Virus record (IMG/VR): IMGVR_UViG_3300027776_000009 | Length of the DNA: 64,000 nt | Strand: one strand, 5' to 3' | Origin: a virus | Taxonomy: Duplodnaviria > Caudoviricetes | Part shown: positions 1-64,000 of the stretch, one piece after another | Layout of the letters: each line of letters begins with the position of its first letter | Position numbering within the stretch: the first letter of the stretch is position 1 | Translations under genes and position numbers: made by a program | The notes under the pieces: model-generated | Databases searched by the model: none | What the model was told of the DNA's origin: nothing | What the model saw: the letters and a program-made list of their open reading frames with translations, nothing else

Positions 1-20
1 GTAACTAGAAAGTGCTGCGT

Positions 21-3000
21 TTAACCACATGCGCCGATAGCACCACAGGAAGTACATTTCTTACAGCCGTCCACCTTGATGACTGCAAACTCGCCACACT
101 CGCCGCACTTGGCCCCACCCATTACTTGAAGACCCCCTTTGATCTCAGCGTCAGATTGAACGGCATTCTTGATCGCTGCCATGGTGTTGCTGAACATGGT
201 GAGTGCTTTCATGGACGACATGATCTTCAGATCAACAGTCCGGAAGTTGGTATCCAGAAAACCGCGCTCTTGCAGCATTTCTTGCAATGCGTAAGCCAAG
301 GCGGCGACTTCCGATTCATGATGGCGGGTACCCTTACTTCCATCCGGCCGATCAATCTGACCATAACGAACCAACCCCTTGTCCCAGACAACTTCACGCA
401 GATCCGCCAGAGCATCTGCTACCGACGCTCCAGACCTTGAAATCTGAGACAGGAGCCGCATGGTAGCAGCAACCCATTGCTGAGAATCGTCTTGCTGACC
501 CGCAGGGACAAAGAACTCGATCGGGCGTTCGATCGCGATGGCTTCACCATTGTGAACACCATCTACAACCATGAACGAGACCGAGAGATAGATCTTCTTC
601 TCGCCTTCCAGCGTGTAGTACACCATTTTGCGAGTAATCGCATTAAGGTCGCCGGCCGGGCGTGATTTGAACTTCACCGTCAGGGGATCCAGATCCTTCA
701 ACGCACCCACCGGAAATTCGTCTCCCACTTTCGGTTCCTCGGCAACAGACAAGACCGCACCCAGGATGTTGTTGGGGCGATACGTAGCCAAACCTTTCAG
801 CCCGGCTTTCCAGCCGTTGTAGTACAGGTCCTTGAACTCTTCGTACGGGTAGTCCGCCGGAACATTCACCGTCTTGGAGATGCTGGTGTCGATATAGGGT
901 TGCACCACTTCCAGCATCCGCATATGGTCGTCAGCCGACATTTCAAGAGCAGTGACGAAGTAGCTCGGCAAATTGTTGACATCCCCACCCAGATGGCGAT
1001 ACAGGCGCCACGCATGGTCTTCAACCGGCAGAATCTTGCTGCTACCATCATCCATTCGCTTCTTGCGATTGTAGGTCCAGCTAAATGCTGGCTCAATACC
1101 ATTGGAGGCGTTGTCGGCGAAGGACAAGGAAATGGTTCCAGTCGGCGCGATCGACAGCAGATGGCTGTTGCGAATACCGTTCGCTCGGATATAGTCGCGG
1201 ATGTGCTCCGGCAGTCGACGTGCGAAGCCGCTATCCAGATACTTGTCGGCATCGAACATCGGGAACACCCCTTTCTCGATAGCCAGCTTCACCGATGCAC
1301 GATAGGCCTCATCACGCATGATTCGAGAGACCTGTTCAGCGAAGTGGAGGCCTTCCGGAGAGTTGTACTTGATTCTCATCATGACCAGAGCATCGCCAAG
1401 ACCGGTGAACCCCAGACCAATCCGGCGTTTGGAGTCAGACTGTTCCTTCTGCTGTTCCAACGGCCAGTAGGTAAGATCGAGCACGTTGTCAAGCATACGT
1501 ACACCAAGCCCAACAACCTCAATGAACTTCTCGGTGTCAAACGTTGCGCGTTCCGTGAAGGGGTCGATGATTAACTTCGTCAGATTGATGGAACCCAAAT
1601 CACAGCAACCATAATTCGGCAACGGTTGTTCCGCACACTGTCCAGTTACCAACCCATTAAAAATGACCGTATTATTGTCGGCCTGAGTGGTATCATAAAC
1701 TGCCTCTACCCCGATATACTCGATGCTGGTGATAGCGGCCGTAAAGGACTGCGTCTTATACAGTTTCTTCCCGTCCATCCAGGCAAGAAGTTTATCGTTC
1801 ATCTCGGGAAGCAGAAAACCGATATGTTGAGCGAATGCATTTCGCGACTCACCATCAACAATCAGTTCATAGCTATCCTTGCAAGGATAGCTGGCGTACC
1901 CTCCGCGCCCATCCGGCAGTTCACGGAAACCGGCAACCCGCGCGAGTCTTATCGTGGAGAAAACCCCGAAGTTAGCCAGCAACATCTGGATCTCACCCAG
2001 ATAGTCCTCGGAGATAGAGGAGAGACGGATGGAACAGGTATTGCTACCTTGATTGACGAGGATGGTTCCGTCCGTTTGAAACAGGCCGTGCAGATAGCCC
2101 CGAACACAGCTCTCAGACCCCTTCCAAACTACTTCAGGTACAACCAGTTTTGTCCGTGCGTTGAAACCGAAATCCCGATCAAGAACACTGGCAAGCACCA
2201 CCGAACGAATGGACTCCATGTCACGACCTTCGATGGAAACGCTTTCAACACGTCGGTAACGCGGTTCATCGCGAATCAAACGGTTGACAGCGGCAACGCA
2301 TTCTGAAGCCACTGCACGATTCTCGCCCCAAAGCCCGACGCAGGCGGCAACTCCATTACCCCGAGCGGTGAAGTGACCATCGCCCGCAATCAGTCCCATC
2401 AGCATCCCGAGTTCGTAACTTCCCTCTGTCCCGAACTGACCAAGCCCGCTTTGCACCAACAAAACGTCATCAAGCGTCAGATCGCGCAGTTTAACCTTAC
2501 CCCGGGTGGTGTAGAAATCGTGCCACTCCGTGGCCTTGATCGTATATCCGGCCTGTGTCGTAATTTGGTAAACATCGGCAAGTTCGGCGGTCATGAACAC
2601 CGGCACTGCCGGGCGGATATCAACACCACGGGGTGCAGTTCCAAGCGCACGCTTGTCGACGGTTACTTGGAGGGTCTCTTGAGACCGATAGAGCTCGTCC
2701 ATCCGAACCAAACCATATTGGGTAGCCAAGCGCGTATCGCCGGTCACGCACGGGTTGGTGGCCTCAATGTCTTCGCAATAGTACAGGTTGTTTTCCTGAT
2801 TCATGCGGTCGACGTAGAGGATACCGGGCTCGGCATGGTCATAGGTCGATTGCATGACCTGATCCCAAAGGGCACGCGCTTTGACCGTTCGATAAACCCA
2901 CATACCGTCTTCACGTTGGAAAGCACCGAGTTCAGCAATGACCTCAGGGTGCGGTTCAGCAACGTGAACCAGTTGGAAGTCGGCATCTTTTTCGACAGCT

Positions 3001-3614
3001 TCCATGAAAGCATCAGTCACGGCAATCGAGATGTTGAAGTTCTTCAGATCACCCGTATCCTTGGCATGAATGAACTCTTCGATGTCCGGATGATCACAGT
3101 TGAGTACACCCATCTGGGCACCACGGCGCGCCCCTGCTGACTCAACGGTCTCACAGGTCTTGTCAAAGACGCGCATGAAACTGACGGGTCCCGAAGAGCG
3201 AGAGTTAGTGGCCGAAACAAAGCCACCGCAGGGTCGCAAATGCGAAAAGTTGTAACCGACCCCGCCGCCGCGACGCAGGGTTTCGGCTGCTTCCTCCAGT
3301 GCTTTCATGATACTCGGGCGCCCGTCCTTTGCCATTCCGCGCATGGCGTCACCGATTGGTTGGACGAAGCAGTTGATCAATGTGGCTTGGATATTCGTAC
3401 CGGCTGCCGAAGAGATACGACCGGCAGGAATGAAGCCACTATCCAGAGCGTAGTAGAAGCGCTCTTCGTAGTCCTCGCGAACATTTTCGTTCTCGACAGA
3501 GGCCAGCGCTTTGGCTACACGCCGCCGATTCTGATCCAGTGTAACTTCGCCATTTTTGGCGTACTTCTCGATGAAAACTTCGATGCTGACTTCCTGGAGC
3601 TGCAGTTGGTTCAT
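21..3614 (-). CDS. nrdJ: Class II (B12-dependent) ribonucleotide reductase, intein-containing, with C-terminal TSCPD-like domain and Zn ribbon
   Basis: Motifs PAGRI, TLINCFV, RRGGGVG, RRGAQM, NP[intein]CAEQPL, RRIGLG, IAPTGTIS, GIEP and SISKTVN; terminal CGEC...CTSC Zn ribbon. Confidence 0.95.
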   Translation of the reverse strand: MNQLQLQEVSIEVFIEKYAKNGEVTLDQNRRRVAKALASVENENVREDYEERFYYALDSGFIPAGRISSAAGTNIQATLINCFVQPIGDAMRGMAKDGRPSIMKALEEAAETLRRGGGVGYNFSHLRPCGGFVSATNSRSSGPVSFMRVFDKTCETVESAGARRGAQMGVLNCDHPDIEEFIHAKDTGDLKNFNISIAVTDAFMEAVEKDADFQLVHVAEPHPEVIAELGAFQREDGMWVYRTVKARALWDQVMQSTYDHAEPGILYVDRMNQENNLYYCEDIEATNPCVTGDTRLATQYGLVRMDELYRSQETLQVTVDKRALGTAPRGVDIRPAVPVFMTAELADVYQITTQAGYTIKATEWHDFYTTRGKVKLRDLTLDDVLLVQSGLGQFGTEGSYELGMLMGLIAGDGHFTARGNGVAACVGLWGENRAVASECVAAVNRLIRDEPRYRRVESVSIEGRDMESIRSVVLASVLDRDFGFNARTKLVVPEVVWKGSESCVRGYLHGLFQTDGTILVNQGSNTCSIRLSSISEDYLGEIQMLLANFGVFSTIRLARVAGFRELPDGRGGYASYPCKDSYELIVDGESRNAFAQHIGFLLPEMNDKLLAWMDGKKLYKTQSFTAAITSIEYIGVEAVYDTTQADNNTVIFNGLVTGQCAEQPLPNYGCCDLGSINLTKLIIDPFTERATFDTEKFIEVVGLGVRMLDNVLDLTYWPLEQQKEQSDSKRRIGLGFTGLGDALVMMRIKYNSPEGLHFAEQVSRIMRDEAYRASVKLAIEKGVFPMFDADKYLDSGFARRLPEHIRDYIRANGIRNSHLLSIAPTGTISLSFADNASNGIEPAFSWTYNRKKRMDDGSSKILPVEDHAWRLYRHLGGDVNNLPSYFVTALEMSADDHMRMLEVVQPYIDTSISKTVNVPADYPYEEFKDLYYNGWKAGLKGLATYRPNNILGAVLSVAEEPKVGDEFPVGALKDLDPLTVKFKSRPAGDLNAITRKMVYYTLEGEKKIYLSVSFMVVDGVHNGEAIAIERPIEFFVPAGQQDDSQQWVAATMRLLSQISRSGASVADALADLREVVWDKGLVRYGQIDRPDGSKGTRHHESEVAALAYALQEMLQERGFLDTNFRTVDLKIMSSMKALTMFSNTMAAIKNAVQSDAEIKGGLQVMGGAKCGECGEFAVIKVDGCKKCTSCGAIGACG
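1638..2750 (-). mobile_element. Intein (371 aa) with LAGLIDADG homing endonuclease, inserted at the RNR active-site NPCxE motif
   Basis: Begins CVTGDT and ends VYDTTQADNNTVIFNGLVTGQ/C; block B IKATEWHDF; LAGLIDADG motifs MGLIAGDG and LHGLFQTDG; removal restores ATNPCAEQPL. Confidence 0.93.
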
Positions 3615-3679
3615 GATATCCCCGTTGGGTTGTTAAAGTGTAGACACGTAGGATGTCCAAAAAAATAAAATCTAACTAG

Positions 3680-3718
3680 GGCATATGAAAAGGGGACCCA
3701 ATGCCCCTTTTCATGCAT
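3680..3718 (-). terminator. Hairpin terminator followed on the - strand by TATGCC
   Basis: ATGAAAAGGGG/CCCCTTTTCAT inverted repeat flanked by GGCATA. Confidence 0.7.
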
Positions 3719-3728
3719 GGTGTTGTGA

Positions 3729-4022
3729 CTACGAGTTGCATGTGTTGTATGGTGAGTAGATCTCGTAACGATTAAAATGCCGAATCAACATCGGACTACG
3801 CGTGGGTGGTCGCTCGAAGACATCCCCATGTAGTACTTTTCCATAGAAACCTTTCCAACAGGGTGGGAACCCTACACTAAAACATCCATCTCCACCATTC
3901 AGGAAGAACATGGTTACCGTAGTGGGGAGTGGAATAATACCTTGTTGTAACTTCAGGTTGACACGACGATATTCTGCAATGACAGCTTCGATATCCTCGG
4001 TCGTTGTTATTAACTCGGACAT
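3729..4022 (-). CDS. Hypothetical protein
   Basis: Start moved to ATG at 4022 (GGAGG SD, adjacent to upstream stop). Confidence 0.6.
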   Translation of the reverse strand: MSELITTTEDIEAVIAEYRRVNLKLQQGIIPLPTTVTMFFLNGGDGCFSVGFPPCWKGFYGKVLHGDVFERPPTRSPMLIRHFNRYEIYSPYNTCNS

Positions 4023-4023
4023 C

Positions 4024-4227
4024 TTACACCTCCACTTGTTTGAGAATCTGTTCCCAAGAAGCTTCACCCTCCGTATACACCGACCCATCTGTCAGATAAG
4101 CCGTAGCACGCACTCCCGTTTCTACAATAGTGAAGATTTCGGACTCCGTTTCTTCCGTAGCTTGCGTCTTTACCTTCAAGTGGTCTGTTTCAAACCACGT
4201 ATGTCCATCATCCAGAGAAATCAGCAT
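4024..4227 (-). CDS. Hypothetical acidic small protein
   Basis: Tightly packed in the - strand operon with a G-rich SD. Confidence 0.6.
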   Translation of the reverse strand: MLISLDDGHTWFETDHLKVKTQATEETESEIFTIVETGVRATAYLTDGSVYTEGEASWEQILKQVEV

Positions 4228-4236
4228 ACCTACCCC

Positions 4237-4755
4237 CTAAAACAATTCCATCATCCAACCATCGCAGCGATCGCACCAGCCGGTTGGCCAGTTGTAAATC
4301 ATACCATCGTCGTCGACAACTATTTGGTGCTCACCCCAGACAAAGATCAGATTCTTGATCACGCCACGCTTGATCAATACGCGCAAGTAACTAACTTCCA
4401 ATGGGCCACCCACAGTAAATCTCGAACCACGCTCGATCAAGCTGTTGATATTCTCTTCAACAACAGCTTCAGGGAAAACCAAGCCGATCTTATCATCGTA
4501 CCCAACACGCATGATTCCATCGTTGTCAACCAGCGGAATCCGACCATGGGTTTCTAGAGTATAGCCGCACTCCGTCACCATATCGGCAATGTGTATCACA
4601 GTGCTTCCACCGACGTTGGGCAAGCATGAGATTCCTTTTCTTCCTCGTGCAATGACATCAGCAAGAGTGTGAGCACCATCCGCCGTCAGTGCATTGAGTG
4701 CCCGAGTAGCAAACCCAATCTCAACGATGGGTGTTGAAAGTGGAACACGATTCAT
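4237..4755 (-). CDS. Protein with an N-terminal RNA polymerase alpha-CTD-like (HhH) domain
   Basis: IVEIGFATRALNAL...HTLADV...CLPNVGGSTVIHIADMVTECGYTL parallels the RpoA CTD pattern L-TVRSANCL...IGDL...PNLGKKSLTEI...GLSL. Confidence 0.7.
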   Translation of the reverse strand: MNRVPLSTPIVEIGFATRALNALTADGAHTLADVIARGRKGISCLPNVGGSTVIHIADMVTECGYTLETHGRIPLVDNDGIMRVGYDDKIGLVFPEAVVEENINSLIERGSRFTVGGPLEVSYLRVLIKRGVIKNLIFVWGEHQIVVDDDGMIYNWPTGWCDRCDGWMMELF

Positions 4756-4816
4756 GGAGCTATCCCCCTTTTATAAGCAATATGCGCCCAACTCCGAAGA
4801 GTTGGGCTATGGTTGG

Positions 4817-5917
4817 TCAAGTAGCAACAGCGATCTTGATTGCCGGGTGAGGATCGTAACCCTCAATACCGTCACAGATGCGCTGAATGATTTCAGATTT
4901 GTCCTCGATGTACGGATTCATGATATCCGACAGATTCACCAAGGCATCCAGGCGGAACTTGGGCATGGGGCGAATGTCGCGCATCATCATGATATCCACC
5001 TCAGCCATCTGGTTGGAGTAGATGTGTGCATCACCAGTACTGATGATCAATTCACCCGGCAGGTAACCACATTCCATCGCCAACAAATGTGTCAACAACG
5101 CGTAGCTGGCGATATTGAAGGGTGCACCCACGGGGACATCCCAACTCCGCTGATACAGATGCAGATCCAGGTAACGGCTGCACACGCCCAGCTTGTCCAG
5201 CAGCTCGTGCGTCGCCGCATGGTCCGTGCTGGCATCTATTCCCAAGCGCATTCCGATACTAGCCAGGTGGGTGTTGTAGTACTCCAACCGTTCTTCAAGC
5301 GTCATGTCACGGACGTAGCACTGCCAAAATGGGTGGCAGGGTGCAAGCGACATCCGACCCTCCAGAACGTTCTGTTGCGGTGATTTGGATTCATCCGGCA
5401 GATCGGTAACGCTCCACGCAGAGACAATGTGCCGCCGCGAATACGGATTGTGTTTCAGGCTATTAACCAACCCACGTATTTGATCAACACGCTCTCTTCC
5501 GACCTGTCCATCGGAAAGATCCGCAACACCGCACCAGTTGCGCCACTGACCGCCGTAAATGGGACCCAGAGAACCGATTCGCCTTGTGTCAATAGCATTA
5601 ACCCCATCGATTGTTACCGGGTTAGCCTGTGCGAATTCTTCAGTAAGGACCCACTGGTCCCAGATCCCGCGTTGATCTTTGTTCACACTAGAAAGCAACC
5701 GCAGGCGGTTGTTACATGTGCTTCCTTCCAGAAACCAAATCAATTCTGCAACAACTGCCCGCCACGGGGTGCGCTTCAGCGTGACGAGCGGAAAACCTTC
5801 CTGTAGATTGAAGGTAAGTTGGCGACCAAACACAGACAGAGTACCGGTACCGGTGCGATCCCCACGACGACGGCCATTGGTCAAAATATCGCGAAGCAGG
5901 TTCTTGTACTGTTGCAT
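4817..5917 (-). CDS. thyA: Thymidylate synthase
   Basis: DRTGTGT, FPLVTLK, ELIWFL, GPIYGGQWR, LAPCH (catalytic Cys), YQRSWD, PFNIASY, GDAHIY. Confidence 0.97.
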   Translation of the reverse strand: MQQYKNLLRDILTNGRRRGDRTGTGTLSVFGRQLTFNLQEGFPLVTLKRTPWRAVVAELIWFLEGSTCNNRLRLLSSVNKDQRGIWDQWVLTEEFAQANPVTIDGVNAIDTRRIGSLGPIYGGQWRNWCGVADLSDGQVGRERVDQIRGLVNSLKHNPYSRRHIVSAWSVTDLPDESKSPQQNVLEGRMSLAPCHPFWQCYVRDMTLEERLEYYNTHLASIGMRLGIDASTDHAATHELLDKLGVCSRYLDLHLYQRSWDVPVGAPFNIASYALLTHLLAMECGYLPGELIISTGDAHIYSNQMAEVDIMMMRDIRPMPKFRLDALVNLSDIMNPYIEDKSEIIQRICDGIEGYDPHPAIKIAVAT

Positions 5918-5960
5918 GTTGTTACTCCTTGGGTTGTTTTTCCGCCGTTCAAGTCACGGG

Positions 5961-6242
5961 TTATGCTGTTGATGAACGGCGTTTAGTGGTGTGTCGTTCG
6001 CGGATGGTCGATATCCAGTATTTCAAACCTGCCGTACCACCCGGTAGTGTTTTGTCCGAAAGAACCGGTATGGCACCTAACGACCATCGCCAATCCAAAT
6101 ACTGTCTACCGCTTTCTAGGTGAAGTATTTGCACGCGGTAGAAGAAACCAGGCAGGTTACCGTGTTTAAACTCAGCGATGGTTAGTTTGTTGTCAAACCT
6201 GTCTCGGGTTTTTACTTTCCGAACACATGTCAGTTGTTTCAT
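5961..6242 (-). CDS. Hypothetical protein
   Basis: ORF in co-directional gene run. Confidence 0.55.
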   Translation of the reverse strand: MKQLTCVRKVKTRDRFDNKLTIAEFKHGNLPGFFYRVQILHLESGRQYLDWRWSLGAIPVLSDKTLPGGTAGLKYWISTIRERHTTKRRSSTA

Positions 6243-6687
6243 ATTTCAAACCCAGAGATGGAATACGTCCTTTCCCGTGACAAGTGTGACAGTGGAGCCC
6301 ATCATCCTTACCAGTCCCACCACACTTACCACATTGGTAAACATCCGCATCAGTCAACGGCATCTTGCGTGCACCGGCTGTAAAGACCCGATACGCACGC
6401 CCTCCCTTATAGGTGCAAGCATTATACCCATCATCACCCCCCACGATGACCTTAGCAGCCATATCCGAACGCAGAAGCGCATCGCGTCCGGACTTACTGG
6501 GGACATCTCCATCATAAAGCGGTCCTCGTTCATACAAAGCAACGAGAGTGTCAATCTCTGCACCAGACATCCGAAGCACGTCACCAATGAGCCTCTCAGC
6601 TTCCAGGACCTCATCAGCGCTGCTCAGTTTTCGATCCATATGCAAGACCTTCAGCAGCGAATCCAGTGTTACAACTTTTTGTTCCAT
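6193..6687 (-). CDS. Hypothetical protein with a DnaJ-type CxxCxGxG zinc-finger pair
   Basis: CGKCGGTG...CHTCHGKG; AAGGAG SD. Confidence 0.7.
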   Translation of the reverse strand: MEQKVVTLDSLLKVLHMDRKLSSADEVLEAERLIGDVLRMSGAEIDTLVALYERGPLYDGDVPSKSGRDALLRSDMAAKVIVGGDDGYNACTYKGGRAYRVFTAGARKMPLTDADVYQCGKCGGTGKDDGLHCHTCHGKGRIPSLGLKYETTDMCSESKNPRQV

Positions 6688-6716
6688 GATGTTACTCCTT
6701 AAAACTTGTGAGGGGG

Positions 6717-7151
6717 TTAGACATCTGTTCCAACCAATGTAACCGAATGAGTACGGATGTTATCCGCAGTCGGTTGCCACGCAGCAATCTTCAAACGGAC
6801 TGCTGGGTCAATATCCATGATCCACGGGATTGTGCTTTCCAGTAGCTTATCAACACCAATGTCACGCACTCCCGCCAGTACCTCACCGTCTGGTACTTTG
6901 TCATCAATGACAAGCATCATGATGCCGTCTTCCAGAGCATTGCAGTACCGCTTCGGACAGCGGTAAGCATTCTGGATAACTGGACTATCAATAGGCGTTA
7001 AGTATTCCCCCAGACCCGATACGAGTTCACCGTAACTGGCTGAGTTACAGTACACCATCATCAGAGGTCGTTGAATCCCTTTATGCGGTCGGATATTCAC
7101 AGACGTTGTGCGAAAACGGTTCAGTAAAGCCGAAATAGAGTTTACACTCAT
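6717..7151 (-). CDS. Hypothetical protein (presumptive early gene)
   Basis: AGGAG SD; repeated promoter-like motif about 35 nt upstream. Confidence 0.7.
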   Translation of the reverse strand: MSVNSISALLNRFRTTSVNIRPHKGIQRPLMMVYCNSASYGELVSGLGEYLTPIDSPVIQNAYRCPKRYCNALEDGIMMLVIDDKVPDGEVLAGVRDIGVDKLLESTIPWIMDIDPAVRLKIAAWQPTADNIRTHSVTLVGTDV

Positions 7152-7184
7152 GTTATCTCTCCTATGAGGTGTATAGTCAACTAG

Positions 7185-7198
7185 GTGATATGTATCTG
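7185..7198 (-). promoter_or_regulatory. Putative phage early promoter motif CAGATACATATCAC
   Basis: Identical 14-mer at 26292-26305 and 49683-49696, 2-nt variant at 49200-49213; all intergenic and upstream of - strand genes. Confidence 0.7.
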
Positions 7199-7205
7199 GA
7201 TACGT

Positions 7206-7643
7206 TTACGTTAAGGGTCCGTAAATGTACGCCTTCACTGCGGTCTTATCAAACCGTTCACGAATTAATGCACGCACATCAGCCCAATTAAGTTCCCCAC
7301 ATCCACATCCCAACATGGGTATGGCAATAGTGGGAATATTCTCAGCCTCGCACGCTTTGATGGTAGCGTCTAAACCCGCTGCAATCCACTCAAGTTTTGA
7401 GGGATCACGCCAGTGCCGTTTCGTAGGTAGCGAAATGAAGACTGTCGATTTATCAAGCCAGTACAGCGACACTGAACCAACCTCCAGAAAATCGCAACTG
7501 GCTTTGTAATCTTCTTCCCATCCCGGTACCAAATCAGCAGCCTGTTTTGCCAACCCTTTTCCCGGAACCCCGACAGTGTTAACAGGGATTACAATTCCGG
7601 CTGCCCGTGTCGTAAGGATGTTACCAAAAGCAGGTTCGTACAT
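7206..7643 (-). CDS. Macrodomain protein (DarG/Poa1-like ADP-ribosylhydrolase)
   Basis: VIPVNTVGVPGKGLA, LPTKRHWRDPSKLEWI, IAIPMLGCGCGELNW; start reassigned to ATG 7643. Confidence 0.88.
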   Translation of the reverse strand: MYEPAFGNILTTRAAGIVIPVNTVGVPGKGLAKQAADLVPGWEEDYKASCDFLEVGSVSLYWLDKSTVFISLPTKRHWRDPSKLEWIAAGLDATIKACEAENIPTIAIPMLGCGCGELNWADVRALIRERFDKTAVKAYIYGPLT

Positions 7644-7700
7644 ATTCGTTCTCCAAAAAAGAAAAGGGAGGAACACCTCCCTTGGTTATGCTGCTATGCC

Positions 7701-9041
7701 TTACATCGCCTTCGGAATAGCGTCGATAAACGCATTGAAGTCGTGACGATTTTCAGACAAAGCCTGCGCCAGATCACACCCGGGGATATCTGAGAAAACC
7801 ACATCAGGGATCGACTTGCCAGGCCAGATCCGCGTGATGTAGTCAACAATGGCCTCGTGATGCAGATGCGGGATTTCAACGGTTACGTCCACCCGCCCCC
7901 AACGCAGGCAGGCAGGATCAACCTGATCGATTGTGTTAGTCGTCATGATGACAACCACATCATCCAGAGGAACCACACCATCAATGGCTTGGAGGAATCC
8001 CTGCAAAGAGCCCAGACTGTAACTCTTCAGCAACGACTCAATCGTCGAATCCTTTCCACCGCCTTCATCCTCGAGTGATAATTGACGCTTTGCCGGAATG
8101 ACCAAAGACCCTCCCAACTTTTCAGCTTCCCGGGCATCTTCAGCATCCGTATCACTTTCACGCTTTGCCTTCAGGCGCTGAGCTTCACCTTCCATACCGC
8201 GACGGATACAGAAATCCCCATTGGCGTTGAAATCATCCATGAACAGGATATCGCCAGGCTGAACCGATGAGATCGCCATGAAAAGCTGCTCTTCCGAGAG
8301 TCCGCTGGGGCTGAGGCGATTGATGTTGCTCTTGTAATGCGTTGCCAGCGCCCGTGTCAGAGAAGTCTTCCCGGTCCCAGGAGGTCCGTAAAGCATGATG
8401 ACCAACTTGTACGGGATACCCGTTTGAACATACCACTCACGCGCCGCCTTGAACTCATCAATCGCGCTGATGATCTTGTTCAACACAGCCTTGTCAATGG
8501 CAATGGTGTCCAAGGGTCGCGGCGCGACTTTGGTTTGATTGCTCCAGCCGTCCCCTTTCCAACTGTAGCTGTAGATGCGTTCACCGCGAGACTCCTTCAC
8601 CTGAAACTCTGCCAAGAGATTCAGCAAGGGTTTCTGGTCACGTCCATAGGTGCTGATCATGACCGTGTTCTGGGTCTCATTCGGCATCTTGTGCGTTTCA
8701 CGATTGAACCAGAACAACCGCCCCTTGTGCCAGAAGTAATACTTGCCGTTGGCTGGACCCAACGCGGTGAGTCGGTTCCAGTCCTCATCGCGATAGTAAT
8801 CCAGCACGATGTTCCGGATCTTCTTGGAAGCGGGATGCTTAAAGAACCACTGCATGAACGCGTAGAAGTTCGGTTCGTTTGAATACTGTCCGGTGGACAG
8901 CGTGAGGGTCACAGTGAGTTGGTCAGTGGTGAAGGTGATCAGCTTATCAGGGATGTTGCTGATCATCCCTTTCATGAAGTCCGATACCACATTAACCATA
9001 ACCTCCGACATCATTGTTGTCGGGGTGACTTTGTTACGCAT
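7701..9041 (-). CDS. Bcs1-like AAA+ ATPase
   Basis: PRPLDTI...WYVQTGIPYK...LYGPPGTGKTS (Walker A), MTTN...DPACLRWGRVD (SRH) and a Bcs1_N-like segment YYFWHKGRLFWFNRE. Confidence 0.85.
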   Translation of the reverse strand: MRNKVTPTTMMSEVMVNVVSDFMKGMISNIPDKLITFTTDQLTVTLTLSTGQYSNEPNFYAFMQWFFKHPASKKIRNIVLDYYRDEDWNRLTALGPANGKYYFWHKGRLFWFNRETHKMPNETQNTVMISTYGRDQKPLLNLLAEFQVKESRGERIYSYSWKGDGWSNQTKVAPRPLDTIAIDKAVLNKIISAIDEFKAAREWYVQTGIPYKLVIMLYGPPGTGKTSLTRALATHYKSNINRLSPSGLSEEQLFMAISSVQPGDILFMDDFNANGDFCIRRGMEGEAQRLKAKRESDTDAEDAREAEKLGGSLVIPAKRQLSLEDEGGGKDSTIESLLKSYSLGSLQGFLQAIDGVVPLDDVVVIMTTNTIDQVDPACLRWGRVDVTVEIPHLHHEAIVDYITRIWPGKSIPDVVFSDIPGCDLAQALSENRHDFNAFIDAIPKAM

Positions 9042-9112
9042 ATTCCTCTCCTCGGTGGCATAAAAGTTTAGGTCATCACAGAGGATGTCCTAAACTGTGA
9101 AAAGTAACCAGC

Positions 9113-9481
9113 TTACGCTTCTGGGTATGGAAAGAACTTGTCCTTGAACAGCAAAGCGTTTTCCATGCGTTCTCGATCAGCAATTCGCATCCCTTGTTCA
9201 GCCTTCTCCAGCGCGCGCTGGAGATCCGTATTACGATGGTGCAGATAGTTTGGATGCACAGGTCTGGGTGATGCTACTACGCGATATCCGTACCCCACGA
9301 TCTGGACAGGACTCAGTTCGATAACCCCAAATCGCAGACCGAGTCGCGTCTCTTCATAGCGGACCTTCTGCAAGATCCAATCACCATCGCTTGTATGAAA
9401 GTGTTGCGTTTGGTCCAAATAGCGCGGGATAATCTCTCGCGGACCAAACCAATGCGTTAACAATGCATCAAGCAGTTTCAT
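9113..9481 (-). CDS. Hypothetical protein
   Basis: ATGA overlap with upstream ORF. Confidence 0.6.
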   Translation of the reverse strand: MKLLDALLTHWFGPREIIPRYLDQTQHFHTSDGDWILQKVRYEETRLGLRFGVIELSPVQIVGYGYRVVASPRPVHPNYLHHRNTDLQRALEKAEQGMRIADRERMENALLFKDKFFPYPEA

Positions 9482-9726
9482 CCCAATCTTCCCTCAATCC
9501 CAGTTCGTGACATGAAACCAGCCAAAGCAACAGTGGCGTGACAGAACGCTTTACCCCATACCACGATATCCGCACTATTACGAATACGCGTAGTATCGTT
9601 GAAATCAATGTAATTAGCTACAGCGTAGCGATCCTCGGTTGACACACAAACACGCGATCGAGATTTCCGACTGACATCGAAACTAAAAGCAAAACAGACA
9701 GCCATGGCTTGGTCAACGTTGTTCAA
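9478..9726 (-). CDS. Hypothetical protein
   Basis: 4-nt overlaps with both neighbours. Confidence 0.5.
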   Translation of the reverse strand: MNNVDQAMAVCFAFSFDVSRKSRSRVCVSTEDRYAVANYIDFNDTTRIRNSADIVVWGKAFCHATVALAGFMSRTGIEGRLG

Positions 9727-9968
9727 CGGCTCCCAAAGCTCCGCTGAACCAACCTGATAGACTCCTGAATCTGTCCGCCGAAGTCGAACACCAGCGTGCC
9801 GTCTTCTTCCGCCTTCAGCGTGATGTAGTCACCAGTCTTGACAGCAGTCGGAATGCTGACCACGCCCGTCACAACGCCTTTGCCGGCTACCAGATAGTCG
9901 TTCTCGGTGTCTTCCACTTTCTTGACAACAAGGACACGGTTCTCGGGATACAGATCTTCCAGTTTCAT
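9723..9968 (-). CDS. Hypothetical protein
   Basis: GAGG SD, phage-like codon use. Confidence 0.65.
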   Translation of the reverse strand: MKLEDLYPENRVLVVKKVEDTENDYLVAGKGVVTGVVSIPTAVKTGDYITLKAEEDGTLVFDFGGQIQESIRLVQRSFGSR

Positions 9969-10146
9969 AATAACCTCTCACGCGTTATCCGCCAGTATTA
10001 AAGGGGTTGGCGGTTTACCCCATGACACTATTGTAGTGTATACGTACAATTGCGTTCATTCAGAGTCAGATATGCAAACCGTTGCACATCCAATGTCCAT
10101 GTCCGTATCGATTTCCGGATCATAGTCCATTTGGTAACTGGTGAGT

Positions 10147-10389
10147 TCATCGGAATCCATGTTGCAGCTCCGCTTTTGACATATCATCTTTAACACGATC
10201 CCAAGACATGGCTAGCTTCATAGCGGGAACCAATGTCGGATCATTTTTATCAATGGTGGATGAAACACTGAACAAGTAAGTGTAACCACCCGCCAGCAGT
10301 CTGGATAGATAGCGTTCAGGCGCTACATTCCCAACTGCAAGTAACTTCCCAAACCGTCCGCAATAAATAACATCCGGTAAACCAATCAT
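10147..10389 (-). CDS. Hypothetical protein
   Basis: ATG with GGGG SD. Confidence 0.5.
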   Translation of the reverse strand: MIGLPDVIYCGRFGKLLAVGNVAPERYLSRLLAGGYTYLFSVSSTIDKNDPTLVPAMKLAMSWDRVKDDMSKAELQHGFR

Positions 10390-10460
10390 GCTGTATCCCC
10401 TGGTCTGGTCTAAACTATGTGTTCAGACGTTTTTTCTTACACCCCATGAGTGTGCCCGCA

Positions 10461-11675
10461 ATGAGCAACATCAAGAGTATCCTGGATGAAGCCATGAAGC
10501 ATGTCGTCTTTGACGCCAAGCTGGCTAAGCAAATCCATGACTTCGGTCAACGTTTCGTCAATAAGAATCCCGAGCACTCCCAGTTCTTTGGTGGAAACCT
10601 CACGGGGGTGCAGAAGGTTGCGTTTCTTCCTTCAGACCGCGAAACCCTATTGGAAGATATTCTCGGCATCGATGAGACGCGTATTCGTCCGCAGATCACT
10701 CGCCTACCCGGCATCAAAGCGACTTGGAAGCGAGCCACTGACGTATACAATTTAGCGTGTCTCTATGTTGCCCACCGGTTTTATCACAGCGATTTACCGA
10801 CGGATGTCAAAGAGAAAGCCATGGAGGATGTTCTGCTGGTTTTGCAGTACAAACTTCTAACCAGCCTGCTTCGCCACTACATGCCGTTTCAGGTGGATGA
10901 GCCTAGCGCCATGGCGGTTTACGCTGTCCTCTCCAAGAAGTTTGCTATCAAGAAACACGGAAGTTGGATGGGTCTACTGGTTGCTCGGGCGCAGGATGTC
11001 TATAGTGATTCCAGCATCCATCTGCAAACACTCATTCGCTTTGACGATATCGGTGCAGTGGTCTACATGATCAGTGATATTCAGATTCGGTTGCGCGCGA
11101 TTGTCAAACGCTTGACTAATGTCCTGAAGTTCATTAAACAGCAAAAGACTAAAATCCTGTCTGATAGTGCCCAAGTATCTTTGGATGACAAGACAGTCGT
11201 TAAGGACCTCAGCCGGCTCTATCCACCGTATCGTCGCTATCTGAGCGAAATCGTCATTGATCAACGTCGGTTCATAAAACCGGAGCTCATTACTGTCATC
11301 GGTAATATGGTCACCACTATGCCCGAGAAGCTGTTATATGACGCCTTGCTCTATGTGCACCATGCGGCTGTTAAGCGCGACCCTGTTGTTGATGGCTTGT
11401 TGAATGAAACCCTACTACATGCCTTTGACGCCCTTGCAGAGCAGTTTAAAGGTCGGGGTCCGTTGCAGGATATCTCTGGTATGCTGAGTCGTCTGAAGGC
11501 CCTCTACATGGCTTCTAGGTCATCTGATCCCGTTCTATTGAACATGCGCGATGTTGGTGAGAACATTATCAAGCTCGGGGTTAAAACCAAGAACCCTAGC
11601 GTGATTGCTTCTGTTCGTACTGGCCTGTTTCTTTACGTGGTGTTACGGACTTTGACCAAAGATCATTACGGTTAA
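10461..11675 (+). CDS. Conserved jumbo-phage protein, probably virion-associated
   Basis: ~404-aa ORF (FFGGNLTG motif) near the terminase; TATG late-type motif at 10416; followed by a hairpin. Confidence 0.7.
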   Translation: MSNIKSILDEAMKHVVFDAKLAKQIHDFGQRFVNKNPEHSQFFGGNLTGVQKVAFLPSDRETLLEDILGIDETRIRPQITRLPGIKATWKRATDVYNLACLYVAHRFYHSDLPTDVKEKAMEDVLLVLQYKLLTSLLRHYMPFQVDEPSAMAVYAVLSKKFAIKKHGSWMGLLVARAQDVYSDSSIHLQTLIRFDDIGAVVYMISDIQIRLRAIVKRLTNVLKFIKQQKTKILSDSAQVSLDDKTVVKDLSRLYPPYRRYLSEIVIDQRRFIKPELITVIGNMVTTMPEKLLYDALLYVHHAAVKRDPVVDGLLNETLLHAFDALAEQFKGRGPLQDISGMLSRLKALYMASRSSDPVLLNMRDVGENIIKLGVKTKNPSVIASVRTGLFLYVVLRTLTKDHYG

Positions 11676-11707
11676 GCATGGGGCGGGTAAACCCGCCCCA
11701 TATGCCG
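11676..11707. terminator. Bidirectional hairpin terminator with TATGCCG
   Basis: ATGGGGCGGGT-AA-ACCCGCCCCAT between convergent genes, then TATGCCG. Confidence 0.8.
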
Positions 11708-12343
11708 TTACCGTACCTCGAAGTAGCTAATCTCAATCTCCGACGCCTCTACGGGTTTGCCCAGCGGGACACCGGGAGTATCCGTTACACTGCTGTACCC
11801 ATGTACGTATTCCATTTTGTGCTTGATCACGTCCCAAACAACATCAAGCACAGGCTGGTAATTGAAGATGTCCGGCAGTGCCTCAATCACCTTCTTGATA
11901 AAGTATTCCGTGGTGACAGCCTGCGTGCTTGTGAAGATAACCGTTTCACCATATTCAAACACGTTGGTGATATTGACTTGACCGGACATCTGCGGTACTT
12001 CACTTGCGCGAAGGTGTGCTACTGTCCGCAATCCCATTTTCGGGACAATGGAAATCTCCATCCGGCGAATCACCAACGGGTCACCATAGTTGGAACGGAA
12101 CTCCAAAGGTGACAAGATAGCTACCACTTGGTCTTCGCTGTAAATCAGCCAGCTATCTGCCTCTGCTCGATGCTCAATCGAAGTCTCGTTATCCATCACC
12201 CAGTACCGCGTTCCATCCTGCCGGACGTAGGGTAGATCTTTAGTGGGATTCGCAGCACGGACTCCCTTTGAAAATGCTGTGGAAAGAAGAGGAATAGCTG
12301 CAATTGCCTCTTTCATAACCGAGTCTTTGCTTTTGTTACACAT
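11708..12343 (-). CDS. Hypothetical protein
   Basis: 211-aa ORF with SD inside a hairpin loop. Confidence 0.7.
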   Translation of the reverse strand: MCNKSKDSVMKEAIAAIPLLSTAFSKGVRAANPTKDLPYVRQDGTRYWVMDNETSIEHRAEADSWLIYSEDQVVAILSPLEFRSNYGDPLVIRRMEISIVPKMGLRTVAHLRASEVPQMSGQVNITNVFEYGETVIFTSTQAVTTEYFIKKVIEALPDIFNYQPVLDVVWDVIKHKMEYVHGYSSVTDTPGVPLGKPVEASEIEISYFEVR

Positions 12344-12380
12344 GGTCGTTCTCCTACGAACGTTAATGAATTATTAAGTA

Positions 12381-12420
12381 GCGGCATAAAAGCAAGGGAC
12401 CCCCGAAGGGATCCCTCTTG
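12381..12420 (-). terminator. Intrinsic terminator
   Basis: - strand GGGATCCC-TTCG-GGGGTCCC followed by TTGCTTTTATGCCGC. Confidence 0.8.
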
Positions 12421-12653
12421 TGGAGCGTCAGGGTTCCAGCCGCTATGCCTTACTGACTTATGATGATCCTCTGTGCGCACAGAGACATCTCTAGTTTCAG
12501 GCTATAACAGCATGTATCCGACGTGCTCCTTTACGCTGCCTCATGACAACGATTTCAGTGACCCGCGTTTAAGGGTCCTAAAGCATAGCCTGGGATGTTG
12601 ACAACGAGGTAAAGTTTGTAGCTCGTTGACATTGCGGTGGTCAGCCGCTTCAT
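12421..12653 (-). ncRNA. Candidate structured non-coding RNA (~230 nt)
   Basis: No long ORF; several stems including CAGGCTAT/ATAGCCTG, CAACGAG/CTCGTTG, GACCC/GGGTC and CTCTGTG/CACAGAG; ends at a terminator. Confidence 0.45.
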
Positions 12654-12848
12654 TCAACCGTACTCTTCTTTCACAATCCGGTAGATATGCGCGTATTGCT
12701 GTACGCGACTTTCGCTCATTGCGGCTACAGCCGCACCCTGACCAGGCGGCTCATGGATCGTGAGATCCGACATCCGCCACATGTCAAAACCGAAGTGTAA
12801 AAGACCAAACCCAAAGCCGAGGCCGATTAACGCCCACCGTCTTAGCAT
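12654..12848 (-). CDS. Small membrane or secreted protein
   Basis: N-terminal hydrophobic segment; AGGAG SD. Confidence 0.6.
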   Translation of the reverse strand: MLRRWALIGLGFGFGLLHFGFDMWRMSDLTIHEPPGQGAAVAAMSESRVQQYAHIYRIVKEEYG

Positions 12849-12906
12849 GAATGATCTCCTAAATGTAATGCGTGTTTCCTATAATAGTGTTACACGCTGT
12901 AAAAAA

Positions 12907-13590
12907 TTACAGCTCGTTGACCTGTGCCTTAAGATAGTCAGCCGCAATAGCACTCATGTCATAGACTCGCTGAATCCATTCTCCCCAGACACGAACCATA
13001 TCGCTATCGTGTTCCTTCATGAACTCGGGGTCATCCACAACAAAGTGGTCTACATAGACCAGCTCTCCGTTTCGCCGGTACGTAACACACATCCATGGAA
13101 CGGGCATGGTGTAGATGTACGCATCCAGATCTGCCGGTGCTCGCGCTATCATGGATGCATCCGTGTGAAAATGTTCAACGAGGTCTTTGCAGTCATCCTT
13201 CGCATTCGGCACGCGGAATAGACTGACATTCCAGTTCCGATTGGAGATCAGTACGAAATTAGGATGATTGCGGAAATCATCGCAAGTTTCACACTGAGCC
13301 ATCATTTGAACAAAGGTTTCCAGCTCCTCGGTAGCCGCCAGCATGTAGGGTTTATCTGCCGTGATTTCTTCCATCATTTTCAGCGTAGCAGCGCGATTGA
13401 AGTCAAACGGAAGATCGTGGAGGCGGGGGACGTATGACATACCGTCTTTATCCGTGCTGTAATAACAAACTGATGGAATGCCTCGACCAATAGCCATGAA
13501 CATCATGCCACCACCAGCCACTTCACACCAACTGATCCACAGCGGGTTTATACGTGGAACCCGTTTAATTTCCCACTTAGCTAAGCCCAT
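12907..13590 (-). CDS. Hypothetical protein
   Basis: 227-aa ORF; hairpin SD and promoter-like motif upstream. Confidence 0.7.
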   Translation of the reverse strand: MGLAKWEIKRVPRINPLWISWCEVAGGGMMFMAIGRGIPSVCYYSTDKDGMSYVPRLHDLPFDFNRAATLKMMEEITADKPYMLAATEELETFVQMMAQCETCDDFRNHPNFVLISNRNWNVSLFRVPNAKDDCKDLVEHFHTDASMIARAPADLDAYIYTMPVPWMCVTYRRNGELVYVDHFVVDDPEFMKEHDSDMVRVWGEWIQRVYDMSAIAADYLKAQVNEL

Positions 13591-13696
13591 TTTTTTACTC
13601 TCCTTCGAGTGTTAATGTCACTAAAATAGTGTGTACATATTTTTCACTGCGATTAACCTATTTTATAGTCACCTCACTTACACAGGCGTTGCAATC

Positions 13697-14302
13697 ATGA
13701 TGGCTTTTATTATCTGGGCGAGAAAGAATCGTTCCCTGGTGTTTCACATTGTCAGCGTGCTGACCATCTTGTTGCTGCTTGTGGGTATGTATTGCAAGGG
13801 AAGCTATGACGCTAAGCGTTTGGCTGACCGTGAGATGGCGTTACGTAATGCTCAAGCCGCCCTTCTTCTTGCTCAGGCAGATGCTGCTGCAGCGCGTCTG
13901 GAAGCCCAGCAAACGAAGGTGACGACCCAGGTTGTGACTAAGTACGTGGATCGTGTCAAGGTTATCCACCAAAAGGCTGCAACCATCATTCAGGAGGTAC
14001 CCAAGTATGTCACCCAAGCTGATGATCGCCGCTGTACTATTCCCACTGGTTTTGTCAAGTTGTGGGACATGTCCAACGCCGGTAGTAGCGAAAGTTACGT
14101 TCCCGAAACCACCGGAGATCCTGATGAGAGAACCCCTGGGTCTCTCAACCTTCAAGTTGAAGAAGTCACTTCAGACATCACCCTCTCCGACATTGCCCAA
14201 CAGCATGCGATCGAATCTGAATACACTTTGAGTATCGAAGAGCAGTTGCGCGCATTACAGGAATGGGTGCGTGAGCAAGAGAAGCTGTCACTAACTCCCT
14301 AA
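13697..14302 (+). CDS. Rz: Inner-membrane spanin (Rz-like)
   Basis: N-terminal TM, Ala-rich coiled coil, VVTKYVDRVKVI...EVPKYV...CTIPTGFVKLWD, terminal QLRALQEWVR. Confidence 0.85.
   Translation: MMAFIIWARKNRSLVFHIVSVLTILLLLVGMYCKGSYDAKRLADREMALRNAQAALLLAQADAAAARLEAQQTKVTTQVVTKYVDRVKVIHQKAATIIQEVPKYVTQADDRRCTIPTGFVKLWDMSNAGSSESYVPETTGDPDERTPGSLNLQVEEVTSDITLSDIAQQHAIESEYTLSIEEQLRALQEWVREQEKLSLTP
14007..14231 (+). CDS. Rz1: Outer-membrane spanin lipoprotein embedded in Rz (+1 frame)
   Basis: AGGAGG at 13992-13997 before ATG 14007; signal MSPKLMIAAVLFPLVLSSC (lipobox); Pro-rich mature part FPKPPEILMREP. Confidence 0.85.
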   Translation: MSPKLMIAAVLFPLVLSSCGTCPTPVVAKVTFPKPPEILMREPLGLSTFKLKKSLQTSPSPTLPNSMRSNLNTL

Positions 14303-14307
14303 CTCCC

Positions 14308-14388
14308 TATTCCCCACACTTTCGGGTGTGGGGAATATGCCGTCATAGCACGCCTCTACAGAGCTTACGGGCTCTGTAGAGGGTGTGT
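14308..14388. terminator. Tandem hairpins between convergent genes
   Basis: TATTCCCCACAC...GTGTGGGGAATA followed by TGCCG, then CTCTACAGAGC...GCTCTGTAGAG. Confidence 0.75.
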
Positions 14389-14390
14389 GG

Positions 14391-14774
14391 CTAGACTAGC
14401 TGATGGTTACTCATCATCACTGAATCGATGTGTGCATTGACCGCACGCCAGTGGGGGTAGGTTGTGTTGACCATAAACCGGGGACCCATGTGGGGGTAAT
14501 ACCCCACGTGGTGATCCGTAACGGTTTTATTGTCAATACTGACCATTTCCACACGGTAGAGATAGTGTGTTCGGTTTCGCAGATACCATCGACTTCGAGT
14601 GACAATGTACCGAAGCTGCTGACAACGAAAACCCACGAAACGATAAAACCCTTGTCGATTCTGTACTTGGTGTCGACGTTGGTATTCTATCGCAGTTACT
14701 TCAGCCCGAACAGACGTGTCTCCTTCGAGGAGTACACGCATGACGGTCAAGAGAGAGTATAGGAATTGCTTCAT
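14391..14774 (-). CDS. Hypothetical protein
   Basis: Start reassigned to ATG 14774 (GGAG SD). Confidence 0.55.
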   Translation of the reverse strand: MKQFLYSLLTVMRVLLEGDTSVRAEVTAIEYQRRHQVQNRQGFYRFVGFRCQQLRYIVTRSRWYLRNRTHYLYRVEMVSIDNKTVTDHHVGYYPHMGPRFMVNTTYPHWRAVNAHIDSVMMSNHQLV

Positions 14775-14805
14775 GGTGGTCTCCGTCAATAAAGACAGAT
14801 CCTGG

Positions 14806-17007
14806 CTAACGACCCGGGAACCGCCGTGAGAGATTAGTCCCTCGCCAGGGACCGGGGCTCGCACGTGTTTGTATACGAGCCTGCGCCATACGATTACGCG
14901 CTGTCCGCGCATCTTCAAACAGTTTATCCAGCGTCATATAGCCTTGCGACCGTTCTGGGACACGCTCGTAAAGCGCTCTCATCCGGTGTTCCAACTGCTG
15001 AATGCGTATGGGGTCTCGTGTTTCAGAGAGTTCATCCGCGAGTTCTTCCAGTAAGAGTTTCGCCCGTGACTGCTGTTCATCCATGTAAGCATCGTACGGA
15101 GTCACCGCCTTCTTAACCACGCCTACGTCGTCATCAAACTCGCACGATTCCGACAAGGTGTTATCCAATCCATAGAACCGATGATTCTTACTGACGGTTA
15201 GGAACCAAACCCCTAGCAGCCAGGCAATGACTGTATCGTCGTGCAAACCATTCGTGTGATCAATGCGCCCATTCTTTTCAACAAGCGCGGTGATTTCATC
15301 AATGAGGGTTTTATCGCGGCAGTTCTTGGCGCATAGCTTGGCAGCGCGAAGCAGGACGTCCGTGTATAATGAACTTCGACTAAACTTACCCGACCCCGAA
15401 GTAGTAAACCCAAACATAGCCTTTGATAACGTAATGTGTTTAGGATCACGTCGTGAGAGGTTTTGTTGAATGTACCGATAGTCCTTCTCGTGCTCGACCG
15501 AATCATCCACGATTTGGTTGTAGATTCTTCGGAAGGGATCGATTCCGGCGGCAATTAACATCGTGGTAATCATGTCAATGATGGATGGACCCGATGAACG
15601 CCTTTCTGGAATAATGACCATGCGCTCATACTGGATCATTCGGTCTGCTAACCAGCGCGCAAAATCGTACAGATTAGTTTCGTTGACATTGGCGACCGCT
15701 AAAATCTCTACAGTGCGTGGATCCAAAAACACCAACGAAATACCATCCCGACCAACGGCATCGCTAGTATCAATGCCTACCACCGCGCCACGATCCGCTA
15801 ATAGTCCCGCTATTTCGTGTTCCTGAACATACCAACGAATGTTGTACCCTTCCGGGAAGTATTGGGTAAATACCGGTTCTGCTTCAGAATCCCGAATGGC
15901 TTTATTCAGCGAAGCTGAAAGCGGAGAACGCAAACTCCCCGATGTCCAAACGTTGAAGATATCGCGATCAGCCGCCTCCCCCGTCAGATCGTTTTCACGC
16001 ATGACGTTGTATGCCCACTCGTCAGTATACCCTAGCTGACGATGCGATAGTGTAATGTTGACCAACGGTTTGGTCCCCATACTACCACGTTCAACACGAC
16101 GGTGGAGCTGTGCTTCGTCTTCGGAATCCAGTAAGGATTCATTCCACGGGATCCCCCCATGAATCAGATTGAACGCGTACTTACCCTCACGGGAATCCAG
16201 CTTACCAGCCGTGGTCATAAAGACTGACCCATAAGGCATCCCCGCTGCTTTAGCTTCAGCGCGAGCCGCAGTACCCGCAGTGAGCATAGCAGGGATGGAA
16301 ATGTCTACATAGCTGACAAAAGCCACTTCGTCAATCTTACTCAACGGAGCTGTCAGTCCACGACCCACCTTCAGTGCTCCCGCTGGACTGTTCTGAGCCA
16401 CCTTGTAATTAATCCGGTTATTCCATTGCGTACATGCAATTTCGACGGTGTTATCCGGATCTTTCTTTGAGAAGGCTTGTAGATAATCAGGTAACAAAAT
16501 CCGCATCGTCTTAACACGTTCAACGTTTTCACTACGAAGCTCACTATCCTTGGTCAAGACGTTAATCAGCGCGTTACGTGCTCCGATAGTGACCAAATAA
16601 ACATCCAACATATCCGCCCCCGCCGACTTACCTGTCTGACGAGGTTGCACATTAGCGGGTGATACGTGAGCAAAGAAACACCAGTAGAAAGCAATGTTAC
16701 CACGATTCGCTCGAAAGGGTTTCCCATCCATAGACCCTTGAGGCGGGATACGCGCTACTTCTCGAAACCAGTACCACGGATTTCGGAAACATTCCATGGA
16801 GATCTTACTGCGTTGTTCCATGGATAGGTATGGACTGTGTGGGTCCACACCTTGTAATTCTGGTTGGTGCAGTGCAAGCAAAAACTTGTAGTTCTTAACC
16901 CCCATTTTGCGGTACTTCGCCGCAAGGTCAACAAATGTTCTGTTCTTGGTGTTATAATCAGGAATAGCAGTAGGATAGAGCTGCCAGTCTTTTTCAAAGA
17001 GGATCAT
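14806..17007 (-). CDS. terL: Terminase large subunit (phiKZ gp25-like)
   Basis: Walker A QPRQTGKS, Walker B KIDE, coupling motif TTAG, nuclease GIDTS and HDD; AGGAG SD before ATG 17007. Confidence 0.93.
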   Translation of the reverse strand: MILFEKDWQLYPTAIPDYNTKNRTFVDLAAKYRKMGVKNYKFLLALHQPELQGVDPHSPYLSMEQRSKISMECFRNPWYWFREVARIPPQGSMDGKPFRANRGNIAFYWCFFAHVSPANVQPRQTGKSAGADMLDVYLVTIGARNALINVLTKDSELRSENVERVKTMRILLPDYLQAFSKKDPDNTVEIACTQWNNRINYKVAQNSPAGALKVGRGLTAPLSKIDEVAFVSYVDISIPAMLTAGTAARAEAKAAGMPYGSVFMTTAGKLDSREGKYAFNLIHGGIPWNESLLDSEDEAQLHRRVERGSMGTKPLVNITLSHRQLGYTDEWAYNVMRENDLTGEAADRDIFNVWTSGSLRSPLSASLNKAIRDSEAEPVFTQYFPEGYNIRWYVQEHEIAGLLADRGAVVGIDTSDAVGRDGISLVFLDPRTVEILAVANVNETNLYDFARWLADRMIQYERMVIIPERRSSGPSIIDMITTMLIAAGIDPFRRIYNQIVDDSVEHEKDYRYIQQNLSRRDPKHITLSKAMFGFTTSGSGKFSRSSLYTDVLLRAAKLCAKNCRDKTLIDEITALVEKNGRIDHTNGLHDDTVIAWLLGVWFLTVSKNHRFYGLDNTLSESCEFDDDVGVVKKAVTPYDAYMDEQQSRAKLLLEELADELSETRDPIRIQQLEHRMRALYERVPERSQGYMTLDKLFEDARTARNRMAQARIQTRASPGPWRGTNLSRRFPGR

Positions 17008-17061
17008 AAGCGTTCTCCTAATAGAGCAGATGTGGTGGTGTACCACCACATCTGCCATAGG

Positions 17062-18702
17062 TCATACCTTGAGTGTGAGTGACCCAATCCCCAACTCATA
17101 GTCCGTACTACCATCCCGAAGGAAGAACTCAAGTCGTACTGGCGTACCCTGTGTCAGGACTCCCGCGATCCCGTCAATCGGGATGTAGAAATCATGCAGA
17201 GCCACTTCTCGCATGAAACCATTAACCCGTATTCGGAAATGGGTTGGGGTTGGTGGAGTTACCTCAACCCCAGGCACCAGCAAGGGCTCTGTCGGGTAAT
17301 AAACCCGATCCAGCCAATCTTGAGTGTCCAGTAGATTCAGCGATACAGTCACCATGTGATCCAACGGATTGGAGGGATCGTCAGCTCGCGTCGCGATCAA
17401 TCCCGTCCCGTAAACGTGTCCGTTACTGTACTCCATTTGCCAGTAGTTTCCCGCCAGCGTGTTGGCGCCAGAAGCCTTCAGTTGAATAGAAAACGTCTGG
17501 ATAAAGCGGTACGGCAAGTACGCACCACTAACGTCGGCTAGATTCAAACTCGCCGTAATCGTTTGCCGGACATTCAGTAACCCTCCATTGAAAACACCCG
17601 TAGAGGGTGAGGTCTCAATAAACGACGTCACATCGATGACCGTTTGACGATTCATGTCGTACAGATAGTAATCCAACACCCAAGTCGAGGTGGGAACGAC
17701 TTGGTATCGCGGGACGATGAAGAGTTTGACGGTGTAGGCTCCATCGGCACCTGTAGTTCGAACACGATACGGAACTTGAATCTGGCGCGATCCCGAGGGG
17801 CCGTTAACACCGTATCCGTACTCATTCGGCTGGAGCGTATAAACCAAAATCAACGGCCTGGTCGGGGAGGGTTGACCTGCAATAGAGGCGCTGTACATAT
17901 CCAGCCCCATGATGCGCGCCCGTGATCCGTCAATGGGTAATGTTTCCACAGACGCGTCACTATAGAGCACCCGGCATTGGAGATTGGCGCTTTGCAGAAT
18001 CGCATTAACCGGGACTTCCAGCATCGAGGTATCTGTAACCGAAAGATACGGGGAAACCAGAGAGACCGACATGACAAAGCGTTTGACCGGATCATTGGAA
18101 TGGATGAAGTTGGTTTCAGCCACAACCAGTTTGTAGACCCCGGTTTTCACCCCGGCGGCTGTGTACACCACCGCAGTTACCAGTTCATTATCCGCCAAGC
18201 TTTCCGTTGCCCAGGCTTGTTCTGCAACCTTGGGTGTCGACACCAGTGGGATGTTCTCCGTAGTGAAGACAGACCCGTTCCACATCCCAGATACCACAGT
18301 TCCCGTCGGTCCGATGTCAGTACCCCGGAAAACCTTGATATAAGAGGCATTAGCGCCCGGGATATAGAGTCTGGATGAAATAGCCAGACGAGGGGGTGTC
18401 TCCCCGTTGTCTACATAGACACGGTAAGAATCGCTATGTCCTCCGGGACCGCTACCCAGCAGAACGTCCTCTTCCAATACCCCGCCATTCATCGTGGATA
18501 AAGGAACAAAGTCCAACGTGCTGAGCAGTGTTAATCCATCCACGCTTACCACGCGATAGAAACCCGTGTCCCAATCCAGCACCATGTCGTCCACATTAGG
18601 GACGTAGCGACCCGGCCCCGCTGGACCCGTGTAGATCTGCGAGATGTTCCACACCCGGAACCCTCGCGCGGCATCCGGTTCAATAGGTACGACCGTAGGC
18701 AT
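17062..18702 (-). CDS. Virion structural protein (phiKZ gp26-like, baseplate region)
   Basis: Position next to terminase; IYTGPAGPGRYVPNVDD N-terminus; beta-rich. Confidence 0.75.
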   Translation of the reverse strand: MPTVVPIEPDAARGFRVWNISQIYTGPAGPGRYVPNVDDMVLDWDTGFYRVVSVDGLTLLSTLDFVPLSTMNGGVLEEDVLLGSGPGGHSDSYRVYVDNGETPPRLAISSRLYIPGANASYIKVFRGTDIGPTGTVVSGMWNGSVFTTENIPLVSTPKVAEQAWATESLADNELVTAVVYTAAGVKTGVYKLVVAETNFIHSNDPVKRFVMSVSLVSPYLSVTDTSMLEVPVNAILQSANLQCRVLYSDASVETLPIDGSRARIMGLDMYSASIAGQPSPTRPLILVYTLQPNEYGYGVNGPSGSRQIQVPYRVRTTGADGAYTVKLFIVPRYQVVPTSTWVLDYYLYDMNRQTVIDVTSFIETSPSTGVFNGGLLNVRQTITASLNLADVSGAYLPYRFIQTFSIQLKASGANTLAGNYWQMEYSNGHVYGTGLIATRADDPSNPLDHMVTVSLNLLDTQDWLDRVYYPTEPLLVPGVEVTPPTPTHFRIRVNGFMREVALHDFYIPIDGIAGVLTQGTPVRLEFFLRDGSTDYELGIGSLTLKV

Positions 18703-18703
18703 G

Positions 18704-21418
18704 TTATCCCCCAATATCGACAAAATAAGACAAGTCTGTTTGCTGGTTCAGATACAGACGAATAACCGCTTCAACAAAAGCGTATTGCTTGCTGGTCAGC
18801 GTAACGATGTCCGAATACGGATGTGGGTAAACCACTTGATACGCAAAGTCAAACCCCTGAACACAGGGATCAAAGTCCAGCAAATCCTTGTACGGAGTCA
18901 CCCATCCCTCGATGTCACCATCGGTGTACGGAGTATCGAACAAGGTAGCATTGATAGCTCCCGAAAGTACTGCGTGAATAATTGCACTACAGAAGGGACT
19001 AAAGGCTTCCCAACGTTCAGTGACAATGTGCGGATGCAGAGGGGGGACTTCGGGAAGCCGTGTGTTCAGATACGTCATCACCCGTGCATCTAAATCCAGC
19101 GAGTCTTCCCGATAAGGAACCAAAGTTTTATCCGTAAAGTTCTCTACCGGGATCAGGTAGTCCGATACCATGTACGGTCGGCCATCCGTTTGTAATAACC
19201 CTCCCGGTGCTTCGGAGAAACGGACCACGTCACGATCTTTGATTTCGCCGGCGACGCTAACTCGGAATGCACGATCGTTGCGGATATCATACCGTGCGTT
19301 AACCGAGGCAATGCCTTGTTTGATATACCCCACGTCACGAGGTTCGTAAGGCTGACACGTTTGAGGATTAGCAGGTCCATACGCACGAATCACAATGTCT
19401 GAATCATCACCAAGTCCGGCACTTCGCCGATAGATGACAACTCTGGGCCACCGCAGGTAGTAATCCACATTCGGAATTAGCAAGAAGCCATCTAGGTAGA
19501 CATCGACAGCACCTGCGGGAATCGATAGCGGGCGGGTAACAGGACCCCCCATCCACACAGTGTCACCTTCCAAGACAATGTCAATCACGCCATCTGTGGA
19601 CAGAGTGTTTGCGGTTGCAGTATGGACATAGTGGGTCTTCAGGATCTTCACCGCTGGATACATATTGGCGAATGACAACAGGTAGTTGTTCCAGTCTATC
19701 TTGGGTAGGTACCCATTCCCAGCGTCACCCTCGGGGGCGTATGTATAGAACGCAGTATCCGTGACGTCTTCCCAGATTTCTGACGGGACACCTCCCACGA
19801 TAGGGCAAGCGTAGCATCGAAACCCGTACTGAGCGAGTTCCTTAGATGAAACGTCGCTATCAAAGACAACACCGTCATCTGTTCCGCTGATGACCGCGTT
19901 AAAGCATTCCACCAAATCCGCATCGCTGTACAGAGCTGGGAGCTGAACTTCGTCCACCAGCCCGCTGTCTTGAGAGTACCCCACCAGCTTACCTTCTTGG
20001 TAATAGTAGAAGCCCCTAACTCCCATCCCGGTTGCTTTATCCGATATGTTGAGAATGTTCGGGATATTGATGAAGACACGCGGCCCGTCCATATACGTTT
20101 GACAGAGGGGGTCGGCTACTGCTTTCACAGCAGCATTGTACCCATATGCACCCTCCGTCAGGCCGCGCGTGATATTAGCAACCGACGAGCGCATCAGTCG
20201 ATTATAATCCGAGGCCTCAAGCTGTGCCGCCTGCCACTCTGGCACCTGCGTATTCGTGAGACTCATCGCTTCTTTGATTTGGGACAGCGAAAGCTTGTAC
20301 AGTTCATCGACTCGTGATGCCTGAGGATACAATCCTCGCACCATCCCCCCTTCCCGAACAACGACCATTATTTCTACATCGCCGGTCAGTAGGTCGGAGT
20401 GGGCATCGATCAATGTCTGTATCTGAGCAACGTGCACCGAGTAGGCCGTATGGGTCAACTGCCTGACCGATGAAACGGTTTTCCGTGGAAAGTAAACCCC
20501 CTTGAACTCACTTCCCGTTCCGGGTTTTACTAAAAACAGGTCCGCATCATCGTGAAAGTCAATCATGGTGTACGGAGGCGGTAAAACCACGGCACACTTT
20601 TGGACCGTGTGATCCAGTATGCTGGTGAAGACCAAGAGCGACGATAAAGGGGTTCGAACAATCCTTTTAATTGTTGCATCATACACCATGGTGAGTGTTT
20701 TACCTTGCCAGACGGTTGACCAACCAATCGGATCAGAACAGACGTACCCGTCGGTGTAGAACACACCTGCTCCTTGACCATTATACCGAGTTATGATCAC
20801 ACTCTTTTCGTAAGTGAAATCGACAAAATCGGCTTCACTCCCGATATAGCGGGACAGGATTGCGATGGCTGAGGTTGGTAGGGGAGATAGTCTTTCCCAC
20901 TCCAGAGTATCCACTCGTGCGTTGCTGTAAAACCGGATGGTCAGAGCAACATTGTTAAGTGATACGGGGCGAGTATTTACTCCCCCGATGGATTCGTCGT
21001 AGTAAGACTCTGTCCCCAAGTTATAGCCAGCGCGCATTTTGACAGCCACAATCAGATTTTTATCCCGATTCCGGCGGATGTAAATATCGCTAGGCGCCAG
21101 CTTACATCCGTTCTGCACAACCCCCTCAGCAATCATCTCCGTTGAGATCGAAAGAGTAGCGAAGTCTACCCATGTCTCGTAGTCAAGTTCAAACTTGAAG
21201 ATCTCCGGCGGCAATTGTCCAATCTGATAGACGTGGAACAATGCCGAAACCCCCGGCGTATCGAAATCTGGGAGAGGAATAGCTTCACCCAGCACTCTTG
21301 CGTATCGCAGCACGCCGCTGCCCGCGGTGATTCGCGCCGGAGAAAACGTGTACTGATAATCTTGAATCGGCTCACACCAGAGATTAACCAGTGCGTGATT
21401 CCGCAGATAGTCTGCCAT
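18704..21418 (-). CDS. Virion structural protein (phiKZ gp27-like)
   Basis: 904 aa, DYLRNHALVNLWCEPIQD start, synteny. Confidence 0.75.
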   Translation of the reverse strand: MADYLRNHALVNLWCEPIQDYQYTFSPARITAGSGVLRYARVLGEAIPLPDFDTPGVSALFHVYQIGQLPPEIFKFELDYETWVDFATLSISTEMIAEGVVQNGCKLAPSDIYIRRNRDKNLIVAVKMRAGYNLGTESYYDESIGGVNTRPVSLNNVALTIRFYSNARVDTLEWERLSPLPTSAIAILSRYIGSEADFVDFTYEKSVIITRYNGQGAGVFYTDGYVCSDPIGWSTVWQGKTLTMVYDATIKRIVRTPLSSLLVFTSILDHTVQKCAVVLPPPYTMIDFHDDADLFLVKPGTGSEFKGVYFPRKTVSSVRQLTHTAYSVHVAQIQTLIDAHSDLLTGDVEIMVVVREGGMVRGLYPQASRVDELYKLSLSQIKEAMSLTNTQVPEWQAAQLEASDYNRLMRSSVANITRGLTEGAYGYNAAVKAVADPLCQTYMDGPRVFINIPNILNISDKATGMGVRGFYYYQEGKLVGYSQDSGLVDEVQLPALYSDADLVECFNAVISGTDDGVVFDSDVSSKELAQYGFRCYACPIVGGVPSEIWEDVTDTAFYTYAPEGDAGNGYLPKIDWNNYLLSFANMYPAVKILKTHYVHTATANTLSTDGVIDIVLEGDTVWMGGPVTRPLSIPAGAVDVYLDGFLLIPNVDYYLRWPRVVIYRRSAGLGDDSDIVIRAYGPANPQTCQPYEPRDVGYIKQGIASVNARYDIRNDRAFRVSVAGEIKDRDVVRFSEAPGGLLQTDGRPYMVSDYLIPVENFTDKTLVPYREDSLDLDARVMTYLNTRLPEVPPLHPHIVTERWEAFSPFCSAIIHAVLSGAINATLFDTPYTDGDIEGWVTPYKDLLDFDPCVQGFDFAYQVVYPHPYSDIVTLTSKQYAFVEAVIRLYLNQQTDLSYFVDIGG

Positions 21419-21437
21419 ACCCCCCCCCTACATGTGG

Positions 21438-22415
21438 TTACCAGCTACCTGTAGCCAGATCATACAACCGAGTGGTAAAGTGTTTAGATTCATCACCCTG
21501 ACTACGCATCAGCTGTTGAGCAATATCGCCAATGCCCGTTTTGTTCACACCGCGTTCCTTGGTGGCCAGCAGCACCAGCGTCATCCACGTCGGCAAATGT
21601 TCCATAGCCACCCGCACAACTTCACCCGGAATCCCTCTCAGCCAACTGCCTTCAATAGCCGCATACAACACAGGGAGATTAAAGCGGTCTGCTTCAAAAC
21701 GCAAGCTTTGCGTGTGGTTTACCAACAGATTTACCAGATCTTCCGTATTGTTGGCGCGCGGCAAATCCCCAATCACTGATACGATATCATTCACTGAGAA
21801 ATTGCCGGCGCGACTGATCAAGGTCGATGCGCGCAACAGGTCGCGTTCTGACAACGGATCGCTTGACATGATTTGAGTGTCAAGCGCCATGCAGAAATAA
21901 AAGTACCCTACCAAAATCGCGACTCGCATCTGGACTTCGGGCGGTAAGGCCAAACGGCGCGTCAGCGCTTGACTGATCCAGCGCATGTAAATAGTCATAG
22001 GCCAGATACCCAGACCTAAGATGTCCGACCCCGGGGTGTCGGAGCGCAGCGATTTGTGAATCAGGATAGCACGCCAAGCCCACATTTGGTGCTCGATACT
22101 CCCGCCAATTCGGTACCCCATTCCTTCACCCAGCGGGGTCGTGCACGCCCGCAAGTCCAGATAAATCCCATCCGCCTCCGGATACCCCGGGCGATCGCGG
22201 GACGGACGCATCACCACAATGGGGTGCGCAAAAGGTTTAATACCAGAATCTCCATGTACCAAACCGTAAACTCCCGGCATGGGTTTTCCATCCACCGGGC
22301 TATTCACTGGGAATATCTGATCCTGAGAGGTTAGACGGGTTTCCCGCAGCGCCTTCACCGTGGGCTGAATGACATAATGCAAACACGGAATAGTATCGAA
22401 GGGGTTGATGATCAT
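21438..22415 (-). CDS. Virion-associated protein (phiKZ gp28-like)
   Basis: Divergent from the sheath gene; PFAHPI and VAMEHLPTW motifs; synteny. Confidence 0.7.
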   Translation of the reverse strand: MIINPFDTIPCLHYVIQPTVKALRETRLTSQDQIFPVNSPVDGKPMPGVYGLVHGDSGIKPFAHPIVVMRPSRDRPGYPEADGIYLDLRACTTPLGEGMGYRIGGSIEHQMWAWRAILIHKSLRSDTPGSDILGLGIWPMTIYMRWISQALTRRLALPPEVQMRVAILVGYFYFCMALDTQIMSSDPLSERDLLRASTLISRAGNFSVNDIVSVIGDLPRANNTEDLVNLLVNHTQSLRFEADRFNLPVLYAAIEGSWLRGIPGEVVRVAMEHLPTWMTLVLLATKERGVNKTGIGDIAQQLMRSQGDESKHFTTRLYDLATGSW

Positions 22416-22526
22416 AACTGCACACTCTCTGTTTGTCCGCATGAATGGCGGTAGAAGTTAACATTATGATGTGTGTCCACCCACACATCGTACATAGAAT
22501 CCGCAACGCTATGGAGACATGCTCCC

Positions 22527-24911
22527 ATGAGTGATAATCTCAAGGCTACACCGCGGGCAATTCTGAGAGGTATCCGAGATACCACTCGCGCCCAAGTTAC
22601 ACCTGTTCCCGAACTGTTGCCGCAGCACCTGCCCCTTGTGTTTCACTTCATGGAGCGGGGCGATGCAACCACCCCTCATATTGCCATCAGCGACGAGTTT
22701 AACCAACTCTTCGGTAGCAAGTCGGTTGACCTGCAAGGCAAATACGCCAACCATGCGACGGTTCTTGCCAACCTGCAAACCAGTACCGGCAACCTGATCA
22801 TGTGGAAGCGCCTGAAGCCCGATGCCGCCAAGACCGCTATGCTGCGGATCTCGGTGGAAGTCATTCCCGCACTGGTTCCCGTTTGGGAACGTGAGCTCGG
22901 TACCGGGGCTTACAAGTACAACGCGCTGGGGCAACGTATCCAGGCAACCCACCTGGTCGACTCGACTCCCACCTATGTGGTCGGCCAGCGGCTGATCTGG
23001 CGCACGGATCTGACCCCGTATGCCACGAATGCGCTGAAAGCATTTGGTGGCGGGGCAACCATCAGTGACGTACGCGACGGCGCCACCACGTTGGATGAAA
23101 CCAACGCTCCGCTGTCCACACTGTTTACCAATCCTGCCTCGGGTGACGGTGTGGCAGTTAAGTCCAAAGTCTATCCTTGGATGGATTTGGAAGTTTCAAC
23201 CTTCGGTGATTACGGCAACAACGTCGGGGTTCGCCTGTGGGCTCCGAACGCAGCGGATCTGCTGCCGGGAAATCCGACACTGATGAATCAGATTCAATCC
23301 TACCTGTACCGGATTGCACTGATTGAACGACCGGACGCCGTATCGTCTTCTGTGGTGCAGGAAACTCTTGCAGGTGACCAATACCTCGATCTGTCGTTCT
23401 TGGACGGCATCGTGCACCCCGTGACCGCGCAGGATCTGTCTGTGGACAGCGCCATCATTGATCGCTACGAATCCAAGAACCTGTCGGGCTTCAACCCGGT
23501 CTACGGTCCCTTTGGTCGCGTTCATGTCTATCGTTCTCAGATTGCTGCCGTATTGCAACTGTTGGCGGATGGCGGCGAAATGGTTCGCAAAACCGCGAAC
23601 GGGACGGGTACACCGACGATCGGCGAAGGGGCTTACGACGAATCTTATATCCCGTTGCAAATCACTCCGACGGCTACCTTCAGCCCGCGCGGCGATAACT
23701 GGCGCTTTGCGACGACCACCAACGCTCCGATTCCGGAACATCGTCCTCTGCTGAATCCCTTCACGGGTAAGGATCAGTACGGAGTTCCCTATTACACCTT
23801 CGACGTGGAAGCTTCCACCAACTTTGGTGGCGCACTGATTGGTCCGAATACAGATCTCTTCGCAGTGGGTGGTGACGATGGTCTGCCATTGGATTCCCAT
23901 GGGAAGCCCGATAAGCTGAACATCCTGAAGCTGTATGACCAGTTGGTCGCGGCTGAACTCACCAACTTTGGCAACGTGGCAGCCACAGGCTGGGCGGGTA
24001 AGGATATGCTGAAGTATCCCTTCCGCTGTATCCATGATACTGGATTCTCGCTGTCTACCAAGATGAAGATGCTCATTCCGGTTTCACGCCGGAAGGATGT
24101 GGGCATTTTCTGGACCCCGCAATCCATCGCTGAATGGTCTGACGCACAGCATCCGTCGGCTGGCGGGAATGTCTGGAGTTATCGTCCGCTGAACACCGCG
24201 GCAGAGGACAACGCAATTGCCAGCATCCTGCGTCAGACGGCACAAGCTTATCCGGAATCGGAAATCTACGGTACTCCGTGTGTCCGCGCGGTATTCTGGG
24301 GTCGAGCAGGCTATCTGAATAACTCGTTGTACACAGGACTGCTCCCGCTGTCCGTCGAACGGGGTTACAAGATGGCGGCCTATATGGGTGCTGCGGATGG
24401 TCGCTGGGCATCAGGTCAGCGGTTCGATGAAAACCCTGGCAACATTGTGTCGCTCTTCCGCGATATCAATGTGGTTTACAGTGACGACGATCAAGCCGAC
24501 AGCGACTGGGAACAGGGGTTGAACTGGGTGCAATCGTTTGATACTCGGCAGGTCTTCTGGCCGTCGTCACAGACCGTCTATCCGGACGATACGTCGGTGC
24601 TGAACAGCGCTCTGATGATGCTGGCTTGCTGTGAAGTGGAGCTGGTGTGCCAGCGCGTCTGGGCTCGTCTGACGGGTAACAGCAGCCTGACGGAAGACCA
24701 GTTCATTGAACGCAGTAATACCCTGATCTCGGAAGCACTGGCTGGTCGTTTTGACAACAACTTTGTCTTCGAGCCGGAAACCTATTTCACCTCGACGGAT
24801 CGTCAGCTCGGCTGGCGCTGGTCCACCAAGGTGAAGATCTATGGCAACACCATGAAGACGGTGGGTGTCATGACGGTCGAATCCCATAACCTGTCGGAGC
24901 TGACGGCGTAA
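22527..24911 (+). CDS. Contractile tail sheath protein (phiKZ gp29-like)
   Basis: ATPRAILRGIRD, PQHLPL, YPESEIYGTPCVRA, YPDDTSVLNS; directly precedes the tube gene. Confidence 0.88.
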   Translation: MSDNLKATPRAILRGIRDTTRAQVTPVPELLPQHLPLVFHFMERGDATTPHIAISDEFNQLFGSKSVDLQGKYANHATVLANLQTSTGNLIMWKRLKPDAAKTAMLRISVEVIPALVPVWERELGTGAYKYNALGQRIQATHLVDSTPTYVVGQRLIWRTDLTPYATNALKAFGGGATISDVRDGATTLDETNAPLSTLFTNPASGDGVAVKSKVYPWMDLEVSTFGDYGNNVGVRLWAPNAADLLPGNPTLMNQIQSYLYRIALIERPDAVSSSVVQETLAGDQYLDLSFLDGIVHPVTAQDLSVDSAIIDRYESKNLSGFNPVYGPFGRVHVYRSQIAAVLQLLADGGEMVRKTANGTGTPTIGEGAYDESYIPLQITPTATFSPRGDNWRFATTTNAPIPEHRPLLNPFTGKDQYGVPYYTFDVEASTNFGGALIGPNTDLFAVGGDDGLPLDSHGKPDKLNILKLYDQLVAAELTNFGNVAATGWAGKDMLKYPFRCIHDTGFSLSTKMKMLIPVSRRKDVGIFWTPQSIAEWSDAQHPSAGGNVWSYRPLNTAAEDNAIASILRQTAQAYPESEIYGTPCVRAVFWGRAGYLNNSLYTGLLPLSVERGYKMAAYMGAADGRWASGQRFDENPGNIVSLFRDINVVYSDDDQADSDWEQGLNWVQSFDTRQVFWPSSQTVYPDDTSVLNSALMMLACCEVELVCQRVWARLTGNSSLTEDQFIERSNTLISEALAGRFDNNFVFEPETYFTSTDRQLGWRWSTKVKIYGNTMKTVGVMTVESHNLSELTA

Positions 24912-24940
24912 GCCGTTAGTTCCTCCTTCTGGAGAACGCT

Positions 24941-25810
24941 ATGAGCAGAATCGCTGGAACGATTCTTGGTCAAGAGGCCTACGGCATTGGTCGTGGAACC
25001 CCGATGGTCGACATTCAGCAGGGTGGTCAGTTCGGTTTTCAACCCGAGTTTACCCAGATGGCTTCGAACACGCTGTACGTTCGTCGTAATCTGGTGGCTC
25101 GACTGATCAGTGCCCCTGCTGCCTTCAAGTATCTCCCCAATGCTGACAAACTGAACGCTACGTTGAAAGCACTGGTGGAAATGTGGCCGCAAACCATTGA
25201 AGGGCTGAAGTCTACACTCACCACGGATTACGAAGACACCCCCTTCGGTCCGGCGGGTGAAATGATTCAAGCCTGGAAGAGCACTCGTCGTGCTCGGTCC
25301 GAACCTCAGTTCACCTACGGGGCAGAACTGCTGGGTCGACCGATGACGACCTTCTTCAACTACTGGGTGGAATGGCTGCTGGGTAGCGCCGATACGCAAA
25401 CCCCGCTGATCTCTACCTTGGCGGATAAACCGCTTCAACTGCTTCAGTCCGATGTATCGATGGTGGTTCTGTTCTTTGAACCGAACGCCACGTTCACCAG
25501 CATCGACAAGGCCTGGTTGTCGGGTAACATGGCTCCCATGGGTGAGTTGCCTCCGATTGAAGGAAAGAAAGATCCGACTGCCGAAGGTGAGAAGATCCAG
25601 ATCCAACTCAACTGGACGGCAACAACCATGGTGGGTCAAGGCGTGAACCAATTGGCTCAGAAGTTCTTGAGTCAGATGAGTCTGACGGGTGCTAACCCGA
25701 ACATGCGTCAAGCGTTCATGCAGGATATCTCGGCTGATGTCAAGGCTGCGGATTCCGGCATCGCGGAAGAAATCGCGAATGCTGCGCGCACTGTGGTGCA
25801 ACCGACCTAA
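24941..25810 (+). CDS. Tail tube protein (phiKZ gp30-like)
   Basis: 289 aa after the sheath; YVRRNL, RARSEPQF, VLFFEPN, KAWLSGNMAP. Confidence 0.85.
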   Translation: MSRIAGTILGQEAYGIGRGTPMVDIQQGGQFGFQPEFTQMASNTLYVRRNLVARLISAPAAFKYLPNADKLNATLKALVEMWPQTIEGLKSTLTTDYEDTPFGPAGEMIQAWKSTRRARSEPQFTYGAELLGRPMTTFFNYWVEWLLGSADTQTPLISTLADKPLQLLQSDVSMVVLFFEPNATFTSIDKAWLSGNMAPMGELPPIEGKKDPTAEGEKIQIQLNWTATTMVGQGVNQLAQKFLSQMSLTGANPNMRQAFMQDISADVKAADSGIAEEIANAARTVVQPT

Positions 25811-25817
25811 CGGTCAA

Positions 25818-25890
25818 CATAGAGGCTGGGCAGTTGCCCAGCCTCTATGCCGTATACCAAAAAAAAAAGAGTGGGACCCGAAGGTCCCGG
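25818..25890. terminator. Two hairpins between convergent units
   Basis: CATAGAGGCTGGGCA/TGCCCAGCCTCTATG(CCG); GGGACC-CGAA-GGTCCC preceded by an A-run (U-tract on - strand). Confidence 0.8.
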
Positions 25891-25893
25891 ATG

Positions 25894-26232
25894 TTACTCC
25901 TCATCCAGCCGGGCAAACAGCCGGCTGGATTTCGCGTCAATCCCGCCAAGGTACAGAAGCCCACAGGCTTCCTCCGGCTGGATACGCTCAATCAATCCAT
26001 TAAGATGACAGGCGGGGAAAACGCCTTTGGTGAAGTAAACACCGTTGAGCGGAATGTCGATGTCACCGTGAGCGATCTCAGCGGGGTGTCGCGTGACCAC
26101 CACGTCGCCGTCCTCCAGACGGATCGCATGGCCGAGGACCTTACCATTGCGGATAGCAACGGAGTCTAGGTCAGTGAAGCAGATAGGCTGATACCGCCCA
26201 TCGCGAGTATTGCCAGCATGGATAATTGCCAT
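25894..26232 (-). CDS. Hypothetical protein (presumptive early gene, monocistronic)
   Basis: Own promoter motif (26292), hairpin SD and terminator. Confidence 0.75.
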   Translation of the reverse strand: MAIIHAGNTRDGRYQPICFTDLDSVAIRNGKVLGHAIRLEDGDVVVTRHPAEIAHGDIDIPLNGVYFTKGVFPACHLNGLIERIQPEEACGLLYLGGIDAKSSRLFARLDEE

Positions 26233-26291
26233 TTTCTTTGCCCTCCTTCGGGCGTGGTTAGTGTGAGAGATATTCTCACTTCTCTACCTAA

Positions 26292-26305
26292 GTGATATGT
26301 ATCTG
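26292..26305 (-). promoter_or_regulatory. Putative early promoter CAGATACATATCAC
   Basis: Repeated motif preceded by a T-run on the - strand. Confidence 0.7.
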
Positions 26306-26366
26306 AAAAAAACTGCATTTAGAGACAAAAAAGAAAAGGGATTGCTCCCTTTCCTTACTACGTTGC

Positions 26367-26870
26367 TCAGTGAGCAACTGGGGCTTGGCGATTCAGCAGA
26401 TGTTCTTCCGCAAACTTACCCGCGATCTCTTTGACAGTATCTGTTGTCAAGTTCTGCGCACCAAAGGCAACCCAGAGTACGTGAGTAGTTTCATCTTCAA
26501 CGGTGTATGCCGCGAACGTCCAGAAGTGATCAGGAACCGGCGAAGTCGTCAGTCGCTGACCCGTAACACCGGGCTTAGACTGTGCGTGAAGCGGAACCAT
26601 CAGCTTGTCCAATTCGGCGTTTATTTCATGGTCCGGCATGTCGAAGATGTGGTCAAAATGCTCACCCAAGAACTGCGCGCCTTCGTCAAACAATTCATCC
26701 ATGAAAGCCGGATCATCAATCCAGAGTTTCGCAACAGCCACAACACCAGGATCCTGATCGTGGTCTGAGTATTTAAACTCAATACACACATCACTTTCGG
26801 TGTCACCACCACCGTTATTAAAGGTTATCCCTTTTTCTTCAAACAAATCATACAAAGTAACGTCAGACAT
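26367..26870 (-). CDS. Strongly acidic hypothetical protein
   Basis: Start ATG 26870 (GGAG SD); about 32 D/E versus 9 K/R in 167 aa (manual count). Confidence 0.7.
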   Translation of the reverse strand: MSDVTLYDLFEEKGITFNNGGGDTESDVCIEFKYSDHDQDPGVVAVAKLWIDDPAFMDELFDEGAQFLGEHFDHIFDMPDHEINAELDKLMVPLHAQSKPGVTGQRLTTSPVPDHFWTFAAYTVEDETTHVLWVAFGAQNLTTDTVKEIAGKFAEEHLLNRQAPVAH

Positions 26871-27117
26871 TTGTCTTCTCCAGAGAATCAGCATACCACT
26901 GCAAATGCATACGCTGCTCTTGTGTGGCCGTAGCATTGGGCGGTACCAGAACAATCCGGTACGCCCCACCTTCTACGGGGATTTTGAACTTTGCAGCTAA
27001 CTCCTTTTCAAACTCCAGAGCTAACCCCTTACTTGCACCGTGTTCACGACGCATACTCCCTAAGCGCGTAGTGTCTCGCACGCTTAGGGGTTTTTCTGCC
27101 GTTATAAGTGCAGTCAT
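26863..27117 (-). CDS. Small hypothetical protein
   Basis: ATGA coupling to the NTase gene; overlaps the next start. Confidence 0.6.
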   Translation of the reverse strand: MTALITAEKPLSVRDTTRLGSMRREHGASKGLALEFEKELAAKFKIPVEGGAYRIVLVPPNATATQEQRMHLQWYADSLEKTNV

Positions 27118-27569
27118 TCTGAACCACCCATCGCTGCCAAAATAGCGTCGATATCTTTCTGGTCCTTCTCACGCCCCAGTCGTTCCAACAACCGGCGCTT
27201 CTGACGCAAGCAGGCTTCGAGGGTGTAAACACGAACCCCATCGATGGACTCCAGATCTTCCCAGGTAGTACCAGCTTCTGTATGGAGATCCGTATCGAAC
27301 TCCGGTATCGGAAGAAGCATGCAGTCTTCGATGTAACCTTCCGAAACCGTTTTGCGGGATGCGGACATCTTTAAGTTATCTTCCAGCACACGCATGGTGC
27401 CGGCTGTGCAGCCAGCGTCCAAATCCATGGTAGTTTCTCGCAGTCCATGAATGATGAGAGCGCTTCCTCCCCCCAGCCAGACCTGACCGGGAGCCAGCTT
27501 GTAGGCCTCGCACATGGCCTTGTAACGATCAATGACTTCCTGACGAGTCAATGGGTGATCAGCTTGCAT
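27114..27569 (-). CDS. Minimal nucleotidyltransferase (pol-beta superfamily)
   Basis: LGGGSALIIHGLRETTMDLD (GS...DxD) and C-terminal GREKDQKD (RxKDxxD). Confidence 0.78.
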   Translation of the reverse strand: MQADHPLTRQEVIDRYKAMCEAYKLAPGQVWLGGGSALIIHGLRETTMDLDAGCTAGTMRVLEDNLKMSASRKTVSEGYIEDCMLLPIPEFDTDLHTEAGTTWEDLESIDGVRVYTLEACLRQKRRLLERLGREKDQKDIDAILAAMGGSE

Positions 27570-27589
27570 GGTGATTCTCCTGTGTGTTA

Positions 27590-28930
27590 TTACTGCGCCA
27601 GTGGTAAGTACGTATCCAACTCTCGGGTAAGAGAAGTAACACCGTTACCCACGGTTGTCACCTTGTTAGTTACCGACTTGATGGTGTTGGTGATACTGTG
27701 GCCGGAAAAGGCAGTCATCAGCAGGACATTACGATCCTTACAGACAGCTTTCAGCCGCTTGTTATCCACGTTCAACGGAAGAATGATCAAGTTAATACGA
27801 CCATTGTATTCCTTGCTAACCCGCTGCGCGGTTTCTGGAACTAAACCGACAATGACAACCTCGGGCAACGTCTTCACGTCAGGCTTCACCTTGGTAGCAA
27901 TCGGCGCTTCAGGCTTGTCATCCTTCGCCGGTTCAACAGAAACCTTAGGAGGTTCCATCTTTTCCAGCTGAAGATCTTCAAGATGCTTGATACGATTCAC
28001 AAGCGATGTGAGCACCATGTCGTATTGAGCATTTTCCTTCTTAGCTGCTTCCACAATTCCCATCATCCGCAACTCTAACCCATTTACCGAGTTACGAAAC
28101 TGTGCAACGGATTTACCAATCTCGGTAATCGTGGAGGGTTTAATCATCTCAACCAGTTTGTCCAGACGAGTTTCAAACTCCCCCATGGAATCCGTGACCA
28201 TCTTGACATCGCGAGTCAGCTCCACTACCTGTTCTTCCACAGTCAGCGGCTTTTCAGGCTCAGCAGGTTTCGGCATAGGAACCGACTTCACCGCTTCCAG
28301 AATGCGGGAATAGAGATGCACCCAAGCCGGAATACGAATCCTCGAAGCTTCTACCACCAGTGATTCTTGAAGATCAAAGTACAACTGGAACAGCACATCG
28401 TCTGACAGCGTATCGTAGTCGTAATTAACCTTCTCGGCAATGGCAACCGTAATAGCGGCATAAGGGTCAGCAGCAACATTACCCGTTTCAGAAGACTCTG
28501 TGGCTTCTTCAGGCTCATACCGGTAATCCCAAAGCAGCGTGCGAATCTTGGGAATGATCTTGAAGAAACCTTCATACTCCCGCATGACAGCTCTCAAGAT
28601 CTCCAGCCGTTGTGTGGGAGTCAACCCCGGCTTTTTGGATAGCAGTGCCTGCCACACCGGCTTCGGCAACATCGCTGATACATCAGGACCAATCCGGTAA
28701 TCGTCATAACCAACGCAGTTATATGCGATGACTAACCCGTCCGTTGTTCCCCGCGCAGTATGCCACCTGTGGAACGAACTATATTCCAGAAAGACCGGAT
28801 CGACTTTCCATCGCTCGTCTCCCTTGGTCATCGTTTCAATCTTCTTCCAGCAGGCATAGGCCGGAACAGCTTTACCCGAGAATGCCGTACGGACGGATCC
28901 GTTGTTGGTAAACACCTGTTTGTTGCTCAT
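27590..28930 (-). CDS. Multidomain protein: degenerate HNH-like N-terminus, coiled coil, DUF2325-like C-terminus
   Basis: AYACWKKI...VDPVFLEYSSFHRW...IGPDVSAMLP; C-terminal VVIVGL...VLLMTAFSGHS...GVTSLTREL. Confidence 0.55.
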   Translation of the reverse strand: MSNKQVFTNNGSVRTAFSGKAVPAYACWKKIETMTKGDERWKVDPVFLEYSSFHRWHTARGTTDGLVIAYNCVGYDDYRIGPDVSAMLPKPVWQALLSKKPGLTPTQRLEILRAVMREYEGFFKIIPKIRTLLWDYRYEPEEATESSETGNVAADPYAAITVAIAEKVNYDYDTLSDDVLFQLYFDLQESLVVEASRIRIPAWVHLYSRILEAVKSVPMPKPAEPEKPLTVEEQVVELTRDVKMVTDSMGEFETRLDKLVEMIKPSTITEIGKSVAQFRNSVNGLELRMMGIVEAAKKENAQYDMVLTSLVNRIKHLEDLQLEKMEPPKVSVEPAKDDKPEAPIATKVKPDVKTLPEVVIVGLVPETAQRVSKEYNGRINLIILPLNVDNKRLKAVCKDRNVLLMTAFSGHSITNTIKSVTNKVTTVGNGVTSLTRELDTYLPLAQ

Positions 28931-28963
28931 GAACGTTTCTCCACGTCGTTGATATTCACATCA

Positions 28964-28976
28964 GTAGTGTGTATGT
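28964..28976 (-). promoter_or_regulatory. Second promoter-like motif ACATACACACTAC
   Basis: Identical 13-mer at 33458-33470 and 54175-54187; variants at 10033-10045 and 13626-13638; all upstream of - strand genes. Confidence 0.65.
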
Positions 28977-29019
28977 AAAAAATAATGAAGGCATACGAGG
29001 AGGCCTAAGCCTCCTCGTT

Positions 29020-29451
29020 TTATGCGGTTTTCACCAACCGAGTTGTACCCGCTGGGAACGCGGATAGGGTGCTATAAAGTTCGGTCATCTCCCCCACCAG
29101 TTGCAGAAAACGCTCCTTAACGCGCGGTACGCACGATGGTCCGTTTGATGCTTCGCCTTGATCGTTTGAAAACGATTCATAGAACGCACCGTCATCCATG
29201 TACAGCGTAACAATCATTTGAGTATCTTCAGAGACACCCAACGCCCCTTCATCAGAGACACTGATCGAAATTCCCATATTGGGAAGAATCGCAGAGCGAT
29301 GCCCCCACACGGTCAGAGCGTGGTTGTTGGGAGTTCCGTTATTGTCGAAGAACTGACGAATACTGGTGGTTAGCGCAATGGTGTTCTCCACAAGGGAGGC
29401 ATCCAGTTTGGATCGAACCTTGGCGCTGTCAAAGATATATTGGATAGCCAT
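29020..29451 (-). CDS. Hypothetical protein
   Basis: AGGAG SD; followed by a hairpin at 28990-29027. Confidence 0.7.
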   Translation of the reverse strand: MAIQYIFDSAKVRSKLDASLVENTIALTTSIRQFFDNNGTPNNHALTVWGHRSAILPNMGISISVSDEGALGVSEDTQMIVTLYMDDGAFYESFSNDQGEASNGPSCVPRVKERFLQLVGEMTELYSTLSAFPAGTTRLVKTA

Positions 29452-29494
29452 ACTGGGCTCCTAGTGCGAGTGGGACAGGTACATAAAATGGCGC

Positions 29495-29794
29495 TTACCG
29501 AGGCAGCAAGAGACCTCCCGATTCCGCATAACTCGCGATAGACTCCGGATGATCATCAATCCAGATATCAACCTTAATCCCCAGCGCTTCCATGAAAGGA
29601 CGCTTCTGTTGGTTCTGCGTGCAGAAGACCTCGAAAGAAGGTATACGTTCCCTGCGATCAAAGGTACCCGGCGGTTGATGTCGTGCGGTCGTACAGATGA
29701 CACGGTGTCCTCGACTTGCAGCATGCACGGCAAATGCCTCCCACAAGTCAAAGTCCATGTCATAGGTCTCATCGTAGTCGATGGCGATGATCAT
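29495..29794 (-). CDS. Small HAD-superfamily hydrolase/phosphatase
   Basis: IIAIDYDET (motif I), ICTTAR (II), K (III), IWIDD (IV). Confidence 0.8.
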   Translation of the reverse strand: MIIAIDYDETYDMDFDLWEAFAVHAASRGHRVICTTARHQPPGTFDRRERIPSFEVFCTQNQQKRPFMEALGIKVDIWIDDHPESIASYAESGGLLLPR

Positions 29795-30240
29795 GGTAGT
29801 GGAATACCGTGTTGCGCCAACACCGACTTATCATCCTCCGACGGCATGTATTGCCAAGAGCATGTTTCACGGACCAGCGCTCCATCAGCTTGTGACCGGT
29901 TCTTTGTGGTAGTCCATGGCTCAAACAGCATCTTGGCATCATGAACGACCATGGAGCTAGCCATCCGAGGTGGAGCGACCAAAAGAACATCTTCCGGGAA
30001 GAACCCTTCGTATCTCACTCGGTCCGCATTGGGGAGACTATAGATCTTTGACAGGTATTCCGGAGCATACGAAGTCAGGATGACCTTATCACTAAGCCCG
30101 AATGTTAGCACATCCTTCAGGTCAGTAACAAATGTTTGCACCCCATACCGGCGATGCTGTTCATCCATACAAAGTTTCAACACCTTTCCAAGCAGGCGAG
30201 TAAGTTTATCACCCCTTGAATCCATTATCAACACGTTCAT
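29791..30240 (-). CDS. Hypothetical protein
   Basis: Start reassigned to ATG 30240 (AAGGAG SD). Confidence 0.6.
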   Translation of the reverse strand: MNVLIMDSRGDKLTRLLGKVLKLCMDEQHRRYGVQTFVTDLKDVLTFGLSDKVILTSYAPEYLSKIYSLPNADRVRYEGFFPEDVLLVAPPRMASSMVVHDAKMLFEPWTTTKNRSQADGALVRETCSWQYMPSEDDKSVLAQHGIPLP

Positions 30241-30241
30241 T

Positions 30242-30754
30242 CTACTCTCCTTCGGGAACAAGTTCCCAAGTCTTTGAAAGCATAACGCAATGGGTCGGAA
30301 TCCATCCGTAGTGAAAATTCCCATCCTTCGTATAGTACACGAAGGTGTTTTGCACGCTTTCATGACGCCTGCGTTTGGCCGCCAAACGCCGAACTTCAGA
30401 GAACGGATGATCATCCGGAAACAAAACCGCACCCTTAACCAACATGACCCAGGTACCCTTGTCCCGCCATTCATGCATACGGACACGCTTACCGCGCTCA
30501 AGCATAAGTATAGCCCACGCAAAGGTGCCCTCAATGAGTTTCAACAACCCATCCATTGTTTCGGGATGGGTATGCAGTTCCGACTTTGTTTCCAAAACAT
30601 ACCCACGCGGGTCACTGGCTATCGCAGCGCTGGTTCTTTCAATTCCCGTCCACGGATTGTATCGCCATACAGCGTTCAGGAACTTATTCCGATAAATATC
30701 CGGCTCGCACCCAAACGCCACCCCCGTTTTTGGATCATACAGCATCGGTTTCAT
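30242..30754 (-). CDS. DUF2829/Tad2-like protein with an N-terminal 'YNPWTG' module
   Basis: TFAWAILMLERGKRVRMHEWRDKGTWVMLV...YYTKDG...GWIPTHCVMLSKTWELV follows the DUF2829 pattern F..A...L..GK+V.R..W..KG...T.DG....W......L..DW. Confidence 0.65.
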   Translation of the reverse strand: MKPMLYDPKTGVAFGCEPDIYRNKFLNAVWRYNPWTGIERTSAAIASDPRGYVLETKSELHTHPETMDGLLKLIEGTFAWAILMLERGKRVRMHEWRDKGTWVMLVKGAVLFPDDHPFSEVRRLAAKRRRHESVQNTFVYYTKDGNFHYGWIPTHCVMLSKTWELVPEGE

Positions 30755-30765
30755 GAGAGTTCCCC

Positions 30766-31140
30766 CTACCAGCGATCGCATTCGCAATCTTTACGTGTCT
30801 TTCCGCATTCCATACACGATGAGGAGGTTTGTACCAACACCCCCAGATGCTTAGAATGCCCCTGTACCTTAACCTTTCGCTGTTTGAACCATGTGGTCAA
30901 TTTGTCATGAATCCACATGGAGCCTACGATTCCGATCACTCCTCCAGTAACGGTGTACGGTAAAACCACCCACCCCTTTTGAACCGCAAAGAGCACCACA
31001 GTGATATCAGCAACACACATCGCAGCGGATGTGACCGCTGCTGATATGTAGTGATTGCCGTGAACATTCTTCTGCTGAAACCCTCTCAGAAACACCATGG
31101 AAAAGGTAGCAACGCCCGCTAGTAATAATGAGTTCATCAA
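30766..31140 (-). CDS. Small multi-TM membrane protein with a C-terminal Cys cluster
   Basis: Three hydrophobic helices; CMEC...CEC. Confidence 0.7.
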   Translation of the reverse strand: MMNSLLLAGVATFSMVFLRGFQQKNVHGNHYISAAVTSAAMCVADITVVLFAVQKGWVVLPYTVTGGVIGIVGSMWIHDKLTTWFKQRKVKVQGHSKHLGVLVQTSSSCMECGKTRKDCECDRW

Positions 31141-31146
31141 ATCACC

Positions 31147-31941
31147 TTATCCCACCGCGTTGTGAGACTCGGTCTCAGCAGCTCCACCGTTCAGGTTACA
31201 CCCCACCGGGTCAGTCAGAATTTCATCAGAGGAACGCGACTCGCCGGTCCATGGGTTATACCGCCACACACCCAGTGGGTTTACAGTTCGTACAGATTCC
31301 GCGGTGCGTTTATCCGTATCAAACCGCACTCCCGTGTACGGACTAAAGATAAGCGGATTCTCGACGGGGTCCAGCGAAGTGATGCTCACACGGTCACGAT
31401 AGATACGTTCACCAGAGGACGTATCCCCAGAGAATCCCTTATCCTGATTGTCGTATCCAGCGACAGACACACCATGTTCCGAGATAGACAGCGTAAACGA
31501 TTTCTGATCAATCAGGAAATCACAGAAGTCGGAATCGATATCGTCTTCCGAACAAGATTTCATGATGGAGGCCATCACCAGATCATTGTAGTTAGCTGAG
31601 ACCCCATCCGGTCGCCGGAGTCGATTACCCGCCATCGTATCTCGCATGGTGCGCTCAATGGCGGCCAGCGTGTCGATATAGACATGATCGGGTAGGATAA
31701 ACGTCGCGGTGATGGATTTGTGAGCAGTGAGCGTCACGAACAAGTTGCTACCATGATTGGTATCGCCGGTACTATCGCGCGAAATCGTAATCGTGGTGAT
31801 CGATGGCAGCATCTGTGACAGAGACTCGCGGAAACCTGGCAGCATCTCGATATTGCCATCCAGCTCGAAAGAGCACAAGCAAATCAAGTTCTTAAAATCA
31901 CCGCGTTTTAAAAGCGCTTGCAGCAAGGTCAGCTTATTCAT
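31147..31941 (-). CDS. Hypothetical protein with a C-terminal 'YNPWTG' module
   Basis: Shares VWRYNPWTG..R....I..DP.G with 30242..30754. Confidence 0.7.
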   Translation of the reverse strand: MNKLTLLQALLKRGDFKNLICLCSFELDGNIEMLPGFRESLSQMLPSITTITISRDSTGDTNHGSNLFVTLTAHKSITATFILPDHVYIDTLAAIERTMRDTMAGNRLRRPDGVSANYNDLVMASIMKSCSEDDIDSDFCDFLIDQKSFTLSISEHGVSVAGYDNQDKGFSGDTSSGERIYRDRVSITSLDPVENPLIFSPYTGVRFDTDKRTAESVRTVNPLGVWRYNPWTGESRSSDEILTDPVGCNLNGGAAETESHNAVG

Positions 31942-32371
31942 GAGGTTTCTCCACCTTCACAATTGACAACGTAGGTTTGGTTCTTACTACAGGGGGCGCA
32001 ATTTCTTGCACCGCTGGTTGTTCAAACTCGTCCGTGAATGTGCCGCTAAAATGCGTGTCTTCGATTTTCACGAAAACAATGCTATCCCGAATGTCTTCCT
32101 TCGGGAAAATGGAGCAGATAGCACTCAAAGGCACCGAAATGAAACGCGATACTCGGTTGAAACGCGCGCTAAATCGTAATCCATCATCTCCTAATTCATA
32201 GTTGTGAACGGACCGCGGCGATATGTTCAGGGTAATGAAGCCATTCTGGACATATTCATCCGGAACTATGACATCCGGATGACCCGCGTCAACAACCACG
32301 TATGGCGTCTGACCCCCTTCGCTGATATACCGGATTACGGCATCGATGATAAACGCACGTTTCGTTTTCAT
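31934..32371 (-). CDS. sspB: ClpXP adaptor SspB homologue
   Basis: TPYVVVDA...V.VP.EYV.NG.I.LNISPRSV...FSARF...VPLSAI.SIF.KE; tail KPTLSIVK resembles the ClpX-binding RPALRVVK. Confidence 0.92.
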   Translation of the reverse strand: MKTKRAFIIDAVIRYISEGGQTPYVVVDAGHPDVIVPDEYVQNGFITLNISPRSVHNYELGDDGLRFSARFNRVSRFISVPLSAICSIFPKEDIRDSIVFVKIEDTHFSGTFTDEFEQPAVQEIAPPVVRTKPTLSIVKVEKPHE

Positions 32372-32871
32372 GTTACGATCTTCCCTACTTCGTCATCCAG
32401 GAAACGCATGATCAGATCCAGCAATTCGTTAGGGATTGCAAACCCGCGTGCCAAAGCGTATTCCGTGAAGTCTACCTCGAAAGCTGATCCAAGGTTTTTC
32501 ACGTCGGTCTTCAGTCTTTGGTAGTTACTATCCAGTGCCGCAAAAGCCGCCGCCTGGGAGCGAAAGACCTTATCGCTACGATCATGCGCGGATTGCAGCA
32601 CATTTGCAGCTTCTGCCATTTCATGACCCGTTGTTTCTAATTGCTTAGCAACAAGGGATACGACGTAAAGCTTCCTTTGCTCCAACGAGTAGTTGGGATC
32701 GGAATCAGTCAGGATGTCCCGAATACTGGTTCCTCCAGGGTTCTCGTCAGTGGGACCAAAGCGGTGTTCTACGGCAGCGGATGCACCCGTCTCCTGCAAT
32801 ACCTGTTTAAACTGCGCCAGAGCCCCCTTAAAGGCATAAACCGCGTTCATGTCTGTCATGATACTCTCCAA
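32368..32871 (-). CDS. Hypothetical coiled-coil protein
   Basis: ORF coupled to sspB; start may be 32859. Confidence 0.65.
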   Translation of the reverse strand: MESIMTDMNAVYAFKGALAQFKQVLQETGASAAVEHRFGPTDENPGGTSIRDILTDSDPNYSLEQRKLYVVSLVAKQLETTGHEMAEAANVLQSAHDRSDKVFRSQAAAFAALDSNYQRLKTDVKNLGSAFEVDFTEYALARGFAIPNELLDLIMRFLDDEVGKIVT

Positions 32872-32915
32872 AAAATAGGTGGGCTAATTAGCCCACCTAG
32901 GCTGTATGCCGCGCG

Positions 32916-33356
32916 TCAGGACGTGAAGGCAGCAGCGCCCGCTGCTTTCAACGCCGTGCGAACATGCGCTGCTTGCGCACTGGCCTTGGCCTTGTACGAA
33001 CTGGTCACCCAGCCGTAGTTGGTGATTGACGTGTCGCTCCCCGGCGCCTTGGTTTCGAAGGTGCGGTGAACCGTTACGCTCACTTTGTCGGAACCGACCT
33101 TCAGGGTCATGCTGGATTGCTCCAGTTCCTTGTCAGCCTTCATGGCTTCGATTACCAGTTCACCCGCTGCCAGCTCCGTCGCCGCCAGGAAGTCTTGGCG
33201 GTGACGTTGCACCTTTTCCACGGTTTCCATGGTCAGGTCGTTGCCAGTCAGGGTTTGGGCATAGAGGTCATCGGGGCGCTCGATGTTCGAGCCAGCCACG
33301 GTCAGTTTGGGTTTGATAGCATCAGCCATCGCGCGGACTTGAGCATTGATACTCAT
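32916..33356 (-). CDS. Conserved jumbo-phage hypothetical protein, probably abundant
   Basis: Strongly biased codons; own promoter motif (33458) and terminator (32876-32911). Confidence 0.75.
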   Translation of the reverse strand: MSINAQVRAMADAIKPKLTVAGSNIERPDDLYAQTLTGNDLTMETVEKVQRHRQDFLAATELAAGELVIEAMKADKELEQSSMTLKVGSDKVSVTVHRTFETKAPGSDTSITNYGWVTSSYKAKASAQAAHVRTALKAAGAAAFTS

Positions 33357-33527
33357 GTTTTTCTCTCCGGAGGTTACGGTCGTTAATTGACCATGAAATG
33401 AGGCGTCTGTGTAAAAACTTAAGACACCGAAAGCAGTCTAGCTCTACTTCCAGTTAAGTAGTGTGTATGTTTTTTGAATTAGGATCATATCTCCCCACTG
33501 GGTAATTCCAGTGGGGAGATAGAGGAT

Positions 33528-34307
33528 TTACCATTTGGCGGATGGGGGGAGATAGATGCGTGACGCCGGAGCAGTCGTCTTTTCACGGAACAGTCGCACT
33601 GCCTCATAGAGACGATCACGATCATCGCTTTCCATCCCGACACCGAACCGACCGCTGCGTACTTGCTCAGCAGCCGTCATCAGGGTATTGAGATCGAAAC
33701 TGTGACCATCAATGGACTCCAGACTCGGGGAGTTGTACTTGTGCGCCAGCGCAATACCGGGCTCGTTGACATAGTCCCACGTTACCAGCATCCGTACTGT
33801 CTTGATCATCCCACCCTGTGGTCCGGGTACATCGTTGGTCAGTGTACGCACCGAGAACGACGCATTCTGGTTAGGGTCTTTCAGACTTTCTTCCAGATAA
33901 GTTCCAAACGGACCCGAGGGTTTCACCAACCCTGTAACGACGACTTCGCGTTCTCCGTTCATAGCCACACGGTCTTGTTCATTCAACTGAATCCGGTTGA
34001 AGTAACAGCAGACTTGGGTTTCACGGATTTCCATAACCCGGCGAATGAAATCATTCTCCGTGCGAACGCTATCGCGCTTAGGGTGCCCGTATTCGCCCCG
34101 CAATGCGTTGGCGGCAATGCGTCGTTGAAACGGGGATGAGCTTTCAAACATATCTTTAACCGGACCCAGTGGGTAGAAGTCCTTGTGGTTGTTGGCGTAA
34201 TTGAACGCTCCCAACACCAATTCGTACCGCCCATCTGCATCCGGTTTCAGAATGCCTTTTTTACCTGAGTTTCTCAGGATGTTACTTTCATACGTGATAA
34301 CTGTCAT
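33528..34307 (-). CDS. Prohead maturation protease (phiKZ gp175-like)
   Basis: LRGEYGHP (His), ASFSVRTLT (Ser), TWDYVNEPGI; SLE|S candidate autocleavage site; synteny with vRNAP genes. Confidence 0.88.
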   Translation of the reverse strand: MTVITYESNILRNSGKKGILKPDADGRYELVLGAFNYANNHKDFYPLGPVKDMFESSSPFQRRIAANALRGEYGHPKRDSVRTENDFIRRVMEIRETQVCCYFNRIQLNEQDRVAMNGEREVVVTGLVKPSGPFGTYLEESLKDPNQNASFSVRTLTNDVPGPQGGMIKTVRMLVTWDYVNEPGIALAHKYNSPSLESIDGHSFDLNTLMTAAEQVRSGRFGVGMESDDRDRLYEAVRLFREKTTAPASRIYLPPSAKW

Positions 34308-34318
34308 GTGTTCCTCGG

Positions 34319-35053
34319 CTACATACGCAACAGGGATTCAATACCTTCCACCTTTTCACTGGGGTTAACCAGAGCCGACATCATCCCGTCGTCCATATAG
34401 GACCCTAGGAGTTTCGATACCGTGCTGGTGGCGCCATAGATGACGTTTCGGAACGCGATGTAGGCAGGCGGGACTTTCAGTGCGGCATCTTCGGTGAGCG
34501 TCTGGCGATAATAGATCGTGCGATCATCCCGGTGGCGCGCGATAGACCCCACGATCATTTCCAAGACAGCATTAGACGCATCCAGCCCCATCGCCGCATG
34601 CCGTTCCGAACTGATGAACAAGGTGCACATATCCTCGTACGAGAAGAATGCGGGAATATGTCCCTTAGCCACAAACTCATCGTACACCGGAAACACCAAA
34701 GTGTCATTCTTCACCAGATCCAAGTTACCGCAAATCTCAGCCCCCGGATCAAAGCTCAGCTCGTAGTAATCGTCTCCCTGAATCTTGATGATTGCCGTAG
34801 AGGAAGGGGTTACAGTCAGCATGGCAATCGCACTGGAGATACCGTACCGTGCCTGAGTTCCTTCCCCAACGACTATTGCGAAGATGCCAAGAATACGGAT
34901 CTCGTCACCCACTGTCATGAGCTTGTGCGTCTCATAACGACAAGGGACGTAGATACGGCACCCAGCCGTGGTAATCCATACCTTGCCGCCTTCAACCACC
35001 GGACACGCAGCGTTGATAGCCGCTGCATCACGCTTCAGCGCTGCAAAGTCCAT
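34319..35053 (-). CDS. Conserved head/vRNAP-associated protein (phiKZ gp176-like)
   Basis: Synteny between protease and vRNAP; C-terminal KLLGSY...E.LLR. Confidence 0.7.
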   Translation of the reverse strand: MDFAALKRDAAAINAACPVVEGGKVWITTAGCRIYVPCRYETHKLMTVGDEIRILGIFAIVVGEGTQARYGISSAIAMLTVTPSSTAIIKIQGDDYYELSFDPGAEICGNLDLVKNDTLVFPVYDEFVAKGHIPAFFSYEDMCTLFISSERHAAMGLDASNAVLEMIVGSIARHRDDRTIYYRQTLTEDAALKVPPAYIAFRNVIYGATSTVSKLLGSYMDDGMMSALVNPSEKVEGIESLLRM

Positions 35054-35057
35054 GATG

Positions 35058-36533
35058 TTACCCTCTCACGATGACTTGTTTCACCAACCACGCAACCACA
35101 ATGTCAACCACAGCCAAGGTAGCCACTTCGTCGATTTCCAGATCGGGTTCACGTGCAGCCACGGCATCGATAGTCTCCAGAATCTGAAGACAGTCGCGGT
35201 AATCATACAGCGTCTTACAAACCACCCGACGAACGATCTGGTAGATATGGTCGGGGTCTTCGTGACGGCAGTGTGACAGTGCTTGATCCAGTTTCTGGTG
35301 GTAGGGAGCACGATCTCCCAGAATCTGATCCTCGTCCTTCATGCTGTTAATCAACGCAGTCATGACGTCACGCAGGGTGTTGATAATCACCACGATGCGT
35401 TCGTTGTACTGAGCACTGCGGACCAGTGCGGCACGACGACGCCATTGCTCCAGATACTTCTCAGCATTTTCCAACAGGAACTCGCCGTCGGATACGCGAT
35501 CGCTGATCGCGGCACCCATCAGGATTTCCGGAGCCCCTCCCTTGTCGAGCCATTCCAGATAGACGTCATTGTTGACCAGAATCTGACCCCCTTCGCTCCA
35601 GAACGTGCGATACTCAGCACCCGCGATCGGCCAAGAAATCACAAGACGCTTCGCTTCCTTACAGTTCTGACGCCATTCCATGACGTTGTTGATCGTGAGG
35701 CCCGCGCGGGCGATGACCGCAGTCATCATTTGTTCGTATGCACCCAGAGGCACATTGATATCTTCCATGACATTGGCCAGCATGTAGTGCGCCAGTGCAA
35801 AGATGATCAACGCGTTGGTGCGGTACACTTTCCCTGTCCCGTCCAGCCAGTCGTTGACGTTGAAGTTGGCGTCGTAAACACCCACCTCCGGCCGTGCAGC
35901 GAAGAAACCTTGATAGACCGAGAAGACCTGATCTTGCCCAATGGTGGCGACCCAATCCTTCAGCTCCTTATCCAAGCGGGATGACCCAGTGGTGAGCATG
36001 GCAACGACTTCGTCAGATGTCCGCTGCGGGTGCACACGAGGATCACCGATTTGTCCCAGCTTGGGGATGTCTTGGAAGGGTTCAACCAATGAAGCCAGCG
36101 ACGTCGAATCCCAGACCGGTTCGTACATATCCGGCGTTACCGCCATGGAATTGGCAATACGAGTGTCGCTATCTTTCAATGCCTGGTTGACCTGACCCAC
36201 GACTTCGTCAATCTGAGGTTTCACCACCGTCCGGGTGAACAGGATACTACCGCGGAGGCTATCTGCGGCCACCTTGATTTGGGCGTCCAAGCAAACTTGG
36301 TGTTCGCCAGTCCCAGCACGGTCAGTGAGCTCCACCTGGTCCAGCAGGATATTCAGCTTTTCTTCCACCGGTTGAGCCGATGCTTCCCAAGCGCGCGTAT
36401 CGACGATGGGGACATGTTGTTCAGCCACCAGATTACCGAGCGGGGTATTCGGGATCGGTTCCACGGTGACGTTGGCTGCCGTCAGGTTACGAACCATGGG
36501 TGCAACAGCGTTGATTACGGATCTGTTCAGCAT
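35058..36533 (-). CDS. Conserved head protein (phiKZ gp177-like)
   Basis: 491 aa, P.PNTPL..LV N-terminal motif; synteny. Confidence 0.65.
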   Translation of the reverse strand: MLNRSVINAVAPMVRNLTAANVTVEPIPNTPLGNLVAEQHVPIVDTRAWEASAQPVEEKLNILLDQVELTDRAGTGEHQVCLDAQIKVAADSLRGSILFTRTVVKPQIDEVVGQVNQALKDSDTRIANSMAVTPDMYEPVWDSTSLASLVEPFQDIPKLGQIGDPRVHPQRTSDEVVAMLTTGSSRLDKELKDWVATIGQDQVFSVYQGFFAARPEVGVYDANFNVNDWLDGTGKVYRTNALIIFALAHYMLANVMEDINVPLGAYEQMMTAVIARAGLTINNVMEWRQNCKEAKRLVISWPIAGAEYRTFWSEGGQILVNNDVYLEWLDKGGAPEILMGAAISDRVSDGEFLLENAEKYLEQWRRRAALVRSAQYNERIVVIINTLRDVMTALINSMKDEDQILGDRAPYHQKLDQALSHCRHEDPDHIYQIVRRVVCKTLYDYRDCLQILETIDAVAAREPDLEIDEVATLAVVDIVVAWLVKQVIVRG

Positions 36534-36545
36534 GATTGCGTTTCC

Positions 36546-36749
36546 TTATTGACGCGGCAAAGCCGCCAGTTTGGTATTCACCGTGTTCGCCACCAGATCC
36601 ATGAGGAAATCAGAATCAGGACCCACCACGCTCTCTCCGCGAATCGTAGGGGACAGTGCGTCGCCTACCAATTCCCGCACCACACCGCACGCTACTTCGG
36701 TCAGGTTCCCCAAAGTCACGTACGATCCAATCACCTTATCGGTATTCAT
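36546..36749 (-). CDS. Small conserved protein
   Basis: GAGGA SD; fills the gap in the operon. Confidence 0.6.
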   Translation of the reverse strand: MNTDKVIGSYVTLGNLTEVACGVVRELVGDALSPTIRGESVVGPDSDFLMDLVANTVNTKLAALPRQ

Positions 36750-36805
36750 GCTGAATCCTCAGTAGTGTTAAAAATAGTGAGGGAGTTACCTCCCTCACTG
36801 TTGAG

Positions 36806-39800
36806 TCATCCTCGGTAGGCGGCAATCATTCGCTTACCGATCTCCACGGCCAGCGTGGAGGTGGTTCCAATGAGATCCCCGGAGTTCACAATCCGTTTAT
36901 CGAACGAACGATAACTGAACTTAGCATCCAGAGAAACCCCTTCATCTGTTTCCAGAACACCGGTAAAGACTTCCCCTACCGTCCCTTTCATCTGATTAGC
37001 AAAGACAAACTTATCAGCGACCCCCATGGGGTTAGGTCCAGTAATGTAAATCTTAATAACGGCTTGTTTATCATCAATGGGTTTCCCACTGACTCGCGTA
37101 CCGCGTTCAAGATTAGCTTCACCGACAGCTCGACGGAGTTCTTTATTGGTTCGGCGCATCTTGGTGTCCGATTGTTCAGCCAGTGTTTTCAGACTGGGTG
37201 ACATATCTTCGGTATCGCCGCAATAGACGACCTCAATGCGTTCCACCTTGCCAGGGTATTTGGCCTTGGGGGAGGTTTGTGATAATGACATCAGTGTGCT
37301 GAGTGCTTCATCACTGAAAATATCGGAATTACCGCCACTCGCGTGGTGGATAGTACATAAAATACTTTCAGTAGTGAGTGTTTCTCCGACTTTGACCAGA
37401 TTACGAACCTCTTTATCAAAATCGACCGAGACCTCACGGACACGAGTGATGGTGGTAGCCATCTTCTCCGCAAAGGATTCACTCAGTGCGCACGAATCTT
37501 CGAAGACCGCCTGGACCTCACAGAAGACCGTATAGGCCAATACACCGAACTTCAGCAAGACATTCTTGGGGTTCATGATGTCGGGTGTGTAATACATGCT
37601 GTTGTATAGCAGGATATCACTCTTCTTAAACTCATCCCCGACTTTGAACACCGTATCAAGCTGATGGGGCACGTCTTCACCATCCCACTTTCCGTACTGT
37701 CGCCCCATGGGAAAGCTATCCACCGCACCCGATGCATACTGGATCACCATCACGTCGTTCTGGATCGAGACGATCTTCCCGTCTTCTTTCGCAGCTTGTG
37801 AAAACAAGCGAGAGCTCCGCTGTGCGATTACGCGCTCGTAACCCGTACGTGTAGGCAGAGGAGTGTAACCAACGGCGTGAGTGGTGGCAGAGTTCTGGAT
37901 ATTACAGAAGTTCCCCCGAGTAGGCGAATCACGATCAACTGCTGGTGCTAGCATCACACTCGTACTTAGCATCTTAGCCGGATCCTTAACCGGGTCTTTG
38001 ACGCGCCGAGTCGTGCCACGCAGACTGTTGAAATTGGGATCTGCTGTCAGATAGGTGATAGTAGCCACTTCCCCGGAATCCACTGTAGCCTCAGAGATGA
38101 CCCCCATGGCGTTCTTGTGATACTTCCGCGAAGGTGCAGTCATGGAGCGGCTTGACCGACCCCCATGTCCTGAGTACACCACGACTTCTTGTTCCTTGAG
38201 CGCGTGAATAGGATTGGCATCCTTTACCGGCATCTTGGTTTCATCTTCACTGATCGCTGACCACACGGCGTATGGGTGCATGTCCACCATGGCGTTAGCC
38301 GTACTGGCCTTCATGCTGTAATCCGTCAGTGATCGCATGAGCTGATCGTAAAGTATCCCAGCAAACCGTTCATAGCCCTTGATTCGCATATGTTCCATGT
38401 CCATGGGGTCTGGACACGTATTGAGCGTAAGTTTCTTGGTCGCTGAAATGAAGAGTTCGAACAGTGTTAAGGGTTCATCCATTTCCACCAGCAACCCCCG
38501 GGTAATAGGATCCACCCAGAGGTTGAACATCAGGTCGATCTTACGGAGATGTCGTGCACGGATGTCCACATCGTTCAGGATGTTGGCGTAGACTTCGGGC
38601 TTGTCGAAATGATAGATGCTGTATCGCTTGATCTCGTTGTGGTACCGATTGAATCCTTGCATCAACAACGTCGCTACCGCATCACGTCGATCCAGAATGA
38701 GTTTCTCATCCTGAAACCGCACTACGTACTCCGTAGGACCCAAGGTCTCTCGCTCACCCACCAGGACCCGACGATGTCTTGCCTTAAGGGTTTTCAGCAA
38801 GTTTCCAAGACCTGCCTGCATGGCCAAGAGAATCCCCACAGGAATGTCTTTACCAAAGACGCCAACCTCCACGTAGTCCGTGGGACGTTTTTCCGAAGGG
38901 AGACCCAGAAAGGTATCCAGTTGCCCCATAGCACGTTTCTCATCCAGATTTCCCAGATGCGAAATGTGATAGAGTTCATTGTCAAAGTCCATGACAAGAA
39001 CCCCTTCGGTTCCTTTGGCGACCGGAATCAGTTCCCCCTTGCTTGCGAGTAATACATCCTTGACAACCTGGGCACCGAAGAAATCTTGACCGGCTTTGTA
39101 GTCAAAGTTAAAGGTGTATCCAGCCACTACAAATGACCGAATGCGTTGGGCGATGGCAGCATACGCCGGAGGAACAGCGTGATCCTTCGTGAAGCAGTTG
39201 GCAAACTTGATGTCAGACAGCGCGCCCTCCTGGTTCCCAATTCGGCTGATCTTAATGATCTGGTTACACAGCCACTGATCGTAACTAAACGCCACTCGTT
39301 CCGTTTTGCGAACAAACATCTTGCTGAAGTAACTTGTCAGAGAGACTTCGTCTGGCGCAGTTTTACGAATAGGGGAATCTCCGCGTTGCTTACGCAAACG
39401 GTATATTGTCCCCCCAGCCAGATAGGTTCCATCAGGCTTCACAATCGGTAGTCGGAAGCTAATGGTGTTCGGTTTACCAATCGCTGGGACCAATCGCACG
39501 GTGTGGATTTCGTAGGAATCCTGCATCGTATCAACGCGTCGGATATTGTAATCCTGCACGGCTATCCCAGCTCTTTGAACCGACATGACCGTCGAGACAA
39601 TGTCTTTCGGAAGAATGTTCTCGATATAGCGTTCATCGAAATGCTGAAGAGAGCAGGATCGCATGGAGTTATCCAACACTCCCGTCACTGGACCAATCAT
39701 CTCCGCGGTCTCCGGAACCTGGAGTTCCTCGGGTTTGATCTCCAGAAGATCCGTCAGTTTACCATCCCCGTAAGGGTTAGGTAGGGACTTATACCGTTGG

Positions 39801-41035
39801 CTAATAGCCACCAACCGTCCGTGCTCACCGGCTGAAAGTAATCCCTTCTTTACCAAAGACATCGCTTTGGTTTCCACTGCGTTGTCTATAGTGACTTCTT
39901 TAGCCACGTATCCCTGATAGACTCCTTCTTCTTCTTCAGGAGCAGCTTCTTCATCGGGAATAGCGTCCAGATCCTTATCGACCTGCTGAAGGACTTCCGC
40001 AGTATCCTGCGAGTCTTCCCCCAACAACTGGGAGGTGTCTTCTTTGTCGACTTCATTTTCAGGTAGCTTATCGGCTGCCTTCATGACTTCGTCTAGGGTT
40101 TTCGCAGGGGATGGATTACTGTCTTTATCTGCGGCAGGTGCTGCTTCCGTCACCGAAGCATCTTCAGTGACCACCGTAACGGATTCTTGCAATGACATAT
40201 TCATCCGAAGATAGAGCCGTTGCAGTTGTTCAGGCGTAGCCACTCCCTGTTTATTATCCGGCGTCTTTCGCATGCGCTCCAACAAACCCAGATTCAGCGT
40301 AGCCCACTTACCACCCACCAGCCACACCAAGTTCATGTATTCAACGGCTTCGCTCGGAATACGTGCCAGCGTAGACTGCGAGCGTTCTTCTCCCAACCAC
40401 TGCCACATGTCCGATAGGAAATAACTGCTTTCACCATGCAGGTTTTGGATCACGTTATTCTTACTGTGATCCTTAACCATGTTCAGTTGAGCAATACTGG
40501 GGAGTCGAACTGGAAGATCGACGCGTATGAATTGCTGCCGCCCGGTGTCTTTGGCGATCTCAGCAGCCTTGATCCAGACCATAGACATGGCATTCGCCCA
40601 ACGATCATACTGCATAATAGCCGCATGTCCCATGGGAAGATATCGGTAATGCTTCGCCAAGGGTGCGTAATTCACCACGTACAGCATCCGCTGGTTTCTC
40701 ACGGCTTGCGCATTACTCGCCAAACGCTTAAAGTTCTTGTAGCGCCGATGGAACTCTTGAACGTAGCTGGCATCATTGAACGTCCGAGAATGCGGCTCCC
40801 CACGGAGTCCCTGGATAGGCATATCCACAATGTGATCCACGACGATGTTGTTAGCGTAGCCATTCAGCAACTGATCGTCCGGACTAACCCCATCATCCTC
40901 TTCATCGGTAGTGACGTAGTGATACGCCGAATTGACTGGCAACCGCAGGGTTTCCAGATCGCTCAAGGGCGGTCTCAGCAACTGCGACACGTTCCGCATC
41001 CCGTGCTGGCGATAGAAAATCGCATACGTTTGCAT
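36806..41035 (-). CDS. Virion RNA polymerase beta subunit, N-terminal piece (phiKZ gp178-like)
   Basis: KQRGD.PIRK, GHGGRS.RSM, G.ISEATVDSG, TGYE..IA, FEDS...S, ADKF.FANQMKGT. Confidence 0.9.
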   Translation of the reverse strand: MQTYAIFYRQHGMRNVSQLLRPPLSDLETLRLPVNSAYHYVTTDEEDDGVSPDDQLLNGYANNIVVDHIVDMPIQGLRGEPHSRTFNDASYVQEFHRRYKNFKRLASNAQAVRNQRMLYVVNYAPLAKHYRYLPMGHAAIMQYDRWANAMSMVWIKAAEIAKDTGRQQFIRVDLPVRLPSIAQLNMVKDHSKNNVIQNLHGESSYFLSDMWQWLGEERSQSTLARIPSEAVEYMNLVWLVGGKWATLNLGLLERMRKTPDNKQGVATPEQLQRLYLRMNMSLQESVTVVTEDASVTEAAPAADKDSNPSPAKTLDEVMKAADKLPENEVDKEDTSQLLGEDSQDTAEVLQQVDKDLDAIPDEEAAPEEEEGVYQGYVAKEVTIDNAVETKAMSLVKKGLLSAGEHGRLVAISQRYKSLPNPYGDGKLTDLLEIKPEELQVPETAEMIGPVTGVLDNSMRSCSLQHFDERYIENILPKDIVSTVMSVQRAGIAVQDYNIRRVDTMQDSYEIHTVRLVPAIGKPNTISFRLPIVKPDGTYLAGGTIYRLRKQRGDSPIRKTAPDEVSLTSYFSKMFVRKTERVAFSYDQWLCNQIIKISRIGNQEGALSDIKFANCFTKDHAVPPAYAAIAQRIRSFVVAGYTFNFDYKAGQDFFGAQVVKDVLLASKGELIPVAKGTEGVLVMDFDNELYHISHLGNLDEKRAMGQLDTFLGLPSEKRPTDYVEVGVFGKDIPVGILLAMQAGLGNLLKTLKARHRRVLVGERETLGPTEYVVRFQDEKLILDRRDAVATLLMQGFNRYHNEIKRYSIYHFDKPEVYANILNDVDIRARHLRKIDLMFNLWVDPITRGLLVEMDEPLTLFELFISATKKLTLNTCPDPMDMEHMRIKGYERFAGILYDQLMRSLTDYSMKASTANAMVDMHPYAVWSAISEDETKMPVKDANPIHALKEQEVVVYSGHGGRSSRSMTAPSRKYHKNAMGVISEATVDSGEVATITYLTADPNFNSLRGTTRRVKDPVKDPAKMLSTSVMLAPAVDRDSPTRGNFCNIQNSATTHAVGYTPLPTRTGYERVIAQRSSRLFSQAAKEDGKIVSIQNDVMVIQYASGAVDSFPMGRQYGKWDGEDVPHQLDTVFKVGDEFKKSDILLYNSMYYTPDIMNPKNVLLKFGVLAYTVFCEVQAVFEDSCALSESFAEKMATTITRVREVSVDFDKEVRNLVKVGETLTTESILCTIHHASGGNSDIFSDEALSTLMSLSQTSPKAKYPGKVERIEVVYCGDTEDMSPSLKTLAEQSDTKMRRTNKELRRAVGEANLERGTRVSGKPIDDKQAVIKIYITGPNPMGVADKFVFANQMKGTVGEVFTGVLETDEGVSLDAKFSYRSFDKRIVNSGDLIGTTSTLAVEIGKRMIAAYRG

Positions 41036-41036
41036 C

Positions 41037-42671
41037 TCAATCTCCCGTGTAATTCATAACGACCCGCCGGACGGATTCAATCGAAGGACTAGCCAAGAGA
41101 CCCCCTCGTGGATTAACATAGGAACTCGCCTTGTTAAGCAGTCGTTGGACTTCTTCTACAGCTTCGTCCGTGTAAAGCGCATTCCCCGACATGGTGTCAC
41201 CGTCGTGGTCACCCCCTGCCAATGCAAGACGCGACGGGTGTACTGACATAGCGTCATAGAACACCGGCTCGTCCATATTGGGGTATTCCAACGCGGTGTA
41301 CTCAGCATCCATTGGAATCCAGTTGTCATCCAATTCCCGTCTGGCTACGGCGCCCTCGGTGGTCTTGACGTAAGCATAGGAGTCGTAAATACTCCCCAGT
41401 CCCGTAATGGGGTAACGGGTTGGGACCAGTGGGATTTTAGTCCACTCCCGATACCCAGAGATATAAAGCAACTCTGTCAAGGTTAAGGGATGCACGTACT
41501 TCTTGTCAAACTTCGGATTCCCGACAGGTAATTCCGTGATGTCATTGAAGATCTTAAACGTGTTATCAGGACCTCGATACACCAATCCCAAGTAATACCC
41601 CCGATCCACCACAATGGGTTTGACACGGTTCTGGAAGGAGAAATAGCTATTCAGCACACCTTCCAATCCCGGAGTCGATGTCCACTTATCAATGGCTGAC
41701 GATGAAACACGAATGATTTCACGTCGCAAGGTTTTGGGGTTCACCAGCGCTACATTACCATCCTGACTGAAGACTCGACCGATCCAGCCATTTTGCAGCA
41801 TGTGAATGGTTTTTGGGAGCACAGACTTTGCCAACTGAAAGAGACCAATGAAGGTAGTATTCAATCCAGCGCCACGGCGTCCACCCAATATAGGCTTAGC
41901 AATCGGCATAGCCGTGATAACGTTCCGCGTTCCGTTATAGATCCGCCGACAGCCCCACTTCCCTAAGAAGAACCCACCCTTCCCACTCACGAGGGCATTG
42001 AAGTACTCGTAGATTTCCAGAAAGGTTTGTTGCATGGCGTAGCGCGTGTTGTTTTGCAGACGGTTATCCGTACTACTCACCACCGACAATGCGTTATTCG
42101 CCGCGAGGATGTTACGATAGGGGCCGTTAATATCGCCCTGCTTGGTTCTTCCGGATTCGTCCACCGATACATCCCGAAGACCCGCCGGAAGAATAAGCAG
42201 TTTGTCCAACAGCGCTCGTTCACGCCCCTTGACAATGAACTCGATTCGTAATCCACGAACATCCGAGTCATTGGTTTTGAACTGGATCTTATCCCAATAG
42301 TCCATGAAGAAGGTGAAGCCGGTGTCACCGTCGACTTGATCCGAAGGAACAAAGTCTTCCAGAGTTTCATCCCACGCCGCGTATTCCCGTCCTGAGAAGA
42401 TGCCGGCGTAAAGCTGCTTCAGACGGCAGAGTTGCTTGTAGTAAAACGGATGTAACAACGTGGTCTTCAAGTCGATATAGGAAAAACGTCGATCTCGTTC
42501 ATCGCTCCCAGGGCGACCAAAGGTCAGTACGGAGAACAACCCGTCTTCGTGAAAGGTTGAGGTGCTACCTCCTTCGAACATATCCAACGATCTTGTCGGC
42601 CGCAGATATTGCAGACGCTCCGGCGTCAGTTTGAGCAGTGCCACATTGGCAGGAATACTGGTACGTTGCAT
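41037..42671 (-). CDS. Virion RNA polymerase beta' subunit carrying the catalytic DxDGD (phiKZ gp180-like)
   Basis: FHEDGLFS, ILPAGLRD, GKGGF, RRIYNGTRNVIT, TRYPITG, GGDHDGD. Confidence 0.9.
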   Translation of the reverse strand: MQRTSIPANVALLKLTPERLQYLRPTRSLDMFEGGSTSTFHEDGLFSVLTFGRPGSDERDRRFSYIDLKTTLLHPFYYKQLCRLKQLYAGIFSGREYAAWDETLEDFVPSDQVDGDTGFTFFMDYWDKIQFKTNDSDVRGLRIEFIVKGRERALLDKLLILPAGLRDVSVDESGRTKQGDINGPYRNILAANNALSVVSSTDNRLQNNTRYAMQQTFLEIYEYFNALVSGKGGFFLGKWGCRRIYNGTRNVITAMPIAKPILGGRRGAGLNTTFIGLFQLAKSVLPKTIHMLQNGWIGRVFSQDGNVALVNPKTLRREIIRVSSSAIDKWTSTPGLEGVLNSYFSFQNRVKPIVVDRGYYLGLVYRGPDNTFKIFNDITELPVGNPKFDKKYVHPLTLTELLYISGYREWTKIPLVPTRYPITGLGSIYDSYAYVKTTEGAVARRELDDNWIPMDAEYTALEYPNMDEPVFYDAMSVHPSRLALAGGDHDGDTMSGNALYTDEAVEEVQRLLNKASSYVNPRGGLLASPSIESVRRVVMNYTGD

Positions 42672-42739
42672 AGCCTCGTCCTATATGCAGTGAAGAGAGG
42701 GAATCTATATGACACGACATCTACTGGGGGAGTCCCTAT

Positions 42740-45700
42740 ATGGCTAACAGAGACGATATCGATCTTGGCGATCTGCCCTTTGATGACTTTGGTGATGAGG
42801 GGGAAGGCGGTTTTGGTGGCGGGCCGCAAAACAACAAAAAACGCAAGCCCGTCGAGCAGTTGGTTGGGACACTGAAAACGGGGTTAAAGGCAAACCTGTC
42901 CAGCCCTTCGTTTTACGGGAAGCTGCTAAAAAGAGCGCTTCCTAAGGAATACCAAACTCTGCTGGAAGCGGCCGACACAACGGCTGACAACCTCAAAGAA
43001 CTATACAATATTGCCGCCGATGAAGCTAAGCCTATTAAGGATGAGCTCAAACGCGGCGCACGTATCGCCCTTCCGGGCGCTGAGAAGGTTCTTCCCAAGA
43101 AGCTGACCGAAAAGCTCAAGAAACTGGTTGAGAAGGAGAGCAGTAGCTGGTCAGGAAGTTACGACGCGGAAGGTAACGAGATATCCGCCGGACTCTCGGG
43201 GATCTTCGTTGCTTATCAAGAAGCTCAGCAAAAGAAGGCTGAAGAAACGCGGTCGGAAGAACGCGTCCAGAACATCGCTCAAAACAAATTGCAGCAAGGG
43301 CAGTTATCATTACTGCTCGGGATTTCTAACTCCATTAATCGCATGGTCAGTTACCAAGACCAAGTGACTATGGCGTATCAAAAGAAAACCCTGGAGCTGC
43401 AATACAAACACTATTTTGCCACTCGGAAGCTGGTCGATCTCAATCAGCAGCAGCTCGGGCTTCACAAGAGTTCCTACGAGTTGATCATTAAGAACACGGC
43501 ATTGCCTGAAGCGGTTAAGATCCAGAATAGTGAACTCATGGGTCAGATCATGAAGGAGCGCTTTCTGTCTAGGGTGTCCGAACCCTTCAGTCAATTCACT
43601 GCCAACCTTCTCCCAAAAGTCATGAAGACGGCTTCCGGCCAGATCAAAGGATTTGCTGCCTCGCTCGGAACCAGCTTGAGTCAGATGATCGGTGGGCTGG
43701 AGATGGCGGCCAATATGAACAACGATCCCGACGTGCGGCAGGAAAATACCAACGAGGGTATTGGTGAGCTGCTTCGGTTTGCACTCAGAGGTCAGACCAA
43801 AAAACTGCAAGAGTTTCTGAAGGCGAATCCCAAGATTGCTAAAATGGGCATTAAGGGAACCCGGATGATCCGTAATGCGCCTGATACCGTAGTAGGTGCA
43901 CTGCGTGACCCTAAACGACTGGAGGGTACGGGTAAGGAAGTTGAGAAGAAAATGGTTGAGATGCGTAAGCAGCTCTACGGTCTCTTTGGACGCCAACCGC
44001 CCGGTCAAGAAATTGACCCTGTCACAGGTGAACCCACGGGATTAGGTAGTGGAAAAACTGGCGATGCCATCGACAAAATGATCGAAAAGATCTTTAAGTC
44101 AGTAGCATCCGACTTAGGAGTTCCAGTCCGTGATTCCAAAGTGCGTAAGGGGAATAGCGACCAGATGGATAAGGCGGCCTACTGGACGTTCCAAGCGGAT
44201 CGCACTTTGGTCGAAGTCATTCCAGGGTGGTTAGGAAAGATTCATCAAGAGCTGGCTATTACCCGCACCGGGAAAGCCGATACTCCGGAGATGGTCTACA
44301 ATCACCGAACTGGAAAGTTCGTGACGGTATCGGACGCGGGTAAAGCCGCGGTGGGTAATGTCTTTACCAAGAAGGATAAAGAAAAGATCGATAAGAACAT
44401 GGAATCCGTTCTGGAGCAGATCGATCCCGACAAGAAACTCAAAGCTCCCGCTCGTAAGGCCCTGGCGCGTTATTTACTCGATCGGGCGAATAACTTCCAG
44501 GACATGGATCTTGGCACCCTGGCCGCAGGCGCAGAGCGAGGGTATCCAGAAGTTCTCAAGCGGTACCGTAAAGAGATCTCCAAGTTCTTACAGAAGCGTT
44601 TTGAATACACTCCGGAAGGTAAAGAAGGAGAAAGTTCAGCACAGGCGCAAACCGATCTAATGCATACGGAAGGGCGTTTTGAACGACTCCGTGAAGAGCT
44701 TCCGGACTTCCGGCAAAGGATGGCAGGTGAAGCTTTCCAGAGCAATATTCGGATACTGGAAGAGCAAGGCTTGGTCGTCTATGATGCGGAAACCGGTACC
44801 TACAATGTCAACTGGAACAAAGCCTACGACGAGATCGATGGAGGGCTTCCGAAGCCCGGACGGCGTCGCACGAATCCGGTTCCGGCTAATCCCCCTCCCG
44901 CGTCTCGCGCCTTAGGCGGTCCGGTTCGTCGCAGTTACGCCAAAGGAAGTAATGGACCTATCCGGGGACCCGGAACCAGCACCAGCGACTCCATACCCGT
45001 GAACGTCTCGGATGGGGAAACCGTGGTTAATACCCCAGGGTCTCGGATACCCGGTGCTGCAGCCTTGCTCCGGTTCCTCAACACCATGGGAAATAAAGTC
45101 CGTGGAGTAGACTCCCCCGGGGTGGGGTACGGCGGTAATTCATCGACCTCTCCCGATCAAGCCCAGCAACTGCAAGACGCTATCGATAGACTGACGGAAC
45201 AAAACGCCGAGATGTCTCAAACCATGGCGTCATTGCTGGAGGTCGTCCAGCAGATCCCCAACGTTCCTCTGCAAACTGTCAATGTCGGTGAAGGTCTCGA
45301 TCCGGAAGATATCATTGGTGGACTATCATTGAGCGAACGGATTTCCATCAAGGGGGTTCGCGGGATCCGGAAAGCCGGGTCAGGGCTTCTCAAGGGTGGT
45401 AAGAAACTCATGAAGTGGGGGTCTGGCCGCGTCCGTAAAGGGGTCACAGGTGCCTTTGGACTGATCGGTTCGGCTAGCACTGCTGCACAAACACTGGGTA
45501 AGAAAGCTCTCAGTATGGCAGGGTTCGGACTCAAGAAACTGCAAGACGTTTGGATTGTGGGTGAAGAGCAACCTGTGCTCGCAGCGAAAGATATCCGCAA
45601 GGGTCGCTACGTTGATATGCTGACCAAGAAAGTCATCGAAATTCCGACAGACATTACGGGTCCCGTCATGGATCTGGAAACGGAAGAGCTTGTGATTACG

Positions 45701-48700
45701 CAGGCAGATTTCGATAAAGGCATTTACGGAAAACGGTCTAAGAAACTCCTTAAACGTGTGCTGGGTGCTATTGGTGGGCTGGCTAGTCTGGCTCGGAAAC
45801 CTTTTCAAGCGCTCTCCAAAGTGCTGACAAAGGGTAAGAAGCTGATTGGGAACGTCCTGCGCTATGGGGAAATCCCCCACGACATCTACGTCGCGGGAGA
45901 AGAAGAGCCACGGATCATTGCCAGAGTGATGCGGCAAGGTGGATATCGGCTGAAGTCTACGGGTAAAGTCGTCACCAAGATCAGTCAACTGACCGGCGCT
46001 ATTATCGATGAGGATAACAACACTGTCCTCACGGTTGAAGACATGAAGAAGGGTTTGGTGGACTCTAAAGGACGTCCTATCAAGGGTCTCATGTCGCGAA
46101 TTGCCTCCGGTGTCGCCAAGGTTGCTGCTATCCCCATTCAATTCGGCAAAGCCGCGTTGAAAGCGGCTGGGACGGGCGCGGATATGCTCAAGAAGATGTT
46201 GGGTGGCGGACTGGGTATGCTGAAGGGACTTTTCAGCGGAGCCGGCGTCAGTCTGTTTGGATCTACCAAACCTATCGTCTCCAAACTGGATGCTATCTAC
46301 AACGTACTGAACGATCGTCTACCCGCCAGTAAGAAAAAATCCAAATCCAACGACTCGGACGGAGATGGATTGCGCGACGGGAGCTGGCAGGAACAGGAGC
46401 AAGCCCGAGAAAAGGCCAAGAAAGAAGGTCGCTTTGGTAAACTCTTGGATGCCCTTAAGAGCGGGAAAGACAAAGTCAAGGAGAAAGGTGCTTCGATCTT
46501 CGATAGCCTGAAGAACATGCTGCCTTTGTTAATTGGTGGTGTGACAACTCTGTTTACGAAAATCAGTGGGACGGTGAAACTCATTACCAGCTTCTTGGGT
46601 AAAGGGTCTATCAAAGCCTTGATGAAGACTGCCAGCGTTGTGAAGACAGGAGCTAAGCTACTAAACTCCGGTGTAGGGAAAGCACTAACTTGGGGAGCAC
46701 GAGCGCTGCCATTCCTGGCTTCCGCGGGGAGTGCAATCGCAACAGGCGCTGTCGCTGTACTCACATCACCCGTAACGCTGACGGTTGCTGCCGCTGCTGC
46801 TGTTGCCTATGGTGGCTATAAGCTGTACAAGTACTACAACCAACCCAACACTCCCATCGCTAAGTTCCGAATGGCTCAGTATGGCTTCAATAGCGACGAT
46901 GAAAAGCGAGTCCCGAAAATCATCGAGTTGGAACAGGCGTTGCTGAAAGTGGTGCAAGTATCCGCCAGCGGTCCCGCCACCCTCGGCAAGGGCGTTACGA
47001 TGCAGACCCTGCTCCAGATCTTCGGGGTTAATGAAAAGGAACCCAAACAGGTTGAGAAATGGATTAGCTGGTTTACGGGACGCTTCAAACCGGTCTTCTT
47101 GTCTCATGTCACCGTTTACTACAACATGACCAAGAAGAAAGATATTACTCAAGCGGATAAAACTCTGAGTACCGCACAGAAGTTGGAATATCTCCCTAAG
47201 ATCAACTTCCCCTATAGCGGAAGCTCTCCGTATCTTTACATGATGTCCCCCTTTGGCGATGAAGACAAAGTCCCGCTGGACGATGATGATGACGTCAGCG
47301 ATGCTTATGATTCCGCCATCAGTCTAATCAAGCGCAATGCCAAAGCTAATGACGAAGCCTTGGCTAGTCAGAAGGGAGGTAAGGGCGCCACGGGTAAGGT
47401 GGAGAAGGATACCGGTGGGGTTTGGGACAGTACTAAGAAAGCTTTTGGTACGGCGTATGATGCTACCAAGAACGCGTTAGGTACCGCCGCTAGCGGTTTT
47501 GCCGCGGGTGGGCGTATGCTAATGAAGGGATACAATGCTGCCGTGGATGTTACATCTACTGCGATTGGCGATGCGGCCGCCGCTAATAAGGCGGCTGGGG
47601 GTGGCGTAGGCGGCGCTGCGTCAGCAGCACTGGCTTTTGGTAAATCCGTCAGTGGTCAAGTAGCCTCAGCGGTTGCTAAGGTGGATTCCAACGCGCTCTA
47701 TCAAAACGTACTGAAGTACGCCAAGATGGCTGGCGTAACAACTCCTGCTGGATTGGCCATGTATTTGGGACAAATGCACACGGAATCCGGTGGCTTCAAA
47801 GTAGTGAGTGAAAACCTGAACTACAAAGTTGACACACTAATGAAACTCTTCTCCCGCGCCAAGACAGCGGGTCGACCTGCGGTGGAACAAGTCGTCAAGG
47901 GAGGCCCTCCCGCGATTGCTGAGTTCCTCTACGGTGGCCGCATGGGGAATGATCAACCCGGTGATGGGTGGAAGTATCGCGGACGCGGACCTCTTCAACT
48001 CACGGGTAAGAGCAACTATTCCATGGCCAGTAAAGCACTGGGAATAGATCTGGTCAGTAACCCCGATCTGGTGACAGATCCCGACATCGGGGCTAAAACA
48101 GCCGCTTGGTATTTCAGCACACGGGTTAATGCTAACGCACTGAATAGCGGTGATCTGACTAAGGTCACCAAAGCTATCAATGGGGGGACCATTGGGTTAG
48201 ACCATCGTGGGGAGGCCTACAAAGCGTTTCTAGCGAAGGTTAATGCAGGCACGCTGGATAGTATTAGCAACGCCCCCGCTAAGGCAGGAACCGCTGCTAA
48301 GGCAGATGAAAAGGCGCCTCCGCCGCCTGGCGGTGCTGCAGCCGTCAAAACGTTAGCGCAGTCGGCTAAAGCACCAGGAACCCCTACGACGACCCCTACG
48401 GCAACTCCGGCGTCATCAGCGACCCCTGTGGCTACCACGGTTGGGTCTGCTGCGGCTAAGTCACCCACCTCACTACCTGCTCCAACTACGTCCCCTGGCA
48501 CAGCGCAAGTTGCTCAAGCTAAACAAAGCGAACAGCAACGCGGAACCGCCAGTAGCGGCGCAGTTAACATGGACGCAGTTGCCAACATCATGCGGGATCA
48601 ACTCAACGTCCAAAAGAGTATGGATGCTAAACTTGGAAACATTGACGCAACACTTCTGCGGATTGAGAAGTCAGGACCTGGTGGTAAGGCTGCCGGAGGG

Positions 48701-48760
48701 ACCCCTCCAGCACCCGCCGCACCTTCTGGTAAACCTCCGGTGTCAATGTTGAAAGTGTAA
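42740..48760 (+). CDS. Tape measure/tail-associated lysin (phiKZ gp181-like) with C-terminal GH19 domain
   Basis: 2006 aa; KNTALPE.VK; helical K/A/G-rich body; GH19 motifs HTESGGF..VSENLNY, GDGWKYRGRGPLQLTGKSNY, TKAINGG. Confidence 0.88.
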   Translation: MANRDDIDLGDLPFDDFGDEGEGGFGGGPQNNKKRKPVEQLVGTLKTGLKANLSSPSFYGKLLKRALPKEYQTLLEAADTTADNLKELYNIAADEAKPIKDELKRGARIALPGAEKVLPKKLTEKLKKLVEKESSSWSGSYDAEGNEISAGLSGIFVAYQEAQQKKAEETRSEERVQNIAQNKLQQGQLSLLLGISNSINRMVSYQDQVTMAYQKKTLELQYKHYFATRKLVDLNQQQLGLHKSSYELIIKNTALPEAVKIQNSELMGQIMKERFLSRVSEPFSQFTANLLPKVMKTASGQIKGFAASLGTSLSQMIGGLEMAANMNNDPDVRQENTNEGIGELLRFALRGQTKKLQEFLKANPKIAKMGIKGTRMIRNAPDTVVGALRDPKRLEGTGKEVEKKMVEMRKQLYGLFGRQPPGQEIDPVTGEPTGLGSGKTGDAIDKMIEKIFKSVASDLGVPVRDSKVRKGNSDQMDKAAYWTFQADRTLVEVIPGWLGKIHQELAITRTGKADTPEMVYNHRTGKFVTVSDAGKAAVGNVFTKKDKEKIDKNMESVLEQIDPDKKLKAPARKALARYLLDRANNFQDMDLGTLAAGAERGYPEVLKRYRKEISKFLQKRFEYTPEGKEGESSAQAQTDLMHTEGRFERLREELPDFRQRMAGEAFQSNIRILEEQGLVVYDAETGTYNVNWNKAYDEIDGGLPKPGRRRTNPVPANPPPASRALGGPVRRSYAKGSNGPIRGPGTSTSDSIPVNVSDGETVVNTPGSRIPGAAALLRFLNTMGNKVRGVDSPGVGYGGNSSTSPDQAQQLQDAIDRLTEQNAEMSQTMASLLEVVQQIPNVPLQTVNVGEGLDPEDIIGGLSLSERISIKGVRGIRKAGSGLLKGGKKLMKWGSGRVRKGVTGAFGLIGSASTAAQTLGKKALSMAGFGLKKLQDVWIVGEEQPVLAAKDIRKGRYVDMLTKKVIEIPTDITGPVMDLETEELVITQADFDKGIYGKRSKKLLKRVLGAIGGLASLARKPFQALSKVLTKGKKLIGNVLRYGEIPHDIYVAGEEEPRIIARVMRQGGYRLKSTGKVVTKISQLTGAIIDEDNNTVLTVEDMKKGLVDSKGRPIKGLMSRIASGVAKVAAIPIQFGKAALKAAGTGADMLKKMLGGGLGMLKGLFSGAGVSLFGSTKPIVSKLDAIYNVLNDRLPASKKKSKSNDSDGDGLRDGSWQEQEQAREKAKKEGRFGKLLDALKSGKDKVKEKGASIFDSLKNMLPLLIGGVTTLFTKISGTVKLITSFLGKGSIKALMKTASVVKTGAKLLNSGVGKALTWGARALPFLASAGSAIATGAVAVLTSPVTLTVAAAAAVAYGGYKLYKYYNQPNTPIAKFRMAQYGFNSDDEKRVPKIIELEQALLKVVQVSASGPATLGKGVTMQTLLQIFGVNEKEPKQVEKWISWFTGRFKPVFLSHVTVYYNMTKKKDITQADKTLSTAQKLEYLPKINFPYSGSSPYLYMMSPFGDEDKVPLDDDDDVSDAYDSAISLIKRNAKANDEALASQKGGKGATGKVEKDTGGVWDSTKKAFGTAYDATKNALGTAASGFAAGGRMLMKGYNAAVDVTSTAIGDAAAANKAAGGGVGGAASAALAFGKSVSGQVASAVAKVDSNALYQNVLKYAKMAGVTTPAGLAMYLGQMHTESGGFKVVSENLNYKVDTLMKLFSRAKTAGRPAVEQVVKGGPPAIAEFLYGGRMGNDQPGDGWKYRGRGPLQLTGKSNYSMASKALGIDLVSNPDLVTDPDIGAKTAAWYFSTRVNANALNSGDLTKVTKAINGGTIGLDHRGEAYKAFLAKVNAGTLDSISNAPAKAGTAAKADEKAPPPPGGAAAVKTLAQSAKAPGTPTTTPTATPASSATPVATTVGSAAAKSPTSLPAPTTSPGTAQVAQAKQSEQQRGTASSGAVNMDAVANIMRDQLNVQKSMDAKLGNIDATLLRIEKSGPGGKAAGGTPPAPAAPSGKPPVSMLKV

Positions 48761-48860
48761 CGGCATAAGCACTCTCCCTCCTAGGGAAACCTAGGAGGGA
48801 GTTATGCTGTTGGGTTTAGGACAAAAAAGAAGGGTGTTAACTCACCCTTCTTTTTTGTCC
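48761..48860. terminator. Paired terminators between convergent units
   Basis: CGGCATA...CTCCCTCCTAGG-GAAA-CCTAGGAGGGAG-TTATGCTG; GGACAAAAAAAGAAGGGTG/CACCCTTCTTTTTTGTCC. Confidence 0.8.
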
Positions 48861-49052
48861 TCAATTGAGGACAATGTGCACACCGTGGGACAGAACCCAC
48901 ACGGTGAGGACACTGGCCGCCGCACAGGCGACCATGAAAAGAGCGGCGCGGAAGCGCCCTTGATCCGGCTTAATTAATTGATCCATCAGCCATACAAGAA
49001 CCGGCCCGCACATAATAGCAAGGCCCATAACAACTGGAAATGAATTTGGCAC
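48861..49052 (-). CDS. Small two-TM membrane protein (presumptive early gene)
   Basis: Two hydrophobic helices; GTG start with AGGAGG SD in a hairpin. Confidence 0.65.
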   Translation of the reverse strand: MPNSFPVVMGLAIMCGPVLVWLMDQLIKPDQGRFRAALFMVACAAASVLTVWVLSHGVHIVLN

Positions 49053-49199
49053 GATAAGTCCTCCTACGGACTGTGGGGTATAAGGGGTGCAAGTATCTCG
49101 TTCGCGTGATTGGCTCTCAGTCGTTAGCTGAGTAACTGGTCACAGACCCTCTGTCGTTAGCAGATGAGTCCTAGCGATTGATAACACTTTGTCCTTATT

Positions 49200-49213
49200 G
49201 TAGTATGTATCTG
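49200..49213 (-). promoter_or_regulatory. Putative early promoter CAGATACATACTAC
   Basis: Variant of the repeated 14-mer. Confidence 0.65.
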
Positions 49214-49264
49214 AAAAAAAGTGGATTCAGGCAAAAAGAAAAGGGAGCCCGAAGGCTCCCGTGA

Positions 49265-49624
49265 TTAGTCGAGACCAAGATGCTTCTTGATCTCGGTAAA
49301 CCGCTTGCGCATCCATCGTGGGGCAGTCCCTTTAAGGACCTGTTCCATGACAATCGGCAGGGGAAAGTAGTGGACGTTTGGTGCGGCTCCTGTCCGCACT
49401 AAAGCGTAATAGGAGTGCATGAAACGTGTGGGTGGGGTTTCAGATTCAATAGCTTGTTTAATCTCCTCAAGACACACGTCATGAGGATCCCCATAATGCA
49501 GTGTAGCAGTACTCAGGTCGTCCTCGTACTGAGGAGCACCCGCTGCAAACAGGGGTCCGCTGCCGGAGTGGGTGACGGTGAAGGCGGTTTCACCTTCGGT
49601 ATACGTAGTTGTGAAAGTTGTCAT
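49265..49624 (-). CDS. Hypothetical protein (presumptive early gene, monocistronic)
   Basis: Promoter motif 49683, hairpin SD, terminator GGGAGCC-CGAA-GGCTCCC at about 49243-49260. Confidence 0.75.
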   Translation of the reverse strand: MTTFTTTYTEGETAFTVTHSGSGPLFAAGAPQYEDDLSTATLHYGDPHDVCLEEIKQAIESETPPTRFMHSYYALVRTGAAPNVHYFPLPIVMEQVLKGTAPRWMRKRFTEIKKHLGLD

Positions 49625-49682
49625 AGCGATGTCCTCCTACGGACTTGGTTTAGGCGTCGGATGATTCCGACTCTCTACTTAA

Positions 49683-49696
49683 GTGATATGTATCTG
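49683..49696 (-). promoter_or_regulatory. Putative early promoter CAGATACATATCAC
   Basis: Exact repeat of 7185 and 26292. Confidence 0.7.
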
Positions 49697-49758
49697 AAAG
49701 AAATTGGACTTTACGGCGTCATTTATGAATCCAGAACAAGACATTCGGAGAGAAGACC

Positions 49759-51981
49759 ATGTCTGCTGATCCCGTAAAAGACGCTATTGGATTAAAACCC
49801 GATAGCGAGTGGGTACTGAGTACCTTCATGTTATCCACCGCTCACCTCCCGGCTAAGGTTCAGGAATGGCGGCTGCATACTCGTGCCAAACAAAAGTTCA
49901 CCGACACTCGTCTGGGGGGTAACTTTGCGATTAACCCACTCCCCAGTTATACCGAGAGTTGCGATATCAAGTCCAAAGGCTTGGATGGACGTGTCAGTAA
50001 TTCAGGTCGTACCTATCTGGGTATGGGTGACTTCTATTCTGAGCAGATTGATGACAACCAGCAATTGATCATGATGTCGTTCGGCGTCCCTGAATACAAC
50101 GGCATGATCAGTTTCTTTACAGGCTTCTTCAACAACGACGCAGCGCTCCTAGCCAATGAAGGTCGTGGATCTGTAAGTTACTATATTGGCCGTGCCGCTG
50201 GGTTCGTAATCTCCATGTCCGTGGTGATGGCTTTTCCCGTGTTATTGGGGTTCTGGGTAGCAAGACTGTTGCTATTCCGACCCAGTAGTAGCTACTACCG
50301 TTTCAAGGAAACCATGCCGCTCTTCTGGAACCGTTGCAACTTCATTGCTAACCAGATCGGTGTCAATATGGGGATCGTTCCCCGTATCTACAATTCAAAG
50401 ACTGGGGACAGTATCGAAGACACCAAACTGGACCAGAACGAGAAGTACATTGACTACGCTCACCGTAATGGCGATCCTGACATCTATCGCAAAGGCGGCG
50501 GGATCGATATCTACGCCGTTGCCACCCGCGCACAGCGTATGTCCAATGTTCGATATTCGGAACTGATTGCTCTGGAAGGTAAGGACAATGATCCGACTTC
50601 GATGGCGCAGGCTATGAAAACGTGGATGTATAAGCGAATCATGGACCCCTGGCCGGAGCAACGCATTGAAGACTATCTGGACGCGTATCACAGGAGTGCT
50701 TTGGGGGATAAAACCAACCTGCGCGATAACCCCATCGCTGCCAAAATCAACACGGATGTTTCAGAACTTCAGGCAGCAGAAACCCCCCCGGGGTCGGAAG
50801 CCCCCGCGGCTGAACAAACCCCCAATTACGGAGCCACTCCCTTACGCGATCGCTATATCCCTAACACCACCGGTGACGGGGAAGAGAAATCGCAAGAAGG
50901 CTATGGGCGTAAACCCGGTATGTTGGACTATTACAAAGCTCAGCAGCAAGATGGTTCACGATGGATTGGATACCGGGTCAATTACGAACCCAACATCGAA
51001 GAGAGCTTCTCCAATAGCACAGACACTCCGCAGATTGCGAATACCTTCAACGGTGCGTCAGGCGGCGCACGGGAGCTTAACTTCACACTGAGTGGAGGTC
51101 AAACCGGTCTAGGGATTGTAGACAGCGCGGTGACGGCTGTGAAGGACATGTTCAAGGGAGCTGTGGATTCTGTTGGAATGTCCGGACTCATGGCACTGGC
51201 AGGGGGTGGATTTGTAGACATCCCTAAACACTGGTCCAGTTCCTCGTCCAGTTTCCCGTCAGCCAGCTTTACGATCGAGTTACGGAGTTGGGCAGGTAAT
51301 AAGCAAGCTCGTTTCCAAAACATCATGATCCCATTGGCGACGCTTTTAGCGGCAGCCCTTCCAATATCCACAGGTCGACATTCCTACACTTCCCCGTTCC
51401 TGTGTCAACTGTTCTCACGCGGCCGCCAGCAAATCAAGCTCGGCATGATTACCTCCCTTCGTATCACACGAGGTACCGGAGAAATGGGATGGTCTCGTAA
51501 TAACGAAGTACTGGGCATTGACGTGACCTTCGAAGTTTCCGATATGTCCTCCATCATGCATGTCCCCATCGATAACGGCAGCCCCGGTCTTAAAGCTGCT
51601 GCTCAGGTTGTGGGCGGTGTTGGTGGAGCGATAGCGGGCGGTGCTGTGGCGGGTCCCTATGGTGCCGTGTTAGCAGGCGCCGCTGGAGCACAAGGGGCAG
51701 GGTTTGTAGCCGAGGGGGTCTCTAAAGTTATCGATGGAATCTTTACGGATGAAAACCCTTTCATGGATTACATGGCAGTTTTGGGAAATCTATCTACGGC
51801 TGACCAGATCTATCGCTCACGGAAACTCTTCTTGAATCTCACGCGGGCATACCAAGCCTTCGATACTCACTTCACGAAAGCTCACTTCGCCTCGTCGTTA
51901 GATGAGGGAGGTCCCTCACGCATCGTGGGTCATGCTTTTGGTATCTTTACTCGCAACAACAACTCGTTGGTGGTTAACTAA
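49759..51981 (+). CDS. Tail tip/baseplate hub protein (phiKZ gp182-like)
   Basis: FTDTRLGGNFAINP, FGVPEYN, ESFSNST, SYTSPFLC; follows the tape measure gene. Confidence 0.75.
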   Translation: MSADPVKDAIGLKPDSEWVLSTFMLSTAHLPAKVQEWRLHTRAKQKFTDTRLGGNFAINPLPSYTESCDIKSKGLDGRVSNSGRTYLGMGDFYSEQIDDNQQLIMMSFGVPEYNGMISFFTGFFNNDAALLANEGRGSVSYYIGRAAGFVISMSVVMAFPVLLGFWVARLLLFRPSSSYYRFKETMPLFWNRCNFIANQIGVNMGIVPRIYNSKTGDSIEDTKLDQNEKYIDYAHRNGDPDIYRKGGGIDIYAVATRAQRMSNVRYSELIALEGKDNDPTSMAQAMKTWMYKRIMDPWPEQRIEDYLDAYHRSALGDKTNLRDNPIAAKINTDVSELQAAETPPGSEAPAAEQTPNYGATPLRDRYIPNTTGDGEEKSQEGYGRKPGMLDYYKAQQQDGSRWIGYRVNYEPNIEESFSNSTDTPQIANTFNGASGGARELNFTLSGGQTGLGIVDSAVTAVKDMFKGAVDSVGMSGLMALAGGGFVDIPKHWSSSSSSFPSASFTIELRSWAGNKQARFQNIMIPLATLLAAALPISTGRHSYTSPFLCQLFSRGRQQIKLGMITSLRITRGTGEMGWSRNNEVLGIDVTFEVSDMSSIMHVPIDNGSPGLKAAAQVVGGVGGAIAGGAVAGPYGAVLAGAAGAQGAGFVAEGVSKVIDGIFTDENPFMDYMAVLGNLSTADQIYRSRKLFLNLTRAYQAFDTHFTKAHFASSLDEGGPSRIVGHAFGIFTRNNNSLVVN

Positions 51982-52028
51982 ACGCATAGACGTCCGGGGA
52001 GCAATCCCCGGACCTATGTCGTTGATGT

Positions 52029-53111
52029 TCAGCCAATGGCCGCGTGGGGATAAAACCCCTTTAGTAACTCCAGCACTGGACGCTTGGGAAACAATGGGGC
52101 GTAATGAATCAATACAGCGTGAATCGGATTCAGCGTCAGCACACGTTTCCCATCGCTGGACACTTGCTGATATACTTCCAAATCAGGAAACCAATCCCCA
52201 TTCCTCAACCCTTGATTCCAGTGCGTACTGATGCGAACTACCAAGTTGATCAATGCGTTGTACTCAACCATGGTGGGTTTAGAAACCCCGGTAGGTAGGC
52301 GGTAATTAGCCAACAAGAGTGCTATAATGTTCGGAACCTCGTGGAGAATAGCGCCAGCCGTCACCCCACCGTCCATGACCTTCGTCAGCCCAGCTACATC
52401 GCCGTGTTCAGCCAATTGTCTGGCCATGGACAAAAGAAACCGTTTCTTTTCCTCGGCCCCATCAATCTTAGCCACAATGGAGTCATAGAGTTCGGGTAGT
52501 CTCAGCTCGGACAACTTAGCCATAGCTGTTCCCAGCATTGCAAACTCATCCCCCAAATGAGTGATGTTGGCGACTTCACTATTCCCAGTGACCGTTTTCA
52601 GAAGCTCTAACGCCCCCGCTGCGGTTGTTGGATTCCCTTTGGATTTGATTTCTCCGGCAACCCCGTAGAGCACTTTGAACTTAGGGTTTTCATCCAACAG
52701 CGCTTTAGCGGGATCAACCGCACCCGGTAACCCAAGACCTCCCTTGATGATATCGGCATGCTTATCACTGAAGCCTACGGACTTTAGCAAATCCGTAACG
52801 ATGGGGTCCTTCAGGGTTGATAGTGACTGAAGCTTTGCTAAAGCCCCCGAGGTGGCGTCGTTGATTTTCTTGAGGGCTTCATCCTTGGTTAGTTCACCGG
52901 ACTGTAGCTTCTTAGCCAATGACAGTACATTGGCTTCATCCAACGTGGTGCTTACACCACCCTGTACTTGAGCAATGGCGTCTTTGACGGTGCTGGTAAT
53001 GGATTCAACAATGGTATTGGTGGGTTTAGCTTCGGTGGCCTTGTAGACATCCACCACAGCAACATCGTCCTTAGGACCCGTGGTAAAGGTCGTGGGTATG
53101 GTTTTTCCCAT
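52029..53111 (-). CDS. Probable virion structural protein
   Basis: F.TGPKDDVAVVDVY start; start reassigned to ATG 53111. Confidence 0.6.
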   Translation of the reverse strand: MGKTIPTTFTTGPKDDVAVVDVYKATEAKPTNTIVESITSTVKDAIAQVQGGVSTTLDEANVLSLAKKLQSGELTKDEALKKINDATSGALAKLQSLSTLKDPIVTDLLKSVGFSDKHADIIKGGLGLPGAVDPAKALLDENPKFKVLYGVAGEIKSKGNPTTAAGALELLKTVTGNSEVANITHLGDEFAMLGTAMAKLSELRLPELYDSIVAKIDGAEEKKRFLLSMARQLAEHGDVAGLTKVMDGGVTAGAILHEVPNIIALLLANYRLPTGVSKPTMVEYNALINLVVRISTHWNQGLRNGDWFPDLEVYQQVSSDGKRVLTLNPIHAVLIHYAPLFPKRPVLELLKGFYPHAAIG

Positions 53112-53168
53112 GGTGGTGCTCCTATAGCGGCACAAAAAAAGAGAGGGGTTATCCCCCTCTCTCCCTCA

Positions 53169-53594
53169 TTAATCGCGTTCCTCGGTTTCTTCTGAGGTCG
53201 CAATAACAGATTCTCCATATTCCTTCAGGTGGGCCATGTCGACGCGGAGACTGTGTACGGTCTCCAGGTTATTTCTCCACCCGAGGTGTACTTCGAAGCG
53301 CACGTGTTTCGGTGTCATGATACGCAGGAACTTGAGGAACTTCTTCCACGTCATATCCGGTGCAGCAAGGTCTTTCATGATATTCCCTCGCTCACTGGAG
53401 CGCGCTTTGTTATCCGCGGGCACTCCGTTCACCGGATTATTGATATACTGCTGAATGCGGTCATTCATCAGCGACTCGGTAACCCCCAGATCGCGACAGA
53501 TGACACTAAACAGTTTCCCCAGTACGCCCGTTGCATCACGAAACCCTTTATCGGGCTTCTCCAGCTTCTCTCCCAAACTGTTTGCTTTACTCAT
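53169..53594 (-). CDS. Conserved jumbo-phage hypothetical protein
   Basis: SSERGNI.K.L..PDMTWKKF motif; ATGA coupling. Confidence 0.65.
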   Translation of the reverse strand: MSKANSLGEKLEKPDKGFRDATGVLGKLFSVICRDLGVTESLMNDRIQQYINNPVNGVPADNKARSSERGNIMKDLAAPDMTWKKFLKFLRIMTPKHVRFEVHLGWRNNLETVHSLRVDMAHLKEYGESVIATSEETEERD

Positions 53595-54145
53595 TCGCGT
53601 GCTGTTGCGTTCAGCAACCCTCTCAGTAAGTAGAGAAGGTCCTGATGGACAATCGCAAGCTTACGCTGGTAGTACCGCCCATATCTCCCTCCCCCGTAGA
53701 CGATTAAGGCGTTATTCAACTGTTGTAATCTATCCTGAAGAACCAATAAGAATTCCACAGGATCGACACGCCCCCCCATGTTGGACACCAGATAGGTATC
53801 CAGGTTCACCCGATGGACGTTAGCCAACTCGGCCAACATAGTATTTGGTACGTACTTCTGCGACTCCCCATCGCTCACCACCCCCTCTCTCACGAGATCA
53901 ATGAATGCATCCAACCACGCAATCAATTTCACCGCTGACGCCGACCGAAGATCCATTTCAATCTCTCTCAGGCGTCGATCACCCGCGTACATCCGTAACA
54001 GATGCGGACTAACACAGAGCGAGAACCCATGTAGCCATGCAATCGCATCGGCGCCCTCTTGGTAATCCGGGAGCTTAGTGAGTCGACGGTTTTGCCAAAA
54101 GGTGTACCAGACCCCAACCCAGTGTCTCACCCACCTTGAGATCAT
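53591..54145 (-). CDS. Hypothetical protein
   Basis: GAGGAG SD; promoter motif at 54175. Confidence 0.65.
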   Translation of the reverse strand: MISRWVRHWVGVWYTFWQNRRLTKLPDYQEGADAIAWLHGFSLCVSPHLLRMYAGDRRLREIEMDLRSASAVKLIAWLDAFIDLVREGVVSDGESQKYVPNTMLAELANVHRVNLDTYLVSNMGGRVDPVEFLLVLQDRLQQLNNALIVYGGGRYGRYYQRKLAIVHQDLLYLLRGLLNATARE

Positions 54146-54233
54146 ATCACTCTCCTCAACCGGAATCCCATTAGGTAGTGTGTATGTATATGTCCATGGA
54201 TATTATGACCCCTTCCCACCCGCGAGGTGAACT

Positions 54234-54686
54234 ATGTCGATATCCACAGACGCCCCGCTGAGCGACGAATCCATACTGGACTTTACTCAACGGCTGCGTA
54301 AAAGAGTTGTCAGTAAGCTAACCAACGATGGTGAAAGCTTACCTAATGACCCCAAAGAAGTCATCACGCTGAATACGGTTCTGGACTCCATGGATCGTAC
54401 CGCGCTGGGATCTATTCGATCCAAACGCGAGGCGCAGATTGACGATATGTCCAAACAAGCCGCCGCGTTGGTTCATGAGGTTCTGAAGAAAGCAGGTAAT
54501 GTCGATCTCTTCGCGGTCGCTGTTACCACGCCGCGCGCAGTACCTGAAATCCCCGATGACATGGCGGAACCAACCATTGTCCCCGGCGAGCTGGATGTCG
54601 GACTACAAACCATGACGGCGGATAGCTTCATGGCAGATTTCGAAGCCAAGAAAGCTGCCCGCAGTGACCAACCTCCCGAAGACTAA
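54234..54686 (+). CDS. Conserved hypothetical protein
   Basis: GAGGT SD; TATG motif upstream; terminator downstream. Confidence 0.7.
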   Translation: MSISTDAPLSDESILDFTQRLRKRVVSKLTNDGESLPNDPKEVITLNTVLDSMDRTALGSIRSKREAQIDDMSKQAAALVHEVLKKAGNVDLFAVAVTTPRAVPEIPDDMAEPTIVPGELDVGLQTMTADSFMADFEAKKAARSDQPPED

Positions 54687-54714
54687 ACTAAGCTCCCAGG
54701 GGATCCCCTGGGGC

Positions 54715-55527
54715 TTATGCCGTGGATTCCGTCATGCTAGTCACAATGGACTTTAGTCGCTCGGGGTCACTGAGACATCCTGTTCGGAAGTCTAATAGAC
54801 AAAAAGCCGACGGCGGGGTGAAGACGATCCCAATCAACTCCGCAAAGTTCCACTTCGTTGCGATAAACGGATCCAGAGAATCCCCGTTCGGCATCTGACG
54901 TTTAGTGGGGTCATCTACTCCGTCTTCCGTGATAAGTAATCCCGGTGTGATGAAACTCGAAGCCGGTACGCACACGGGCTTCTTATCCTTCGGGTAGACT
55001 CGAAAGGTTTCACGTAGCCACGTGTCCAGTGAGTAGGAAATCATCCCCACCCATTTTTCTTTTGCGATGCGTGACGTGGTCATTTCGTGCGGTGCTAAAT
55101 GTACTGAGGTAATAGGAGTGTGTAGCCCGGCACGTGTTAATACGGCTACCTGAAAGGCGTAGGTTTCATCCGCCGTCAGTTGGTAAGGCCATGTGTTAAT
55201 GATTATCTCCGCCCCATCAACCTCGGCATCTCCGGTGATTTCAGCCCGCTCCATCTCCTGAATCAGCATACTCAAGAAAGGGACCATCTCGGTAATAGTG
55301 CTTCGCTTGAGCGTGTTTACATCCCGATTCTCATACGCGATTTGATAAGCCGCGTTGTTGATTCCAGGATGCAACCGAGCAAACTCATCACTGCGTCGAG
55401 TCTGATAGCGGTGGAAGAGTTCAGGATCCGTTACAATCTCTTTGGCAATGTCGGGATACAGACCCGCGATCGTACCTAAGCGGGTATCCAGCAGTGCGTC
55501 GAGCTCCACAACCAAGCGCTGTAACAT
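54715..55527 (-). CDS. Conserved hypothetical protein with a HAD-like N-terminus
   Basis: VVELDALLDTRLGT. Confidence 0.65.
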   Translation of the reverse strand: MLQRLVVELDALLDTRLGTIAGLYPDIAKEIVTDPELFHRYQTRRSDEFARLHPGINNAAYQIAYENRDVNTLKRSTITEMVPFLSMLIQEMERAEITGDAEVDGAEIIINTWPYQLTADETYAFQVAVLTRAGLHTPITSVHLAPHEMTTSRIAKEKWVGMISYSLDTWLRETFRVYPKDKKPVCVPASSFITPGLLITEDGVDDPTKRQMPNGDSLDPFIATKWNFAELIGIVFTPPSAFCLLDFRTGCLSDPERLKSIVTSMTESTA

Positions 55528-55530
55528 GGG

Positions 55531-56103
55531 TTATTCCTCAGTACTGACACCAGTATAGGGAGCCACTGTGCTGATGTGGAGCCATTCTGTGGTCTCAATC
55601 CCAGCTAAATAAATCGCCACCGCCAGCGTCATCCAGGGATTAGCGGAAAAGACAGATCGCCACTGTGCCGGAGTGAGGTGGCGATCTTCAAGGCCTGTCT
55701 CCACATGGAATCGTTCATCGCCTTTGCTGATACTGCCCGGGTACATCGCAGACAGAGACTCCACGAAATCCTCATGCAGCAGTTTAATCAGCTCGGACAA
55801 CTTGCAGTCATGATCGACCCGACCCAGTCGATGGAAGAACTGCGTAGATGCCGACAGATACATCGCCATGAAATCATCATTCTCGGCAATGGTGTCCCAT
55901 ACCTCTTCGATGTCGGACTTGGAAAAGAACGCAGGGTAGAGAAACGATTTTCCCAACGCATCCCACATGTCCACCCACTTCCCTGCTTGTTCCGCTACGG
56001 AAAGTGCTTCTTCTCGATTGGCCACCATCATTCGACCACGGCTTTCAGCCATGACAACCGATACAGAGGCTAGAACCAACCCCTTTAGTGCTTCAGCAAA
56101 CAT
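55531..56103 (-). CDS. Hypothetical protein
   Basis: Packed in operon with GGAG SD. Confidence 0.65.
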   Translation of the reverse strand: MFAEALKGLVLASVSVVMAESRGRMMVANREEALSVAEQAGKWVDMWDALGKSFLYPAFFSKSDIEEVWDTIAENDDFMAMYLSASTQFFHRLGRVDHDCKLSELIKLLHEDFVESLSAMYPGSISKGDERFHVETGLEDRHLTPAQWRSVFSANPWMTLAVAIYLAGIETTEWLHISTVAPYTGVSTEE

Positions 56104-56106
56104 GAT

Positions 56107-56787
56107 TTACTTCTCCGAGAAATTGCTTTCCAGATGCATCGCTCGCAATAAAGTGTCCAAGGTTTCCGTAGCTTTCACTGTGGTCCCCAGTTTATCCACC
56201 TCAGACATTTTGGCGTTACCGGTCGTGTTAATGAGTCGATCAATCTCCCGCATCCCCTTCAGGTCACCACCGCGGTACTTGATAAACTCTTTGATGACAT
56301 CCTCGTGCCCCGTGGAGTACAGCACCATGAGTTCCGGCATGGAGATAGAGCTGGCCTTACTGATAGGACCGGCAACCTGATCGGTCATTTCATCGACGTG
56401 TTTATTATCTTCCGGAACACTGATCTTGTTAATCAGTGTTTGGATTTGACGCCGCACGGGAATATGGAGACAGAGATACTTCTGGTTGGAGCGAGTGATC
56501 TGTCCCGTTTCAGGCTGCTCTGTCCAAATGTAGTGAAAAAAGGAAACCCCCATTTCCTTCGCGACGTCGAAGTTGTTCTCCGTCGTGATGGGGTGTTTGG
56601 TGAGGTTGTCCAAGATAAACGCTACGAAATCACGCCCTTCTTCCAGTGCGGTAATGTACTGGTCAAAGGTCTCGTCAGTCATTTCCTTAAAGAATGTCCG
56701 GTAGATATCACCGGTGCGATTGGAGGGGTCGATTTTATCGACCCATTGAAGACAGACAGCCTCAGCCGCCTTGCGATTACCTGCCAT
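56107..56787 (-). CDS. Virion RNA polymerase beta subunit, C-terminal piece (phiKZ gp149-like)
   Basis: IPVRRQIQ.L..KIS...D.MTDQV.G..SKASSISMPE...E..K.RGGD resembles the RpoB C-terminal region. Confidence 0.82.
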   Translation of the reverse strand: MAGNRKAAEAVCLQWVDKIDPSNRTGDIYRTFFKEMTDETFDQYITALEEGRDFVAFILDNLTKHPITTENNFDVAKEMGVSFFHYIWTEQPETGQITRSNQKYLCLHIPVRRQIQTLINKISVPEDNKHVDEMTDQVAGPISKASSISMPELMVLYSTGHEDVIKEFIKYRGGDLKGMREIDRLINTTGNAKMSEVDKLGTTVKATETLDTLLRAMHLESNFSEK

Positions 56788-56816
56788 GAGTTATCCCCAT
56801 ACGCGGTGCGACGTGG

Positions 56817-58205
56817 TTACTTCAGCCAATAGGGTTTATATAGCCCTTTGCGCATCATCAGTAGGTCCCACGTAGACAAGAAAGGAATCGGATGTTTGTC
56901 ATTGTCAAACGTCCACCATCCCCGCGTATCCAGCAATTGATCCCAATTGTAACCTTTTTGCTTGAGATCGCTATAGAGTTCCGCGGGGTCACACAACATA
57001 GACCGGTCGATGTGGGTCCAGTAGTGAGACATCTGGAGAATCTCGGCTTGGATTTCAGCCGCTCGGCGCAGACGGTAATCGGAATCGAACTTGCCTCGAA
57101 TCGTAGTGCGCTGTAATGACGTTTCCGGGCACAGTGCTAAGGTGTAATTGCGGTCGGTACCCACAATCCCAAAACGCTCATGCTCATCCAGATAGACAAA
57201 GCATGACAGCGGACGATGTACCCCGTGAGTTTGACTCAGTACGATTTCATGAGTCATCCCAGTCAGTCCGTATTTACCGCGAACGCATTGGAACATGATG
57301 GTCATGAGATCCGTCAGACCCTCCACGTCCATATCCGGACCCTTGGGGTATTTAGGTTTTCCCGTCTTATCGTTCTTGAGTACTGTTGCCGCATGCGCTA
57401 CCCAGCAGTTGTTGGTCAACAGCGTAAACTTCTCCGGAACGTTTTTGAACTTGATCTTGGACTTCAGGAACGCTAGCTTCTTCTGAGGAGGCGATCGGGG
57501 ATCCAATGCATGTTCATCCCCCATATGTGCGGTTAACATGAAGTAAAGTCCTTGACGCGCAGCCAAGGTGGGCATTTCCAACATCATTTGAGTTTTGGAC
57601 CCCGCGTCCCGCAACGCTTCGGTGTTGCGATCACTGGCACCAATCCCGTTCTCGTCCTGGATCTTTAGCACGTTGGCCGAGCTAAACATCGAAAAGGAAT
57701 CAACGAAGATAGCACGCGGATGCAGGGTTTTAACAAAGCTCCCGTCGCGGTCGAGAAATGGTGTCGTACCCAACATGGCTTTGGTGGGTTTCAGACGATC
57801 TTCGGTTCCTTTACGAATGAGGTCATAAAACTCCGTCCCGTTGTACTCTGCTTTGTCCGTCAGTACGAACCGTCCACACGTGTCAATATCAACATCTTTG
57901 AGGAGGTTTTCACAACCCGCGGACAGCATGCGCTGACGGCGAACACTGGCAGATATCTCGGTGTCGTATTTGATTTCATCGCTCTCGTAACGATCCAGAA
58001 CCGTGATGAGCATATTGTCCGCAATGGTGGACTTAAAGACATTACCCCGCCCACCAATCCCGGTAATGTAGGTCAGGCCAGCGTTCAGCAGAGATTCTCC
58101 GTATTTACCCAGCTCATATCCACCGGTTGGGATATCAAAAGGAAACCCCAGATTGAACATGGGGCGCAACAAGGGAGAAGGACGTATGGTGGAGAGAAAG
58201 GACAT
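56817..58205 (-). CDS. uvsX: UvsX/RecA-like recombinase (phiKZ gp152-like)
   Basis: P-loop GRGNVFKST, YDTE, Walker B IFVDSFS, RGKYGLTG; synteny. Confidence 0.78.
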   Translation of the reverse strand: MSFLSTIRPSPLLRPMFNLGFPFDIPTGGYELGKYGESLLNAGLTYITGIGGRGNVFKSTIADNMLITVLDRYESDEIKYDTEISASVRRQRMLSAGCENLLKDVDIDTCGRFVLTDKAEYNGTEFYDLIRKGTEDRLKPTKAMLGTTPFLDRDGSFVKTLHPRAIFVDSFSMFSSANVLKIQDENGIGASDRNTEALRDAGSKTQMMLEMPTLAARQGLYFMLTAHMGDEHALDPRSPPQKKLAFLKSKIKFKNVPEKFTLLTNNCWVAHAATVLKNDKTGKPKYPKGPDMDVEGLTDLMTIMFQCVRGKYGLTGMTHEIVLSQTHGVHRPLSCFVYLDEHERFGIVGTDRNYTLALCPETSLQRTTIRGKFDSDYRLRRAAEIQAEILQMSHYWTHIDRSMLCDPAELYSDLKQKGYNWDQLLDTRGWWTFDNDKHPIPFLSTWDLLMMRKGLYKPYWLK

Positions 58206-58301
58206 GGATGGATCCCCAATAGAGTTATTGTTACTACACACAAAAATGGTGGATTACGTTTATTTTTATGATCACACCCTATCCCCCTATTCGAGGTTAA
58301 C

Positions 58302-59156
58302 ATGCGTACCCCTCTTCCGTTGAACGACTCGTCCCTCGATGCGGACTATCTCGTGGTTTCCCAAGAAGCTGACTTCTTAGGAATTGGTAAAGCTACTGCT
58401 GGTTTTGCCAAGACCTTGAGCGGTTTTGTGTTCGATGTCAAGTCTCGTGTCGGCATGCTATTCAGTGGTCTCCTTCACCGTCAAGCCAGTAAGTTCCATC
58501 CGGATGGCTCGCTGGGTCGGGACATCATGAAGGCCAACTATGTTCAGTTGTCATCGATGGAGCTACCCGCGCCAACGGGTTTCAAAGGCCCGTGGACCGA
58601 TTATCTGGCGGCAGTAGCCGATGGCGTTGCGCTGATGGAAAGTTTCCGTAAAGACGTCTTGACGCCGACGAAGTTCTACTTCTCGCAACTGCTGGGGGCT
58701 CCCGAAATGCTGTCCTCACTGGCTCCTCAACAGGCGGAAAGTGAAATCAAAGACCGTACCTCCGATCGCAATGCCGTCATGGCACGTATCGCGCTGACGT
58801 TTGAACCCAACAGTAACTCAGAAGCAACGACCTTCGGGCGCGGCTTCCCGCGGTTATCGGACTGGACTCACTGCGCTGGGTTGGTGGAGACGTTGAACTA
58901 CCGTCTGGGGACGTGTGCTCCTGAGAGCATGCTCAAGGACGTCGAAGAAACCGTCAAGATCATGGAATTGCTGGCATTGCGAGTGAAGCAAGACTCCGAA
59001 CGCTACGCTGTCTCTGGTCCGCGAGCCAAAGCACTCTCGCAGCACTCCTTGAATCTGGGTAATGAGGCTCAGTTTTACACCTCGCTTTACTACCAACTGC
59101 AAACGATCACGGAATCATTCGTGAAGTCGACGGACGCCTTGAAAAAGGTAGTGTAA
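58302..59156 (+). CDS. Head protein with probable propeptide (phiKZ gp153-like)
   Basis: VSQE|A protease-type motif at residues 20-22; divergent from uvsX. Confidence 0.65.
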   Translation: MRTPLPLNDSSLDADYLVVSQEADFLGIGKATAGFAKTLSGFVFDVKSRVGMLFSGLLHRQASKFHPDGSLGRDIMKANYVQLSSMELPAPTGFKGPWTDYLAAVADGVALMESFRKDVLTPTKFYFSQLLGAPEMLSSLAPQQAESEIKDRTSDRNAVMARIALTFEPNSNSEATTFGRGFPRLSDWTHCAGLVETLNYRLGTCAPESMLKDVEETVKIMELLALRVKQDSERYAVSGPRAKALSQHSLNLGNEAQFYTSLYYQLQTITESFVKSTDALKKVV

Positions 59157-59163
59157 GAACTAA

Positions 59164-59203
59164 CAGCATAGGCTCCGGGGATAGTCCCCGGAGCAGTATG
59201 CCG
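59164..59203. terminator. Bidirectional hairpin with TATGCYG on both strands
   Basis: CAGCATA-G-GCTCCGGGGA-TAG-TCCCCGGAGC-AG-TATGCCG. Confidence 0.8.
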
Positions 59204-59641
59204 TCAGACATGCCTCAACGAATTACAGGCGAACAAACGGATCACGTCTTTCCCCATATTTTCGTAGGTGTCATATCGCAGCCACGCAGGCGTCAGGTCG
59301 ACCAGCATCTTGCTGACTCGCTGAGCCTCGGTATAGGGTAAACACTGATCGCTGGAGTACTGTCCTATCTGAGAGACTACCTCCTCGGGCAATCGATCTC
59401 GACCCCAAACGACATTATGAAAGTGCGCGGGATAACTGAGTGCGTCTTCAGAGTCCGCTAGCCGCATGCTCTCATTGAGTTTTTTCAGGGTCTCGTCGTC
59501 AAACACCCCGTCTTGAACCAATTGCGCATGCAGCGATACCAGCATGAGAATACGCTTTCCCTTCTTGGGTAAGATGAAGCCCAGTACCAGGAAGCAGAAG
59601 TTTCTCAGGATCCGCCAGAATCCTGCTTGGATGTGTGACAT
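59204..59641 (-). CDS. Hypothetical protein
   Basis: Start reassigned to ATG 59641. Confidence 0.6.
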   Translation of the reverse strand: MSHIQAGFWRILRNFCFLVLGFILPKKGKRILMLVSLHAQLVQDGVFDDETLKKLNESMRLADSEDALSYPAHFHNVVWGRDRLPEEVVSQIGQYSSDQCLPYTEAQRVSKMLVDLTPAWLRYDTYENMGKDVIRLFACNSLRHV

Positions 59642-59739
59642 ACACCCACCTTTTGAGTCAGTCGTATCAAGAATAGAACCGTAGTCAAAACGACGGTTCC
59701 GCCGTTTACAGGAGCGCTTTGTGCTTGCCCTCCCATAGA

Positions 59740-61311
59740 TTAAGCTGCAAACCACAGATTACTGTAAGAGGCTTCTCGAATGTAAAACTCATCCTTGGTC
59801 TCTACGACCACGCGGTAACGGAACCCCGGAACATCAAAGGTTTCCGGATTCGTGATCAGATAGACCCTAGGTGATAACTCATCAATCGAGGCAAAGAAGT
59901 TCCGCCCCGGCAGTTCAGTGCCAATCAGGAGCCGGAGGGAGGCAGTGCGTTCCTCACCCTTCCAGCAATAGTTGACAACAACATCCAGGTACTGCTTATC
60001 ACCCACCTTCAGTAGTGTCTTCGTTACCGGCGGTTTCTTCGGATTGGGTTGCGTAGTCTCATAGAGGACATCGGTCAGATCGGTCAATCGCGCCTGAGAC
60101 GGAAGGCTCTTGTTCACATACGCTCTTAGCCATCCTTCCAAAGGCTCCAGTTGGTTCATAGCGCGATATATCAACAAGGGTGGATCTGATACACGCACCA
60201 ACGCAGACTGAGTTCCAAAAATCACATTAGGAGATTCAGAGGGTCTTGAGATATAGCGGTGACCAAACTCCGTGAGTTCACGATGCGCCAGTCGTCCAAA
60301 CAAAGCATCCAGTCGACCAATGACGTAATGGTTTACTCCGCGCTCCCCCGTCTTCTTCAAGAAGTCCACAACCGTGTTGAGATATGCGGGTGCCGACTTC
60401 AGCATCGCAATAGCGTAGAAGGCTTTACTCTTAGCGACCCCCGCGTCTGAATCATCCGCTGTGCCAAAATGATTCCCCGTAAAAAAGAGCTGATGCTCCC
60501 CTATATGGACACTTGACTCGGGATCCAGATACCACAGCGGATCGGTCAAGAACGGATGCCGATCTGGGCTATGGTTCCAGTACCCCTTGGGTGAATAGTA
60601 ACGAACAATCCCGTCGGGATGACCGTTTTGTGTCCCGAAGATTCCGGAGGTCGCTAGGAAGTCCGCGTACCAATTCCCCATGGAGTCCGAGTGCCCCTTG
60701 ACCCACTCAAAACGAAAGCTCACTCCATTATTAATCAGCGTGCTGTAGAGCATGAGGGTTTCTCGCCACCACTGGTGATTCGGAACCATTGATCCGTCAC
60801 CGCGACGCCACCCCGCCTTTGCCCAGCGCGCTGCGCCGCCGTCAATACCACCCAGTGCATATTCGCTATCCAGTCGGAAGAATACTCGCTTGATCCCCAA
60901 ATGCTGGACAAGACGCAACGCGTGGTAAAGTGCAGCAGCTTCGGCTTCATTGTTAGTGGATGGAGCCATCAACCCACCTCTGGCTTCCAAATACTGAAGC
61001 ACAGTGACCGGTGGAGAGTCGCTACTCTTCGTGAGTTCTGATCCCTCACCCGTTGGCAACAAGCCCATGGCCGTAGGAACGAACCCCTTCCCCCCATGGC
61101 CCTGTTTAGGAGCATCGGTGTGATAGAGATAACCGAAGATCCCCCACCCTCCGTTTCCACGAGGCGTTGGTCGACAGCCGCCGTCTGTGTAGAAGACCAA
61201 CCCGAGCGGAGAATCATCCAACTTCAGTACGGCTCGCTGAGTGGATATATCCGTTTCCCACTGCGTAATATCGGGTAGCGTCAAACTCCCGCGTTGCTCT
61301 TGTGTAGCCAT
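59740..61311 (-). CDS. rnhA: Ribonuclease H (long jumbo-phage form)
   Basis: FYTDGGC, TNNEAE, LDSEY, WVKGHS...GN..AD.LA. Confidence 0.9.
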   Translation of the reverse strand: MATQEQRGSLTLPDITQWETDISTQRAVLKLDDSPLGLVFYTDGGCRPTPRGNGGWGIFGYLYHTDAPKQGHGGKGFVPTAMGLLPTGEGSELTKSSDSPPVTVLQYLEARGGLMAPSTNNEAEAAALYHALRLVQHLGIKRVFFRLDSEYALGGIDGGAARWAKAGWRRGDGSMVPNHQWWRETLMLYSTLINNGVSFRFEWVKGHSDSMGNWYADFLATSGIFGTQNGHPDGIVRYYSPKGYWNHSPDRHPFLTDPLWYLDPESSVHIGEHQLFFTGNHFGTADDSDAGVAKSKAFYAIAMLKSAPAYLNTVVDFLKKTGERGVNHYVIGRLDALFGRLAHRELTEFGHRYISRPSESPNVIFGTQSALVRVSDPPLLIYRAMNQLEPLEGWLRAYVNKSLPSQARLTDLTDVLYETTQPNPKKPPVTKTLLKVGDKQYLDVVVNYCWKGEERTASLRLLIGTELPGRNFFASIDELSPRVYLITNPETFDVPGFRYRVVVETKDEFYIREASYSNLWFAA

Positions 61312-61359
61312 GTGTACGTACTCAATGCTTAGTCCATAGCTAATGAGACTCTGTGTTTT

Positions 61360-61668
61360 TTAATGACACAGGGTTTGCTGATGCTGCCGTAAATTATCCA
61401 AGGTCTTCTGAGCCTGCTTCCCATAATCGCGGAGCTCTTTGATCTTAGCGACCAATACGTCTTCGGTTTTCTCACGATCTTTAGCGATCACGTCCGTGAT
61501 CACAGGGACGTCAGGAACAGGTTCCAGCGTAGGAATACTCAGTGCCTGACACGATGTGGATGTTGGCGCAAAGGCGGGCTGTCCTGGAATAGTAATCATA
61601 ACGCAAGCCACCAATGTCATGGTGACTGCGGTGCTCATCAGAAGTTTCATCAGTACATATCTCATCAC
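61360..61668 (-). CDS. Putative lipoprotein / o-spanin candidate
   Basis: Signal ending LVAC, Pro-rich stretch, C-terminal helix and Cys. Confidence 0.5.
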   Translation of the reverse strand: MMRYVLMKLLMSTAVTMTLVACVMITIPGQPAFAPTSTSCQALSIPTLEPVPDVPVITDVIAKDREKTEDVLVAKIKELRDYGKQAQKTLDNLRQHQQTLCH

Positions 61669-62114
61669 GAGTTCCTATCACGAATAGCGTTCAGTTTGTC
61701 AGCAATACCTGATGTAGGCGGCTTCTTACCGGATCGACGGGGCTTTGCTTGATGAGTCGATGTCGGTGAAGTTGCCACCTTGGGGGTATTACACCGGATA
61801 GCTATTGCCGTCGCCAGCGTATTGCGACATTGTTCGTATTCTGCCATAATGGCGGCACTTCGACTTAAGTCAGCCTCCATGACCTTTTGCTCATTGGTGT
61901 AACCAGCGATGCGGTTTTGCGCATCAAAGTTTATTTCCAACAAAAGCATACTCAACACGAATAGAACCGTGTTCGTTATACAAAGGAATGCTGAAAACTT
62001 ATGGCGGCGCAGAAACCCCATTAGGGTGCTTCTGTTTAAGAAGATTTCCTTGAAGAACGACCATAGCTTCGGAGGGATGGGGTTAGGAGGGGGTGTTGCT
62101 GGCGGTGTAGTCAT
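61665..62114 (-). CDS. Membrane protein with coiled coil / i-spanin candidate
   Basis: Single TM, coiled coil, two periplasmic Cys; ATGA overlap with the lipoprotein gene. Confidence 0.5.
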   Translation of the reverse strand: MTTPPATPPPNPIPPKLWSFFKEIFLNRSTLMGFLRRHKFSAFLCITNTVLFVLSMLLLEINFDAQNRIAGYTNEQKVMEADLSRSAAIMAEYEQCRNTLATAIAIRCNTPKVATSPTSTHQAKPRRSGKKPPTSGIADKLNAIRDRNS

Positions 62115-62198
62115 GACGTGCTCGTATCTGGTTGAAAAATGGTCATACTATTTCTGCAAGATCTTATGACCTTTTCCAAACACCGTAGTGAGGATGTA

Positions 62199-63524
62199 AT
62201 GAACATTTTTAAGGCGTTTGCTTCCATCCCCGCAGAAGTCAATAACCTGCCGGGACAAGTGGCTACGTTTGGGGAACTCAGCCCCCTCTCGAAGACCTTT
62301 ACTCGGCTTCCGACGCTGTATTCAGCCCCCACCAATCCCGGATTTGAACTGGTGGGATTCCACGCTAAATCTGATGCCGGTATCGCCTTTACCCCGACAG
62401 GTACTCTGACGCAACATCAGTTGGATGTCGTGAGCTGGATTCTGAACGCGCACAACACCGGTTCTATTCCTGCCAACAGCAGCAAAGCCGCATTTATTCT
62501 GGCAATTGAAACCCAATTTCCCACGATCACCAACGTGGAAATTAACGAGATCCTGAACGGGACTCCGATCACTTCTCGTTTCCCGGACTTTGTCAAGTGG
62601 CGGTTTTCGGACAGTGGAACCGAATACGAAACCACGATATGGTTTGCCGACTCGCGTTTCCAATCCCAATATGATCAGTACGAGATTCTGCTGATTCCAC
62701 CCATCACTCCCATTGACAACCTCAACGCCAGTACCTCTGTCGTAACCGATCTCATCCAGGCGGTTGAACCCTCAGATATTCTGGCACAAGCAACTACACT
62801 GGCGGGTATCTATCCGTACACGGGTTTGGTGACACACAACGTTGTCTGGAACAATCCGGTTGCGCCACACAACACGTTGAACACAACGTGGTATGTGCTG
62901 GGCTATGGCCCTCTGGCTTTCGACGTTGATAACATCAAGAACGCCATTCGGGAATACATCACGACTCACACGGCTTTGCCGCCGGGTACGTGGAATGTCA
63001 TCTACGCCGGCTTGTACGCCGAGAACGAGTTTGTACTGATTCCCTTGTGGGGAGATATGGCAATTCCGGTTGATGGATTGGACGTTGCTATTTACGACGC
63101 CATCGTACGCACTGGGAATCTGAGCACCATTGCGACGGACTATCTCCCGTCCTCCTATGCAGATTCTGTAACGCTGAGCAGCTATCTCGCTGCCAATCTG
63201 GAAATCATCGCGTCCTACTGGCGTTCCATCATGATGGTCGGTGTCGGAAACCCCAACAATGTTGACGCCAATACCCGGCTGAGTATGCTGTATCCAGACT
63301 ATGCGTCCATCCAACCCAGCTCAGCAGACTGGATGCGAATGAGTGCGGGCACGCGTGATTTCGTATCGCAGTTGGTAGCGGGGTTGGAAGTGGCGTTGAC
63401 GATGACCAGTACGTCGGGTATCCCGGTGGGGTTTGGTCGAGCTACGCGGGATGGGAAGGTCTATACCACCTTTACCTACAGCGGGTACACGTACTTCATC
63501 CTCACCGCTGCTAGCTACAGCTAA
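62199..63524 (+). CDS. Virion structural protein (phiKZ gp157-like)
   Basis: NNLPGQVATFGELSPLSKTF, IWFADSRFQSQYD.YEI, NEFVLIPLW. Confidence 0.72.
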   Translation: MNIFKAFASIPAEVNNLPGQVATFGELSPLSKTFTRLPTLYSAPTNPGFELVGFHAKSDAGIAFTPTGTLTQHQLDVVSWILNAHNTGSIPANSSKAAFILAIETQFPTITNVEINEILNGTPITSRFPDFVKWRFSDSGTEYETTIWFADSRFQSQYDQYEILLIPPITPIDNLNASTSVVTDLIQAVEPSDILAQATTLAGIYPYTGLVTHNVVWNNPVAPHNTLNTTWYVLGYGPLAFDVDNIKNAIREYITTHTALPPGTWNVIYAGLYAENEFVLIPLWGDMAIPVDGLDVAIYDAIVRTGNLSTIATDYLPSSYADSVTLSSYLAANLEIIASYWRSIMMVGVGNPNNVDANTRLSMLYPDYASIQPSSADWMRMSAGTRDFVSQLVAGLEVALTMTSTSGIPVGFGRATRDGKVYTTFTYSGYTYFILTAASYS

Positions 63525-63535
63525 GGGGTACACCG

Positions 63536-64000
63536 ATGGCTAAGCTAACTCCCCCCATACGTGCGCGTGGCGCGTTCCAGCTCAAAACCCCGTGGTCTGT
63601 TAACCCCAATATGGTCTACACCTGTGTGGCCATACGGGGGTTTGAAGATATCTACGAAACCGGGTTAGACGTTTACAAGACGTTCTACGAACCCATGGGG
63701 GTTACGAATGGTGCTGTCATTGATTCTTCAGTCTTTGACTTTGAAGTAGAAAGCGCCAAGAAGCCTAACATCATCACACTGCTGGGAGCTGACGGATCTA
63801 CAGTACATGTCCCGGACACATTCATTGCAGCGTATCCGGAAACTGCTGTGCCGCGATTCGTACGAATCGTGATTGCGGCTGAGCTCCCACCCTTGCTGGA
63901 AACTGCTAACCTCACAGCCGTCAAGGATGGTGTCCGTGATTACATTGCCCAACATTACGGCGCGTTACCCACCATGATGGAATGGCGTGCGCCGGTGGAT
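63536..64000 (+). CDS. Virion structural protein, truncated by the window end (not in the ORF track)
   Basis: MAKLTPPIRARGAFQLKTPW...YTCVAIRGFED; open to the end of the window; GGGG SD. Confidence 0.7.
   Translation, partial: MAKLTPPIRARGAFQLKTPWSVNPNMVYTCVAIRGFEDIYETGLDVYKTFYEPMGVTNGAVIDSSVFDFEVESAKKPNIITLLGADGSTVHVPDTFIAAYPETAVPRFVRIVIAAELPPLLETANLTAVKDGVRDYIAQHYGALPTMMEWRAPVD

Follow-up and report, generated by a model that had tools for sequence, protein, structure and literature searches.

A covarying hairpin displays the Shine-Dalgarno sequence of first genes behind early-type promoters in a phiKZ-like phage

Introduction

The closest published parallel to the element described here comes from Cluster K mycobacteriophages, whose start-associated sequences (SAS) were reported as an AGGAG repeat with symmetric outer bases, GGG-ATAGGAG-CCC (Pope et al. 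2011, PMC3203893). The SAS lie 3-7 bp upstream of the start codon in some of the non-structural genes and in no structural ones, and the same study suggested that they take part in initiating translation. The element analyzed here is likewise an AGGAG-containing repeat a few nucleotides before the starts of non-structural genes only. In contrast to the SAS, which is a fixed 13-bp sequence, GGGATAGGAGCCC, with no stem covariation reported, its stems are free and covarying. It also differs in having a 6-nt loop with a G of the Shine-Dalgarno sequence (SD) in the closing pair, in its position in 5' leaders behind early-type promoters and in the phage itself, a phiKZ-like jumbo phage whose hosts are probably Gram-negative. 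The covariation is evidence that base pairing is important to a repeat built around an SD; such evidence is missing for the SAS, the function of which has been open since 2011.

Among other systems, the CsrA consensus is (A/U)CANGGANG(U/A) with GGA at hexaloop positions 3-5, and the coat-protein operators of MS2 and Qbeta are translational operator hairpins of single genes. To our knowledge, control of translation is almost unexplored in phiKZ-like jumbo phages, the transcription programme of which is well studied. Here, a stretch of 64,000 nucleotides (the window) was analyzed from an uncultured phiKZ-like (giant or jumbo) phage with probably Gram-negative hosts. We confirmed that a hairpin on its SD sites is a real, selected RNA-level element and a shared translation signal.

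Hairpins at the Shine-Dalgarno sites

An earlier note on this DNA had described six hairpins on the minus strand, and all of them were present. These hairpins, two variant candidates and two further leader hairpins are listed below.

49631-49644, minus strand: SD-display hairpin GUCC-GUAGGA-GGAC before the 119-aa gene w119 (49265-49624), dG -4.8 kcal/mol
49057-49072, minus strand: SD-display hairpin AGUCC-GUAGGA-GGACU before the 63-aa gene w63 (48861-49052), dG -6.4 kcal/mol
26240-26253, minus strand: SD-display hairpin GCCC-GAAGGA-GGGC before the 112-aa gene w112 (25894-26232), dG -6.9 kcal/mol
13597-13610, minus strand: SD-display hairpin ACUC-GAAGGA-GAGU before the 227-aa gene w227 (12907-13590)
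12347-12362, minus strand: SD-display hairpin CGUUC-GUAGGA-GAACG before a 211-aa gene (11708-12343)
7157-7168, minus strand: weak 3-bp hairpin CUC-AUAGGA-GAG before a 144-aa gene (6717-7151)
28932-28947, minus strand: variant SD hexaloop hairpin (G)ACGU-GGAGAA-ACGU(U) before the 446-aa gene w446 (27590-28930)
36751-36762, minus strand: possible variant CUG-AGGAUU-CAG before a 67-aa gene (36546-36749)
49656-49671, minus strand: first leader hairpin GUCGGA-AUCA-UCCGAC, 5' of the SD hairpin in the w119 leader
26263-26279, minus strand: first leader hairpin GUGAGA-AUAUC-UCUCAC in the w112 leader

The earlier description of a loop that is always 6 nt long, ends in AGGA and is closed by C-G was accurate for all six sites. 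The element comprises 14-16 nt, with 4-5 Watson-Crick pairs of free sequence around a near-invariant G-W-A-G-G-A hexaloop. Its closing pair is C-G throughout, with the G supplying base 5 of the AGGAG of the SD. Loop position 1 was G in 6/7 hairpin SDs versus 0/16 other AGGA SDs (p = 7e-5), which points to a specific reader or to a particular fold of the loop. At the six sites the end of AGGA lies 8-11 nt from the start codon, and the ORFs downstream have 63-227 codons. Hairpin and start codon are separated by an A-rich spacer of 1-7 nt (58% A, 6% G). The leader 5' of the hairpin is A/C-rich and G-poor, with 5% G in the final 10 nt. The earlier note had also stated that unrelated genes carry different stems. 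This held in so far as w63 and w119 are not paralogues, but their hairpins at 49057 and 49631 have 15 nt in common.

For the isolated hairpins, folding gave dG values of -3.1 to -6.9 kcal/mol. Folded in context, 10 of the 15 predicted leaders had a closing-pair probability of at least 0.58. The hairpin at 7157 had a low predicted in-context occupancy and reached 18.3 bits with covariance model R1. G.U pairs were absent from canonical members and wobble was seen only in the w446 variant and in one L010 candidate; the case for action at the RNA level is therefore argued from position and not from wobble. The leader hairpin at 26263 takes the same position as that at 49656, with a different but pairing sequence. 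The candidate at 36751-36762 was dropped as a variant member, since the in-context fold gives it no support.

Frequency in the window

Both window strands were scanned for Watson-Crick stems of at least 3 bp around an NNAGGA hexaloop, which gave 10 stem-loop matches among 406 AGGA. With stems of at least 4 bp there were 6 matches versus about 1.6 expected, and five of the six lay at SD positions. The gene set comprised 66 predicted window genes, 22 with an AGGA-type SD; the longest start was kept where refinement moved the start by more than 25 codons. For these 22 genes the NNAGGA register gave stems of at least 3 bp in six and of at least 4 bp in five. Other loop registers gave 0-2 stems each, apart from the register that holds the same stems minus one pair. 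Five 4-bp stems were reached in 0/40,000 between-gene permutations of the 5' flanks (mean 0.46) and in 0/40,000 within-flank shuffles (mean 0.20).

With covariance model R1, members scored at least 17.6 bits and the background at most 12.9 bits, which marks a discrete class. No non-SD copies of the element were found in the 286 kb scanned with the model.

Promoter context

The promoter cores upstream of the hairpins are as follows.

49683-49695, minus strand: early-type promoter core AGATACATATCAC after a T-run, 119-aa gene
49200-49212, minus strand: early-type promoter core AGATACATACTAC in the long leader of the 63-aa gene
26292-26304, minus strand: early-type promoter core AGATACATATCAC, 112-aa gene
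13626-13638, minus strand: early-type promoter core variant ATGTACACACTAT, 227-aa gene, conserved in L003, L004 and L010
7185-7197, minus strand: early-type promoter core AGATACATATCAC, 144-aa gene

Five of the six hairpins had been placed behind a repeated promoter-like motif, and cores were indeed located at 49695, 49212, 26304, 13638 and 7197. The sixth site (12347) is preceded by a TTTATG late-type motif (12381-12393) and not by the early motif. The promoter motif is conserved and AT-rich, and we infer its early-type class from its likeness to early promoters of jumbo phages (PMC7598289).

A hairpin was present at 6/13 first genes behind an early-type promoter versus 1/57 other genes (p = 8e-5). 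These counts support a strong bias of the hairpin to first genes behind putative early promoters, 'early' being taken from the motif. Only about half of the early promoters are followed by a hairpin. No hairpin was seen at downstream cistrons of the hairpin-bearing operons. The element is also missing from late and structural genes, as had been noted before for structural genes.

Conservation in relatives

Conservation was followed in four related phages or strains, where the hairpin was kept at 8/8 orthologous sites of the 4-5 bp members. Pairs 1-4 showed six two-sided compensatory changes and zero one-sided changes. The covariation score was 0.717 versus 0.226 in shuffles, and 0/500 shuffles scored as high. 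The conserved feature is the pairing, not the stem sequence.

The w119 hairpin has the stem AGCC..GGCU in L020 and GCCC..GGGC in L016, and the w63 hairpin has UCCC..GGGA in L020 and GUCC..GGAC in L016. The orthologue of w112 in L014 (79% aa identity) carries GUCC-GUAGGA-GGAC. Down to 42% aa identity, the w227 hairpin is present in L003, L004 and L010; its fifth pair is U-A in L004 and G-C in L010. The weak hairpin at 7157 has the counterpart CUC-GUAGGA-GAG in L003. The w446 variant reads AACGU-GGAGAA-ACGUU in L014, where the fifth pair is A-U (G.U in the window). The gene content around the hairpins varies as well: L020 contains an additional gene, of 80 aa, that is equipped with a promoter and a hairpin of its own, and the 63-aa and 119-aa genes are missing from L017 and L018. 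Hairpin genes are often accessory cassettes.

Relatives in IMG/VR were only ~43% identical. A DNA-level search of the phage collection gave no match, and neither did a metagenome scan with the 227-aa family. The promoter-plus-loop pattern had no match in IMG/VR; two chance matches in metagenomes, both stemless, served as negative controls. Matches of the covariance model in phiKZ were rejected as terminators (CCCUCC-CGAA-GGAGGG) that are not SD hairpins.

Candidate readers

According to the earlier note, a protein would switch early translation jointly. The cis element and its apparent early-class bias stood, but homologues of CsrA or RegB were found for 0/40 window proteins. Pfam searches of these 40 proteins gave no CsrA (PF02599), RegB or other RNA-binding family; the phage DNA analyzed spans ~84 kb of a genome of at least 200 kb. 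None of the small window proteins appeared CsrA-like when inspected by eye. The six hairpin-controlled proteins matched no family in Pfam or PHROGs, and the ESM Atlas gave no lead with w112 and w227. AlphaFold models of w227 and w112 had pLDDT values of 47 and 36 and were unusable. Rfam and tRNA scans of the window gave no match.

Discussion

We tentatively favour a cis-acting structured ribosome site, located on the first cistron of early transcripts in the phiKZ-like clade, over an operator that is read by a shared protein or nuclease. The hairpin would be a standard, context-insulated translation-initiation site working in cis. AGGA would stay free of pairing and be stacked along the loop's 3' side, offering the 16S anti-SD a toehold; the anti-SD would then displace the short stem. 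In this way the hairpin could prevent mispairing of the SD with leader or coding sequence that is brought in by the often-exchanged early ORFan cassettes. It might also protect the short 5' UTR, and the same structure may in addition be read by a protein. We propose that the hairpins are confined to first cistrons because no upstream translating ribosome would unfold them. Confinement to 5'-proximal cistrons suits a cis-acting ribosome site at least as well as a protein reader.

Two general considerations run against a site acting in cis. If only the SD had to be accessible, the leader, already free of structure, would need no stem, and neither the size nor the register of the loop would be constrained; the loop is instead strictly 6 nt. 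Thermodynamically, a stem of -3 to -7 kcal/mol that includes SD bases 5-6 should lower initiation.

It is possible, though doubtful, that a dedicated factor encoded by the phage uses the hairpin as its operator; this could be a translational repressor or an endoribonuclease that, like RegB, cuts SDs at GG^AG. Such a factor would switch off the early first cistrons together at the early-to-middle transition. The G-W-A-G-G-A loop and its C-G closure are uniform though the stems are free, the G at loop position 1 is specific to hairpin sites, and the element is biased to the putative early class, all of which would suit an operator. Like the coat-protein operators of MS2 and Qbeta, the window element places a small hairpin, the loop of which is conserved, at a ribosome site. 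The same is true of the T4 gp43 operator (PMC3014915), an example of the well-known hairpin translational operators of phages. These operators each serve one gene via a known protein, whereas the window element is multi-copy and its reader is hypothetical. As to RegB, the portion of PMC3014915 that cites Lebars 2001 describes an optimum for RegB alone with GGA unpaired and the fourth G constrained. The hairpin geometry matches this efficiently cut conformation in predicted structure only, as a resemblance. Similar to T4, GGAG lies in the SDs of early transcripts, the early class here being taken from the promoter motif. In contrast, natural RegB sites are mostly unstructured, are A-rich on their 3' side and require S1, and T4 belongs to an unrelated phage family. 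The count of 0/40 for RNA-binding families speaks against an operator as a weak negative, given that the phage DNA analyzed is ~84 kb of a genome of at least 200 kb. Furthermore, downstream early cistrons would escape control by a hairpin that is only at 5'-proximal cistrons, about half of the early promoters lack it, decoy or non-SD copies are absent from the 286 kb scanned, and the models of two conserved hairpin-controlled proteins offer no help. If a dedicated factor did exist, nucleus-forming phiKZ-like phages would have their first described translational regulon, and SAS-type elements as a whole would be explained in functional terms.

We consider it unlikely that the hairpins are host CsrA/RsmA sites through which the carbon-storage regulator gates early phage translation. 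The short hairpin overlaps the SD and carries GGA in a C-G-closed hexaloop, as CsrA/RsmA targets do, and its AGGA core agrees with CsrB-type repeats. Relatives of the phage infect Enterobacterales, Xanthomonas and Pseudomonas, all of which have CsrA/RsmA. The register is nevertheless shifted by one from the CsrA consensus, with GGA at loop positions 4-6 and G instead of A at position 1. In addition, GAAGGA and GUAGGA are exchanged freely among orthologues. The second GGA site for dimer bridging is missing in 6/7 leaders and occurs only in the w119-type leader, inside a stem.

It is very unlikely, in our view, that the inverted repeat works mainly as DNA, in a PeSL-like mobile regulatory cassette where early ORFans would be shuffled through it as a recombination or boundary site, with the RNA hairpin being incidental. 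PeSL cassettes of T4-type phages (PMC2839356) provide a precedent, as they join a repeated early promoter, a stem-loop and an SD in a module beside exchangeable ORFans. Identical 14-15-nt hairpins do stand before unrelated genes (w63, w119, the L020 80-aa gene, D112 and B63), and single-gene cassettes were seen to be gained or lost between strains. The stem-loop of PeSL cassettes, however, serves as a terminator and lies at a sigma70 promoter or within it, whereas the window stem-loop is at the SD and does not form a terminator in the promoter, which is of phage-RNAP type. Homologous recombination needs identity and not pairing, but the stems here diverge by compensation with pairing kept, and the loop is the SD itself at a position fixed relative to the start codon.

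Chance, or a by-product of the AGGAG(G) consensus with palindromic flanks, is already refuted by the permutations, the single register, the compensated conservation across orthologues and the covariation score, even though the 3' arm starts with SD bases, so that the first pair needs only a C 6 nt upstream, and the 3-bp member at 7157 is weak.

The element is compact and selected and appears to mark the early class, and annotation of early first cistrons in the clade can draw on it. Experiments with reporters, pull-downs and 5'-end mapping also gain a precise handle. As a compact ribosome-site module with a sequence-free stem it may interest synthetic biologists. The w112 hairpin GCCC-GAAGGA-GGGC may also resemble lambda boxB.

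Hairpins at the ribosome sites of the window

All six minus-strand hairpins claimed by the earlier note, which display the SD in a hexaloop just before the start codon, were found exactly as described.

49631-49644, minus strand, hairpin of the 119-aa gene
49057-49072, minus strand, hairpin of the 63-aa gene
26240-26253, minus strand, hairpin of the 112-aa gene
13597-13610, minus strand, hairpin of the 227-aa gene
12347-12362, minus strand, hairpin
7157-7168, minus strand, weak hairpin

An AGGA-type SD was present in 22 of the 66 predicted genes of the window. With the register "two loop bases, AGGA, stem", Watson-Crick stems of at least 3 bp were detected at six of these 22 SDs and stems of at least 4 bp at five; other loop registers gave 0-2 stems each. 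The enrichment was checked against shuffled SD contexts. Five 4-bp stems were reached by 0/40,000 permutations or shuffles, with mean counts of 0.46 (flank permutation) and 0.20 (shuffle), and a chance origin of the hairpins is excluded. The isolated 4-5 bp hairpins had a dG of -3.1 to -6.9 kcal/mol, and folding in context gave a closing pair probability of at least 0.58 in 10 of 15 predicted leaders. A G at loop position 1 was observed in 6/7 hairpin SDs, compared with 0/16 other AGGA SDs (p = 7e-5). Thus, this G is a property of the hairpin and not of the SD.

Conservation and covariation among relatives

Syntenic contigs of relatives were reached by way of proteins homologous to the 227-aa and the 740-aa protein. 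Contig L019 is the same genome as the window and extends it by 10 kb, while L020 is a strain with 98% identity overall and 86% in the 49-kb region. Phage B comprises L003 and L016, phage C is L004 and phage D comprises L010 and L014; L017 and L018 are more distant (~55%). Orthology of the hairpin genes was verified with BLASTP. The hairpin was kept by 8/8 orthologues of the 4-5-bp sites.

Hairpin stems of orthologous genes
227-aa gene: window ACUC..GAGU; phage B identical; phage C UACUC..GAGUA; phage D GACUC..GAGUC
112-aa gene: window GCCC..GGGC; phage D GUCC..GGAC
119-aa gene: window GUCC..GGAC; L020 AGCC..GGCU; phage B GCCC..GGGC
63-aa gene: window AGUCC..GGACU; L020 UCCC..GGGA; phage B GUCC..GGAC

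In this comparison, stem pairs 1-4 had changed six times, each time on both sides with compensation and never on one side only. The hairpin was retained despite replacement of the remaining leader (119-aa gene against L020, 112-aa gene against phage D). Additional members lie beyond the window (L019 21969, L020 1359, L020 16781). An in-register alignment of 20 instances had a covariation score of 0.717 versus 0.226 in shuffles (0/500 as high); these instances came from a scan that demands pairing, a bias of which the orthologue test is free. A covariance model run over 286 kb scored members at 17.6 bits or more and everything else at 12.9 bits or less, and revealed no hairpin copy away from an SD.

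Promoters and downstream genes

The minus strand repeatedly carries a T-run with AGATACATATCAC or ACATACACACTAC. By analogy, this putative promoter fits what is described for the early promoters of jumbo phages, in which an AT-rich, conserved motif of ~10 nt is centred near -10 and precedes hypothetical genes (PMC7598289; PMC11512511). Stems of at least 4 bp occurred at 6/13 first genes behind the early-type motif versus 1/57 other genes (p = 8e-5), in line with the proposed early-class bias. Five of the six hairpins had been placed behind this motif, and the sole exception was 12347, which is preceded by TTTATG, resembling the TATG start motif of phiKZ late promoters. As the earlier note had seen at the structural genes it checked, the plus-strand virion genes had no hairpin, nor did the downstream cistrons of early operons. 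Over the 10 nt preceding the hairpin, A made up 47%, C 34% and G 5%, and the spacer to the start codon was 58% A. The element is a ribosome-site hairpin that acts at the RNA level, is selected for pairing, has a fixed loop and is specific to 5'-proximal early cistrons.

The proteins downstream of the window hairpins were ORFans in 6/6 cases, and several hairpin-preceded genes are strain-specific cassettes. Between the 119-aa and 740-aa genes, L020 carries an extra 80-aa gene (1113-1355, versus window 49625-49758), which has an early promoter and a GUCC-GUAGGA-GGAC hairpin of its own. L017 and L018 are without all small genes of this region (80-, 119- and 63-aa). This pattern across L020, the window, L017 and L018 is single-cassette gain and loss.

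Possible mechanism

We tentatively favor a cis-acting, context-insulated ribosome site. In the loop, AGGA would be displayed as a toehold in stacked form, and the hairpin would be opened by the anti-SD. Such a site would explain both the restriction to first cistrons and the exchangeable cassettes. The main rival, an operator at which a phage repressor or a RegB-like nuclease would act, is less likely: it is favored by the invariant loop and by a geometry that matches the RegB-alone substrate (PMC3014915), and weakened in that no candidate factor was found among 40 window proteins scanned with Pfam. A host CsrA site is improbable; it fails on the register and on the requirement for two sites. 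Of the regulon originally proposed, the shared element on early genes stands, a RegB-like factor survives within the main rival, and CsrA as its reader is improbable. Also improbable is a purely DNA-level cassette role, which leaves the compensatory change unexplained.

Among published elements, the SAS repeat of Cluster K mycobacteriophages comes closest; its sequence is GGGATAGGAGCCC, and it is located 3-7 bp upstream of non-structural gene starts and is of unknown function (PMC3203893). In contrast to SAS, the window-phage element has free, covarying stems. PeSL cassettes (PMC2839356) have the modular early-gene logic in common with it, but their stem-loop is placed elsewhere.

The phage and its isolated relatives

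The window covers part of the genome of a jumbo phage that is phiKZ-like but divergent.

21-3614, minus strand, ribonucleotide reductase large subunit with intein
14806-17058, large terminase
36806-41035 and 41037-42671, split multisubunit RNAP beta/beta' genes

Also encoded are a tail/lysin protein of 2006 aa and further virion proteins of the phiKZ type. An RNAP subunit had only ~42-43% identity to the nearest isolates, and a DNA-level search of the phage collection with the window gave no match. The reductase intein contains a LAGLIDADG endonuclease domain (Pfam). An SspB-like adaptor (31934-32371), a Macro domain protein (7206-7643), an RNAP alpha-CTD-like domain protein (4237-4755) and a Peptidase S80 prohead protease (33528-34307) were also seen.

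Whole records of five isolates were scanned. Xanthomonas phage Xoo-sp14 had one clean SD instance (GUUCC-GUAGGA-GGAAC) and Erwinia phage PhiEaH1 one looser instance, while pEa_SNUABM_37 and Proteus phage 10 had none. The phiKZ matches were rejected as SD hairpins, being terminators. Because isolate records give 0-1 instances, the element is dense (~one per 10 kb) only in the clade of the window phage.

Other leader elements

TTTATG, at 12381-12393, 29460-29480 and more sites upstream of plus-strand genes, recurs before many non-early genes, often directly 3' of a GC hairpin. A possible operon-internal member, CACGUU-GUAGGA-GGCGUG with two G.U pairs (L010 16350-16372), directly precedes a 66-aa gene and shares sequence with the end of the gene before it. 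A further "first leader hairpin" lies at 26263-26279 and 49656-49671 (minus strand), directly 3' of the early promoter and a conserved TTARGTAGAG. Its position is equal in both leaders and the paired sequences differ (GUGAGA..UCUCAC and GUCGGA..UCCGAC); L014 has a 7-bp form, and the counterparts of these genes in L020 and phage D are without it. Twin hairpins with the common loop GCUAACGAC (49114-49168, minus strand) are present in the long leader that precedes the 63-aa gene, and their stems covary among the window, L020 and L016 (CUCAG..CUGAG versus CUCGG..CCGGG).
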